Part shown: piece after piece, positions 1-64,000 of the stretch
Numbering within the stretch: the first letter of the stretch is position 1
How the letters are laid out: the number at the start of each line of letters is the position of its first letter
Assembly (NCBI RefSeq): GCF_018977255.1
Contig: NW_024704752.1
Coordinates: forward strand, 8,432,001-8,496,000
Source: Callorhinchus milii
Taxonomy: Eukaryota
Direction of reading: 5' to 3'
DNA length: 64,000 nt
Notes under the pieces: model-generated
The model's database searches: none
Seen by the model: the letters and a program-made list of their open reading frames with translations, nothing else
What the model was told of the DNA's origin: nothing
Program-made: the position numbers and the translations under genes

Positions 1-3000
1 CTCTTCCACTATATAGTTTAAAACACAAATCAGAAACTTATATATGCAAATCAGGTACTTCCACTTACATTGTATGCACTATTGGTTTCAAGTATTAATG
101 AAGCTATCTGTCCTTTTTTCCACTTCATCAATGTCTTAATTACTCCTCTGAATATTTCCACCTCCCCTCTCTGCTCCAAAGTACTACAGGTACTCTATCC
201 TCATCCAGTTCAGTTGAATCCAAACTTCATTCCATCATCTCCAATTTAATTAATTCTTTCCCATTCCTCCCCCTACCATCTACAGCCACCCAAACTCCAA
301 GAATGGCCTCACCTAAACACGAATTCTCTTCCCCACATGATTCAACTTTACTCGATGCATCTTACTTTACCTAGAACTCTCTTTTGCAATTAAAAAAACA
401 TATCGTTTCCTATTGAACCCAGCAGAATTCCTCCACGTTGTTAGCCACCTACAATCTTCTCTTCCACAGATTAACAGAAGGGTGTCCTGTGGTCCTGTGC
501 AGCCAAACATACCAGAAAAGGGCAAAACGAAAACAGAGAGAAGGGACTTACGACTTATCATTGATCCATCAGTTGCTGACAGTGGGCTGCAGACATCTCA
601 AAACAAAGGTAACGCTGACTGCTGTTTCATCCCATCAGTGGGTTTGGAATTAAACCCAGCGGTACCTTTGATTTGGGGATGCCTGGGGTATACTGTCAGT
701 GACTGATGACTAAAGCAAAGGGCGAGAATATCCCCATCAGACACAGACTGCGGTAGAGTGGGCTCAATGGGGAACGAATGTTGGGTTCAAGGGGGAAAGA
801 ATAATCCAACCTGTCAATGCCCTTAAATTCAACAGGACATCCATCCTGCGACCCACAAGACATCTAAGGCTACAAAAAAAAATTAAGACATGCAGACACT
901 AAATATCACATCCCATTCTGTAACACAAACATGACTTCAGTTCCCAAAAGCAAAGTCCGGATAAAACCTCGTGAAAGTAAAACTATATTTTGCATCGGCG
1001 ACTTTCATTGAAACCGCAAAACTATAAACCTGAATGTCATCAAAATAGATCTCAAATTGCACTTACATGTCAGGTTGAAGGTCCATCCACACAGCCTGTC
1101 TGGTCGCAAATAAGTAAAGGCAGAAAAGTACAAACTCCAAATTCATGTCTCGGTCTCTTAAAACAATTCTACAGCGAGAAAGAAATGTGGGACTTATTTC
1201 GCTGTGCAAACTGTTCGCGATGAATCTGCTTGTGCTGTGTTGTACTCTGCCGCCCCTTCTTGCTGAGTGTTTAAGCTGAGATCAATTAGTGTAGTCCTTA
1301 GCTTGAGATCCAATTGAGTTGGATTCCTGGGCACTTGTTTGCAAAGTTCTCAAAGCAAGGAATCATCTCTTTCCAGAGTTTGTCCTCGGCGTTGATTTGT
1401 CTTTGCAGCCTCTGTCTTGGATTTCTTTCCCTGACTTCCCTTTGCTGTGCTTCTCTGTTTCTTTGCAATGTCAGTTTCTGTTCGGTTGCAGCGCTACATT
1501 GGAAGAGCACTGATCGATCAATCTGCTCTTTGAATCCTCAACCACCAAACTGCACTTCCGCAACGAACCCCTTCCCCTCCCTCCCCAACATGTGACTCTC
1601 CGGAGTCATGGTAACTACATACATACATACATACATGCATACATACTTGTAGGACTGCAGACCCGCACTCCAATTCGAACTTAACTTTCACCTACAGTCG
1701 GGATCAATAGTCACTGGAGAGTCAATCCCGTTTATCTAACGCTGTACTCATTTCATTTGCACTCAGAGGTACATTTGCTCGGCAGGTCCTGTCTTTTGTT
1801 AAGACCTGGGGTCTGATTCACTGATAACCTGTTTGCCCTTTCACAACTACTTTTTTTTTCCTGATTAATGTATTAATCAGAGTCGGCAGAAATCGCAGCA
1901 CAGAGTAACTCAGATAGTCAGAATGTGGGGAGAGAGGATGCAGATCTGTCTGCTTCATGGATGTGTGTGTAGGGGAGTCAGATTTTGTCCACTGAGGAGA
2001 TCCCCCCCAAGCTCATGGTCACTAAAAGGTTGGGGCAACACATCAGAACCTTCACAGGAGTTATAGCGATTAAAGTAATTTGTACAGGGTGTTCACAAAG
2101 TCTTGTTACTCCCCTGTTCTTGTCTTTAAATGATTTTTTATTTTCTATTACAAATGAGTCGAGAGTAACAATGTCTGACACCAATAACTTTCTCGTCACC
2201 CTATTCATGTTACGGAAGATGTCGCACCGAACATAACGACGGATCATTATCTGCCATGAAGATGATGGCGCTCACATATGGATGTTTAAATACAGTTAAA
2301 CACTTGTACAGTGAGTCTTATTAATTCTTCCACATGTTCCAGTTATTGGTCAATGCACTGTAGGAAAATAACATGGTGGGGGGGTAACAGGACTTTGAGA
2401 ACCATGTAAAACCATAGGGAAAGTGTGGGGTTGGAATCCGCACTTTCCACTCAAGCACCATAATTTTTATCACAAATTGCATCATGCTGTCATCTCAAGG
2501 AGTGTTTGACTGAATCAAAACCTTTACTAATTACAACAACAACTTGCATTTATATAGCACACTTCACGCTGGGTGGGGTCCCAGAGAGCTTGACAATGAC
2601 ACATAAAATGTTTTCATTCGACATGTAATTTTTCATACAATGTTCTGATACATTTAGTCTTAGTAACAGTTGGTTATATGATGAATAGTTATGGGATGGG
2701 TCTATAGCTGGGAGCTTCTCTTAAGAACATAGGAATGCAGTCAATCTGGCTGGTCCCAAAGTCTGACTTTACAGTATTTCTTATACCTTTCAATCACATA
2801 TAACACCAAACATATTTCCACCTTTCACAACTACTTTTTTGCAAAATTTAAATTTTCAGAAGTTGTTCATTTTCGCTATTTTCTTCCTTCTTGATTCAAC
2901 TAAATGCCTGTTGTATTACCTTTTTGATTGAATGCAGAATCTGCCTCAACAATGGTTTGTGGCAGAGAATTCCACATTTTAGCCCATCTTCTGTGTTGGG

Positions 3001-6000
3001 ACATTTTTTTCTAACTTCCCCATTGAACATTTTAAGTTGTTACCCTCTTGTTACTGACTCACTGGCCAGTGAAAATAACTTATCATTATTACTATTTACC
3101 TTATCATAACCTTTTATAACCCTGAAGATCTCTATCAGGTCAACCTGTAACCTTACAAACACCCATTTGATCAAACTTACAAACCTCACTGTCAGCTGGT
3201 TGCAAGCCCCATACATACGGTCTGATCCATGACCACTGTCCCAAGACCAGATCTGTTGAACTCATTTACAAAAAGGTACAGCAGCCCTTTTCTCAATGAG
3301 TCAGGAAGCTCAGGAAAAGCAGCATTGCCCCAAGTTTTTCCAAGAAGAATATATCATCTCCTGTGGGAGTTCAGAGCAGAGAATGGATGAGCTGCTCCCA
3401 AGACACAGCCCGCACTCGTAATGTATATTCTTCCAAAGTAATGTGATATTGGTTTTGAAAACATACACATGAAAACATCACATTCCTAGTACAATCTATT
3501 TTCCAGATATTTCACATGAAGCCGAGCAAGCATTGAGATCAACAAGCACACATCTTATTGAGCACAGTTCTGACTTGGTTTTTAGAGCCAGCCTAGCGGA
3601 TTTTGGGGTTCCCTTATGAAGTTGGTCATAGCTTCCCCGCTCCCCAGTCTGCCTCTTCCTACAGCACCAATCCTACTAAACAGGGCACACAATGAGATGA
3701 AATGTGTGATATTTTATTACTAATTATAGTTCTGTGTAGTATTCTGTGCAGAAGTCAGTACCTTCAACCTGTTCTGCTATGACATCTTCTAAAGTATCCT
3801 TAATTGTGGCTGAGCCTTTAGTCATCAGGTTGCAAGATCACAAGATTGGTTTGGATAAAAAAGGCCCTTTGTCCCATTTGATATGATTTTCCCAAAATAC
3901 CCACCCACCATCTTCCCATCATAGCATCAAGCTGTGTTTTTTTTAATGAATCCAGTTTCCTGGCCTCAAACACCCTGCCTGTTATTCTGGTCCAGTCATT
4001 ATGTATCCTCTGTGTAAGAAAACTTCCTGATGTCTGTCCTGAAATTGCCCCTTGCAACCTTTGTCCTCTTTTTCTACTATCTTGGTGCTTTCTAAAGTAA
4101 AATGCTGCCCTCTGTAAAATCATCGTTGCCTCGCTTCCGCTTGACCTGCCTTCAAAATCTATCCTAAAAACATTTCTTTAAGCATACTTGTTATCAATTT
4201 TCCTTTTCCGTGCTCAGTGCTCTTCATCATAAATGTTAAGCACTTTGAGATGTTAGTTCTACTTTGGAAATGTTACATAAATGCCAGTTGTCGTCAGACA
4301 CATCAAAATGTTAAGAACAAAGTATTTTTCTTTGCGATGCTTGTCAAGATTTAAAGCGGAACAAAATGCGAGGTCAAGTAAAGGGTTTAATAAACTTCCA
4401 ATGGAAAGGGTGGGCAGGTTTGGTGCTGGAATAGGGGCAGAGAACAGAGAGCTACAGGTCAAATGTTAGGCTCTGGTGCACAAGAAGGAAGAGAATAAAT
4501 GAGAGGGTGAGTAAATTTGGCCTGACCTCACGCAGTGAGTGGCTAATTCAAGCAAAGCATTGACTTGGGAGAAGGAACACTTGCCTGCAATCTGCTCTTC
4601 CACTCATAAAATGGTGCACTGAACCAAAGGTGGGGGGGGGGCTGAAATTGAGAGAGAGAAAAGAACAAGTACTTGCATTTATACAACCCCTTTCACACAG
4701 GAAAACATCTCAAAGAGCTTCACAGAGACACAGTAGTAAACATGGGAACTTGAAGTGACAGATAACTATGGTCGAGGATTAATGACCAGCAGGTTTGGCA
4801 CTTAAACCTCGGGGATGGGCTTGATGAAAGCGCATCATGACAGCTGCATAAGGGGTTAAAGGTGGATGACCCAGCAGGTTCTGTGCTGGAGTGAGGGACA
4901 GGGATTTATTCTTTATCATTGAGAAACCCAAGAGCCAAGGCTCAAAGTCCAGGATATTTTCAAACTTGAAAAGAGTCGGGATAGGGTGAGACAAACGAGG
5001 TTTGACCAAGCTTGGCGTTTAAAACCCTATAGGAAGAAGGCTTAAAAGAGTGAAGGAGATAGTTGGAACATATCAGTCAAACTAAGAGACAATGCTAGAC
5101 TTTCAACACAGTGAGGATGTAGGGAGGAAGAAGGGTTGGGTGATATATTTTGAATTTAGGAGGAACTAAAAGCTAAAAATTCACATGAGCAATGCCCCGT
5201 AGTAGTAGTAATAATAATAATCCTTGCATTTGATAGTGATATCAACTATCAGATGAAAAGCTTTTATCATATATTGTGCAACCTGTTAAATTACAGTCAA
5301 GATTGATAAAAGCTACCACACAGTTTTATACTCAAAAGTTGTGCTAAATGTTATGGAGACATCGATTGCAACTATGAACAGTCTTTGCTGCATTGAACTG
5401 ATCGCAGTGATCACAGTCCATCTCTGTGCCAGCCCCATGAGAATCTCACACAACCACCAGTAATTGATTCATTTGGTGTTAGTGTTCTCCTTGGATTTCC
5501 TTCTCTTTATATGGAGACTCCCTGAATCACCACTTGTTGTGTTCCCATGTTGGTGCAGATAAGTACAGGGAAATTTCACATTGATCATGTGTTCTGTCTC
5601 TCGATATCACAGAGCAACCACCTACTTACCTTGCCTCGCCACAATAGTTATCAACCCCCAGCTGACTTTAAATCTGTGCTTCAACGTCCAAAACGCTGCA
5701 GATTTAGTGCTTTTAGTAAGAATCTAATAATTTCAAGGCACTTGGTACAGACATGTAGCATGTAACACTAACCTACGGTGGGTCCAATAGAGCTGTACCA
5801 CTGCCACCGGGTGGAAATTAAGGGAAACAACAGCCAAAGCACAACTAGTGAAAGTAGGACAGCCAATTATCACAGCCACTAGCACCTCCTAAACTCGTCA
5901 GTAAATCATTATCTAACATGTCAGGGTCTCCAGTAAGGAAGGGGAGACGAATTGGAGGGAAAGAGGAGATGGAAAGAATTAAAGGGAACGTGTCTCGTCT

Positions 6001-8619
6001 AACAAACTGCTATATGCAGTATGTCGGCCGCTTAGTGTAACTGAGAACATTGCCACAGAGATCATGTCAGACTCTCAGCTTCTGCAAATTGCATCATATC
6101 GGCATTTTGCTTCACTGCAAGCGACATCTGTTTAAATCCTGAATTTCAGGATTGTACAAGTGCAAATTGCATTGTGTAAGGGTCTTTAAATCTATCACAA
6201 AAACATAAAAACAAGTCAAAACCCAAAACACTGCAGATGCTGGAAATCTGAAACAGAAACAAGTCAGTCAGCCCATGGTGCCTGTGCCAACTCTTTGAAA
6301 GAACAATGCGTATAGTCCCAAACTCTTGGCTTTTCCCCATACTCTTTCACATTTTCCTTTTTCAAATATTTGTCCAAAACGATTATGAATTCTGCTTCAA
6401 CAACTATCGGTGGTAGCGAATTCCATGTCATAATAACCCTTTGTTTGAAACAGTTACCTTAAAGTCTCCCTTTGATTTTTTTGGTAATGATCCTGACTCA
6501 TATCATATGTCAGTGTGGAACACTGTTCGAAAGATCAAATTTGACATTGGCAGAGATGCTCTGTTTCTTTGGATGCAAGAAACTTTTCCTGCTTCAAAAC
6601 AGAAGTAAATGTTTGCATTATTTTTCAATGACAGAATGGGTTTAAACAGAAAAAATCTGGACTGAAATGCAGAGGCAGAAAACATGGATGTCAAGGTATC
6701 TTCCTCCCAGCATCATGCCAAATGTTAGGTTCAATTTTATGGTTGAGATGGGATGTTCGATACAACACTGTGGTTAAAATCGGATTACACTGAACCGCCT
6801 TCACACCACAAGAAACGACACCCTGACATCTTTACTACGTGAGTAACACTGAGTGGAAAAGCAGCAGTAAGCAGCACAGTGATGGAAAACCAGTCCCCTG
6901 TGGAGCTCGATGTTACTGTTTGTCGGAGATGGTAACAAAGCCTCTTTGTATAACATCTAAAATCATGCAACTAAATACGATGAATCCAATTAATATTCAA
7001 CTCGATTCAGAACAGTTCTGAACTGCAACCTCTTAGTATCTCTGCTGGTCAGTAAAAAATATGCCAGTGTAGGGTGGGGAGAGACTATTCCTATAGGGAC
7101 AGTGATCTCAATGCTATCCATCTTTCAGATGAGACATTAAACTGAAGTCCTGTCTAGGTAGACGCTAAAGATCAATGGCACTAGTCAAAAAGAGAAGGGA
7201 GCTCCTCCTGATGTCCTAGCTAACAATCCCCCAAATAAAATTTGTCAATAATTTCATAGCTGTTTATGGACATTGCTGTGTGCAAATTGGCTGCCGCAAT
7301 TGCCAACACATACACAGTTAATATTCTTAACAGTAAATTTTTTGAAACGCTTTGAGATGTCTCAATGACATGATAAGGCACTATTATCCAATCCAAAAAT
7401 AATATTAATATTTAATGTCTGATGTCCCACATTCCTAAGTGGGGGAGCTGTATCAACCTTGCCAGGGAGACATAGGGAGGTTGAGATCCAGGGAAGCAAC
7501 TTAATGAGTGCGCTAAGTGTTGATTTCAATCCAGTCAGGAAACAGAAAGTAGGAAAACATGGAGAATGGCATGTTGGAGCTTGAAGAAAAGTGGGGAAAG
7601 GTTCAGATGCATAATGATCGTAACGGTATGAACAGACCACAGAAAAATAGGAACGGTGGTCGTGGAGTGGGTAGAGGTTGGAAGCCAGAAGTCAAAGAAG
7701 GATCATTTATCAACAAGCGTTTAAGTTCTGTCCTGTCCAGACATCTGTGAGAGGAGTTAGTAAAGTCTCTCTAGATAAAGGAACAAATTACTATAATGCT
7801 CTTTTAAAAGGCAGTTCACGTAGAACAGATTGTTCTATTTACACACTAGTATCAATGTCCCCTGTGTATTGGTGCCTATGTGTCAGCTGGAGCTATGGAG
7901 CATCAGCTATGTTTTGCTGAATCTCCTCTTGTTTTTCAGTCTATATATAGCAGGAAGCTGCTCACTTATGCTCCAAGTGCCTGACTATGGAGCAATGGTG
8001 AATAATCCCACCACAGTACATCCCCATCCGAGCCAGAGGGCTGGTCGCTTGTCCACAGAGAGCGAGGGTGAATTGGTGGGTGCTTTGGTGGCATCTCCAA
8101 ACCTAACAGCTCAAATAGCGACACTGGCACAGGGCTGGCACCAAGTTGCTCAATGTCCCTCAACCAGGCGGCGACCTGAGGTGTCAGGAGGTGGGAACAA
8201 AGTCAACTGAGGGAGAAACAAAAGGCAATCAAATAGTTAGGGAGAAATACAATTAAAACAGAAAATGTGCTGATCTTAGTCGATCTGTCCAGTTCAATGT
8301 CCCCATGAATTGTACCCACATGATTGGAAGAAAATACACAGCCTCAAGCCACGCTTTGACTTCCCAGGTTGTGGATTATTAAAATAGAATAACAACACTT
8401 TACTCCAAGGCCAAGGGGAGACTGAGCTGAGGAGCCACCGCTTCAATGTCACTCCTCCCCGCAGCACTGAGAGACAAGGACATCAATGCTGAACTGAAGC
8501 CGAACAGTTTTCTTGATATGAAAGAGAAATAAACTTGAGGTTGGGGCGAGAGCTGAAGCTTTGGGAGTCAGTGACAGGAGAGCTTACACTGGGGGCGCCT
8601 GCACAGTGCTGACTGACTG

Positions 8620-9188
8620 NNNNNNNNNNNNNNNNNNNNNNNNNNNNNNNNNNNNNNNNNNNNNNNNNNNNNNNNNNNNNNNNNNNNNNNNNNNNNNNNN
8701 NNNNNNNNNNNNNNNNNNNNNNNNNNNNNNNNNNNNNNNNNNNNNNNNNNNNNNNNNNNNNNNNNNNNNNNNNNNNNNNNNNNNNNNNNNNNNNNNNNNN
8801 NNNNNNNNNNNNNNNNNNNNNNNNNNNNNNNNNNNNNNNNNNNNNNNNNNNNNNNNNNNNNNNNNNNNNNNNNNNNNNNNNNNNNNNNNNNNNNNNNNNN
8901 NNNNNNNNNNNNNNNNNNNNNNNNNNNNNNNNNNNNNNNNNNNNNNNNNNNNNNNNNNNNNNNNNNNNNNNNNNNNNNNNNNNNNNNNNNNNNNNNNNNN
9001 NNNNNNNNNNNNNNNNNNNNNNNNNNNNNNNNNNNNNNNNNNNNNNNNNNNNNNNNNNNNNNNNNNNNNNNNNNNNNNNNNNNNNNNNNNNNNNNNNNNN
9101 NNNNNNNNNNNNNNNNNNNNNNNNNNNNNNNNNNNNNNNNNNNNNNNNNNNNNNNNNNNNNNNNNNNNNNNNNNNNNNNNNNNNNNNN
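8620..9188. other. Assembly gap
   Basis: N run just upstream of the ApoD-A TATA box. Confidence 1.
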
Positions 9189-9254
9189 ATCCCTCGGGGC
9201 TGAGGTCCAACCTGTGGCTGTTTGATCGCTCTGATGGCGTGTGCGCGGCTCCGG

Positions 9255-9365
9255 TATATAAGGAGGCGCTGCGGGGACTGTGCACTGGAGACCGACACAC
9301 ACACAGCGAGTGCGACTGTGACTCACACCGACCCGCACCTCTCCAGCCTCGGCCCGGCCCCCGGG
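9255..9365 (+). promoter_or_regulatory. TATA box and non-coding exon 1 of ApoD-like copy A
   Basis: TATATAA at 9255-9261 in a CpG-rich patch; strong donor GG|GTAAGT at 9365/9366; acceptor TTTCAG before 10626 leaves 19 nt of 5'UTR ahead of the ATG. The TSS itself is inferred. Confidence 0.75.
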
Positions 9366-10644
9366 GTAAGTGATCCACCGTCAGGGGCGGGTGTGGGCGG
9401 TGTGTGCCCTTTGCTGGTGGGTCCCGGAGCTGAAGGCTGATCAGTTGCTGCCGTCTCTGCTGATCAGTCACCGGATGGTCGAATGAATGATGAATGAATG
9501 AATGAATGAATGAATGACTGCGCGGATCTGTGTGTAACTGTGACCCGGTGTCCGGCCCCGGGACTCGCCTCCTTCTGGGGATCAGTGGCCGCTGCTGTTT
9601 GCTCTGATCACAATGTGGGCGACTGGCACAGGTCACAAGTCGCCCGGACAGGTTTGCAAGCCCCGGGCAGTGGGAGCTGCATCGACCTGATTCACTGACA
9701 TCGATTGCAAACCACTTGAAACGAAGGCTGAAGGTTTGATTTCACGCTCTCAGTCCGATTGGAAAAGCTTTTTGAATGAGTTTAATGATCTGCGATTAAT
9801 TCACACGGAGAGAACTCGCAACTCGGTTTAAGCCGAATAGACAGATGTGTTTTTATTGTACAGCGTTGGGACAAACAAACAAACCCTCGACATTCAGAAT
9901 GAACAGAAATACATCATTTCTGTTCTGATGTCAGTGAGACTTTGCTCGTGTCGGACTGTGGCTTTGCTCGGGTTGTGGTGTAAAGGACTTCATTGAGAAA
10001 CGACTGTTCCTCCAGTTCTGCGGGAAAGCAGTTCGGGAGCGACTGAAGAGTGTTCCACATTTTCTGGCGTTCTTCAATTTTAAGACTATGATTTTAAGCA
10101 TAAGATCAGGTGGAATGTTGAGACGGGGATGGAAACCTTAGCTGTTTTTTTCCCCTCCTCTACCCCAGGGACACTCAGGTTAACTTAATGCCCACAACCA
10201 CAACACTACAGAATAGGTCATCAAACTTAGTAGGTTGTTTAGCAATAGCAGTTTGGTTTGTCTACAGAAACACAGTGGCTGCATTTCACAGTAAAATACA
10301 GTGAAATAAAACACAGTAATAATAATATTAATTGTATTTCCTTGTATTTGATATAGTACCTTATCACATCTTTGAGACGTCTCAAAGCGCCTCACAGAAT
10401 ATACTGTAAAGTGAATTGACTGTATATTTTGTGGGTGGAACGCGGTAACCAATTGAGCACAGCAGTGTCCAAGAAACAGTCATGGATTGAGTGAACAAAT
10501 TATTATTATTTTTGGAGGGATTATAAACCACCTCGAGGTCCTCACTGTCTCTCTTCCCGTTTCCCATTCAGTCATTGTCAGAGCGATGCAGTTAAGGGGA
10601 TCTCTGTGATTATTTTGTGTTTCAGGTGCTCACTAGACATTAAC

Positions 10645-13600
10645 ATGCAGGAGATGCTGTTGACCCTGTTGGTCGCCACCCTCTGTTTCACCAAAACAAG
10701 AGTGCGAGCCAGCTGTGCCAATCCACGGGTGCAAAAAGAGTTCAACATAGAGGAGGTTAGTGACATTAATGTGTTCAGTTTGTACAATTGAGCGGTTCCT
10801 TCTGCAAGGCCTCTGCTGAGGCCAATGACTGGTACAGTGGTTTATACACTTTGTACCCATGGGTGATCATCTTTAGTGAGTGGAAATTGAACGCTAAACA
10901 TCATTTTAAAAGAATAATTTTTGTGACTGAGTAGACATGACGGGACAATGGAATCATTGTCTGTCTCTGTGTTACAGGTAAGTGTTCTTTATTCTGGCTC
11001 CGTGCTGAAAGCCTTCTTTTATTTGTTAAAACCAAGCTCTGTAAACCTATCACCTCCAACCTTGCCCGGTTCCGCTGACTCCCCATCCCCCAGAGGATAG
11101 AGTTCAAAATCCTCGTCCCTTGCTCCTCCTTATCCCTGTGCCCTGCTAACTGCATCCTGACCTGTCAGCTCACTCCGCTTCAAGCCCCCTCTCAAGATGT
11201 TACTCTTCGATCGCACCTTCGGTCACACTCGTAACCCCACCCTCCCTGGTCTCCACCCCTCCTGATCCCAACCCCAAGCTTGGGTGCAAATGTTTAACTG
11301 TCTTGGGTTGTTCTCTCGACAAATTTGTTGTTGTAAACGTGATTATGTTTACCAAAGGAAAATTGGCTCATGTATTTTCAAAAAAATAACTTTCATTTTA
11401 AACGCCATTCATGTAAATGAACTTCCTCTTACATTTTAGACTTTTTTACCCAAGTTTGGTATTACTCCTCAGCCATTGTCATGTCTTGGATGTCATGGGC
11501 CTTGATCCTTGACAGAGCTGGCTCAATTTTAAAAGAAATCTAAGTTAGCGTTGTTTTCTGAATGATCCAAGCACTCAGCCATTGTTCCTTCAATTTGTTT
11601 TATGGTTTTACTCCACAGTACGTGGGCACATGGTATGAAATTGAAAGACTTTCTCCAAATGGCAAAGCACCAAAATGCAGTTCAGAAACATACATGGACG
11701 ACTCAAATGGAATGCTTCGGATTCTCATCCAGGAGATTACGTGAGTATTTAGAGGGAGTCCTTTGTTCATAGGAATCATAGTTAAAGGAGATTTAGTGTG
11801 CAAGGACTTTTCAAAGCTATTTGAAGTTTCTTTTTATTAAAAAAGGCATTAAAACTTGAACGACTGTTGCAACAAATTTAAATTGTTGACAAAGAATTTA
11901 AATTGTTAGCTGATTAACAAAAGTAAAGAGTAAATAATGCCATTGTTACCATTGTACTTGACATGTGTAAATACCCCCAAAATGACCATAAACATTTAAA
12001 GAATGGAAACTGTGATAGCCTCACAACAATCAGTGTCACAACCAATCTCAAACTGTACTGTTAATCTCCAGGAGTTCTTCAAAAGTGCAGCTTCATTTTT
12101 TTTGTGAACATCTAAGGGATGAATTTGCCATTGGAAAGGTGGGTAAGGGCTGTTACTGTGGACCTCTCTCAAAAAGAGCCGCAATGTACATCTTAGCTTC
12201 CTCCGTGCTGGCTAGAGCGCTTGCCTGCTGATCCTCTGCCTCTTCAACAGACGTCTGAGTATCATTGCTAAAAGTGCCACTCTGTCCTGGTTGATGGAGA
12301 AAATGGCTTTTTGAATACTGGGCAATGCCACAGGAATAGTTGAACAGAAGGAGACCTGAAGGAGAAGCTGGGGTTCTACTGGACCAGCAAAAGTGAAGTA
12401 GATTCCTTGACAGCATCCACATGTTGATTGTACAAAACATGTTGGGGTACATTCAAAATGGCTCCACAGTCACAGTACAAAGAAGGGTAGGGTGAGGTGG
12501 CTGGGATCACTGTGTAACCATTACTAACTAAATGACTCTGCACTTTGTGAAGGAAATTTTCAGGCTACTCATGAGATCCAAAGATCCTGTTTTAGTGACT
12601 CCAGCAAAAAGACCACCAAAATCCAGAAATATAATTTCACAATTTTGATGAACATACATTGTGATAAGCTGTTTTTTGTCAAGCCGCAAAGCATTTGTTC
12701 ATCTCATCCGGAAGGAGATAAGATGATGTTTTCTCAATGCGGGGACTCTACAGTGGCTCCTTTCAGAAGTTGGGAGTATATAAAAAAATGACTGCGTTCT
12801 CTCCCTCGTCCACACCTCTGCCATAGAACATCCAGCAAGTATGATCTGGTGTATTCTTTGTGTATTTCATAAATTTGATTATTTTTGAAAAGAGAAAACC
12901 TGTTATCGATGTAGCATTGAGTGTAAGATGTGACTCTTTCATGATAAAGCATTCTCAAGGTCAGCAAAATGAAGACAACCTCTCATTGCTAACTGCAGAA
13001 AAAGATCTCAGAGGGAAAAGCTGTAGCACAGAAATCTAACATTTGCCTAAGAGACAGATTTATTACTGACACAGCAAAAAAAAACACTGTGTTCAACTAC
13101 TAAGCATACAAAGTCCTTTGAGGAAGACCCTTAGGAACAGAAAGTAAGCTCAGAAACTGAGAAGCTTGGAAAGAGTTGGAGAAGTTGAGGTGGATTTCCT
13201 ACAGCTAGATCTTGTAAGTGCACTCTCTCCAAGCCCATACATAATTGTAGAACATAAAACAAAATGTATCTATTTTGAACTATTAATTTCACTAATATAG
13301 TTAAACCTGTTCAAGTAACCACCTCCATTCAGCAACCACCTTTTGTTAACCATCACCTTGGAACAGCTCGGACAAAAATTCTAAACAGAATAACAACAAT
13401 AAAATTACCAACAAACCCTTACTCAGAGGTCACCCTCATATAAAGGCCATTTTGGCCCAGTCGTCTGAAGGCAGGTTCGACTGCAGTCCAAAATATATGC
13501 TATTCAGTATTTGATTAGTCACAACCATTCAATAAACATTAATTTTCTCTGTACTTAGTGTCAATGTGAAAGTTCCATGATGCAGTCTTGATATTCTGCT

Positions 13601-16072
13601 TTTCATCTCTGCATAGATGGTTCTCCAAAACCTGGAGCTGAGGAACAAGAAAGCACAAGTCACATCTCTGAAAGCATCAGTGCTTGTTACCACTACCATA
13701 CTGTCCTGAAGGCACTGACTCATGCTGTGGGCCAAACTGATTATGTGGATGTTGGACAATATCCATTATTTCAGCCAAGTGGCCATTCTTTATGTGTGAC
13801 CCAGATAGTGGCAGGGTTGGCAGGTGATCAGATCACTGGGGCAATTCACTGTCAAGACCCGATCCTGACCAAACTCAACTTCCAGCTACGTGCTTCACAA
13901 CAGCTGGAGCATTGATACTTTCTGCTGAAGCCCGAGTGATATAAACATCATTGCCTGAGTCCAATATATTTGTTCTTGTCTTTTGTCCAGGGAAAATGGT
14001 GAAATGGTGAAGTATGATGCACAGATGTTTAAGGAGTCGCAGAAAGAGCCAGCCAAACGGATCATTATACCCTGTAAGTGCATGAGAATGCAGATTCGGA
14101 ACAGCCACCCACCATCTTCATACATTTCAAATACAATTAAAGAAATTCACCTCAATGACATTAAATTTGTGGAGTCCTGTAGCTCAGTGGTTAGAGCACT
14201 CGCTTTGCAAGCGAGAGACCTGAGTTCAATTCCAGGCAGAGGGCGAAACCTTGGGCAAGTTTCCTTACTCCACACAGAGCCTAATAATAATCCCTCCAAA
14301 AACAAAAATAAATTGGTCATTTTCAATCCACGACTGTTTGTGGGACATTGCTGTGCGCAATTGGCTGCCGCGTTCGCCCACAAATATACAGTCAATTCAC
14401 TCTACAGTGTGTTCTGTGAAGCGCTTTGGGACGTCCTCCCGACGTGAAAAGCGCTCTATCAAATGCAAGGATTATTATTATTATTAAATCAAGGTTCCAT
14501 CTGCCTATTCAGGTAGATGTTAAAGATCCCATAGCACTCTGAAAAATATTTATTCTTGTGACCTGGCCAACAATCTTCTGGATAAAATTAGTCATTCATG
14601 TCATAGGTCTTTGTGGGACATTGCTGCCCGATTTACCTACAAAATACAATCCTTATACTTTACTGAAAATCCTGTAAAGCATTTTGAGTCAATTTGATGA
14701 TGTGATAAGGTACTATATCAAATGCATGCATTATTATTATATTCTTATCTTGGGAGAGAGTACAATCTTCCTCAGTCAACTTCAATTCAGAGTTTTTTTT
14801 AAAGGTGAAAATGGAGAGAATGAGTTGTAAAAGTTATCTATTTATATGTGATATCATTGCATTTTACTTTCTAAGTTTTGCCCACAAAATTACACATTCA
14901 ATTCATTTTTCAGTATATTTTGTGAAGGCTTTGAAATATCTCAATGACATGATAAAGCGCTATATTAAATGCAAGCATTATTATTATTATAAGTTTGTGG
15001 CTTAGGGTGTGTGAATGATGTAGGGAATTTATAATATGTAAAAAGTAGAATTTTTGGTAAATATTGTTTTCTTGTCATTTTTATTCAGACGATGATCATC
15101 TGTCACAGATTCCCTTTGGAGGTACTGTCCTGTATCATCTATCATTGACTGTATCAATATTTCTAATTCATTGTAATATTTATAAGTTTTCTTATTTCTT
15201 GGCAATTCCTTGTAAGTGAATACCAATGAAGCTAAAGCAACATAAGTTAAGACTCTCCACGAGTTCCCTTTTTAAAGAAGGCCTCTCACCATCAGCTCAC
15301 CAAACAGTAATAGTTTTAAAATGCAAAGGATTACTTTGTATGCCCACAAGAAAGTAGGGAACAACAAGGTCCATTTTGCCAATCAAACCCTATTGCCATT
15401 AGATATCTACCCTATTAGCAGTATTACCCTAGTAATGTTTCGCCCTCAAAATACACACGGAATCTACTTAACAATATATTCTGTGAAGCACTTTGAGATG
15501 TCTCAATGCCATGATAAAGGCGCTATATCAAATGCAAGGATTATTATTATTTTTACTACTGTCCCAAGCATTCCATTTCCTAGAATAATACCTGTGCACG
15601 GAATTCCACCTGAACCATAATGCCAGTTTGGTAAAAATGTTATTCTATTTAAACCTACCTTCCTTCACTCCACTAGAAACATTAAACTCTGTGCCATTAT
15701 CCGATATGAAGGGTGCTATATAAATGCAAGTTGTTGTTATTAACCTCCTCCCTCCCTCCCCCCACTTTATTGACTGCTTGGACAATGCTGGCTTCATACC
15801 AGTTTAGTGATAATGTGTTCTGTGCTGTTTTCTTAGGTATATCTGCTGCATTGAATTACTTTGTGCTATCCACTGACTATAGAAATTATTCCTTGGTGTA
15901 TTCCTGCCATGGGTTTCCAGGTAAATATTCTAACAAAAAGGCCTGGATTTTATCAAGAGAAAGGACGCTATCTGCAAATATCACTAGCCGACTGCGTAAC
16001 ATCTTGACTTCAAACAAAATTGATACTGAGCACATGATTGTAACTGATCAAAGCGATTGCCCTTCATTTTGA
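10645..16072 (+). CDS. APOD: Apolipoprotein D-like lipocalin, copy A; join(10645..10755,11619..11740,13991..14073,15837..16072), 183 aa
   Basis: Four exons with GT-AG ends and matching phases (0,2,1), total 552 nt. Signal peptide MQEMLLTLLVATLCF; C-x-x-P-x-VQKEFN; lipocalin motifs YVGTWYEIER, EPAK, VLSTDYRNYSLVYSC, AWILSRER; ApoD-type C-terminus NILTSNKIDTEHMIVTDQSDCP. AATAAA at 16303-16308. Confidence 0.92.
13297..13486. mobile_element. Degenerate non-autonomous Tc1/mariner (Tigger-type) element
   Basis: Imperfect terminal inverted repeats TAGTTAAACCTG ... CAGGTTCGACTG. Confidence 0.4.
14171..14486 (+). mobile_element. Full-length tRNA-Ala(TGC)-derived SINE with L2-type tail and (ATT)n end
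   Basis: Head GGAGTCCTGTAGCTCAGTGGTTAGAGC (A box), CTCGC-TTTGCAA-GCGAG stem-loop, GAGTTCAATTCC (B box); body near-identical to other copies in the window. Confidence 0.9.
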
Positions 16073-17374
16073 GTAGGAACTTATTTCAGGCTCCACAAAT
16101 CATGCCACCCTTTCAATTCATGATTTATATGGTTTGGTATTGGCATCATTCTGTAATATTTGTTTCCCAATTATTGCCCAAGATCAATTATTCTCTCTTT
16201 GCTTATTGGCTTCAATAGTGGAGTGTGCTGAACACTGTTTTGTTTTGTGTATTGCAGCGCTACTAGAAAATCTGTACCAATATCTGTTATTTTAAGCAAA
16301 ACAATAAAATTATACTGGTGTTTATCTTATAATATGCTGTACAGAGTCTGTTTAAATAGGTTTCCAATGCTCTGGTGATCCTTCCAGATATTGCACACAT
16401 AATTTCATCTTTATCCATACTTTTCTGCCTATAGTCAATTACCTACAAACTCGGGTATGATCCAAGCAATATGTTGCAATGGACCAAGCACCTACCTACT
16501 CATTCATTCTCATTATGTAGAATTCCAATAAACCAAATCCCTTCCCAAACACTCCCACTGTGTAGGTTTACAATGTTCCAAACCTTTTCCTGTTCTACAG
16601 AATCCAAGTGGATCAAATCGATCTCCATTCATTCCTGTTGAATAGAATCCGATTGGACATAGCTCCTTCTCATTCATTCCATTCTGTAGAATTGAAATGG
16701 ATCAATTGAATTTCAAATCACTCCAAACTGCCTAAGCTTCCAGTGAGCAAGCCATTTTCCAATTCTTATTAACAATTTCAACATTGGCTAATGGTCAGCT
16801 GGGTATCTGACAAATACCCAAACTAGACTAAAAGTTCACATATGTATGCTACCTAAGCATATAAATTTCCCTGTGTCTGGATTGGATTGCACACTCTCTC
16901 TCAGGAGGGGTAGGGTGGGAGCCAAGGTTATCGAGAACCCAGAGTATGCTGGAGTTTAATCAGCTAAAACTGCCTAGCCCTGGCTGGCAAGCTTCCTGCT
17001 GGCTTGCAGTGCTATCAGAAGCTCAGTGGGAAGAATCCCTGCCCCCAGTGTCTGGTCTGCCTCTGAAAGTCCTGACGACGAACCAGGCTTGCTAGTCAGA
17101 CATCAACAGTGCCTTGGAATACTGTGGACCTGCCTGCAGCAGTAACCAGCCTATTGAAACTACACATTATTAACTCAATTCTGATATTCCATTGCCAAGA
17201 ACATCACCTTGGTGTTAGCTGAGCTCCAAAGAGATCCTGCTTACCTCCAATGCCAAGAGGATAGTGACTACTGGTTGGTTATTTGAATCCCAGGTTTAAC
17301 AACAACATTGTTGTTTGAGCCTTCAGTAGGTGGATAAAAGGTACCAGGAACTCGCTGTTTAACATTCATTAGCA

Positions 17375-17449
17375 GTTCTGACGAAAGGTCAATGACCCCT
17401 CTCTCCATAGATGCTGCCTATGTGTTCCCAGCAGCTTCTGTTTTCATCC
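17375..17449 (+). mobile_element. Short Penelope-like fragment with 20-bp target-site duplication
   Basis: Shares TCTCCATAGATGCTGCCT with 36393-36410; flanked by CTGTTTAACATT(C/T)ATTAGCA at 17355-17374 and 17450-17469. Confidence 0.65.
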
Positions 17450-18780
17450 CTGTTTAACATTTATTAGCAAGATAATAATGTTTTCCTTTTCATCCAGAAG
17501 GCATGAACTAATGTTGGTGTATAGGTCCATGCATGTTGAATGCCCTCCACTGCTTCAACCAAGAACTATTATTCATGTGTATGTGAGTGTTGTTAGTTAG
17601 TGATAATGGGCATCATGGGCCAGCCCAATATTGCTCTCATCCAATAATCTTCCACACAGGGGTCACATAACGGCATTAAGAAGCAGAAACTACTGCTGTT
17701 TATTGCCCACCATGGGAACAGAGGCCGATTGTGATCCTTCTGCTACAACAAGGACAGAGATAAGAAAACACAGCATAATCTGGAACCTTCCCATTCTGCT
17801 CATTCACACGCAGCAGTGAACTTGAATCATTTGAGCTCCTGTTATGTTTCTTTCTAGTCTAGATTATATGATTCGAGGATATAGTAACTTGTTTTAGAAT
17901 TGGAATATCTTGTTCAGTCTGAGTAAAATTGGCTGAACATGAATTTATATAACAATACTTGCATTTGATATAGCATCTTATTACATCATCAAGATGTCTC
18001 AAAGTGCTTCACAGGATATACTGTTAAGTGTATTGACTGTGCATTTTGTGAGTGCAAAAAATGAATTTGTGCATGCAATAATTGTCAGGATCATCAGAAA
18101 CAAGTACAGCTTATCAGAACATAAATACCAGTTTAATTTTATATTTTGGTTGCTGAAAATAACAACATTGGTACAGATTTTCTAGCAGTGTGGTAATACA
18201 CAAAGCAAAATGACAGCTTGCAGCACGCCCCTTTACTGATGTAGATTCAAGCTACAGTACACTTGTGTTGAAGCAAATAGAGATGAGAGAATAATCAACT
18301 GTGGACAACACATCTCACAGAATGACATCAAAACGTCTGAACTGAGTCGAAAATGCTGAGATGATTTGTGGAGCCTGAAATCATTAGTTTCATGTATATC
18401 CTGAGTCAGTTATTCTATTTACACCATATTTTGATAGCGAGAGAAAGGAGCTGATCCAAATTAGTTATAACATGGGAAAAAAAGCCTCTTGCTTTGAATC
18501 ATGCTCTTTGAGGCATTGCTGCACCACCAGGGTTTCATGATATGCTGGTTTGCGTGCAGTGGCCAATGTGGTTAATCGGCAGCTGTGTTTTGCAGGTGTT
18601 CAGTTTGGGACTATTGGTTAAAACAAAAATCTCACTGGATTCATATTTTAGCATCTCCAAATATGCGATATAATCCCATTTCTACTAATTCAGTTGCAAA
18701 GTACAACAAAATAAACTAGAAATCAGCTGAATTCAATACAGGTTTAAACTGCTGATTTTGCTGAAAAATGTCACCCCCTC

Positions 18781-21700
18781 CTAGATAAAAGATGAGCAAT
18801 CCTCGTGATCGACTGTAGCTATATTCTTGGTGGCAATGTTATATGAAGCCAGGATTTCATGCAGTTGATTAGTGGTATTTTCAGGAAGATGCATTTGTCT
18901 TGAGAAAATCCAGTAATGATCTGATTGTGTGCTAAAAATTCCGAGGTTCACAAAGCAGGAATACACCAAAGAATAGTTCTTATAGTCGGTGGATAATACC
19001 CAATACGGAAAATCTTGATCAGGAAAAATAATAAAATACAGACATCAAATGTGGAACAAAACACTGTCCATTAACTAAACAGTCAACAAAGTTAATTTAA
19101 TCTATCTAGATATTTTTATTTCAGCCTCATTATTAAGACTGTAGGAAAACAGTAGGTGGTGATTTTATTGCGGAAACCACAACTTTTAACACATACCACA
19201 ACATTTTATAGTTACCGCAAAAGTTTAACGATTATATTGAGTAATCATTGAAAGTTGGTAGAATGGTCCATGTTCTTTAAGAGAACAACAACTTGCATTT
19301 ATATAGCACCTTTCATGTCAGGAGAACCTGCTCCATCTTTGGAGTGCGCATTGAGTGATTCTGCTAATTGATTTTCATTTAGTAATTCATACCAGTCGCC
19401 AAATGAAAGGACTTACTAAGAAATAAGACATATTATGCATATTACAGTGAATTGTAAAAACCTCTTACATTTTATAAGAAGTTTTAACAAGCTCATTGGT
19501 ATATTAAGCAATTTATTATTTATACATGGATAATTCTAATACATACCTTCAAAGGATGGTTTGAAAGGTGATGCTGTATGTGGATTAAAAATAAAAGAAA
19601 ACGTTATTTGCCAACAATTTAATTTGTTATATAGCAATAGTTCCATTTCAAACATGGAATATTACTCTAGTTTTCAAACATACTCTCTCTCCATTGCAAA
19701 CATTCTGGTCTTTCTTAGTAATTTTTCCAGTTATGGTCATAATTCCTTTGAACGTTTCTATCTAGGTTCTCCAATCCTCTAACAACAACATGATTCCGTT
19801 TATAGAATGCCTTTCACGTCGGGAGGACGTCCCAAGGCACTGAACAGTCGGGTTGGGACCCGAGCAGGGGGGAAATGGTCAGGGTGAGGGAAGGGAGGGA
19901 GCGAGGAGGGGGTAGAGTGTCGAGAGGGGAGCTGAAGGCACGGTTGAAGAGAAAGATCTTGAGACCGGCCTTGAAGGAGGAAAGGGAGGAAGCAAGGCAA
20001 AGGCACTGGGGGATGGAGTTCCAGAGCCTAGGGGCTGAGAGGCTGAAAGCCCGGCCACCGATGGTAGGGCAGGGGATATGGAGCATACCGGAGCCAGAGG
20101 AACATGTATGAAATATACTTTCTTATATGTTTTACCCCACTCCTTGCATCCTCACTGTTTTTAAATCAAGGTGCATTTGTTCCCAAAACCTCAGCAGTAT
20201 AAAACTTCTGATCTACCTCAGTCTTCCCTTTCTGGGCTGGTAGCTCGAAAATAGAGAGATGAGTTATCAGGAATGATTAAATTAGATAGATTATTTTGCC
20301 TTGAAAAGAATTGTCTCTGAGAGGACCTTGTAGATGTATATAATATGCTTAACAGGTTACAGAAAGTAAACCCAAATTAATATTCTGATATATCAAGATA
20401 GCAAGACCAAAGGATACAGGTATAGGAGAAGGGCAATTTCAAGACACCAAGAACTGTTTCATTACACAGAGTAGAATCAAAAGCTAGACAAAATTACCAG
20501 GAAGATAATGATAGTAATCCTTGCATTTGTTATAGTGCCTTATCATAATAATAATAATAATTCTTGCATTTGATATAGCGCTTTTCACATCGGGAGGACG
20601 TCCCAAAGCGCTTCACAGAACACACTGTAAAGTGAATTGACTGTATATTTGTGGACCAACGCGGCAGCCTATTGAGCACAGCAATGTCCTACAAACAGTC
20701 GTAGATTGAAAATGACCAATTTTATTATTACTTTTGGTTTTGGAGGGATTATTATTAGGCGTGTGGAGTAAGGAAACTTGCCCAAGGTTTCGCCCTGCCT
20801 GGAATTGAACTCAGGTCTCTCACTTGCAAAGCGAGTGCTCTAACCACTGAGCTACAGGACTCCCGCTGAGATATCTAAAAGCTCTTCACAGAATATACTA
20901 TAGATAATAATAACAATCCTTGCATTAGATATTGCGCTTTTCATGTCTTCTAGACGTCTCAAAGCACTTCAAACTGTGTATTTTGTGGGCGAAATGCAGT
21001 AGCCAATTGCGCATAGCGTCCCTCAAACAGTCGTGGATTGAATGACCAAATTATTTATTTATATATTTTGAAGGGATTATCACCCCCTTCATAATAATAA
21101 GGTGAGTGCAGTAATGAGTAATGAGACTACTGCGCTCACTCTTTTTACTTGAAATTGATAATGACCAAAAATCTCAAACTCACTGACAAAATATTTATCT
21201 AGTTCTATAGCAGCAGGAGTAACAAGAATTCTTATGTGCCACGCCAATTCTTCATGTACGTACTAGAACTGTAGAAAAGTTTAGCTGGCTCCTTTGTAGA
21301 GGTCGGATATAGCTCTGCGTCGTGTGACTTCACCTTTTTATCTCTGGATAAAAGACAAGAAAACAGGAGTAAAATTCTGGTACTGTTTCTTTCACATTTT
21401 CTAGTCTCAGACAGGTGCTGCTGCCTAACAAGAAGCCATCAGATACATATTCCAAGGTGGGGTAGCAGTGTCGGTGTGTAGAACATGACTGGACTTGGGA
21501 ACTAATGGGATCATTCAGGCCTTCATCCCCTCAAGGTTGATAAAATGAATACTATATCTAGAAATATCTTCAAATCTCCTCCTCAGAGAGGAGGAAATAA
21601 GTGGAATTTCCCTGGGACTAACCTGACTCTGGGGAGACACTTGGTCAACAAAGTCACACTGATCACTTGGGAATTTTCTGAAATTCCCTGCAATAATAAA

Positions 21701-24700
21701 TTTGAAAACAAAGGTTTTAAGACTAGAACCAAAAGATTTTGGGACCTCAGTTCTCTAAAATTTTATGATAGGAAATCCCAGTGTAAAGTTATAGCAAATT
21801 AACTGATATTTTGAAAAATCGGTGAGTCAATACTGAGTGAATGATGCATGTTAAACTTTAGATGCACTAGGAATGTAACTGGTTGGCAGAATATTGACCT
21901 TCTAAAGGGTGCTCTGAAAGTTACCAAAAATCCACTGGATTGAATACGAATTGAAAAGCTTGAACTGTAGAACTGAGAATTTTTTCTTGTATAGGTTATT
22001 TGTAACATGGTGACTGCTTTAAGCGCTCTGAGATGCCGTATATAAATCCAAGTTGTTGTTGTTTAGCATTTTTCGGTTTACGCAGAGCAAGGAACACATG
22101 TTGTCTGTCCATTTGGTTTGTGCACACTCATTGAGGAGCTGAATTGTTCAGAGAGCTCACCCGCTTTTATGATCACGCTAAGTTATTCCCATGTGCAGCA
22201 GTTCTATTTCGATCTTTATCTTTCAGGAAAAATGGTACCTTCTTGCATGGTTCAATTACTACTTGTGTATTCCCTAAAGATTTGATTCTTCAGGCAAACA
22301 ACCATGACCTTGAAACAAATCCCTGGACCAAATGAACATCTGAAGCTTCTCACTTTTCCTCTAAGGCAGGCTTTTCAAGACTACCTAAGGGCAATACTAG
22401 CTTCAACAACTACATTCCTACCATAGCAAACATAACAGTGTTCCCTAAAAACATTCTCTATGTGCCTGCATTTTGCATTTCATGATCATTTTTTCACTTG
22501 CACATGACTGGTAGGTCATAGTTTCATATAATTTTTTGTTTAATTAAGAAGTCTCTGGCTCGCATAGTCCTTATATCCTATAAAGTTAATACCAGGGATC
22601 AGAAATTCTGCTGGTCAGTAAAGTTACCAACTTACAATTATAATGGAGAAATCCCAAGTGCATGTCTCCAAGGTCAGTAACTTTACAAACCAGTGGAATT
22701 TCACATTTACTCAATAAAGGTTCAGGTGCCTTCAACCGTTCTATTTTATGTTACAATTCTGCAATTCGAGTTCTGGTATCACTTCTTACACAATGTACTT
22801 TTTTTGTGTGTAAAGAATTACAGAATGCAATAGGATGTGTTGTGGTGTCTCATTAATGCGAGTCTATCTCTTTCTACCACAAGTAACTCAGAACTGTGGG
22901 CATATTCTCCTCTGGTCAGTAAGTTTACCAAACTTGCCATGTTTTCCTATTATAAACTTTTTACACTTCCAACGCCTGTGAATATATAGATTGACAGAGA
23001 AGAAAAGAAATAACATGTATTTTTATAATGGTTCATCATATTAAAAAGTGCTTCTCCATAATTACTGTCAATTATAGTGAATGTTTTTATAGGCAAATGT
23101 GACAGCTATTTTTCCACAGCAGGGTCCCACTAACATAAATGATCAAATCATCAAGAGGATTGTTGGCCAGGATTTCCAGAAAAACTTTCTCCTCTTTTCT
23201 AACAATGTTATGGGATGCTTAATATCTACCCTGAACAGACAGATGGGACCTTGGTTTAACAAAAACAACAAATTCCTTTTTATAGTGGCTTTCACTTCAG
23301 AAGGATGTCCCAAAGTGCTTTGATTTAACATGTTCTCTTTCAATAAGGTCTATAGATTTTCAAAGTAACACAGAACTTATATTGGACAGTAATATTCTCT
23401 TTTACATTTGATCCCTATGGACAAACAATTCTTTCTCATTGCCATTTATCAAATACTTACACAAGCTCCTGCCAGCGAACTCCTAAAGCCACAGGTGATT
23501 TCCTGCTATAAGTTGTAGCAATACATTTGCCATTCTCAAAGTCCACATTTGATGATCGTTGAATTTCAAACCATGTTCCCAAGTACTGTGGCATAAAATA
23601 ACACATATAATTAACCGCGTGTCAGTGCATGGGTCATTCAAAATCAAACACCTATTTAGAAGCTTTTAGTGAAGCCCCATTTCAGAATAAAGCCCAGAGG
23701 AGAAGAATAGTGAAATAATAATAATAATCCTTGCATTTGATTTAGGGCTTTTCACATCTTCTAGATATCTCAAAGCGCTTCAGTGAATATGCTGTAAAGC
23801 AAATTGACTGTAATTTGTGGGTGAAACGCGGTAGCCAATTGCGCACAGCAATGTCCCACAAACAGTCGTGGATTGAAAATGACCAATTTATTATTGTTTT
23901 GTTTTTTGGAGGGATTATTATTAGGCGTGTGGAGTAAAGAAACTTGCCCAAGGTTTCGCCCGGCCTGGAATTGAACCCAGGTGTCTCGCTTGCAAGGCAA
24001 GCGCTCTAACCACTGAGCTACAGGACTCCACAAATAAACTAAGCAAGAGCAGTTTGGTAGCAAGAGTGTTATCATGTGAGCCAGGGTAATACCCTATCCA
24101 CTTCCCGTAAAATAGCTGCTGAGTCTCGTGCTACCATTTAGAACGAAGACACTGTAAGGCTCTAGAATTCAAGTGAGTCGAAGTAAATAGACTCATTCTC
24201 ATTCTGGCAGGTGCTGTTCATTCCAGCTCACCAGGGCTAAGGTCACCCTGAATAAGTTGATTAACTTAGCTCTGAACTGTGAGATGATTCAGGGCATCAT
24301 AATTCATTTCAAACAGGCTCCTTAAGCTCCTCTGAGCAATTTTTTTAACTTAAACTCTAAATATATTGCCCTACACACTCATCCTCCTCTCTGCGTTTTT
24401 GCAGCTCCAATGAATTCTTCCACAGCATGATTGTTGTGTTTTAGATTCTAAAGGAGCTAAATAATATAGATCATGACATGCTGTTTTGACTTGTCCAGAG
24501 TAGTAAAACCAGAGGACACGGCCTGTGATTGAAGGGATGGAAATTCAGAACAAATCTACACAAACGCTATTTCAGTGAGCGAATAGTGAACCCGTGGAAC
24601 AGATTCCCTAGGGAGAAGGCTGAAGCAGGAAGTGTTGATTCTTTCAAACACAGATTAGACATTTTTCTTTTAGGAAATAACATTATGGGATATGGTCCAT

Positions 24701-25287
24701 AAGTAGTTTGGGACATATGTGAGTGCGACGGCCTGGAAGGTGGAAAGCAAACTGGATTGGCCTTGGTCTTTTTTTGTCTGGCATTTCTTATGTTCTTAAC
24801 TTCAGGACTGTGGAAGCTCATTAATTTCCACCTACACCCAAGTTTTAATACTTAGCATCAACTAACTTAATTTACCTAACCTCTTCTCCTCACCTGATGG
24901 TGTCCCACACTGTGGTCCTTGTCTCTTCATCTAGACGTGTCAATATTAAAACAAACCTAGAGACCATCCGAGAAAACAGGGTGGCCTGATAACTCTTTGT
25001 ACTATTCAGTGACTGTGGAATGGGCCTTTCAGAAGGGAAATTGGTGAAGTCAAGTAATTATACATAATAATAATCTTTGCATTTGATATAGCGTCTTATC
25101 ACGTCGTTGAGACATCTCAAAACGCTTTGCAGAATATATTTGTGAAATATATACTTAATTCATCAATCTCACCAACCTCAAGAAAGTTGAAATCCTTTTG
25201 CACCTCTGGTTTAGCACAAGCGGCTTGCACTCTTGTAGTGGTGAAACAAAGGGATGTGACCAACAAGGTCCACAGCATCTCCTGCAT
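18781..25287 (-). CDS. APOD: Apolipoprotein D-like lipocalin, copy B; complement(join(18781..19013,21264..21343,23461..23585,25177..25287)), 182 aa
   Basis: Same exon phases as copy A, total 549 nt. MQEMLWTLLVTSLCF..CAKPEVQKDFNFLE / YLGTWFEIQRSSNVDFENGKCIATTY / DKKVKSHDAELYPTSTKEPAKL / FPYWVLSTDYKNYSLVYSC..WIFSRQMHLPENTTNQLHEILASYNIATKNIATVDHEDCSSFI*. Exons 3 and 4 were translated by hand (absent from the ORF track). Confidence 0.92.
19783..20100 (-). mobile_element. L2 LINE 3' end
   Basis: IGGRAFSLSAPRLWNSIP..LSSFKAGLK..LF. Other copies at about 11045-11310, 29870-30370, 33290-33550, 40705-40960 and 53360-53650. Confidence 0.85.
20549..20863 (-). mobile_element. Full-length tRNA-Ala-derived SINE
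   Basis: Reverse complement of the 14171-14486 family; flanked by extra truncated tails. Confidence 0.9.
23717..24029 (-). mobile_element. Full-length tRNA-Ala-derived SINE
   Basis: Same family, reverse orientation. Confidence 0.9.
24470..24797 (+). mobile_element. CR1 LINE 3' end
   Basis: KTRGH..L..FRTN....YFSERIVNPWN-type sequence and CTTATGTTCTTA tail. Similar fragments at about 20270-20510, 32612-32850 and 2900-3150 (-). Confidence 0.8.
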
Positions 25288-26330
25288 GTTAGTGTCCGGA
25301 GAGCGCCTGAAACACAAAGTAATCACAGGACTCCTTTACCACATGGCTCTGACAAAGACTGAATGGGAAACAGGAGGAGAGACTGACTGGGACAAACAGG
25401 ATCTCAAGGGAAAACTGAGGCAACTGTGTCTAACAAAGCATGAAACAAGGGCAGCAACTGGAAAAAATAAGCGCTGGAAATTCACAGCAAGTTGTTCAGC
25501 ATGTGAGTGAGGAAGGCAAGTTAATGCAGCTTTTCAACCATCCAGATACAGTATTGTTTTCAAATGCTCTAAACGGATGCAATGCAGACTGCTGCAACCA
25601 GCAGGTCAGTTGCCAAGTCAGGCATTTCACCCATTGATATAAAAACTGAATGGCCAATATCACTATTCAGTTATTATTTTTCACTTGCTTTCTAGATACA
25701 CAGATAAGATGTTCTGTTTATAACAATCCCACACATTTTCTCGCTGGACAGGCCAAGGGGAGGGAACAGTGCGGATTCCTAGCTCCGAAGGCCATGAATG
25801 GGAAGCCCAGAGACATGGAGAACTGGAGTCTCCCAAAAGTGACTGTTGAAGAAGAGGTGAGACACAAGTGATTTCAGGCTACATTGCCTGCATGACTGGA
25901 TTAATACTTTGGATGTTTCAGAACTCCACAAAACCTCACAAAAATGATGAAAAGTTACTGAACAAAAATTATAAAAACGCTAAAGTTGAAAACTTTGTGA
26001 ACTTTGAAAGAATGTTGTTAAATATCTATTTTCTATTCCTGGCAGAATTAACTTCCAGCTTCCATTTTGCTCCCTGAAACTGGGACAAAGCCAAATGTGA
26101 GATTCCTTCTCTTGCCTATAATTTCTTCCACTTTTCTTTTCTCCTAGGTTTCAAGCATAAGATATTTCTCGCTCTGGTTCTCTTTTCTCCCTGACTTGAA
26201 TGCCATTCCATCACCTGACCTCTACCTAGCCCTCTGCCCAGATCACTTTATGAATAAAGTCCCATTCTGCTTGATACCCTTCTTGTTCTTTCTGGGGCTG
26301 CTTAACTGTAGCTGCAAAATCTCCCCAAAT

Positions 26331-26406
26331 CAGGACCCTTTCAGGACCCTTTCCCAAAAGGATAAGTTCCCACAGGACCCTTTCCCAAAAGGATAGTTCC
26401 CACAGG
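26331..26406 (+). repeat. Short tandem duplication (~31 bp x2 plus partial)
   Basis: CAGGACCCTTTCCCAAAAGGATA(A)GTTCCCA repeated. A separate GGAACTCTCTAA x3 lies at about 26917-26950. Confidence 0.8.
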
Positions 26407-28060
26407 GGCCACTTTTAGGAGAGAGATTTTCATCACCAGGACCACATTTATAAAGAGCCTTCAGTCTCCTCTGTAGGTACACTTTGTGTGTTTACTGTCC
26501 CAAGTAAAATGAAGCAAAATAGACTGAGAAACTACCGGCTCTGTATTAAACCACTATATTAAATTAACAGATGGACTAGTGGTGGTGGATCAAAGCAATT
26601 CAGCTCAACATCTCTCCATTCGTCAGGAGAAGAACATTATGCAAGGCTCACCCACCCCACTGATCTCTGTGTACTGAAAGTGCAAGGGGGCAGACTTCGA
26701 GTACAAAAGCTTTGTGTTTGCCAGAGAATACTCAATTGTCACATAGCCTGTAATTGCAGATCCCTGGAAAACTGATATCTTAACAATAAGCCTCAGCTCC
26801 CACCATCTGTTACTGCTTTGCTGAGACCAAAGAGTGAAGGAGAGGAGGGAGCCTAATGAGGACTTCACCCAACACCCACACATCCAATGACTTAAGGAGA
26901 TTTATCCTATGACTGGGAACTCTCTAAGGAACTCTCTAAGGAACTCTGAGATCCCTTTCCAAAGGGGGAATCTCACGTGCAGTGTTCCTCTGTTCTCTCT
27001 ATTGGTAAGGCCATGATCCCAATGTGGAACTGAGCCACACACGACCAGGAAACTCGTAATGTAATATTTCTTGAATTTGATACAGATCGTTATCACATCG
27101 CTGAGAAGTCCCAAAGCTGAAATGCAGCCACTGTGTTTCTGTAGACAAACCAAACTGCTATTGCTAAACAACCTACTAAGTTTGATGACCTATTCTGCAG
27201 TGTTGTGGTTGTGGGCATTAAGTTAACCTGAGTGTCCCGGGGGTAGAGGAGGGGAAAAAAACAGCTAAGGTTTCCATCCCCGTCTCAACATTCCACCTGA
27301 TCTTATGCTTAAAATCATAGTCTTAAAATTGAAGAACGCCAGAAAATGTGGAACACTCTTCAGTCGCTCCCGAACTGCTTTCCCGCAGAACTGGAGGAAC
27401 AGTCGTTTCTCAATGAAGTCCTTTACACCACAACCCGAGCAAAGCCACAGTCCGACACGAGCAAAGTCTCACTGACATCAGAACAGAAATGATGTATTTC
27501 TGTTCATTCTGAATGTCGAGGGTTTGTTTGTTTGTCCCAACGCTGTACAATAAAAACACATCTGTCTATTCGGCTTAAACCGAGTTGCGAGTTCTCTCCG
27601 TGTGAATTAATCGCAGATCATTAAACTCATTCAAAAAGCTTTTCCAATCGGACTGAGAGCGTGAAATCAAACCTTCAGCCTTCGTTTCAAGTGGTTTGCA
27701 ATCGATGTCAGTGAATCAGGTCGATGCAGCTCCCACTGCCCGGGGCTTGCAAACCTGTCCGGGCGACTTGTGACCTGTGCCAGTCGCCCACATTGTGATC
27801 AGAGCAAACAGCAGCGGCCACTGATCCCCAGAAGGAGGCGAGTCCCGGGGCCGGACACCGGGTCACAGTTACACACAGATCCGCGCAGTCATTCATTCAT
27901 TCATTCATTCATTCATTCATTCATTCATTCATTCATCATTCATTCGACCATCCGGTGACTGATCAGCAGAGACGGCAGCAACTGATCAGCCTTCAGCTCC
28001 GGGACCCACCAGCAAAGGGCACACACCGCCCACACCCGCCCCTGACGGTGGATCACTTAC

Positions 28061-28171
28061 CCCGGGGGCCGGGCCGAGGCTGGAGAGGTGCGGGTCGGTG
28101 TGAGTCACAGTCGCACTCGCTGTGTGTGTGTCGGTCTCCAGTGCACAGTCCCCGCAGCGCCTCCTTATATA
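28061..28171 (-). promoter_or_regulatory. TATA box and non-coding exon 1 of ApoD-like copy B
   Basis: Reverse-complement match to the copy A element: TATATAA at 28171-28165 and donor GTAAGT at 28060-28055; exon 2 acceptor ends at 25307. Confidence 0.75.
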
Positions 28172-28231
28172 CCGGAGCCGCGCACACGCCATCAGAGCGA
28201 TCAAACAGCCACAGGTTGGACCTCAGCCCCG

Positions 28232-28684
28232 NNNNNNNNNNNNNNNNNNNNNNNNNNNNNNNNNNNNNNNNNNNNNNNNNNNNNNNNNNNNNNNNNNNNN
28301 NNNNNNNNNNNNNNNNNNNNNNNNNNNNNNNNNNNNNNNNNNNNNNNNNNNNNNNNNNNNNNNNNNNNNNNNNNNNNNNNNNNNNNNNNNNNNNNNNNNN
28401 NNNNNNNNNNNNNNNNNNNNNNNNNNNNNNNNNNNNNNNNNNNNNNNNNNNNNNNNNNNNNNNNNNNNNNNNNNNNNNNNNNNNNNNNNNNNNNNNNNNN
28501 NNNNNNNNNNNNNNNNNNNNNNNNNNNNNNNNNNNNNNNNNNNNNNNNNNNNNNNNNNNNNNNNNNNNNNNNNNNNNNNNNNNNNNNNNNNNNNNNNNNN
28601 NNNNNNNNNNNNNNNNNNNNNNNNNNNNNNNNNNNNNNNNNNNNNNNNNNNNNNNNNNNNNNNNNNNNNNNNNNNNNNNNNNNN
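28232..28684. other. Assembly gap
   Basis: N run at the equivalent position upstream of ApoD-B, bordered by (CTCA)n. Confidence 1.
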
Positions 28685-29902
28685 CTCACTCACACACACA
28701 CTCACTCACTCACTCACTCACTCAGTCAGTCAGCACTGTGCAGGCGCCCCCAGTGTAAGCTCTCCTGTCACTGACTCCCAAAGCTTCAGCTCTCGCCCCA
28801 ACCTCAACTTTATTTCTCTTTCATATCAAGAAAACTGTTCGGCTTCAGTTCAGCATTGATGTCCTTGTCTCTCAGTGCTGCGGGGAGGAGTGACATTGAA
28901 GCGGTGGCTCCTCAGCTCAGTCTCCCCTTGGCCTTGGAGTAAAGTGTTGTTATTCTATTTTAATAATCCACAACCTGGGAAGTCAAAGCGTGGCTTGAGG
29001 CTGTGTATTTTCTTCCAATCATGTGGGTACAATTCATGGGGACATTGAACTGGACAGATCGACTAAGATCAGCACATTTTCTGTTTTAATTGTATTTCTC
29101 CCTAACTATTTGATTGCCTTTTGTTTCTCCCTCAGTTGACTTTGTTCCCACCTCCTGACACCTCAGGTCGCCGCCTGGTTGAGGGACTTTGAGCAACTTG
29201 GTGCCAGCCCTGTGCCAGTGTCGCTATTTGAGCTGTTAGGTTTGGAGATGCCACCAAAGCACCCACCAATTCACCCTCGCTCTCTGTGGACAAGCGACCA
29301 GCCCTCTGGCTCGGATGGGGATGTACTGTGGTGGGATTATTCACCATTGCTCCATAGTCAGGCACTTGGAGCATAAATGAGCAGCTTCCTGCTATATATA
29401 GACTGAAAAACAAGAGGAGATTCAGCAAAACATAGCTGATGCTCCATAGCTCCAGCTGACACATAGGCACCAATGTACAGGGGGCGGAGATGTAGATATG
29501 TAAACAGTACATCTTTATCCAAGCCGCCTTTTAAAGTATTATTATCCCTCAACGCAACACTGAAAGAAAATGCACCACACACTTATACACAAGACCCTTT
29601 GATACAATGCTTTCTGATACACTCCACATCCTCTCTATAATTCTCTTATTGTGTCCACACCCTTTATTGTAACACTGCTATACACTACATCCCCTGTAAC
29701 ACAGATTTGCTCCAATACACCAAGACATCAGATTCATTATTAATCTCGCTCTGATTAAACCCCTCCCCGGCAAGATTAATACCGCTCCCCACTCAAGAAT
29801 GTGAGACATCAGAAGTTAAACAGTTTTGAGATTACTGACCCTGTGGGAATAGCTACACAGTTCAACAGCTTCAACTCATCCAAACATCCGCTGCTCTGCA
29901 CA

Positions 29903-30012
29903 CTCATCATCCCAATCCTCATCAAGCTTCCCATTATCCCAAACCTCATCAAGCTCCCCATCATCCCAATCCTCATCAGGCTCCCCATCATCCCAATCCT
30001 CATCAGGCTCCC
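29903..30012 (+). repeat. 27-bp minisatellite, about 4 copies
   Basis: Unit CTCATCAGGCTCCCCATCATCCCAATC, embedded in an L2 fragment. Confidence 0.9.
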
Positions 30013-30552
30013 TACTTTTCAATGGATCGATTTCAAGATCATAAAGTATGCCTACAAATCCAGCTGCACCCTAGCACCTCCTTATCTTTCCAATCTTGTG
30101 CTTTATTCCTCCTCTCGTGGTTGCCTCCTCTGCTCAGCTAACCGCGCGGGATTGCTGCGCATGCCCTGCCCTCTGCACCCCCATCGGTGCCCATATCTTC
30201 AGTTCTATTTCCCTAACCTCTGGAACTCCCTTGCTCTACCCCCTCTATCTAGCCCCCTCTCTTTCTGTCTTTAAGTCCCAGCTCAAAACCTTACCTCTTC
30301 AAACGTACCTATTGCCACCCATTCCCTCCCCTTTACTTGGCCTCTAACCCCGTTCTTGAAAAGCACCCTGAAACATTGGTGAAATGAGCTTCACCTCATG
30401 TTTATGGCTCATTTTTCTTCTCACCTGTCATTAACAGGCTTTGTTAACACTTCAGACAAATAGGAATATCGAGCTCCAGAGAGGACTGGTTTTTCCATCA
30501 CTGTACTCCTCAATGCTGCTTTTATATTCAACTTTCTCCTGTAGAACAGGTG

Positions 30553-30935
30553 TCAGCCTGGCTCTGTTGGTAGCACGCTCATCTTCAAGTCAAAGGTTGT
30601 GGGTTCAAGCCCCATATTGGGACTTTGAGCTCATGGCCCAAGCTGGCACTCCAATGTAGTGCTGGTGCAATACTGTATTGTTGGAGAAGTTTAACCAAGA
30701 TCCCTTCTGCCCCTGCAGATGAATATTGAAACACCCTATGCTATTATTTGACAAAGGAAGGCAGTTTCTCCTGCTGCCTGGCTAACAATCCCCTAATTTA
30801 AAAAGTATAGTCATTCACTGCATGACGGCTTATGTGACATTACTGTGTGCATATTGGCTGCCCTGTTCACCTCTTTGGAACCCTTTGAGATGTTTTGATG
30901 TGGTAATGCGCTCTATCAAATGCAAGTATTATTAT
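30553..30935 (+). mobile_element. Deu-domain (SacSINE1-like) SINE
   Basis: Aligns by eye with 58061-58460. Confidence 0.6.
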
Positions 30936-33900
30936 AGAACTTGAGAACCCAGCATTTCTTTTATTATGGTGTGGAGACTGATCAGTGTCACAATCACAAA
31001 ATCTGTATTCCACTCTGTCCTCACTGCCAGGTTCAGACACATTCTACTCTTTTAACTCCAGCTTTCTTTCTCCAGCTTATCCAAAAGTCGATACTTGTGC
31101 CCAGGCAGCCAGCACCCTCTGGTACTGCACTAAGATGTGAGCTGAGACAATGAGCATTGGTGGGCGGCAAGTGAGAACGTATAAGGGAGAGTCCACTCAG
31201 TTCCTCATCTCATCCCCATCAACCGTGGGAGGCTCTGAATGAAAGGGTCTCCCAGTAGAGAGGAGAGATAAAGTGGACAATGTTACCTGGGTTGTCTTTG
31301 GTGCCTCGTGGTCAAAGTAAGATTACCCTCTAATCACACCAGGTGGGCAAATAGGGGGTGAAATCAGAAATGTAAAGTGGGATCTTTCTTGAATGGTTAT
31401 ATCTCTTGTGATCTTATATTTTTACAGAATTTTTAGACAAACTGACTTCTGAAACCAACAGGCCAGTAGTTGATAAACTGAATTCCCTCAGGGCTATTTA
31501 ACTAAGATACAGAGGCGCAAAATGATTCTTATGTGACACGTATATAATAAACCCGAGAGAAGAGGAGGTTGACAGTAAACCTTTCTTTTAAAGGGGAACT
31601 CCATTCTCTTTATACAGTGCTCCAAGCTATTATCCTAGGTGAACCGTACTGTATAATTCATATTGGTGTTGATTTAATAACTTCTATTTAACACAAGGAA
31701 TATAATCCTAATCCTAACTAATGTATTGTGGAGCCTTTTCATCCACACAGCAATTAATTGTTTTCTATTCCTGAGAGCTGTCACTGAATAATGTGACACT
31801 GCATGGTCACCACATTGTGCTTGCTGTTAAGTAAAACAAAAATAAAGGAGTTTATACAGCATAAATATGCATTGAGACATCGAATAGAACTCCTACAGAG
31901 CCATGAGCATTACTCAGACTCATGAGAACTTGGCTGCGACTCAAAATTTCATCAAAGTGAGGCATCATTTATTCTGCCTCCCCCAAAAACATTTTAAACC
32001 CTTCAGCCTTTTCAATTCCATCGTTGGGGATTGAAAGTCTTGAATTAAGTTTGAGATTGACTCCTCCCCACTCATTGATTTACATTACAAAAATGCCATT
32101 GATCAATAACAATAATAATTTTTACATTTGATATTGCGCCTTTTGTGTCGGAGGCTGTTTCATAGTGCTTCACAGCATTTACTGTAACTGTGTATTTTGT
32201 AGGCAAACACTTTGATTTACAAGTCTCACTCAGAAGGGCCACAGGAAGTCTGGTGTGGGAGATGGAATGACTGAGGTTAAGATAGAAACACATTGTTGGA
32301 AAGTGTTTTACTTTCCTCACTGTGATCTGGCAGCATTGATGCTGATCCTGGATGCCTAAGATGGGACAGTGTTCTATTTCCAACAAATAATATTCCTCGT
32401 CCCGAGCTCAATAAGGGGTTATTTTCCCTTGCGGGTAAGGTCACTGAACTTGACGGTTAGAGCTTGCAATAGGAATTTTCGTTATAAATGGGAAGAATGA
32501 TTTTACTTCTGTACATAGTTTAAACCAGAATTTCTGGAGGCTTATGTGTCTATCTAAGTAGGTCCTGAGATAAATTTATTGACAATTGGAGGATCACCTC
32601 TCTTGAACCCTTTGTTTTCACGTAGAGGGTAGTGGGAATCTGGAATTTTCTTCCCCAAAAGGCTGTGGATGCTGGATCCATTCAAATTTTCAAGATTGAG
32701 GTTTATAGATTTTTATGAAGTCATGGTGTCAAGAGATATGGGGCAAAGGTGGGTAATTAGAGTTGAGGTACAGATCAGCCATATCTAACAGAATAGCGGA
32801 ACAGGCTCGCGGGTCTGAATGGCCTACTCCTGTTCCTACGACCCTTATGTAATTCACAGTGTGATCTGGAGACAAATGGCTGTCCCCACCTTTTTCCCAT
32901 GAGGTGCACGATTATCTCAGTGAGCCCTTTTGCAGCACTGATACACTGAAATTAGTAAGTTGGTTCTCTCTAAGGCCTCATTAAATGTATTAGTGTTGCA
33001 CCTGTCATATGCCCTCTCTGCCTGCCTGAACATGCTTATTGTTGCTGTAACGCATATTATGGATGCATTGAGTGGAGAATAACAGATGTCCATAAATGAG
33101 TTTTAAGGTTGTACTATACTCAGGAGGGTTGGATGACACCGCACTGATATAGCCTAGAGACTACTTGTGGCCCACCTGCTCTTCCCATGTGTCCCACCTT
33201 CGCTTCCCCTGTGACCCTCTAGATTTGCTTCTCCATGTGGTCTGTCCATCCGTGGGATATTGCCAGAGCTGTGTTGTTCTTTTCTTGTTCCCTCGTACCC
33301 TCCGCTCCACCATTGGAGGTCGCGCTTTCAGCCACTATGCTCCAAAACTGTGGAACACTCTCCCTCAATCCCTCTGCCTTGCCCCATCTCTCCCCTTTTT
33401 CAAGTCCCGCCTGAAAACCTTCCTTTTCGACCATGCTTGCCGTCACCTCCCCACCCCACTCCCACCATCTCAGAGTTAGGCTCCATCACTGTTAAGCACT
33501 CTGAGACACTACCATGTGAGGAGGGTGCTCTGTAAGTTCAAGTTGTTATTGATATTTTTGTTGTATGACCACAGATAAGTATTTAACTTTGTCAATAGTT
33601 CCCCCTGCTGGATACACTTTGAATTGTAAAATGCAGTACAACCTTAAGCATTTAGAATGACAAAGAATTACATTGAATGATTCAGCACAGAAACAGCCAT
33701 TGCTATCAATTTTAAAAAATGCAGGAAAGTGTCTTGAGCAAATGAAGGAACCCTCCAGAGGAAGTAGTTAACATTAGCAGTGAATGGAATAGAATTACAA
33801 GTGAACTACATATCCTCTGAATTCCTTGGTCAGATTAATGCAATCCTAAAGCAACCTTTTCCATACACTGATACAATACATCCTTCACTGTGTCATATAT

Positions 33901-34689
33901 CCTGAATATTGCAATACATAATGCACCATGAAAATATTTCTACAAAGCTCAAGTCAATCCAAAATTTAGCTCCTCTACTTGAAGAGGCTCTCTTCTTCAC
34001 CCTTATTCATGCTCCTGGATAGGACACACAAGTTTGTTTCTGTGATATCTGGAACCTTTTATCACCTCTACTCTCCAGTCTGTCTCCTTTTCATTCTAAT
34101 CTGTCTCTCACTCTCTGAACCACTGTCACTGTCCCTGCCAATTATTCTCATCTTTCTCTAGTTTATCAATTGTACCAATGCTTCAAAGAGCTAAACCAAC
34201 CTTCAAACTACCTTCTGTAATTCTCCAGATAAACTGATGATTCACTTTGTGACTGGTTGTGGACACTGCTGTGTGCAAATTAAATAATCCTTAATTATAA
34301 TAATCCTTGCATTTGATATAACACATTATCATGTCTTTGAGATGTCTCAAAGCACTTCAAGTAATATACTGTAAAGTGAATTGAATGTATATTTTGTGGG
34401 CGAAACATTTTGGCTATCTCGCTCATCCACAAATACATTTTTGGAGTAACTGTGACTACCTTTCAACTGATGTCACCACACTGTGACTATTACACTCTTT
34501 CAACACAATGTTGCATCAGACAGATTACACATTTATATTTGCCAACTTGAAAGGCATTTATTTGATAGATTTTGTACTTCTGATGCCATATCTTCACATA
34601 AGAACAGAAGGTTTTAACAGAAGAAACAGAAAGCAATTTTCTGAAGGTTCAAAAAGTTCTGGTGCTCTGTGCTAAATAGCTTTTACCCA

Positions 34690-34947
34690 GTTAATGATCA
34701 ATGATGCACAAAGTGCTCTTTGTGGACCTGTGCACTGTACCCAGTTCCAGCAATTGTGTAATTTCTCCTCTAACCACTCCAGTTCCAGTATTTCAATCGT
34801 AATTTATTTTACAGGAACTGACAGTTAGCTGTTGGTACTGGTTACAAGCTACTGTGAACCAATATAAATACCTTTCAACATCAGTTAGGTTTCAGAAAGT
34901 TGAAAGAACAAAGTTTGTTCAGAATCAGTTCCTCATGTAAGGTAAGA
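34690..34947 (+). promoter_or_regulatory. Candidate distal promoter and non-coding first exon of the LRG1-like gene
   Basis: HNF1-like GTTAATGATCAAT 34690-34702, TATAAATA 34863-34870, strong donor AG|GTAAGA at 34941/34942. Confidence 0.45.
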
Positions 34948-35365
34948 ATTTACTGTTACATACTGTCTGACAGACTATAATCCAATTCTGGATTGCTGTT
35001 TCTCACTCTGTCCGTTCTACATTCAGTGTTTGAGCCTTCAGCCTCTATACTCTCTGGCACTCTCACAAAATCCCTTTATCTTGTGCTTTCTGTTTTCAAA
35101 ACCCTGTTAAAAACCTGCCTCTTTGACTATGCCTTGATCCATATTTTAAACACCTCCTGTTCCTCCCCCCTGCTCAATGATGCCCACTGTCATTTGAAAC
35201 ATTTCAAGATAATCATTCTATGCAAAGGTAAATCTAAATGTAAGCTGTTGTTGACAATCAGACCACACTGCTACAATTTGAGTAACAGGCTGTATATACT
35301 GTTACAATTCGACTGTCAGGATATAAATATTGCTATAATCTGGTGCTAGACTGTATCTCCTGCTA

Positions 35366-36448
35366 ACAAAACAAAAAATACTGCAGATGCTGGAAATCTG
35401 AAAACAAAAACAGAAGTCGCTCGGAACACTCAGCAGGTCAGGCAGCATCTATGGAGAAAGGAAAGTGAGTCAACGTTTTGGGTCCACAACGCTTCATCAG
35501 AACTCGAGTCAACATTTTGGGTCCACGGCCCCTTCGTCAGAATTGGGTTCTGATGAAGGCTCATGGACCCATATGAACATAGGAATTAGGAGCAGGAGTA
35601 GGTTATTCGGCTCCTTGAGCCTGCCCCACCATTCAATAGGATCATGGCTGATCTTCTAACCTAACTCCGTCTGCCTGCCTTATCCCCATATCCATAAATC
35701 CCTCTATCCTTTAGAAATCTATCAATCTCAGTCTTGAATATATTCAAAGACTGAGCATCTATAGCCTTCCGGGTTAAAGAATTCCATAAATTTGCTAACC
35801 TCTGAATGAAGAAGTGTTTCCTCAACTCTGTTCGGAAAAGCTATCCCTTAATTTTAAGACTGTGACCCCTAGTTCTAGATTCTCCTACCAGGGGAAACAA
35901 TCTCACACTGTCTACTCTGTCAAGCCCCATAAGAATTTTATATGTTTCTTTAAGATCACCCCTAATTCTTCTATATTCTAGAGAATATAGGCCTAGTTTA
36001 CTCAACTTATCCTCACAAGCCACCCACTCTTCCCAGGAACTAACCTAGTGAATCGACATTGCACCCCCTCTAAGGCAGGTATGTCCTTAGGGAAATTTAC
36101 ATTAGCAAAGAATTGGTGCTAGGGAAATTGTTGGCATTAAAAAGTGACAAGTCCCCTGGACCTGATGGTTTGCATCCTAGGATTTTAAAAGAGGTAACTC
36201 ATGAGATAGTGGAGGCCTTGTGTCTGATCTTTCAAAATTCTTTGGATTCTGGAACGGTTCCCATTGATTGGAAGATCGCAAACATCACACACTATTTAAC
36301 AAGGGTGGGAGAGAAAAGATGGGGAACTATAGACCAGTTCGTCTGACATCGGTGGTCGGGAAAATTCTAGAATCCTTAATTAAGGATGTCTTTCTCCATA
36401 GATGCTGCCTGTCCTGCTGAGTGTTCCGAGCAACTTCTGTTTCTGTTT
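35366..36448. mobile_element. Palindromic Penelope-like insertion containing two oppositely oriented CR1 fragments, flanked by a 14-bp direct repeat
   Basis: Inverted arms at about 35400-35460 and 36390-36450; TGTATCTCCTGCTA at 35352-35365 and 36449-36462; CR1 peptides LGLYSLEYRRIRGDL..TRGHSLK (-) and KSPGPDGLHPRILKE..DWKIANIT (+). Confidence 0.75.
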
Positions 36449-37029
36449 TGTATCTCCTGCTACAATGTTATCAAGTTGTATATTCCAAAATGTGACTAAC
36501 AGCTCTGTGTATATATATATACTGCTACAATCTGACTGTTAGAATGTATGTATCACTACATTCTCACAGTTAAGGCTGTATTTGAATGTTACGCTGTATA
36601 TAGTGCCACAATCTATCATGGTGCTCATATAATCTGATACCAGCTAATAAATAATGCTCCAATCTGTCCCTTCAATTTCTATAGATTGCTACAAGCTAAG
36701 ACTGGGCTGTATACACGCCCTATAATCTGATGCCATCAAATGTACTGTTATGATTTGACTGCCAGGCTTCATATTTTGAAACAATCTGATGCCACCCTGT
36801 ATAATAAAAATAACAATCATAATCCTTGCATTTGATATAGCGCCATCACATCGTTGAGATAAGTTGCCAGAATTGTTGTTCTGCTACCAGTCTCTTCCGT
36901 CTGTAAAGTGTCCAGCAAGTGCATGGTACTGCTTAATATCAGAAAGTAATAGTTAAATCTCTGCCACAGGAATTTTCTTGCTCCACCGCTAAAGATACAA
37001 CAACATTCAGAAAAGAGTGGCCTGCAGGA

Positions 37030-37440
37030 TTTGGGAATTTTAATGTTAGTTGATCATTAAAACTGTCTGCCAGAATCTAGAAGAAGGAACAGAGATCTGG
37101 CTCAGCAGTGAAGGTCAAATTCAAATGTGGTTACTGACAAACAAAAGACACAGTCTCTCTAACCTCTGAGTGTAGTGGCTTTGCGCAACTCATAACCTGT
37201 GTGACCACAACACTTCAGCAATGACAAGGGCAAAGTATGATTCACCAGGTATAAATGGGCTGCTGTTTTTTAAAGGACTTACCAAAGCATTGTTTGTCTT
37301 TAAATGCAAAGTAGACTCGTCAGTACTCTTATCTGGTAAACATTACGCACCCACACCAGCAGGATTACCATTGGAGTAACGCACACAAAAACTGGCATCT
37401 TAGTCAGAGTCTAGTATCATCATCGAGATATTAGGTGACT
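37030..37440 (+). promoter_or_regulatory. Candidate proximal promoter/enhancer of the LRG1-like gene
   Basis: C/EBP palindrome TTGCGCAA 37181-37188, TATAAAT 37250-37256, HNF1-like GTTGATCATTAAA near 37049, donor AG|GTGACT at 37434/37435. Confidence 0.4.
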
Positions 37441-38132
37441 GATAACCCACTGCATATGGATCTGTTTTTTTTAATATATTCCTCATGTTTGCCTTCTGCA
37501 CTGCTCAGCTAATCAAGGGTCTCAGATGTTTTGCAAAATTGTAGTGTGGATTACTGACTGGAATCTAATTCAGATTTGGATAGTTTACACAGAAAATAAT
37601 AGATACCTGGCAGCAAGTTGTAGGGACAACTCTATTCAAGAAGATTGGATGGTTTATATTATAAAAATAAACAAGATACCTGCAGACTATGGTCTGATCC
37701 GGAGGTTTGGATGAGTTATGTACAAAATAATTTAGACTGAGTTACAGACTGAGTATTGAGATGGTTTGTATACAGAATAAGATATATCTGCTGCGTTGCA
37801 GGCTGTGTGATGGCATTGAACTCCATGTGTGATAAGGAACACTGGAGACAGGTCCCAAAATGAGGTTTCCTACACGTTTAAATATTTCTTTAAAAAACTC
37901 ACCAGAATTACAAAAGACATTTAAGTTTTATTATTAAATGGGGCTCTGATAGTGACACCCACTGTTTAAAGTTAGATATACAAGCTTAATCATTGCATTA
38001 ATGCAGTACCACTCACATCGGCAAGATGTCTAAAATTGCTTCACGGGTTTTACTGTAAAGTGTAGTAACTGAGTATTTTGTAGGCAAATAAATAGCATGT
38101 TTTTGCATGTTCTCCTCTGTTTTTAGGTCCAA

Positions 38133-39155
38133 ATGGATACTTTGAAGATTGCAGTGGTATTGTTCCTGAGCTGTTCCTACAGTTCATCGTCCCCAATCAT
38201 CTGCCCCGATTCCTGCACTTGCTCCTTTTCGGATGATGTGACATCTGTGGTTTGTGTTTCGGTTGAATCCCTACTTGAGGTGCCAACAAACATACCAGAC
38301 AATGCAACCACTGTATCCATAGAATTCACCAACATCACAACCCTTAAAGCAAATGACTTTGTTGGCCTCTTTCACCTTCAAGAGCTTCATCTCTCAAACA
38401 ACAAGTTGACCAACATCACTTCAGGCCTCCTAAGAGATCTTGGTCAACTGAGAGTCCTGGATTTATCTGCTAACTTTCTGAACATTCTCCCACCCAAATT
38501 GTTCAATTTCTCCCCAAATCTGAACTCACTTGTTTTACAGGGTAACAGATTACAAACAGTAAATCCTATGTGGTTTGCTCATCTTCAGAATCTTCAATGG
38601 CTGGACCTGTCAGCCAATATATTGAAATCCTTGCTTCCCAATTCATTTCAAAACCTGACCAATTTGGTCACATTGGATCTCTCCAATAATAAATTTGAAA
38701 AATTACCAAGTCATCTATTTAACAATCTGCCAAAATTAAAAAGGCTAAATTTGGGAGCTAATCAGCTGCATTTTATTTCCTCTGGTACCTTTGATAATGT
38801 GCTGAATTTAAAGTATTTGTTTCTTGATAATAATAAAATTGTCAAGATACCAGTAGGGCTGTTTAATAAGCTATTACGTTTAGACACAATCGACCTTTCA
38901 GAAAATAGGCTGAAGTCGCTTCCCCCAGGAGTGTTTGATAAACTGGTGCAGATTGGAACAGAGTTTGGACAGGGTGTGGATCTCTCGATAAACCCTTGGG
39001 TTTGTGACTGTCAACTGAAAGATCTGTGGCGATGGCTGAAAAATAATTCAGAGAAAGTCTTCTCACTGAGTGCAACAGTGTGCGCAGAGCCGAAAGCGAC
39101 CAGTGGTGAACAGATTGCAACACTGCTTGAAGGGGAACTGTTGTGTCTCAATTAA
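38133..39155 (+). CDS. LRG1: Leucine-rich alpha-2-glycoprotein (LRG1)-like secreted LRR protein, 340 aa, single coding exon
   Basis: Signal peptide, LRRNT (CPDSCTC..C), eight 24-residue LRRs, LRRCT (NPWVCDC..L.RWL..CAEP), no TM segment. VSIEFTNIT, LQELHLSNN, QLRVLDLS and GVDLSINPWVCD..DLWRWL...EKVFS resemble human LRG1 as I recall it. Acceptor TTTTAG ends at 38126; AATAAA at 39210-39215. Orthology versus paralogy is unresolved. Confidence 0.85.
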   Translation: MDTLKIAVVLFLSCSYSSSSPIICPDSCTCSFSDDVTSVVCVSVESLLEVPTNIPDNATTVSIEFTNITTLKANDFVGLFHLQELHLSNNKLTNITSGLLRDLGQLRVLDLSANFLNILPPKLFNFSPNLNSLVLQGNRLQTVNPMWFAHLQNLQWLDLSANILKSLLPNSFQNLTNLVTLDLSNNKFEKLPSHLFNNLPKLKRLNLGANQLHFISSGTFDNVLNLKYLFLDNNKIVKIPVGLFNKLLRLDTIDLSENRLKSLPPGVFDKLVQIGTEFGQGVDLSINPWVCDCQLKDLWRWLKNNSEKVFSLSATVCAEPKATSGEQIATLLEGELLCLN

Positions 39156-41627
39156 TTTCTGCTAAGTTACTCAGAAATTGTGCTTTGAATCATGTAGTTA
39201 AAAAATGAAAATAAAGATGTTGCTTCAGTTTCCTTCTAAATTTTGTGTCAACATTTAAATATACTTTAATTGGGTGAAGTGATGCCACAGAAATTCACGT
39301 GAATCCGAAAAAAATCCACAACTTCGAACAAAAATCCTGACGGTTCTCTGGAATAATGGAAAATTCCAGTAAAATGTTGTAGTTTGCAGTTTACCAGCAG
39401 AGGTCACTGTCTGCAACAACCAGATGATTCCAGCCGTCACCTTCCCAGCAGATAAAATGTGTGTCAGAACATTGCTGTGCTCCTAACGAAACCATCCACT
39501 TTACACTAAGTAGCTCAGGGCATAAATACAACAACACTTATTTCGATCTGGCATTTTTAAATTAAGAAAACTGAGAAGGGCTGTAGATTGTTGAAACTCT
39601 TGTCAAGTTGACCATTACTCTGTTGTACTGCTCTGCATTTTGACTATGGTGGAAATCACTGAACATTTGTTATGGTAATGAGGAAAAAGGGACATGCAAA
39701 CGTTTTCTTATCTAATGTCCTTGTTTTTGCAGTCAAGTAGAGAAGAAATATCTAAATGAAATGGTCTTTGCTTGGTGAGGAGTAAAAGCGAGGAAATGTA
39801 ATGAGTGAGACAAACTAGATGATCTTGCAGTTAGAGTGGAAGGAAAGGCTAAGCAAACAAGTCAGGTATTCTATAAACATAGCTAGTGTAGTTGTTGCTT
39901 TTTGGAACAGATCCAGGAAAGAAGACAACGAGAAGGTGCCACTTAAAGAAGACGAAACTCCTGCAACTACTAATTCTGTTCTCCTGATTGGTAACTTTGT
40001 CTTTCTGTACAAATTAATTGTGCCATAAATTTTTTGCAATTCACTCAAACATCTCTGTGAGCTTGATAATCTTGATGGTCAAATACACTGACAATTCACT
40101 TCAACAGGGCCAATGTCATTCATCACTGAGAGTAGAAGTGAAACATGCGGCAATACAAGAAGCAGTATCACCTTCAGACATCCTCCCGAAGTGAAAGGTG
40201 CTATATAAATGCAATTTGCTGTTGTTGTGGTAAAGTAATGCTTTCCCACGTGAATAGAATGCTGGGAGAAGGAAGGAATCTCAGTTTTTGAGGCCTGGAA
40301 AAGATTGAGTTTGTCTGCAAGTCTATCCAATTAATTTTGATTTCAATATAATGAGGATAGCGAGAAGAAAGTGCTTGTGATACTGAGCAAGGGAGGAAAA
40401 TTCAGCACAGAGTCGGTATCATGGTAATGTGTTAGTATCAATAAAATAGAGGTTAAGGACGGTTGTGATGTAGAGAGATGAAAGGCCAAAAGTGAGAGGA
40501 ATAGTCAACAGCTTTTGTATACAATCCAGGAGTGAAAAAACAGGTGGAGGAAGAGCACCAACCCCCACCCCCCGACCTGATGTGATAGCAGTATTCAAAT
40601 CTTTGACAGGCTTGTGTTTTTTTGACAGCTAAGTGTTGTCCAATGGAAAATAAGTATTCAGCACAAGAGGGAAGAATTAGTAATGGCAATCATGTAGACA
40701 TTCTATTTAACAACAACAAATTACATTTGTATGGCACGTCACATGGACGACCCACAGTCAAGGATTTGCACTCGACCTGGGGGTTGGAATTAAGAGGGGT
40801 GGAGGGTGGCCGAAGACAAGGTCGAAGAAGAAGGTCTTGAGGCAGGCCTTGAAGGAGGCAAGGAAAGGTCAAGGCGGAGGAACTCCAGGATGGAGTTCCA
40901 GAGGGTCGGTCTGAAAAGCTGAAGGCCCAACTGCCAATGGTGGGCTTGCCAGGCAGGAGACATGGAAGATATCACATTGTATCATATCACACGATAGTTC
41001 GAGCCAGAAAGTCATTTTGCAGATATCACTGAAGAATGGACACTTAAACAAGTTACTGGAAAGTGGTAGAAACTTCTGAAACTGTATTTGAGTAAAGCAG
41101 AAGAGAAAAATTGAACAGTAAATGAAAGAAACATCAGTCTTCAAAAAACTATAATGTATAAATACACTAAAATATGTGAGAAAACATAAATTCATCATTT
41201 TATTTGATCAAAAAAATTGCATAAACAGGACAGAGTTGTGCAATAGCATTCCAAATTCAGAGGCACCAGATAGAGTTATCATTACTCTTTTCAGTAATCC
41301 CTACTCCAGAAACAGATTCTCAGAGACTATACTATACATTCCTCTGTTTCCTTTGCTTTGACCTCGGCAAGTACCTTGCATTGGATGTTCATTGCATGTG
41401 GATTACACTGTACCTTCTTCAAGCCTACTGAACCACAGAAATCAAGATAAGCTTTGAACTAAAAGGTAACCTTCACTGGTATGTGCCTGATCATTCAATG
41501 GCCAACTGCAACCAATTTTGATGAGATCAATTCATACCTAGAGGCATTTCACACAGTGATGGAATAATATACTAGTTGCACACTATTGAAAGTGGGCTAC
41601 CTCTAGTAGGAGGTCTGGACAGGTTCT

Positions 41628-41986
41628 TTGCATTTGATATAGTGCCTTATCATGTCTTTGAGACATCTCAAAGCACTTCAAAGAATATACTGTAGAGTGA
41701 ATTCACTGTATATTTTGTGGGTGAAACGCAGCAGCCAATTGTACACACCAGTGTCCCACAAACAGTCATGGATTCAGTGACCAAAATATTTTAATTCTGT
41801 TTGAAGGAATTATTACCCCAGGAAAAGCGATCTGTCAATCGACTAACAACCGGGTTCCTACTTTCTGCTAGGTAAACAGAGTGGAGTGGAGTAAGGAAAC
41901 TTGCCCAACATTTCACACTGCCGGGAATCGAACCCAGGTGTCTCGCTTGTGAGGCGACTGCTCTAAACACTAAGCTACATGACTCC
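41628..41986 (-). mobile_element. tRNA-derived SINE, longer and older subfamily
   Basis: Same head and tail, with an extra internal segment shared with 51077-51450. Confidence 0.8.
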
Positions 41987-43633
41987 ATTCCTCCTGGGGA
42001 GATACCTGCTGTGCACTGACTGAAGTCTCTTGATCCCTCCACCAGCGAGAGATATCTGTATAGTGATTGGTGCTCTACTCCCTCAAGGATATAGTGTCTG
42101 CAAACTGACAGGTCTCTCCTTCATTCTCCCAGGGAAATATCTGTACACTGGCAAGTGGCTTTCGCCTGTTTCATTAGGGAGATATGTGTAAACTGGCTGA
42201 TACGCCTTTCGCCCACAAATATACGGTCAATTCACTTTACAGTCTATTCTGTGAAGCGCTTTGAGACATCAAGAAGACGTGAAAAGCGCTATATCAAATG
42301 CAAGGATTATTATTATATTTTATTATTATTATTATGTCTACCACACTCCCTCAGGGAGATGGATATCTGTATAGTGACTAGTATCTCTCTTTTCTTCCTC
42401 CAGATATATAGTACTGTACTGTCTGGTGTCTCTCCTTTATTTCCCCAGGAAGATATCAGTACTCTGACCCTGCAATAACCACTCATTTGCTGAGGTTTCC
42501 CAATCTCTTCCTGTTTCAGCATTTTAGACTCAAATGCCTTATCAAACAAAGTTGCAGATGAGACATTTTGCACAAAATTCTGTAGCATTAATGTGAATTG
42601 AACTTCAGTGACACCTTGCATGTGGAGTTTGACGTTTCACTCTGAAGACTGAAAACCTTCCTCTACAACTGTGCTTATAGTCACCTTCACCCTCCCCCCA
42701 GCTCAGTGTCAGGCTCCACCACTGTTAAGCACTCCAAGACGCTGCCCCGTGTGAAGGACGCTATATAAATGCAAGTTGTTGATGTGTACACTCTTCTTGC
42801 TAATCACAATCAGGCACTGCCTATAAACTACATCTTTTCCTGTATTGTCCAAACATTCTGTGTTGCAACTTGTCTTTCTCTAATCAATTGATATTACTAT
42901 GGTCCTCTGAACTTCCCATTTTTGTTCTTTCCGAATCAGCCAAGTCTTACACATTCCTCCTAGCTGCATCCGCACAATTGAAAGCACTCTTACACTTACT
43001 CATTCTTCTCCAGACTTCTAAGCTGTGGAACTCTTTCCCTCCCTTAGTCTTCTTTTCCACCTACAGGTTTTATACTTTTAAAGCCCAAGCCCATCATCCA
43101 ACTGTTATATCCAGATGTATCTCAGCTTCTCTGCCTTTTCTGCACTATATATACCTCCCCTCTACAGCTAACTTTTCATTTTAAAAACACGCACATCCAC
43201 ACAAACACAGCCATAAAATGCACACCAGAGCAGTACAGTATATAACTACTCAATACAGTGGTAGAGAATTCACAGCATCAGATGATGTTAAAGGGGCAAT
43301 GTACGCACCAGATTTGTGGAGGACACAAGCACATGGAACCAATGTCAAAAATCAACTAGAAACATAAACCATTCATGATTTCATTGCATTTCATGGTGTA
43401 TTTAAAACAATGCACAATATTATAAAAATGTTTTAGTATTTTGCTGCCTTGCAACAATTAGCAAGCAAAAAAGGCACAGTGAATATTGTTGTACAGAACC
43501 TATTAAGACACGACTCAGATGAACTTGTTTGGTTTATGTTATAAGCCCTTGAAAGTACAGTTTGTGGAGAAAGTGAGCGGCTGATGAAAAAGAGGGGTGA
43601 AACATTTCAGAGATTTCTTTGTTTCACCCTTGG

Positions 43634-46600
43634 TTAATACTTGTACATCATGTCTGCTATTGCATCAGGGAGATGGGTCAGGATCTGCAGTCGAATCCAC
43701 CAGTAGGTATCCATTGGTCTGTAGCGACGATACGGATATTTCGAAGTCAGTGCATCAGCCATTGCATTAATGACGGGAGAAATGTCTTTCGAACCATTGC
43801 TACACTGCGATTTCATTGCCATTGTCCGCCGATCGAAATGAGACTTGCCGTAATCTTCCCGTACACTGTCGGAGCTTTCCTTCCAAATGGTGTCGGCTGT
43901 GCTCCCAATGTGCTCACGGGTCAGAAAGCTGTAATTGCCTGGTTCGATTATGCTGACTTTGACACCCCAGTGCTGCAGCTCATAACGCAGGCAGTCAGAG
44001 AACGCCTCAACCCCATATTTTGAAATGCAGTAGGAAGATTGGCCAGCCTGGCCCATGCACCCGAACATACTGCTTATGTTCACAACACGACCTGCAAGAA
44101 TTTGAGAGCAGAAAAGGCTATTGCAGCTTTCTTTGCACTCTGAAGCTGGGTATTGGCATTGGTAACATCAAAACAATTAATTCTAATTTCTTTCTATCCT
44201 GAAGATGCTGACGCTGTTTTTGAGGTAGTAAACACATCAGAGTGGCTCAGCACACAGAGGGGGGGTTCATCACTAACAATAGACATGATCAGAAGCTAGC
44301 TTTTCTGTAAGCAATCTTCCTTTGAAACAATCACGGTCAGGAATTTCTGGTTATGCTAAAGATGCTGGGGAGGTATAGATAAACTGAACCTTAGTAATAT
44401 GTTTAACATTGTTTAACAAAGCCTACAAGGAAGCATTACCTCAAGCTCAGCTATTTCATCTGGTTTTAGCCTGTAAAAACATTTTGTTTTAATTTGGAGA
44501 CACATATTGAATGGCATAATTTATTACATTTATGTACCCCTATCATGTTGTGAGGACATCGCAAAGTGCATGCAGAAAGATGATTTTAATTTTAAAGGAG
44601 TGCAATAGACTTGTCCAGTCCTGTACATTCATATCCTACGTATCTATCCATTCATCTGTCAATTACAGCTACTATTTCAGAGGCTGTGTTATCCAGCAAT
44701 GCATTCAACGTTTTGGAAAATAAAACAGGAGGTGGGGAAAAATGTACCAACATTCTTTTGCGTCAACTGGTTCTGACACAAGTAGAAACCCATTACCATG
44801 TTTAACAGTATCCAAACCAGACTTCCATGCATTCCACTTATACTTGGATATTCTTGATATTTATTGGAATGGAGTGCGCATCCTGCTTACCTATTTCCAG
44901 TGAGCATTATGCGCAGGTTGGCAAGAGCCAAGGCTTGGGGAACCAAGAGTGTGCGTTGGGAATCTGGAATCTAACCAGCTAAAAACACATCAATAGCACT
45001 GTCTGGCAAACTTTCCCAATGCTTGTCCAGCTAGAAACACCCTTATGTTAGAGCTTTGGGTGGTAGGGTTAAGAGGAGGGACAGAAGAGTATCTGCCCCC
45101 AGTTACTGAAGTAACACCATAGGAATCTAAGTATGAAAATATATCCAGTATCAAAATAACTGTGGTTGATAATGAACCAGTTTAATTTCAGGAGCTCATT
45201 TTTCACTCACCCGTAGCTTTGCGGATAAGGGGGAGGAATGCCTTAGTGACTCGGATTGTTCCCCACAAGTTGACATCTGCTAGCTCCTTGTACCTCTCCA
45301 TGCCTGTAAATTCCACTTCCCCAAATGATGAGTCACCGGCAATGTTCACTACACCCCAGAGACCTCAAGATAGCACAAAAAAGAAAGGGAAAAATATTTT
45401 TAAATCAGTGCAATGTGGGCGTATAAACAATCAGCACAATATGCCTATCTATACCTAGTACAGTCGCTCAAATAACAAGAAACATATTGCGTAAATTCCA
45501 GGAAAAACATTTTTAAAAGGTTAACTACTAAATGTGATCTGCAGTCCTCCTCCACTGCAAGGACAAAGCAAGGTTTCAAGTCCTCCCACAAACCATTTCT
45601 ATAGGGAGTAATCTTTGACTTGATCTTTTTGGAATATGCCATTTCTCTATATTTATTAATTCCTTGTTAATTTTCTCTCTACAAACATCACAATTTTGTC
45701 TTTCTCATTTTTAATCACTATTATAATCAAACTGAAGGACACTGAGTTGGCTATAATAGTATCTTACAGAAGAGGTATCTTACAGAAGAACTTGGAAATT
45801 CCAGATTGTTCAAAGCATACAGGAAGTAAAGAGGCGCATTAAAAAAACTACAGAGATACAAAGAATTAACTTGTGGTATACTCTTTGCTCTGAAACACTA
45901 CAGAGTGTGTATTAAAAACCCAAAACAATAATAAATTGGTCATTTTCAATCTACGACTGTTTGTGGGACATTGCTGTGCGCAATTGGCTGCCGCGTTCGC
46001 CCACAAATATACAGTCAATTCACTTTAGAGTGTGTTCTGTGAAGCGCTTTGGGACGTCCTCCGGACGTGAAAAGCGCTATATCATATGCAAGGATTATTA
46101 TTATTGTGTAGCACCCTGACTTAGTTATTAGTATTTGGCTCTGCATCAGACGTTTGTAGTTCAAGCTCCATGACAGGACGTTGAACTCATATAGTCTCGG
46201 CTGACATTCCAATACAATAATAAAATAATAATAATCCTAGCATTTGATATAACGGCTTATCACGTCGTTGAGACATCTCAAAGCTCTTCACAGAATATAC
46301 TGTAAAGTGGATTGACTGTGTATTTTGTGGGCTAATTGCGCACAGCGGTGTCCTACAAACAGTCGTAGATTGAGTGACCAATTTTCTTTTTGAAGGGATT
46401 ATTACTTGTTGGGGATGAGCTGCATTGTTGAAGGTGGTGTTCTTCAGATGACATATTAAATCAACAGTCTTTGCCTGCTCAGACACACAATGCAGATCCC
46501 ACAGTACTATTTGAAATGAAAAGGAGTATCTCCCGGTGTCCTGGCCAATAATAACCAATTAAATAAAATTGATTATTCATTTCATGGCCGTTTGTGGCAT

Positions 46601-49600
46601 ATCACCATGCACAAACTGACTGATACTTTCATCTACAAAATATAGTCATATCAGGTGAAGCTCTTTGAGACATCCTCCTGACATGAAAGGTGCTATATTA
46701 AATGTAAGGATTATTGTTAGCGGTAGTATTACAGCAATCAGAAGGAAACTATCACCTAACCAATCTGAAATAGATTGAGGACTGTTGTGCTGAATACTCT
46801 CCACTCTGTGTTAACACAGTTGCCCTCGCAAAGAAGACGTCTCATTGCTTTGTGAAACTGAACCCGTCATACATACCCTTTTCGTTTTCCTTCAAGTGGC
46901 TCTTCACAGATTCCACGGCCTGAGCAACATCCTCATCGCTGCAAACGTTCAGCTGAAGCACATTCATTCGGTCACATTTCATGTTCTCTAGTACTTGAGC
47001 ACCTTCGCCATTTTTGTCCTGCCAAAAATAAGTTAAAAATTGTTTTTCAACAACGAAATCTAACATTGACATTCCATCCAATGGCTAGCTGGTAAATACA
47101 TTCCTCAAGATCAATCTCTGTCTGTTCAGTGAGCTGATCTAGAACAGTAATGAGAGTGAGAGGGGTCTACAATTGTCCTCAGTACCCATAGACTTGAAAG
47201 CGAAAAGATCATCCAAGAATGTAAATTGAACCTGTGACTTTCCCAATCAATATGATCTCTGTTTTAAACAAAATAGTGATTTTACCAATTGAACCAATCA
47301 TAGAAATGTTAAATTACAACAGTTTTAGCCAACATGCACTTTATTTGCTACATGTGCAAACTAAAGAATTGGACAGTCAATGTGACTGCACACCCCAAAA
47401 TTTTCACTCCTTTTCTATTGAAGTCATTTCGACTTCGATGCAGTTCAAAAAATAGTGGTTTTGTGAGGCCATATTTGGGGCTTAAAGCTGCTAAGTTATA
47501 CAAGGAAAAGAATACCAGGGGAGATACGCTGTTCCAGTATTGAAGTCCTGGGAAAGAATGAATTAGAGTAGGACACGGTGCTTCAAACCTGGTCAGTGAG
47601 TACTGGCAGACTATTTGGCCATGGAGCCAATCATTGATAAATTCAATCCTCTCCTCACCAACATCTATTGCATATATTCATTCCAGCAACGGACCAAGGC
47701 AGGAGCATGAACCCAAGTAACCTCCCTAGCACAGAGCTGCTAGAACCAAATATAACTTACCAATTGCAATCCCAGTTAACAGTCAGCTAACTCACATGTT
47801 ATGGATTATCAGGTTGCTTTGATAACTTCTGGGAATTTCTTTCATTGAACTTTTGGAACTGATTTCTGTTTGCTTTTATCAGCCCCTGAGACACGTGGGC
47901 CCTTGCCTGCAAGCAGAGTTTGCCTCCTTCCCAACTTTATTTCACCCTGATCCCACAGAACAAACATGCAGCCAGCACAACAACACATTGTCCAGCAGCT
48001 TAAAAACTGGAATGCTGAATAAACAGTAAATACAGATACACAGTGAGCAACCCTCACGCTGCTGAAGCAACGTGTACAGTTGCACAGCAAATAAACAGGG
48101 GATCAAAAAGTTACAAGCACACTGAGTAGCCTTAACTGAAATTTAAAATTTCAGGATCTCTATACAGTTAATAGAGGAAGCAATGTCATACCAGAAGATG
48201 CGACCAGTATTTCTAAAATGCTTAGTCAGATTTTCACCAGTCTCCAGTGACTCCAGGTTCCTGTTAATTGGGTGCTTTACAACAATAAAATTACATTTGT
48301 ACAGCAACTTTCACATCGGGAGGACGTCCCAAGGCGCTGGACAATCAATGTTTCGGACCCGAGTTGGGGTTCGGGATCGGGCAGAGTGGAGGGCAAGGAG
48401 CGAAGGAGGGTGACCGAAGGTGAAGAGGGTCTTGAGACAGGTCTTGAAGATGGCAAGAGAGGGTCGAGGCGAAGGGACTACGGGATGGAGTTCTAGAGGG
48501 TGGGGGCAGAGTGGCAGAAGGCCTGCCCACCAATGGTGGGGCAGCGAGGCAGGGGACGTGAAACAAGCCAGAGCCCGCTGAGCAGAGGGAGCAGGCAGGT
48601 TGGCAAAGGGTTAGGAGGTCGCAGAGGTGGGGGGAACAAGGCCATGGAGGGCTTTGAAGGTGAGGACCAGGATCTTGAACTGTATCCTCTGTGTGATGGG
48701 AAGCCAGTGGAGTCAGGCAAGGATGGGGGTGATAGGGTAACGGAGCCAGGTGTGGGAAAGGACACAAGCTGCAGAGTTCTGGATGATCTGCAGCCTATGG
48801 AGGGAGGAATTGGGGAGGCCAACAAGTAGGCTGATTGCATAATCAAGCCTGGATGTTATGAATGCATGTATGAGGCCTGTGATATGTGATAGTGGCAGAG
48901 CCGGGCAATCTTGCGGAGCTGGGGGAAGGCAGAGCAGATCATGGGCCGGGTGGGGTAGAAAGGATAGTTGAGGGTCAAACAAGATGCCAAGATTCCGGAC
49001 TGGCTTATTAAGTAGAGTGTGCATCCTTGGATGGTGATGCTGTCAGCACCTTAAGTGTGGAGGTGCTGACGGAAGCCAATCAGGAGAACCTCAGTCTTGT
49101 TGATGTTCAACTGTAGAAGGTTAGCTCTCATCCAGGACTTGATGTCTGACAGTACTGGCTCTTCCACTGAATTTAAGCACTCTAATCCCATTCCACTGCT
49201 TTTTCACAATAACATTCAATATAATTCTGCTCAAGAATTTATCCAATTGCTTTTTTAATGCTGTCTTGACTTGATATTGTCATTTATGGTAAAACAACCC
49301 TCCATAGAAATAAAATCTTTTAACTTCCCTCTTTTTTCTTCTGGTGATAATCCTCAGTATGTGCTTGGTTGCAAAAGCTAAGGGGATATAACTAAATATG
49401 GTCACCTTCTCTGCATTATTGAATACAGGAAGTATGCGAATGTGGTTGTGTACCTAATCGTTCTCCGACCTTTTACAAAAGAATGGTTTGTTCCTTATTT
49501 TTTCTTCCTTATAACTCTAGCACTTGATGTTCGGGGAAATCTTCTTTTCCCAGAAAATCAAAAGAGATCTGGAAGAATAGGGAATTAAAGGGACGAACAC

Positions 49601-52062
49601 TCATCAATGCTGTCCCACTCAGAAGACCATCAGAATAGACAAAATCCAACTTCACCTTTAAGAGACAGCCTGCGAAGACTATGAAGCCCTGAGCATGAAG
49701 ATGCTTGGCTAAGGCAAATCCAAATCCTGTATCACAACCTGTGATAAAGACAGCCTTGTGTTCAACCTGGAAGAGAGAAAAGGCAAAGCTAAATGCTCCA
49801 TTTTTTCCAAAATGTCCATGACAATTTACTGTAAGCCTCACTCACAATCATTTAAATCTCCTTCTTTGAGGCAATTCACCAAATTGGATTTAACTTCTCA
49901 GAACAACAACAAACAACTTCTCAGAATAACAACAAACAACTTCTCAGAACTATTAATATATGACTGTTAAAATATTTTTTTCTAATCGCACAGGATCCTC
50001 AGTGTATTATACACCCCACTTCTCCCTTCCCATAACTTCAAGACAACACCAACTTCCAACTTTCTTCACTTGGACGAGCACAAAATCAACCGCCAAAAAT
50101 TAATGTTGCTGTAAATTGACAAATGTAGTTCACTTGGGCATTATATGCAGGTTACAAAGAGGCATTTTACAACACCACAGTGGTTCAAAAGCTAGCTTCA
50201 CAAAAATAGATTAGCAACATTGAGCTATTTGTATAATTATTTTAGCAAATTGTGATTTTGGTTTTGCGTTTCATGAGGCTTTATAACGACACACATGACA
50301 TGCAAATAATATAATTTATGTTATCATTGGCATGGTTGGAAAACAAAGCAATTAACAAGTATCAACACATTTTCCTTTAAAAGCTTTAGACAAAAAGGTT
50401 CAATGGTAGCTAAATTTTTCAATACATCAACACGTAATGGGATTTAATGGGTTTTGCTCACGCAAGATTAGCCTCAGCTGTATGAACTTCAACTTTTAGT
50501 TTACTAACAGCAACTCAGTAGCTTATAAAACTAACTAACAACAAATAAAGTTATCCAAATGTTTATCAACTGTTAACAGTTATTTGATTGCTATCAGTCA
50601 TATTTAAGTTGAATCCTGGTATGTGCTACCATGCTGATCTCAGGCAGAGAGGCAAAATTCACCTCAACATCCATGAGTTAGGAGGGAGGCAAAAATATCA
50701 CCGAGGGTTTGTGATCACTATTTAGTTACTTGCTTTCCCAGAATTTCTGATCATTATTTAATTAATTTCTTTTGGAAAGTGTCGTGTGTGAACGTTGGGT
50801 GAAGCCAGGGTCAGCTGTGATTGTCCCTAACAATAGCATAGCCTTCTGATATTGACTTGCTGGGTTCACATATGATGAATGATCACTTGGGTGAGATACT
50901 GGGAGAAATGGTATCAAAGTATGAGTCAATGCTTTCCGGAGAGAATACTGGAAAAAAATTATTATTTCGCAAAACATTTCTAGGCACTTATTAAACCAGG
51001 AAGTTCCCTTAGAAGCTATTATCTAATATTATTTGTGTTTTTGCCCACAAAATATACAGTCAGTACACTTTATGTGGGAGTTCTGTATCTCAGTGGTTAG
51101 AGCACTCACAAGCGAGACACCTGAGTTCGATTCTTGAAAGGGCGAAATGTTGGGCAAATTTCCTTACTCCACACCTTACGCCTCGGTTTACCCCACAGTA
51201 AGTAAGAACCTGGTTGATAATTGATTAGCGGATCACTTTATCGGGGATAATAATCCCTTAAAAAAACACTAATAACTTGGTGACTTCAATCCATGACTGT
51301 TTGTAGGACACTGCTGCGTGCAATTCACTGCCGCGTTTTGCCCACAAAATATACAGTCAATTCACTTTACAGTATATTCTGTGAAGCGCTTTGAGCCATC
51401 CAGACAACGTGAAAAGCCCTATATCAAATGCCAGGATTATTTATTATTATTTTACGGTGTATTCGGTGATGCACTTTTGAGACGTTTCCAAGACGCGATA
51501 AGGCCCTGTATCAAATGCAAGGATTACTATTATTAGTATTATCATTATCAAAATGCACTTTGAAAAAATATCAACACGAAGCTTGTGGGAGCCTCTCGGC
51601 GTAATTTGACAATTTGTGCTCGGAATCAGCACAGCCCACCGGACCAGGTGCGCCGCGGCCGCGGCCGCGAAGAGGTGGCGTTCGATAGTGCAAGAGCACC
51701 AATCCTCACTCGCGAAAAATACACAGTCAATTCGCTCAGCGGCGGTATTCCGCGAAGGCGCCTTTGAGACGTCTCGTAAGACGCGACAAGGCCCCGTAGC
51801 GAGGGCGAGGGCGAGGGCGGTCACAAGAAATGAATGGAACCGACTGTACCTTCACCGAGCCCCTGGGCAGAGAGGGCATGGCCACGCACAGCACAAACAG
51901 CAAGTACATCAGCACGATACTGTGCGTCACTGTCTCGTCGGTGAAACCCAACAGTTTGACAGCCCAACTCAAGAGCTCCGGCAACCAGAAGCCCAGACTG
52001 AGGGTCAGCCCCATGGAGAACAGCACCAACAGGACCATCTGCGGGTGGGAAACCCTGGACAT
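43634..52062 (-). CDS. BDH1-like short-chain dehydrogenase with hydrophobic N-terminus; complement(join(43634..44091,45211..45363,46877..47018,49656..49766,51850..52062)), 358 aa
   Basis: Exons of 213/111/142/153/458 nt in frame, total 1077 nt; internal exon sizes equal those of the neighbouring BDH1. TGCDTGFG Rossmann motif, LWGVVNIAG, catalytic [27 protein letters not shown]. Exon 1 encodes hydrophobic stretches. Confidence 0.92.
45925..46405. mobile_element. Two 5'-truncated SINE copies, tail to tail (+ 45925-46105; - 46225-46405)
   Basis: Both match the family 3' half. Similar truncated tails at about 10320-10520, 14880-14990, 15440-15550, 25065-25150, 34295-34405, 42205-42333 and 54655-54825. 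Confidence 0.8.
48278..49150 (-). mobile_element. L2 LINE 3' fragment (RT C-terminus and tail)
   Basis: Minus-strand peptides [35 protein letters not shown] and [12 protein letters not shown] typical of L2 ORF2; frameshifted. Confidence 0.88.
51077..51450 (+). mobile_element. tRNA-derived SINE, longer and older subfamily
   Basis: GGAGTTCTGTATCTCAGTGGTTAGAGC head, family tail ending in (TTA)n. Confidence 0.8.
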
Positions 52063-52720
52063 CTCGTCTCCCCGATCAGCCCTTCTGCTGCGCTGGATCA
52101 GAGCTCAGAGACCCTCTCCATCCATTGCGNNNNNNNNNNNNNNNNNNNNNNNNNNNNNNNNNNNNNNNNNNNNNNNNNNNNNNNNNNNNNNNNNNNNNNN
52201 NNNNNNNNNNNNNNNNNNNNNNNNNNNNNNNNNNNNNNNNNNNNNNNNNNNNNNNNNNNNNNNNNNNNNNNNNNNNNNNNNNNNNNNNNNNNNNNNNNNN
52301 NNNNNNNNNNNNNNNNNNNNNNNNNNNNNNNNNNNNNNNNNNNNNNNNNNNNNNNNNNNNNNNNNNNNNNNNNNNNNNNNNNNNNNNNNNNNNNNNNNNN
52401 NNNNNNNNNNNNNNNNNNNNNNNNNNNNNNNNNNCCCACACCCTCTCTGTGGATCCGCCCGGACAAGGAATGAGATCACTTCCGCGTGCAAATAGTTCAG
52501 CAAACGTTGTGCGAACGATTCTTTTAACCACCGCGCGCGCGCGCGCGTGTGTGAGTGTGTGAGTGTGAGTGTGTGTGTGTGTTTTTTTTAACGCAGACAG
52601 TTGTTGTTGTTGTTGTTGGCGGAGAGGAGAGGAGAGGAGGGGTTCAGGTGTCCTTTCCATCTGTCCGTCGGGGGGGGGTCTGTGGTGGCGTTGATCGACG
52701 TGAAACAGCAAATTAAGGGC
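51640..52720. promoter_or_regulatory. CpG island/promoter of the BDH1-like paralog (partly in an N gap)
   Basis: Dense CpG over exon 1; ETS/GABP-type CACTTCCG at 52477-52484; (CG)n-(TG)n run at about 52531-52582. Confidence 0.6.
52130..52434. other. Assembly gap
   Basis: N run in the promoter/5'UTR of the BDH1-like gene. Confidence 1.
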
Positions 52721-52825
52721 ATTACCGATTAAACCTTTTCCGAGTCGTGAAATGTAACGTCCTTTTCGACATTAAATCATTGTGAATGAAGAACTCACAC
52801 CCCCCCCTCCCCCCCCCCCCCCCCC

Positions 52826-52857
<32 letters not shown>

Positions 52858-52940
52858 ACACACTTTGATAATACATCAATGTTAATTTAAATGGCTGGTG
52901 TTGCAGGAGAGTCGTGCCAAGCGTTTTCCTTTTTCCGTTC

Positions 52941-53257
52941 TTAATAATAATCCTTGCATTTGATATAGCGCTTTTCACGTCGGGAGGACGTCCCAAAGCG
53001 CTTCACAGAACAGACTGTAAAGTGAATTGACTGTATATTTGTGGGCGAACGCGGCAGCCAATTGCGCACAGCAATGTCCCACAAACAGTCGTAGATTGAA
53101 AATGACCAATTTATTATTGTTTTTGGTTTTGGAGGGATTATTATTAGGCTCTGTGTGGAGTAAGGAAACTTGCCCAAGGTTTCACCCTCTGCCTGGAATT
53201 GAACTCAGGTCTCTCACTTGCAAAGCGAGTGCTCTAACCACTGAGCTACAGGACTCC
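52941..53257 (-). mobile_element. Full-length tRNA-Ala-derived SINE between the two BDH1 genes
   Basis: Near-identical to the reverse complement of 14171-14486. Confidence 0.9.
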
Positions 53258-55097
53258 TACAGGATTCCGAACGACTTAAAAGAAATGTTGACCCGGGCGC
53301 GCGAGGGCTGAGCACGGTTGTCCTTCGTGGCACCTGTCCGTACCGCACCATCTCTTTCTTATCACTCTCTCGTGTTTCGGCCTTCAGCGACTCGGCCCCC
53401 GCCCTCTGCGACTCCCATCCTGCAGTCCCTCCGCCTCATCCCCTCCCTCGCCTCCTTCAAAGTCCATCTCAAGACCCTCCTCTTCGACCATACCTTCGGT
53501 CACCCTCCTTCCCCCCAACCCCCGATACCCTCCCCCCCCCCCCCCGGCTGCCCTCCACCTTCCCCGATCCCGACCCCCAGCTCGGGCCTGAAACACTAAC
53601 TGTCCAGCGCCTTGGGACGTCCACCCAATGCGAAAGGTGCTGTACAATTGTTGATTAAAGACGGGGAACTCCAGGTTTTCAATTTGAAAGTGACTTGCAC
53701 CACCTGGCGGTCTGACTGTGAAATAGTGTTAGCTGATAACCATTGATTTGCAGTGCTAAGATTATAAATATACCCTGGTCTATTTCTGTGCTGAGTTGAC
53801 TGATCACAGACCGCAAGGACACAACAATGCTAGTGAGGCAGAGGGGAACCATCAGCAAACCTAAGCAAAATAAAAAAATTCTAGCCTCAATAGACAAAGT
53901 GTACAAAGTTCATTACTCTGAACAGATCTGGCCTCAATTATGCTTTTTTACCAAGGTAGGTTTAAAATATATTCTGACTTGTTATCCACGCTTTTATCAG
54001 CTCCAGGCTTGACTATGCTAATTCCCTGCTCGTCAGACATCCCAATTTATTCGCTAATAATCAGATAGGACTATTCCGAACTCTGCAGCTCATGTCGTCT
54101 CCTCCATAAGCCTATCAACTCTACCCTCGCTCGGCTCCACCTATCTCTGTGACCACCGGCTCACTCTGCTCGGCAGGCATTGGCCTGAAACTCCTTATGT
54201 TCCCTAAAGATTATGTTGGTGGTACAAATTAATGAGAGTTTTAAGTTTCCCAACTTCTTTTTGGCAAGCTTTCCAGTTGTTGTCCAACTAGGACTACCAT
54301 TCCTATATATGGTTTGGGCTTCGAGGGTTAACAGGAGCTCTGTGGGAAGAATCCCTGTCCCCAGTCTGCCTCTCCAAGTCTATCGGTGAGCCAGGTTGGC
54401 TGTCCTGTCATCAGCAGTGCCCTGGAGTACTGTGGACTTGCCTGGTTCAGGATCCGGACTACCGAGACCACCACAGACCGTTGACTCAATTCTGACATTC
54501 CATTACCAAGCATGTCACTTTGGAGCCAGTTCGACTCCAAGGAGATCCCACTTAGCTGCCTCCTCCAGGGAATAGTTCTAAGTGACATGAAAGAAAGTTA
54601 AAAAAAAGCTCCAGGAACTCTTTCTCTGTTTTCCCTTTATACTTAGTAATAGAGTAATAATCCTTGTATTTGAGATAGCACTTTATCACGTCACCTGGAC
54701 GTCTCAAAGCACTTGACTGGATTTACTGCGAATCGCAGTGACTGGTATTTTTGAAGGCTAACGGGGCAGCCAATTTGCACACACAATGCCCGCAAAAATA
54801 ACTATGGAGCGAATGACCAATTTTATGTGGGGGAATTGTTGGCCAGGATGCAGGGGAAAACTCTCAGCGAGTTTTTTTTGGCTTTATTTGCTGTCTGTCC
54901 GTCCGTCCAACCTGTGGCTCTGGGGTCTCAGTGGACCTTTCCCTTGTGTGTGTGTGTGTGTGTGTGTGTAAGTTTGTGTGTAAAAAAAAATCCTTCCGTT
55001 ATGTCAATCCAATGGGGGTCATTGCGTTGAACAGGTTGGCTGTCAGTGCCACTGTGAATGCTGGGGATAACCTGCTCTCCATTCCCCCAGACCCAGC

Positions 55098-55556
55098 GAG
55101 GGGAGGGTGAGGGGGTGAGGGGGCGAGGGGTGAGGGGAGGGTGAGGGGTTGGGGGGGGTGAGGCGGGTGAGGGTGAGGGGTTGGGGGGGGTGAGGGGGTG
55201 AGGGGTTGGGGGGGTGAGTGGGGTGAGGGTGAGGGGTTGGGGGGGTGAGGGTTTGGGGGGGTGAGGGGGGTGGGGGGTGGAGGGGGTGTGGGGGGTGGAG
55301 GGGTTGGGGGGGGTGAGGGGTTGGGGGGGTGAGGGTGAGGGGTTGGGGGGGTGAGGGGTTGGGGGGTTGAGGGGGGTGAGGGGTTGGGGGGGGTGAGGGG
55401 GTGAGGGGGGTGAGGGTGGGGGATGAGGGGGGGTGAGAGGGTGAGGGGGGTGAGGGTGAGGGGTTGGGGGGTGAGGGGGTGAGGGGTTGGGGGGGTGAGT
55501 GGGTGAGGGTGAGAGGGTGAGGGTGGGGGTGAGGGGGTGGTGGTGGTGGTGGTGTG
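55098..55556 (+). repeat. G-rich low-complexity tract, (G3-8 TGA / G3-8 TT)n
   Basis: Directly visible; source of spurious Pro/His ORFs on the minus strand. Confidence 0.95.
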
Positions 55557-55760
55557 GGAGCGCAGAGCGCATGCTCAGACATCCTCTTTAAGGCGAGGAG
55601 GACGCGTCACTGTAAAGCCTTTGGGTGACCTTCAGAGGCTGCGCCGAGTGCCCCTCCAGAGCCCGCGATCATGTTCTGTGTGAGGCGGAGAGCAGCCCTT
55701 CTCCCCTGGAGGTAAGAGCCCGAGCAGACCCGTCCCCCTCTCACCGAGTCCGGGTGTGGA
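55556..55760 (+). promoter_or_regulatory. CpG-rich promoter/exon 1 of BDH1 with NRF1-like site
   Basis: AGCGCATGCTCA at 55566-55577 approximates the NRF1 consensus YGCGCAYGCGCR; donor GAG|GTAAGA at 55711/55712. Confidence 0.55.
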
Positions 55761-57009
55761 TGGAGCCCCTCCACCACCGACCTGATACCTTTCCTTGTTA
55801 CTGGTGTTTCTTTCCAGGGCTGAATATGCCAACAGGTGCTTCCTCTCCCACCCCCACCCCCCCACACCCCCTCCACCCCCACACCCCCACACCCCCACCC
55901 CTCCACCCCCACCCCCCCCCCCTCCATCCCCACACCCCCCTCCACACCCCCCTCCACCCCACACCCCCCCTCCACCCCCCACACCCCCCCTCCACCCCCC
56001 ACACCCCCCCCTCCACACCCCCCTCCACACCCCACCCCCCTCCACCCCCCCCCCCCTCCACCCCCCACCCCCCACACCCCCCTCCACCCCCACACCCCCC
56101 CTCCACCCCCCACACCCCCCCTCCACCCCCCACCTCCACCCCTCACCCCCTCCACACCCCACACCCCCCTCCACCCCCCCCCACACCCCCTCCACCCCCA
56201 CCCCCCCCTCCACATCCCCACCCCCCCCCTCGAGATAAAAGAGAGTTCCTGTCATTCAGTTTATGATTGAAGGTTATTCCTCGTCTTGAACTTGTTCTCT
56301 TATAAAAGGGAAGAGGAGTGGACGAGTGTGTGTGTGTGTGGGGGGGGGCGAAAGGAAGATTTAGGAAGGAAGGAAAGTGAGTGAAATCTTCACTCTCTCT
56401 CCCTCTCTCCACCAATTCTTCCCACGTTTCCACCACAACCGCCACATGGAACTGAGAAAGAAAGTGTGGGGTTTAACCGGTTTAATACTCTATTTGACTC
56501 TAAATGATCCTTTTTTTTTGTGGGGGTGGGGTGGGGGGGGGGTGAATGATTGACTGACTGACTGACAGACACAGAGAGACAGTAACTCGGGGAGAATTGT
56601 AACTGGAGAGTTTTTTTTTGTCTTAATTATTAAAAAAAAGAGGAAGAGCTCAGGGACGTGAGCGGTAGACAGACCATGTGTCCAGACAGACACCACCAAA
56701 TACAGCGACACCATTGACATGTTGGAGCTTTTGGCCATTTCAGATCAGCGGATCAGATCACTTTCCACCGTTGAACAGTTTATAATTCCCCCCACTCTCC
56801 CCCCCCCCCTCCCCCATCCCCGCCCCCCCACACCCCCACCACCACCAAAAACAAAATCCAACCTTCCAGTTTAACGTGTTATTTTGACAGAATCCAGATT
56901 CGAATTTTTTTTTTAAAAAAATATGACTGATTCATCCAGGTTCTGTTTTCTCATCTGAAGTACCGGACTCTCTCGTCTAATATAATTGGTGTGTATTTTT
57001 ATCTCCCCC

Positions 57010-57042
<33 letters not shown>

Positions 57043-60000
57043 ACCCCACCCACCCACTTCACCCCTGATGTGCTCGTTTTTTTTGCGCTCTTCTGGTTGC
57101 TAAGTTCACATGGAGTTCCCCCCCCGGACACTGTGGATAACGAGACCAGAGACGTCCAGGTTCCTGATCCGTAGTTGTCCCCAGAAGGTCAGGCATCGAC
57201 ATTGGCATTGCAGCACAGTCACGTAAAGTGACATATGAGTCTACTACTACCGTCCCTACTCTCGCTGTGGCTTCAGTGAAATCTGCTGAAAACCTCCCCT
57301 CTGCCGGATGCAGGAGCATAAACAAGTGAAAACATGTGGGTTAATCGAGTCTTAACGAAAACGTGCAGTTCTGCACAGCGAGTACATACAGTCAGCCCCC
57401 AAATTATACTCAGCTCAGTGACTTGTCGTATTGCCCAATTCTCTCGTTTCCCGTTTGATATCTCTCTGGATTGTGGCCACTGGTTCAATGACGACTTACT
57501 TGTTCGTTGATCTGAATAAGGTGCCAAGGCATTGGGTACATTTTTCACTGATTTCGATCAGTACCCACCAGTTTTTGTCACTGTTGCCTACAAATACATG
57601 CGACGTGTATTCTGTAATGCCAGTTTTCGCTCTGAATAACGTGTCCTGTTTAACGCCAGCTCTGGGGACTATCCAGTCAAATGCTTGGTTAGTCGTGTAC
57701 TGGAAGCTTGATAGGTCGGCCAGTGATTAAAATGTGTTCCTTCTCCTTATATATGCAATACTTTGCTGTTAAAGATTTTTTGTTGTTGTGAAATCTAGGT
57801 TGAGAGACAAGACCCTCAGTGCAAGGCACTAGTCAGGCTGATAGGAATAGGTGGGGAAAACAAGAAATGGTGGTTATTTGTCATCAAACCTGGGTTTTGA
57901 AAGCCAGTGTAAGAGGCAAGGTATTTTTTTATCTAAAGGTCTGGGGGAAGGGGGGTTGGGAGTGTCCCTAAAACTGCATTTAGGGAATAGAAGGAGCAGT
58001 TTGTAGCAGGTGTATGCCTGAGATCTTGGGAGGTAATACGAAAGTTCAGATAAGCAACATCAGCCTGGCTCAGTTGGTAGTAATCTCAGCTCTGAGTCAG
58101 AAGGTTATGGGTTCAAGTCCCAGGTCAGCACTTTGAACTCACAATCACACCAGACACATCAATACAGTGTTGAGGAAATGCATTGTTGGAGGTACTATCC
58201 TTTGGATCTGAGTTTCCTGTTCAGGTGGACTTTAAAGGCATCATTGAAAAGAGTAGAGAGTTTCTCCTGGCAAACGATCTCCCAGAAAACAAATTGTTTA
58301 TTCACAACATTGCTGTTTATGGAGCATTGCTGTGCACAAATTGGCTGAGACGTTTGCCTAAAAATACATACACTGCAATTCACAGTAAAATCCTGGGAAG
58401 CACTTTGAGACATCTTGACCACATAATAAGGCACTATATCAAATACAAGGATTATTAATATAAATAAAAGCAGATCAGAGTGATTGGGGAGGGGGTTAGA
58501 GAGAGAATTTCAATGCCACAGAAAGATGATCCATCAGAACCTTAAAAATATTTGGAAAATTGCACTGTGTATCCCTTCAGCCCTGTTTGTTACTGTGGTT
58601 TCTCTGAATATCTTTAGTTTCCCTGTGTTTCAGTCGAGTGCAGGCAGCAGTTTGCAATGCAACTGGAAATCGTGGGGCTCGTGGATTTGCGACCAAGGTG
58701 GAAGCGGTACGTGGAGCAGTATGATAACAAAAGTGATTTATATGAAGAAGGCACTTTGGTCTTATCTTATCCCTCCAAAACACCCACCCTACTGTCCCCC
58801 CCACATTACAGCGTCAAGCTGTGTTTTAAATGAGTCCAGTGTCTTTGGCCTCAACCACCCTACCTGGCAACCTGTTCCAGCTGTTAATTACCCTTTGAGT
58901 AAATATATAATTATATTTATTATAAATATAATGGTGGATGTGTGCATCTTCCTTCAGTAATAAAGTTACTAACTTTATTAAAATAAGAATATCTCAAAGT
59001 TGAATGAAAGCTGGTTACTGTAAATTCCATTTCATAGTAGAAAATAATATTTTGGTTCCTTTACTTCCTGTAATCCAATGGTAAAGAGTAGCTTATTCTG
59101 TGTGACCACTCACAAGTTCCATTGCCTCATAAATTACTGTGGAGGTCGAGGTTGGAATGCAGCCCAGAATGATGGGACAAACCTTACTTGTTTGTAATGG
59201 AACTCAGTTTCTGGTGGGTATGGGCACATAGCCTGCACAAACTGACCTTAAAATCAGCTCTAAATTGGCAAACTTACTAAGAGGGGCTGAATTAGTCGTG
59301 CAAAATTAAATGCATCATACTGGTGTACTACATGCCACACCTCTGAAGTTGGGAGCTAAGTAAAGGGAGCTGTATTCCGAATTTAATGAGTCAAATGCAT
59401 AAGACTCAACACCACAGCTCCATACAGATATATATGCCTGCACCATTCAATAACCTGCTGCTTCCTCACAATGAAATCTGAGCATTAAATTCATTTGATT
59501 ATAAGAATTACAGTAAAATAGTTTATATCAGTAACTGTCTGCTCTAAAATCCAGACATGTCACCCTGAGCATTCATCCACACTTGCCCCAGCTCCTTCTT
59601 TCCTAATATCTGCTCAGCCTGCTTCCAGTTGGATGCACACACCAAACCATTAAGACATTAGAATGTCGAGGCTCAGAGAGCAACATTAAGGTCCATCTGA
59701 CCAAAGTTTTTTAAAAAAAACCTACACCAATTTATCTCTCATACCTCTCAATCCATTATTTGGTTTTGTTAAGCATCTGTTCCACATATCCACTTGTCTG
59801 AATAATTTTTGGGAGCTTTTTGTCACGGTCTTGCAGTCAGGGTTCATGTCAAGTAAACTGATTCTATTTGCATTACCCAAGCTGGTTAGCATTTTAAGTA
59901 CTGGATTTGTTCCCTCACAATTTTATTTGCGCCAATGAGTTCAACAAGTTCACTGTTGTTTTTCTTTAGAACTGCTTTTAAGGGCAACGTTTTGCACTTT

Positions 60001-63000
60001 ACTACGACAATTTATCATTCTGGATGAGTGCATTTAAAGACATCCAACCAGGCTCCGAGGTGTGTTACCTACTCAAACAGATGAGAAAGTCTAGAATTCC
60101 CCAGTCTGTTCCGTTAGCTGACGTCAGCTGAAGTAGTAGTGAACGTGTCGAGAGCACAACTGACCTCGCTATCCGTGGCTAGAGAGGGAAAAAACAAGCA
60201 GGGTGCCTAATTTTGTTAAACTTTTAGTCCAATACATTACTGCCAATAATACTATTGAAATAGTCAAGTGTAGGGTATCTTCTTCAAAGATGTGGCAATC
60301 GTAAACTGGTGTTCGACTTCGGCTTTCTGCGTAGTAGCAGCCTTCTGCCACAAGAGGCTGCCCTTTAAGAAATTTCAACATTAGAGCTTTGTCTAATAGT
60401 AAACCACAGGTATTGCAAGCATTTAATCTCCGTGAATGCTCTTGATCAAAAGATGTGTTTCCTCCTCTCTTCTTCCTTCTCCCCAATTGGGAAATGGTAG
60501 GAGAGACTCAAAGAGAAGAAAAATTATTACAAAACGCATATTATTAAAAGCTTATTCAGTAACTTGTTTTATTTTTCTATTAAATGCAGAATAAGGACAA
60601 GAGCATCTTAATCACAGGATGTGACTCTGGATTTGGGTTCGCGATAGCCAAGCACATGCATGAACAAGGGTTTAGGGTATTTGCAGGATGTCTGCTGAAG
60701 GTAAGGGTATTCTCTTTTGACAAGTACTATTTAATGTATGGTCCAAGGTCAGAGTGTCACAAGAGAGGAATATATTAGCAGCAAAGGCTTGTGAAGAGGT
60801 TCATAAAAGTCTGAGCATTATAATGTTCATTGTTATCAAGTAACATGGGAAGCATTTGCCGAGATTTGGAAAATTATTAGAGAATTCAAGCTCCCCTGTT
60901 GGTCTGGTGGGTAAAGGGACGCCAGTACTGAACCATCTGGATTGGAAAGGCCTAGGTTCTTTACTTGGTCTGTGCTGATCTCTGACTGCATTTGTTTATT
61001 TTACTTAAATCAAGATAGGTGACAGCAAAATCTAGCAAAGTGTTGCTGGCCCCTCTCACTGCGAACCAGCCTCACCTGCAGAGGTTTCAGTTGGGAAGTT
61101 CTTGTATCAGAATTCTACTTATTTGGCAGACCTGAACCTTTTATAGACTCTGCTCTGATGCTGACTTTATTTCCAGGATAAAGGTGGAGAAGGAACAAAG
61201 AACCTAGAGGGCATGGGAAGTGACCGGATGACTGTCGTCCAGTTAGATGTCTGCAAAGATGAGGAGGTAGCACAAGCGGTGGAGTTTGTGGGAGAACATT
61301 TAAAGGATCGAGAGAAAGGTCAGTGGACCATAGAGCCAAGTCATACAGTTTATTCGGGTTTCCTAGGAAAATGCTACCTGCAGACATTTTTTAAAAGCTT
61401 GACAATTTTGCAAGTCCTTTCACTTTTTAAACAATGTTTCTTCTTAGTATTTCCACCCAGGGCTGGTTTTCAACAATATCCTCCTTCCTTAAGACAAGAG
61501 GCAATGATGTTCCCTGTAACGCCCAGTTATAGATACCAAATGGTCATCTTTCCAGCATAACCACTGGCATTCATTGTCACATGCCCGATTGACCTCATTC
61601 TATACTTATCCAATGTCCATCATGCTCTCTCCGAGTAGTAATCACTGCATAGCATTGAGGAGTGGGAAGCCAGCCAAACTTTCCTCTCCCTAGTCAGGTT
61701 TGCTAAGGCCGACTGTACAGCCCCAAATGAAATCAGCTCAGCACAGATCAAATGTCCAATCTAGATCTTAGTATATCTTAGTTTTACACTATGGAATGGC
61801 TTTTATCATCAGCTGGTAAGGCATTACATGGGGACATTTTAACCTGGTATTTTGAATATTTCTTCAGAATTATGCTTCACGATAAAGGCCATTTGGCTCA
61901 ATGAGTCTGTGTTGGAGATTCTCTTCACATAATCCAATCTAATCTCACTTCCTATTTGACCGAACATTTTGAAAGACTAATTCCTTTTTCTTTATCAGGT
62001 CTTTGGGGAATAATCAACAATGCTGGCATCTCAACCTTTGGGGAGGTGGAGTTCACCACCTTAAAAACGTACAAAGATGTTGCAGAAGTGAACCTGTGGG
62101 GAACCATCCGTGTGACCAAGGGATTCCTGCCATATGTCCGCAGAGCAAAGGGTCAGTGAAAAGTTTCTTAACTACTGTATGTGTTGGAGAATCGTTGATG
62201 TTGTTGAAGGATGTATAAACTAGGTATGACTGTATCCCACATTGAGGGAGTGTAACTTGCTCTGATAGTACAGATTGTGTTCTCCAATATGCCATTTTGC
62301 TCTCATTGCACTTTTCCTCAAGGGTGTTTGCTGGGCATGTTTAGAGAAGGGTTACCAAACAAGTTATTCATAATGGATCAATGGAAACAGGAGCAACAAG
62401 TTTCTAGCACTCAAATGCCATCTGTCATTTAAGAGTTTGGCATCATAAATTCATCAATTCATTTTATCCCAACGAGAGAATTTTTTATGATATGCAGCAT
62501 TGGAATGGAACTGGTGGGGGAAATAATTTGTGGTGAATAGATTAAAAGCATCACAAGATGCACAAATGGCCTAAGAACTGGAAAGTGTAAACTGAGAAAG
62601 GCCATTCACTCCTTTCACCAACAAACTAAATCTACCGTATTGTAGACTTCACCTACTCACTCTAACTCTTGAGTGAAAGATCAGAATAATTTACCCTGAA
62701 CCCCAAAGGTAAGATAATTTGCAACACAGTCACTACACTTTACAGTAAAATCTTATGTTGCGCTTTGAGTCATTTCGACATACGGCACTAATGCAAGGAT
62801 TATACACACAAGAAGAACACAATAGTTTCTGTTTCCATCGATCACTGTTGTACTCAGCTGAAGAATACATGATATGTGCTTGAAGGCAGGCATGATTGCT
62901 AACAATAGTACAGAGTTTTCACCTTTTTTTTTCCTTGTACAAAGGTCGTGTGGTGAACATCACAAGTATGTTGGGGCGGATGGCTAATCCTGCGCGCTCC

Positions 63001-63414
63001 CCCTACTGCGTCACCAAGTTTGGCGTGGAGGGCTTCTCGGACTGCTTACGTTATGAAATGCATCGCTGGGGTGTTAAAGTTAGCCTCGTTGAGCCTGGCA
63101 ATTTCATATCCGCAACCAGCCTATACAGTCCAGAGAGCATCAAAAAAATCGCAGACAAAATGTGGGATGAACTTCCGGACATTGTCCGTCAGGATTATGG
63201 GAAGGAGTACTTTGATGCACAAGTGGCAAAAATGAGATCATATTGTAACACTGATGTGTCTGATTTATCGCCTGTCATTAATAGTATCTCTCATGCACTG
63301 ACCGCTGAAACCCCATTCACCCGCTACCATCCTATGGATTACTACTGGTGGATCAGGATGCAGATCATGACCCATCTACCGGCTGCTATTTCTGACCGGA
63401 TATACATACACTGA
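55671..63414 (+). CDS. BDH1: D-beta-hydroxybutyrate dehydrogenase, mitochondrial; join(55671..55711,58634..58706,60590..60700,61177..61318,61999..62151,62945..63414), 329 aa
   Basis: Exons of 41/73/111/142/153/470 nt, total 990 nt, GT-AG and in frame. [44 protein letters not shown] and [18 protein letters not shown] closely match vertebrate BDH1. N-terminus [35 protein letters not shown] is Arg-rich and acid-free, like a mitochondrial presequence. The first two exons are less certain than the last four. Confidence 0.93.
55846..56229 (+). repeat. C-rich low-complexity tract, (CCCCACA / CCCCCTCCA)n
   Basis: Directly visible; source of spurious Pro/Gly ORFs. Confidence 0.95.
58061..58460 (+). 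mobile_element. Deu-domain (SacSINE1-like) SINE
   Basis: Head CAGCCTGGCTCAGTTGGTAG..CTCTGAGTCAGAAGGTTATGGGTTCAAGTCCC; related copy at 30553-30935 and partial copies at about 7110-7410, 14488-14740 and 46415-46720. Family name from memory. Confidence 0.65.
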
Positions 63415-64000
63415 AGTGCTAGAATACAATCTCTGATTTTTTTAAAAAAAGCTGTACCCTCTGATTTGATGAAAGTCTTCCCTCTCTGCTGGCTGATGTT
63501 TATGTAGTTTTAACCCAGATCACAAGATAGGTTTGGATTTAGAAGGCTCCTCTGCTCATTTCATCTCATCCTTCCAGAATAGCGAATCTACCATTTTCCC
63601 ATTCTAGCATCAATGCGTTTCTTAAATTAGTTCAATGGCTCTTAGTAATCCATTACTGCTAGCTGTTGGTTACTCTCTGTGAGGGCTCATAGTAAAACAA
63701 AACCTAACTCAGATTGGCCACAATATAAGTGTGAAAAACTGAAGCTGTTACACTGGTTCAATACATAATGCTATTTTGAGATGTGCCCCAGGGGGTGGGG
63801 TTGCATTTATCCACGTTATGCCTGATCGGAGAATGCTTGATGCTGACAAAGACTACCTGAAATGGGGAAATGTGTCAATTCCCAGCGCTGATATCCCTTG
63901 CTGTGATGAACACACAACTAAAAATTGAAGAGCACAGTTTTTTTTAATTAATCTAAAGAGATCATGGTAGTGATTGAAATACAACTTCAACTTGCATTTA

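Follow-up and report, generated by a model that had tools for sequence, protein, structure and literature searches.

The two apolipoprotein D genes

We have analyzed a window of 64,000 nt from Callorhinchus milii (elephant shark; NW_024704752.1:8,432,001-8,496,000), and all coordinates given here are positions in this window. Two intact, long-diverged apolipoprotein D (ApoD) genes, designated A and B, lie tail to tail in it, with six exons each. Their exons 2-6 and the segment that holds them are as follows.

10626-10755, 11619-11740, 13991-14073, 15089-15121 and 15837-16072, plus strand: exons 2-6 of gene A (P0001, 194 aa)
25306-25177, 23585-23461, 21343-21264, 19573-19547 and 19013-18781, minus strand: exons 2-6 of gene B (P0002, 191 aa)
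10289..27117, unstranded: 16.8-kb spacer between the arms of the inverted block described below, containing both coding regions (from geometry)

An earlier, sequence-only reading of this DNA had assigned five exons to each gene. There are six instead: a micro-exon of 33 nt or 27 nt precedes the final one, and translation of the six-exon models reproduces P0001 and P0002 exactly. The two proteins are 47% identical overall and 40% identical over exons 3-6, where dS is ~1.5; the identity of 26/37 previously given for exon 2 is correct, and in exon 3 we count 16/41 where about 16/42 had been stated. The Pfam Lipocalin family was found in both proteins, and among solved structures the A/B profile matches human ApoD best (PDB 2hzq, E 3.6e-36). 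Four cysteines are invariant between A and B, as are the residues of the lipocalin motifs GxW, TDY and SR. The elephant shark genes differ from human ApoD in being two in number and in having one micro-exon more apiece, opposite which the human protein shows a gap of 10 residues in the alignment.

Trees were made with 33 and 20 proteins from the best 120 of 207 matches, including all four elasmobranch proteins among the matches listed; no second chimaera protein was present among these best 120 of 207. These trees, in which no further lipocalin served as outgroup, place A and B together with the four elasmobranch ApoD-like proteins (support 100/99). The grouping of A with B is supported at 98/93 on whole proteins and at 91/82 without exon 2. 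Since the AU test does not reject the grouping of either copy with the elasmobranchs (p = 0.28), the age of the A/B duplication is only loosely bounded.

Contigs from run X10 cover the exons of gene A, with zero cover of gene B exons 5-6 and almost none of its exon 2. X10 and X5 are RNA by guess, the runs were chosen with a stretch that is mostly gene A, and their contigs do not show absence; given this bait bias, the difference in cover permits no inference on differential expression.

A mirrored promoter and first exon

The 5' part of each gene lies in one arm of a near-identical inverted block, the features of which are listed here.

7868..10288, plus strand: arm A (self-BLAST, global alignment; both limits coincide with contig ends in runs X1 and X2), made up of upstream DNA, an N gap (8620-9188), a CpG-island promoter, exon 1 and 0.92 kb of intron 1
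27118..29474, minus strand: arm B, the mirror copy, with an N gap at 28232-28684 (self-BLAST, global alignment, X1 contig)
9255..9262, plus strand: TATA-like box of gene A (from sequence)
28164..28171, minus strand: TATA-like box of gene B (from sequence)
9285..9365, plus strand: non-coding exon 1 of gene A, predicted start, no ATG, donor GTAAGT at 9366
28061..28141, minus strand: non-coding exon 1 of gene B, predicted start, donor at 28060
9481..9517, plus strand: (TGAA)n in intron 1 of gene A, 9.5 copies (repeat count)
27889..27945, minus strand: (TGAA)n in intron 1 of gene B, 14.5 copies (repeat count)

Self-BLAST of the window gives two inverted matches, 7859-8619 to 29483-28723 (761 columns, 99.3%) and 9195-10288 to 28231-27118 (1114 columns, 98.0%). 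By global alignment the arms differ by substitutions at 7965, 8154, 8534, 10167 and 10208, with two extra mismatches at the block edge (7866 and 7867), and the sole gap is one of 20 nt within (TGAA)n. The near-identical inverted block, its five named substitutions and its change in (TGAA)n length had all been described from the letters, and all were recovered. From 7868 on, the divergence is 5/1,846 determined bases, or 0.27% (Poisson 95% CI 0.09-0.63%); about 500 bases per arm are N and were left out of this comparison. The G+C content is 47-61% within the arm and 40-45% in the flanks, a difference that is confounded with the CpG island.

The start of exon 1 in gene A was set at ~30 nt past the TATA-like box. 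In X10, 24 letters precede the match to exon 2 of gene A, and the bin depth fits their placement in exon 1. The X5 contig with exon 2 of gene B begins 29 nt 5' of the exon, as predicted for a fork past a shared exon 1. It is likely that both genes splice from an exon 1 of identical sequence.

Contigs and read depth over the arms

Misassembly is a worry already voiced in the sequence-only reading. Under this explanation the true block would be single-copy, or would have two copies more diverged than those shown, and the assembly would display a collapsed consensus or two alleles, one on each side. Its appeal lies in the N gaps, which fall at the same spot in both arms, in arm differences that sit at the allelic level, in a depth below 2x, and in two variants of X1 and X2 that neither arm of the window has. 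We examined the contigs of two DNA-like short-read runs, X1 and X2, from different samples of one study. In both (2/2), one contig begins at 7868, the first base past the last A/B edge mismatch, and another stops at 10288. The X2 contig of the upstream flank stops 30 bases into the arm, and the X1 contig from intron 1 of gene B extends exactly 30 letters beyond 27117. Such 30-base overlaps and breaks at the arm ends are the graph forks expected of a sequence with two entries and two exits, so that a real two-copy repeat is likely. Two of the four junctions (the outer flank of B, and arm to intron 1 of A) are deduced from the forks, the others being seen directly.

Depth points in the same direction, although it falls short of 2x. 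The arm contigs of X1 have depths of 17.4 and 17.1, compared with a mean of 10.5 and a maximum of 14.3 for 16 listed, presumed single-copy contigs; those of X2 have 11.6 and 12.3, compared with a mean of 8.0 and a maximum of 10.8 for 15 such contigs. The arms thus exceed every listed contig presumed single-copy, at 1.45-1.65x the mean, which supports more than one copy. Unshared 31-mers, if they cause the shortfall, would allow a true arm divergence of up to ~1.4-2.6%. For the arm bin 7785-8451 the summed depth is 21.2 and 15.2, which does not clearly exceed that of other repeat-poor bins (16-26 and 11-17), and it is no copy number; binned depth was set aside for its contamination by short repeats, and per-contig depth, among the contigs listed, was used instead. 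Both X1 and X2 carry a C at 8443 and a 2-base insertion at 8020 that occur in neither arm of the window; a single consensus may therefore have served for the two arms in the assembly.

Against an artefact stand the forks, placed exactly at 7868 and 10288 in two other samples and overlapping into two flanks. A single copy would require the same heterozygous rearrangement in all three animals. Outside the arm, intron 1 of gene B has no further CpG island (CpG o/e 0.07-0.44). A microsatellite beside the CpG island is the site of the shared gap, and the third gap of the window is likewise at a CpG island. The worry is largely answered by the forks at both arm ends in two runs, and we regard an artefact as quite unlikely.

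Older homology and layers of divergence

The block is embedded in weaker similarity between the two genes.

6823..6946, plus strand: older collinear upstream homology, 78% to 30556-30433 (low-copy alignment)
7411..7469, plus strand: older collinear upstream homology, 83% to 29820-29763 (low-copy alignment)
7793..7865, plus strand: decayed homology just 5' of arm A, with 29545-29477 (random-segment test)
10282..10524, unstranded: SINE-like fragment at the 3' end of arm A (from sequence)
27062..27117, unstranded: SINE-like fragment at the 3' end of arm B, in the opposite orientation relative to the gene (from sequence)
10547..10779, plus strand: intermediate layer, with the end of intron 1, exon 2 (10626-10755) and the start of intron 2, 81% to 25383-25153
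16212..16342, plus strand: homology past the stop codons, likely 3' UTR, 77% to 18239-18104 (low-copy alignment)

Further downstream collinear patches of low-copy DNA occur at 11551-11648, 15165-15211 and 15867-16022, and the patches flanking the block on both sides have 69-83% identity. The earlier statement that the later introns show no visible similarity apart from repeats is therefore not upheld. The block had also been said to end abruptly, which is true of its 3' end only: the 5' end fades into residual homology with a local score of 42, a value reached by 0/500 random window segments (maximum 32). Beyond the 3' end, no homology was found between the A-specific 10289-10546 and the B-specific 25384-27117 (score 29; 167/200 random segments score as high).

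Three layers can thus be distinguished: the block at 0.27%, exon 2 with dS 0.40, and exons 3-6 with dS ~1.5. The proportion of synonymous differences (pS) is 0.31 in exon 2 compared to 0.65 in exons 3-6 (Fisher p = 0.006). At the protein level, A and B share 17/22 of residues 1-22, whereas the four elasmobranch proteins match only 7/19 to 9/22, so that here the paralogs are closer than the orthologs. Beyond residue 22, A and B share 60/150 and are no closer to each other than either is to the elasmobranchs (33-41%). The same window contains an inverted pair of short-chain dehydrogenase genes with exons 66-74% similar and no homogenised block; conversion of promoters is thus not automatic for inverted pairs in this window.

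Recency of the probable exchange

In single-copy DNA the window and the runs differ at 45/13,673 positions (0.33%), and the arm-to-arm difference of 0.27% is no different (p = 0.83). Divergence equal to allelic diversity points to a very recent exchange. At the sites that separate the arms, the collapsed X1 and X2 contigs, which are unphased, have B-type letters at 7965, 8154 and 10208 and an A-type letter at 10167. This mixture hints at polymorphic sites rather than differences fixed between the paralogs.

Probable gene conversion and its alternatives

Our preferred reading, which we think probable, is that the block is real and that its arms owe their likeness to recurrent non-allelic gene conversion of the inverted paralogs, now confined to the CpG-island promoter. 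Similarity between the paralogs is far higher in the tract than in its flanks, the tract lies inside pre-existing collinear homology, and both its ends show forks in 2/2 DNA-like runs, with depth short of 2x. Recent or recurrent conversion, or replacement of the promoter, had been proposed before; we favor conversion over replacement because older collinear homology surrounds the block upstream and downstream and exon 2 retains an earlier layer. This evidence is that of one A/B pair in one species. The capture of a promoter by a fresh insertion was also considered and is rejected in view of homology that runs on past both block ends.

A single long conversion or promoter replacement in the recent past, with no standing exchange, would fit the sharp 3' boundary, and one pair of sequences cannot number the events. 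The intermediate pS and dS of exon 2, however, indicate more than one homogenisation episode, the earlier one being longer, so exon 2 retains at least one event that a one-off account omits. Arm divergence is at the level of allelic diversity and below 1% of the synonymous divergence of exons 3-6, so that a one-off event must have happened within a tiny final fraction of the pair's history; we judge it unlikely. Still harder to credit, and in our view very improbable, is that the promoter has been preserved from the duplication onward by purifying selection alone. Constraint on promoters does occur, and the flanking patches of 77-83% may be conserved elements, but the identity of 99.7% extends over 0.9 kb of intron and, upstream, 0.75 kb of ordinary DNA. 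Moreover, the arm differs from that of other animals by 0.34-0.40%, a normal rate, and thus is not unusually constrained, which contradicts this explanation.

Under recurrent conversion, an old inverted duplication would have taken in the whole gene and at least 1 kb more of the DNA upstream. After a break in one arm, the mirror arm 17-21 kb away would serve as repair template, and differences would be overwritten; wherever exchange lapsed, divergence and insertions would bar its restart and the tract would shrink. It would have receded from exons 3-6 first and from exon 2 later, the latter perhaps being lost when SINE insertions and a length difference of 1.7 kb to 0.26 kb split intron 1. What remains would be the CpG-island promoter and its shores. 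The tract may be kept either by selection for co-regulation or neutrally, by self-perpetuating homology at an open promoter.

The near-identical inverted repeats bracket a unique segment (self-BLAST). From this geometry, a crossover between the arms would invert the 16.8-kb spacer, as the sequence-only reading had proposed. Such a flip, if it occurs, would leave the proximal promoters unchanged and swap the distal upstream flanks.

Comparison with known systems

Gene conversion of this kind is already known from mammalian gene families, so the type of system is not new. In the BEX/WEX/GASP genes a non-coding first exon is homogenised between neighbouring paralogs, BEX2 and BEX3 proteins being 42% identical, and the authors propose recurrent conversion, by which the 5' parts stay similar as the remaining sequence diverges (Winter and Ponting 2005, PMC1274310). 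The ApoD pair likewise combines a homogenised non-coding exon 1 with divergent proteins. That family involves a short 5'-UTR motif in more than 20 mammal-specific genes with single coding exons, and is shown across species, whereas the ApoD tract is 2.4 kb long with promoter and intron, belongs to a two-gene inverted pair of a cartilaginous fish, has a visible older layer and is known in one species only. SIGLEC11 and SIGLEC16 are inverted and ~9 kb apart, with a region of ~2 kb (upstream plus 5') that is 97-99% identical in each primate lineage (PMC5701461). They share with the ApoD pair an inverted, neighbouring arrangement and a homogenised 5' region next to an older, less similar one, and have a (GAAT)n tract where the ApoD arms have (TGAA)n. 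They are head to head, from a young primate duplication, with the ligand-binding exon within the tract, unlike the ApoD genes, which are tail to tail, with a wholly non-coding tract and, outside it, a ligand-binding barrel that is ~40% identical.

Conversion is long-lasting in part of each gene in BMP8A/B, which is inverted, DDX19A/B and TUBG1/2 (PMC2720389). The proposed conversion in the ApoD pair is similarly confined to part of the gene, with the opposite arrangement: in those pairs coding exons form the tracts and the upstream regulatory regions have diverged. Human polymorphic inversions between inverted repeats, such as FLNA/EMD and AQP12A/B, have segments of 5.1-226 kb, and an exchange within a shared first exon alters little except gene position (PMC3961182). 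The ApoD spacer is within this size range, and an inversion here is a prediction from the repeat geometry.

Searches of the open-access literature found no paper on the C. milii ApoD pair. A term search of a teleost ApoD paper (PMC6325677) found no 'shark', 'gene conversion' or 'promoter', and 'Callorhinchus' is absent from the available portion of a lipocalin review (PMC8420045). No shark recombination map was among the papers listed, and no look-alike of the window was found in other genomes.

Significance of the ApoD pair

The ApoD case is unusually clean and extreme, with a wholly non-coding tract at allele-level identity, barrels as diverged as those of chimaera and shark orthologs, and traces of an earlier conversion preserved in exon 2. 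In practice, reads from exon 1 and the promoter are not assignable to either gene, and gene trees that include exon 2 are misleading. The pair lends itself as a natural experiment for asking if old paralogs that have identical proximal promoters must be co-expressed.

It is also a small test of recombination start sites in a chimaera with disputed PRDM9 status. In the elephant shark, PRDM9 is without an SSXRD domain, its zinc-finger array does not evolve rapidly, and testis RNA gave no detection of it (PMC5519329). A tentative and rather doubtful extension of our reading is that, with PRDM9 function in question, meiotic breaks would fall by default at CpG-island promoters. Repair from the mirror arm would then lock this promoter pair, maintaining its identity for hundreds of millions of years as the barrels came to differ as much as those of chimaera and shark, and occasional crossovers would flip the spacer and so exchange distal enhancers between the genes. 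If this were true, the locus would preserve, in layers that carry dates, a history of promoter-directed recombination for the sister group of the bony vertebrates.

Structure of the two ApoD-like genes

The two ApoD-like genes, A and B, are arranged tail to tail, and each is headed by one of two inverted, near-identical blocks (arms A and B).

Features of the ApoD-like pair
7868-10288, + strand: arm A (self-BLAST and global alignment; N gap inside)
29474-27118, - strand: arm B (self-BLAST and global alignment; N gap inside)
10626-16072, + strand: gene A, exons 2-6 (six-exon model, exact translation to database protein)
25306-18781, - strand: gene B, exons 2-6 (six-exon model, exact translation to database protein)
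15089-15121, + strand: micro-exon ahead of the last exon of gene A, 33 nt
19573-19547, - strand: micro-exon ahead of the last exon of gene B, 27 nt

Both models have canonical AG/GT ends, and the last exons are 100% identical to the source-named C. milii proteins P0001 and P0002. The micro-exon, present in both models, was overlooked in the sequence-only reading. It aligns opposite a 10-residue gap in human ApoD, and RNA-like contigs reach two matching bases 5' of exon 6A, consistent with its inclusion. Both proteins are lipocalins with human ApoD as the closest solved structure; they are 47% identical to each other.

An inverted block with about five substitutions and a (TGAA)n length change had been noticed by eye, and self-BLAST and global alignment reproduce it: the arms differ by 5 substitutions over 1,846 determined bases (about 500 per arm are undetermined) and in length by five TGAA units. 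Within the block lie a TATA-like box, a CpG island (G+C 0.57-0.66, CpG o/e 0.74) and an exon 1 without ATG that ends at a GTAAGT donor, together with 0.92 kb of intron 1 sequence.

Copy number of the arms

That the block or its near-identity is an assembly artefact appears improbable. Logan contigs of four runs were placed on 7118-27117, a stretch covering arm A only; X1 and X2 are DNA-like runs, two samples from one study. Each of them has one contig beginning at 7868, immediately past the final A/B mismatch, and a second that terminates at 10288, where the sequence common to the arms ends. The X2 upstream-flank contig stops 30 bases into the arm, and the X1 gene-B intron contig reaches exactly 30 letters beyond 27117. 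Assuming 31-letter words, these 30-base overlaps are those left at forks with two entries and two exits, as is typical when both copies of a repeat have been collapsed into one; two arm junctions are seen directly and two are inferred. The breaks speak against an artefact, as does the position of the gap common to both arms. Its start falls on a (GAGT)n/(GT)n tract next to a CpG island, and the third N gap of the window likewise lies at a CpG island, so a gap at the same spot in both arms is unsurprising.

Contig depth is not copy number, as its source warns; with that reservation, the arm contigs are the deepest among the listed contigs taken as single-copy, at 17.4 and 17.1 in X1 (mean of 16 such contigs, 10.5) and 11.6 and 12.3 in X2 (mean of 15, 8.0). 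Two copies are favoured over one by a rough likelihood ratio of about 150-180 in the X1 run and of only 3.5-5 in X2. In favour of an artefact, the depth ratio is 1.45-1.65, not 2, and X1 and X2 both carry two variants found in neither window arm; binned depth shows no clear rise across the arm. Given the depth shortfall, the true arms could diverge by as much as about 1.4-2.6%. The assembly may partly have reused one consensus for both arms. Small insertions in both runs, absent from the window, at 8020, 11437, 11973 and 25327 are either assembly errors or common alleles.

Probable gene conversion within an old duplication

By eye the later introns had shown no similarity apart from repeats, but similarity outside the block continues on both sides as low-copy inverted matches on the same diagonal: upstream at 6823-6946 (78%) and 7411-7469 (83%), and downstream past the stop codons (16212-16342, 77%). 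The 70 bases immediately 5' of the arm are still homologous, with a score reached by none of 500 random segments. Since homology continues along the diagonal in both directions, the near-identical block is nested within an old whole-gene duplication. Of the two origins proposed earlier, conversion is favoured over promoter replacement, and fresh insertion of a promoter block is rejected on this collinear homology. At its 3' end the arm adjoins SINE-like fragments, oppositely oriented in A and B, followed by unrelated intron (0.26 kb in A, 1.7 kb in B), and homology resumes around exon 2 at 81%.

Synonymous divergence (simple pathway count with Jukes-Cantor correction) is lower in exon 2 (pS 0.31, dS 0.40, about 24 sites) than in exons 3-6 (pS 0.65, dS about 1.5, near saturation; Fisher p = 0.006). 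Residues 1-22 of A and B are identical at 17 of 22 positions, against 7/19 to 9/22 with four elasmobranch proteins, whereas beyond them A and B are 40% identical, no more alike than either is to the elasmobranchs (33-41%). The common ancestor of the two copies of exon 2 is therefore likely more recent than that of the barrel exons. The block itself diverges by 0.27%, indistinguishable from the single-copy difference of 0.33% between the window and X1/X2 (45/13,673 bases; p = 0.83). At four testable sites the collapsed contigs of both runs carry the same mix, three B-type letters and one A-type, a weak hint that the arm differences are polymorphic rather than fixed. An older exon 2 layer beside present allele-level identity would be best explained, in the one species from which it is known here, by exchange that recurred while its boundary receded.

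In the protein tree A and B pair together as sister to the four elasmobranch proteins (support 98/93; 91/82 without exon 2, where the branches are long, at 1.14 and 0.93, and the stem is 0.26); an AU test did not reject placement of A or B with the elasmobranchs (p = 0.28). Judged from these sequences, the duplication appears to date to the early chimaera line or before, the chimaera-shark split being put at about 400 million years (PMC5519329). A rate increase after duplication would inflate the apparent age.

Transcripts, inversion and recombination

In X10, RNA-like by guess, one contig links exon 2A to exon 3A, and 24 letters precede the part matching exon 2A. With a depth of 7.87, those letters predict 0.283 over the exon 1 bin; the observed value is 0.28, which makes splicing of exon 1 to exon 2A likely. 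The exon 2B contig of X5, also RNA-like by guess, starts 29 nt 5' of the exon. Exon 2A begins with GT, exon 2B with GC and intron 1 with GT, and this start is as predicted if the paths shared exon 1 and parted after the first base of exon 2; an alternative first exon that also occurs unspliced would give the same position.

Crossover between the arms would invert 16.8 kb, leaving the proximal promoters the same and swapping the distal flanks; comparable human inversions are described as known and often recurrent (PMC3961182). Because both arms contain an N gap, we infer that the orientation of 9189-28231 rests on scaffolding links, not contiguous sequence.

Two non-exclusive, speculative ideas may account for homogenisation of the promoter: selection for shared control, or breaks favouring the open CpG island. 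Without a working PRDM9, recombination is reported to concentrate at promoter-like features (PMC5519329). The same source describes C. milii PRDM9 as KRAB-SET without SSXRD, undetected in testis RNA, and on our reading of its table columns, sixth of 63 zinc-finger genes in DNA-binding-site diversity; a subsequent paper treats the gene as complete (PMC8892340).

Other features of the window

38127-39155, + strand: leucine-rich-repeat protein, 342-codon open frame (Pfam LRR_8; signal-peptide-like start)
43634-51990, - strand: short-chain dehydrogenase gene, first of an inverted head-to-head pair (Pfam adh_short)
about 57000-63414, + strand: short-chain dehydrogenase gene, second of the pair (Pfam adh_short)

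The leucine-rich-repeat frame, presumably LRG1-like, sits between the ApoD and dehydrogenase pairs. The dehydrogenases, which we take to be BDH1-like, have exon similarity of 66-74%, and no homogenised promoter or block was found in this pair. Degenerate G-rich and C-rich tandem arrays (55097-55558 and 55841-56232), mutually inverted and about 75% alike, flank a short CpG-rich stretch in which an exon and donor may lie near 55710, and may form a G-quadruplex or foldback context. Young SINE copies, 92-97% alike, occur in both orientations (14171-14486, 20546-20863, 52942-53257, 45915-46105); those at 14171 and 20863 are inverted across the 3' ends of A and B. An inverted 60-base pair (95%; 35367-35460 and 36390-36449) flanks about 0.9 kb that by eye looks like a LINE fragment.

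Comparison with known systems

Among the papers listed by literature searches, none reports the C. milii ApoD locus. Conversion limited to first non-coding exons of divergent paralogs is described for BEX/WEX/GASP (PMC1274310), and layered 5' conversion between inverted neighbours for SIGLEC11/16 (PMC5701461). The ApoD pair would be a new example of this known process, unusually deep and wholly non-coding.
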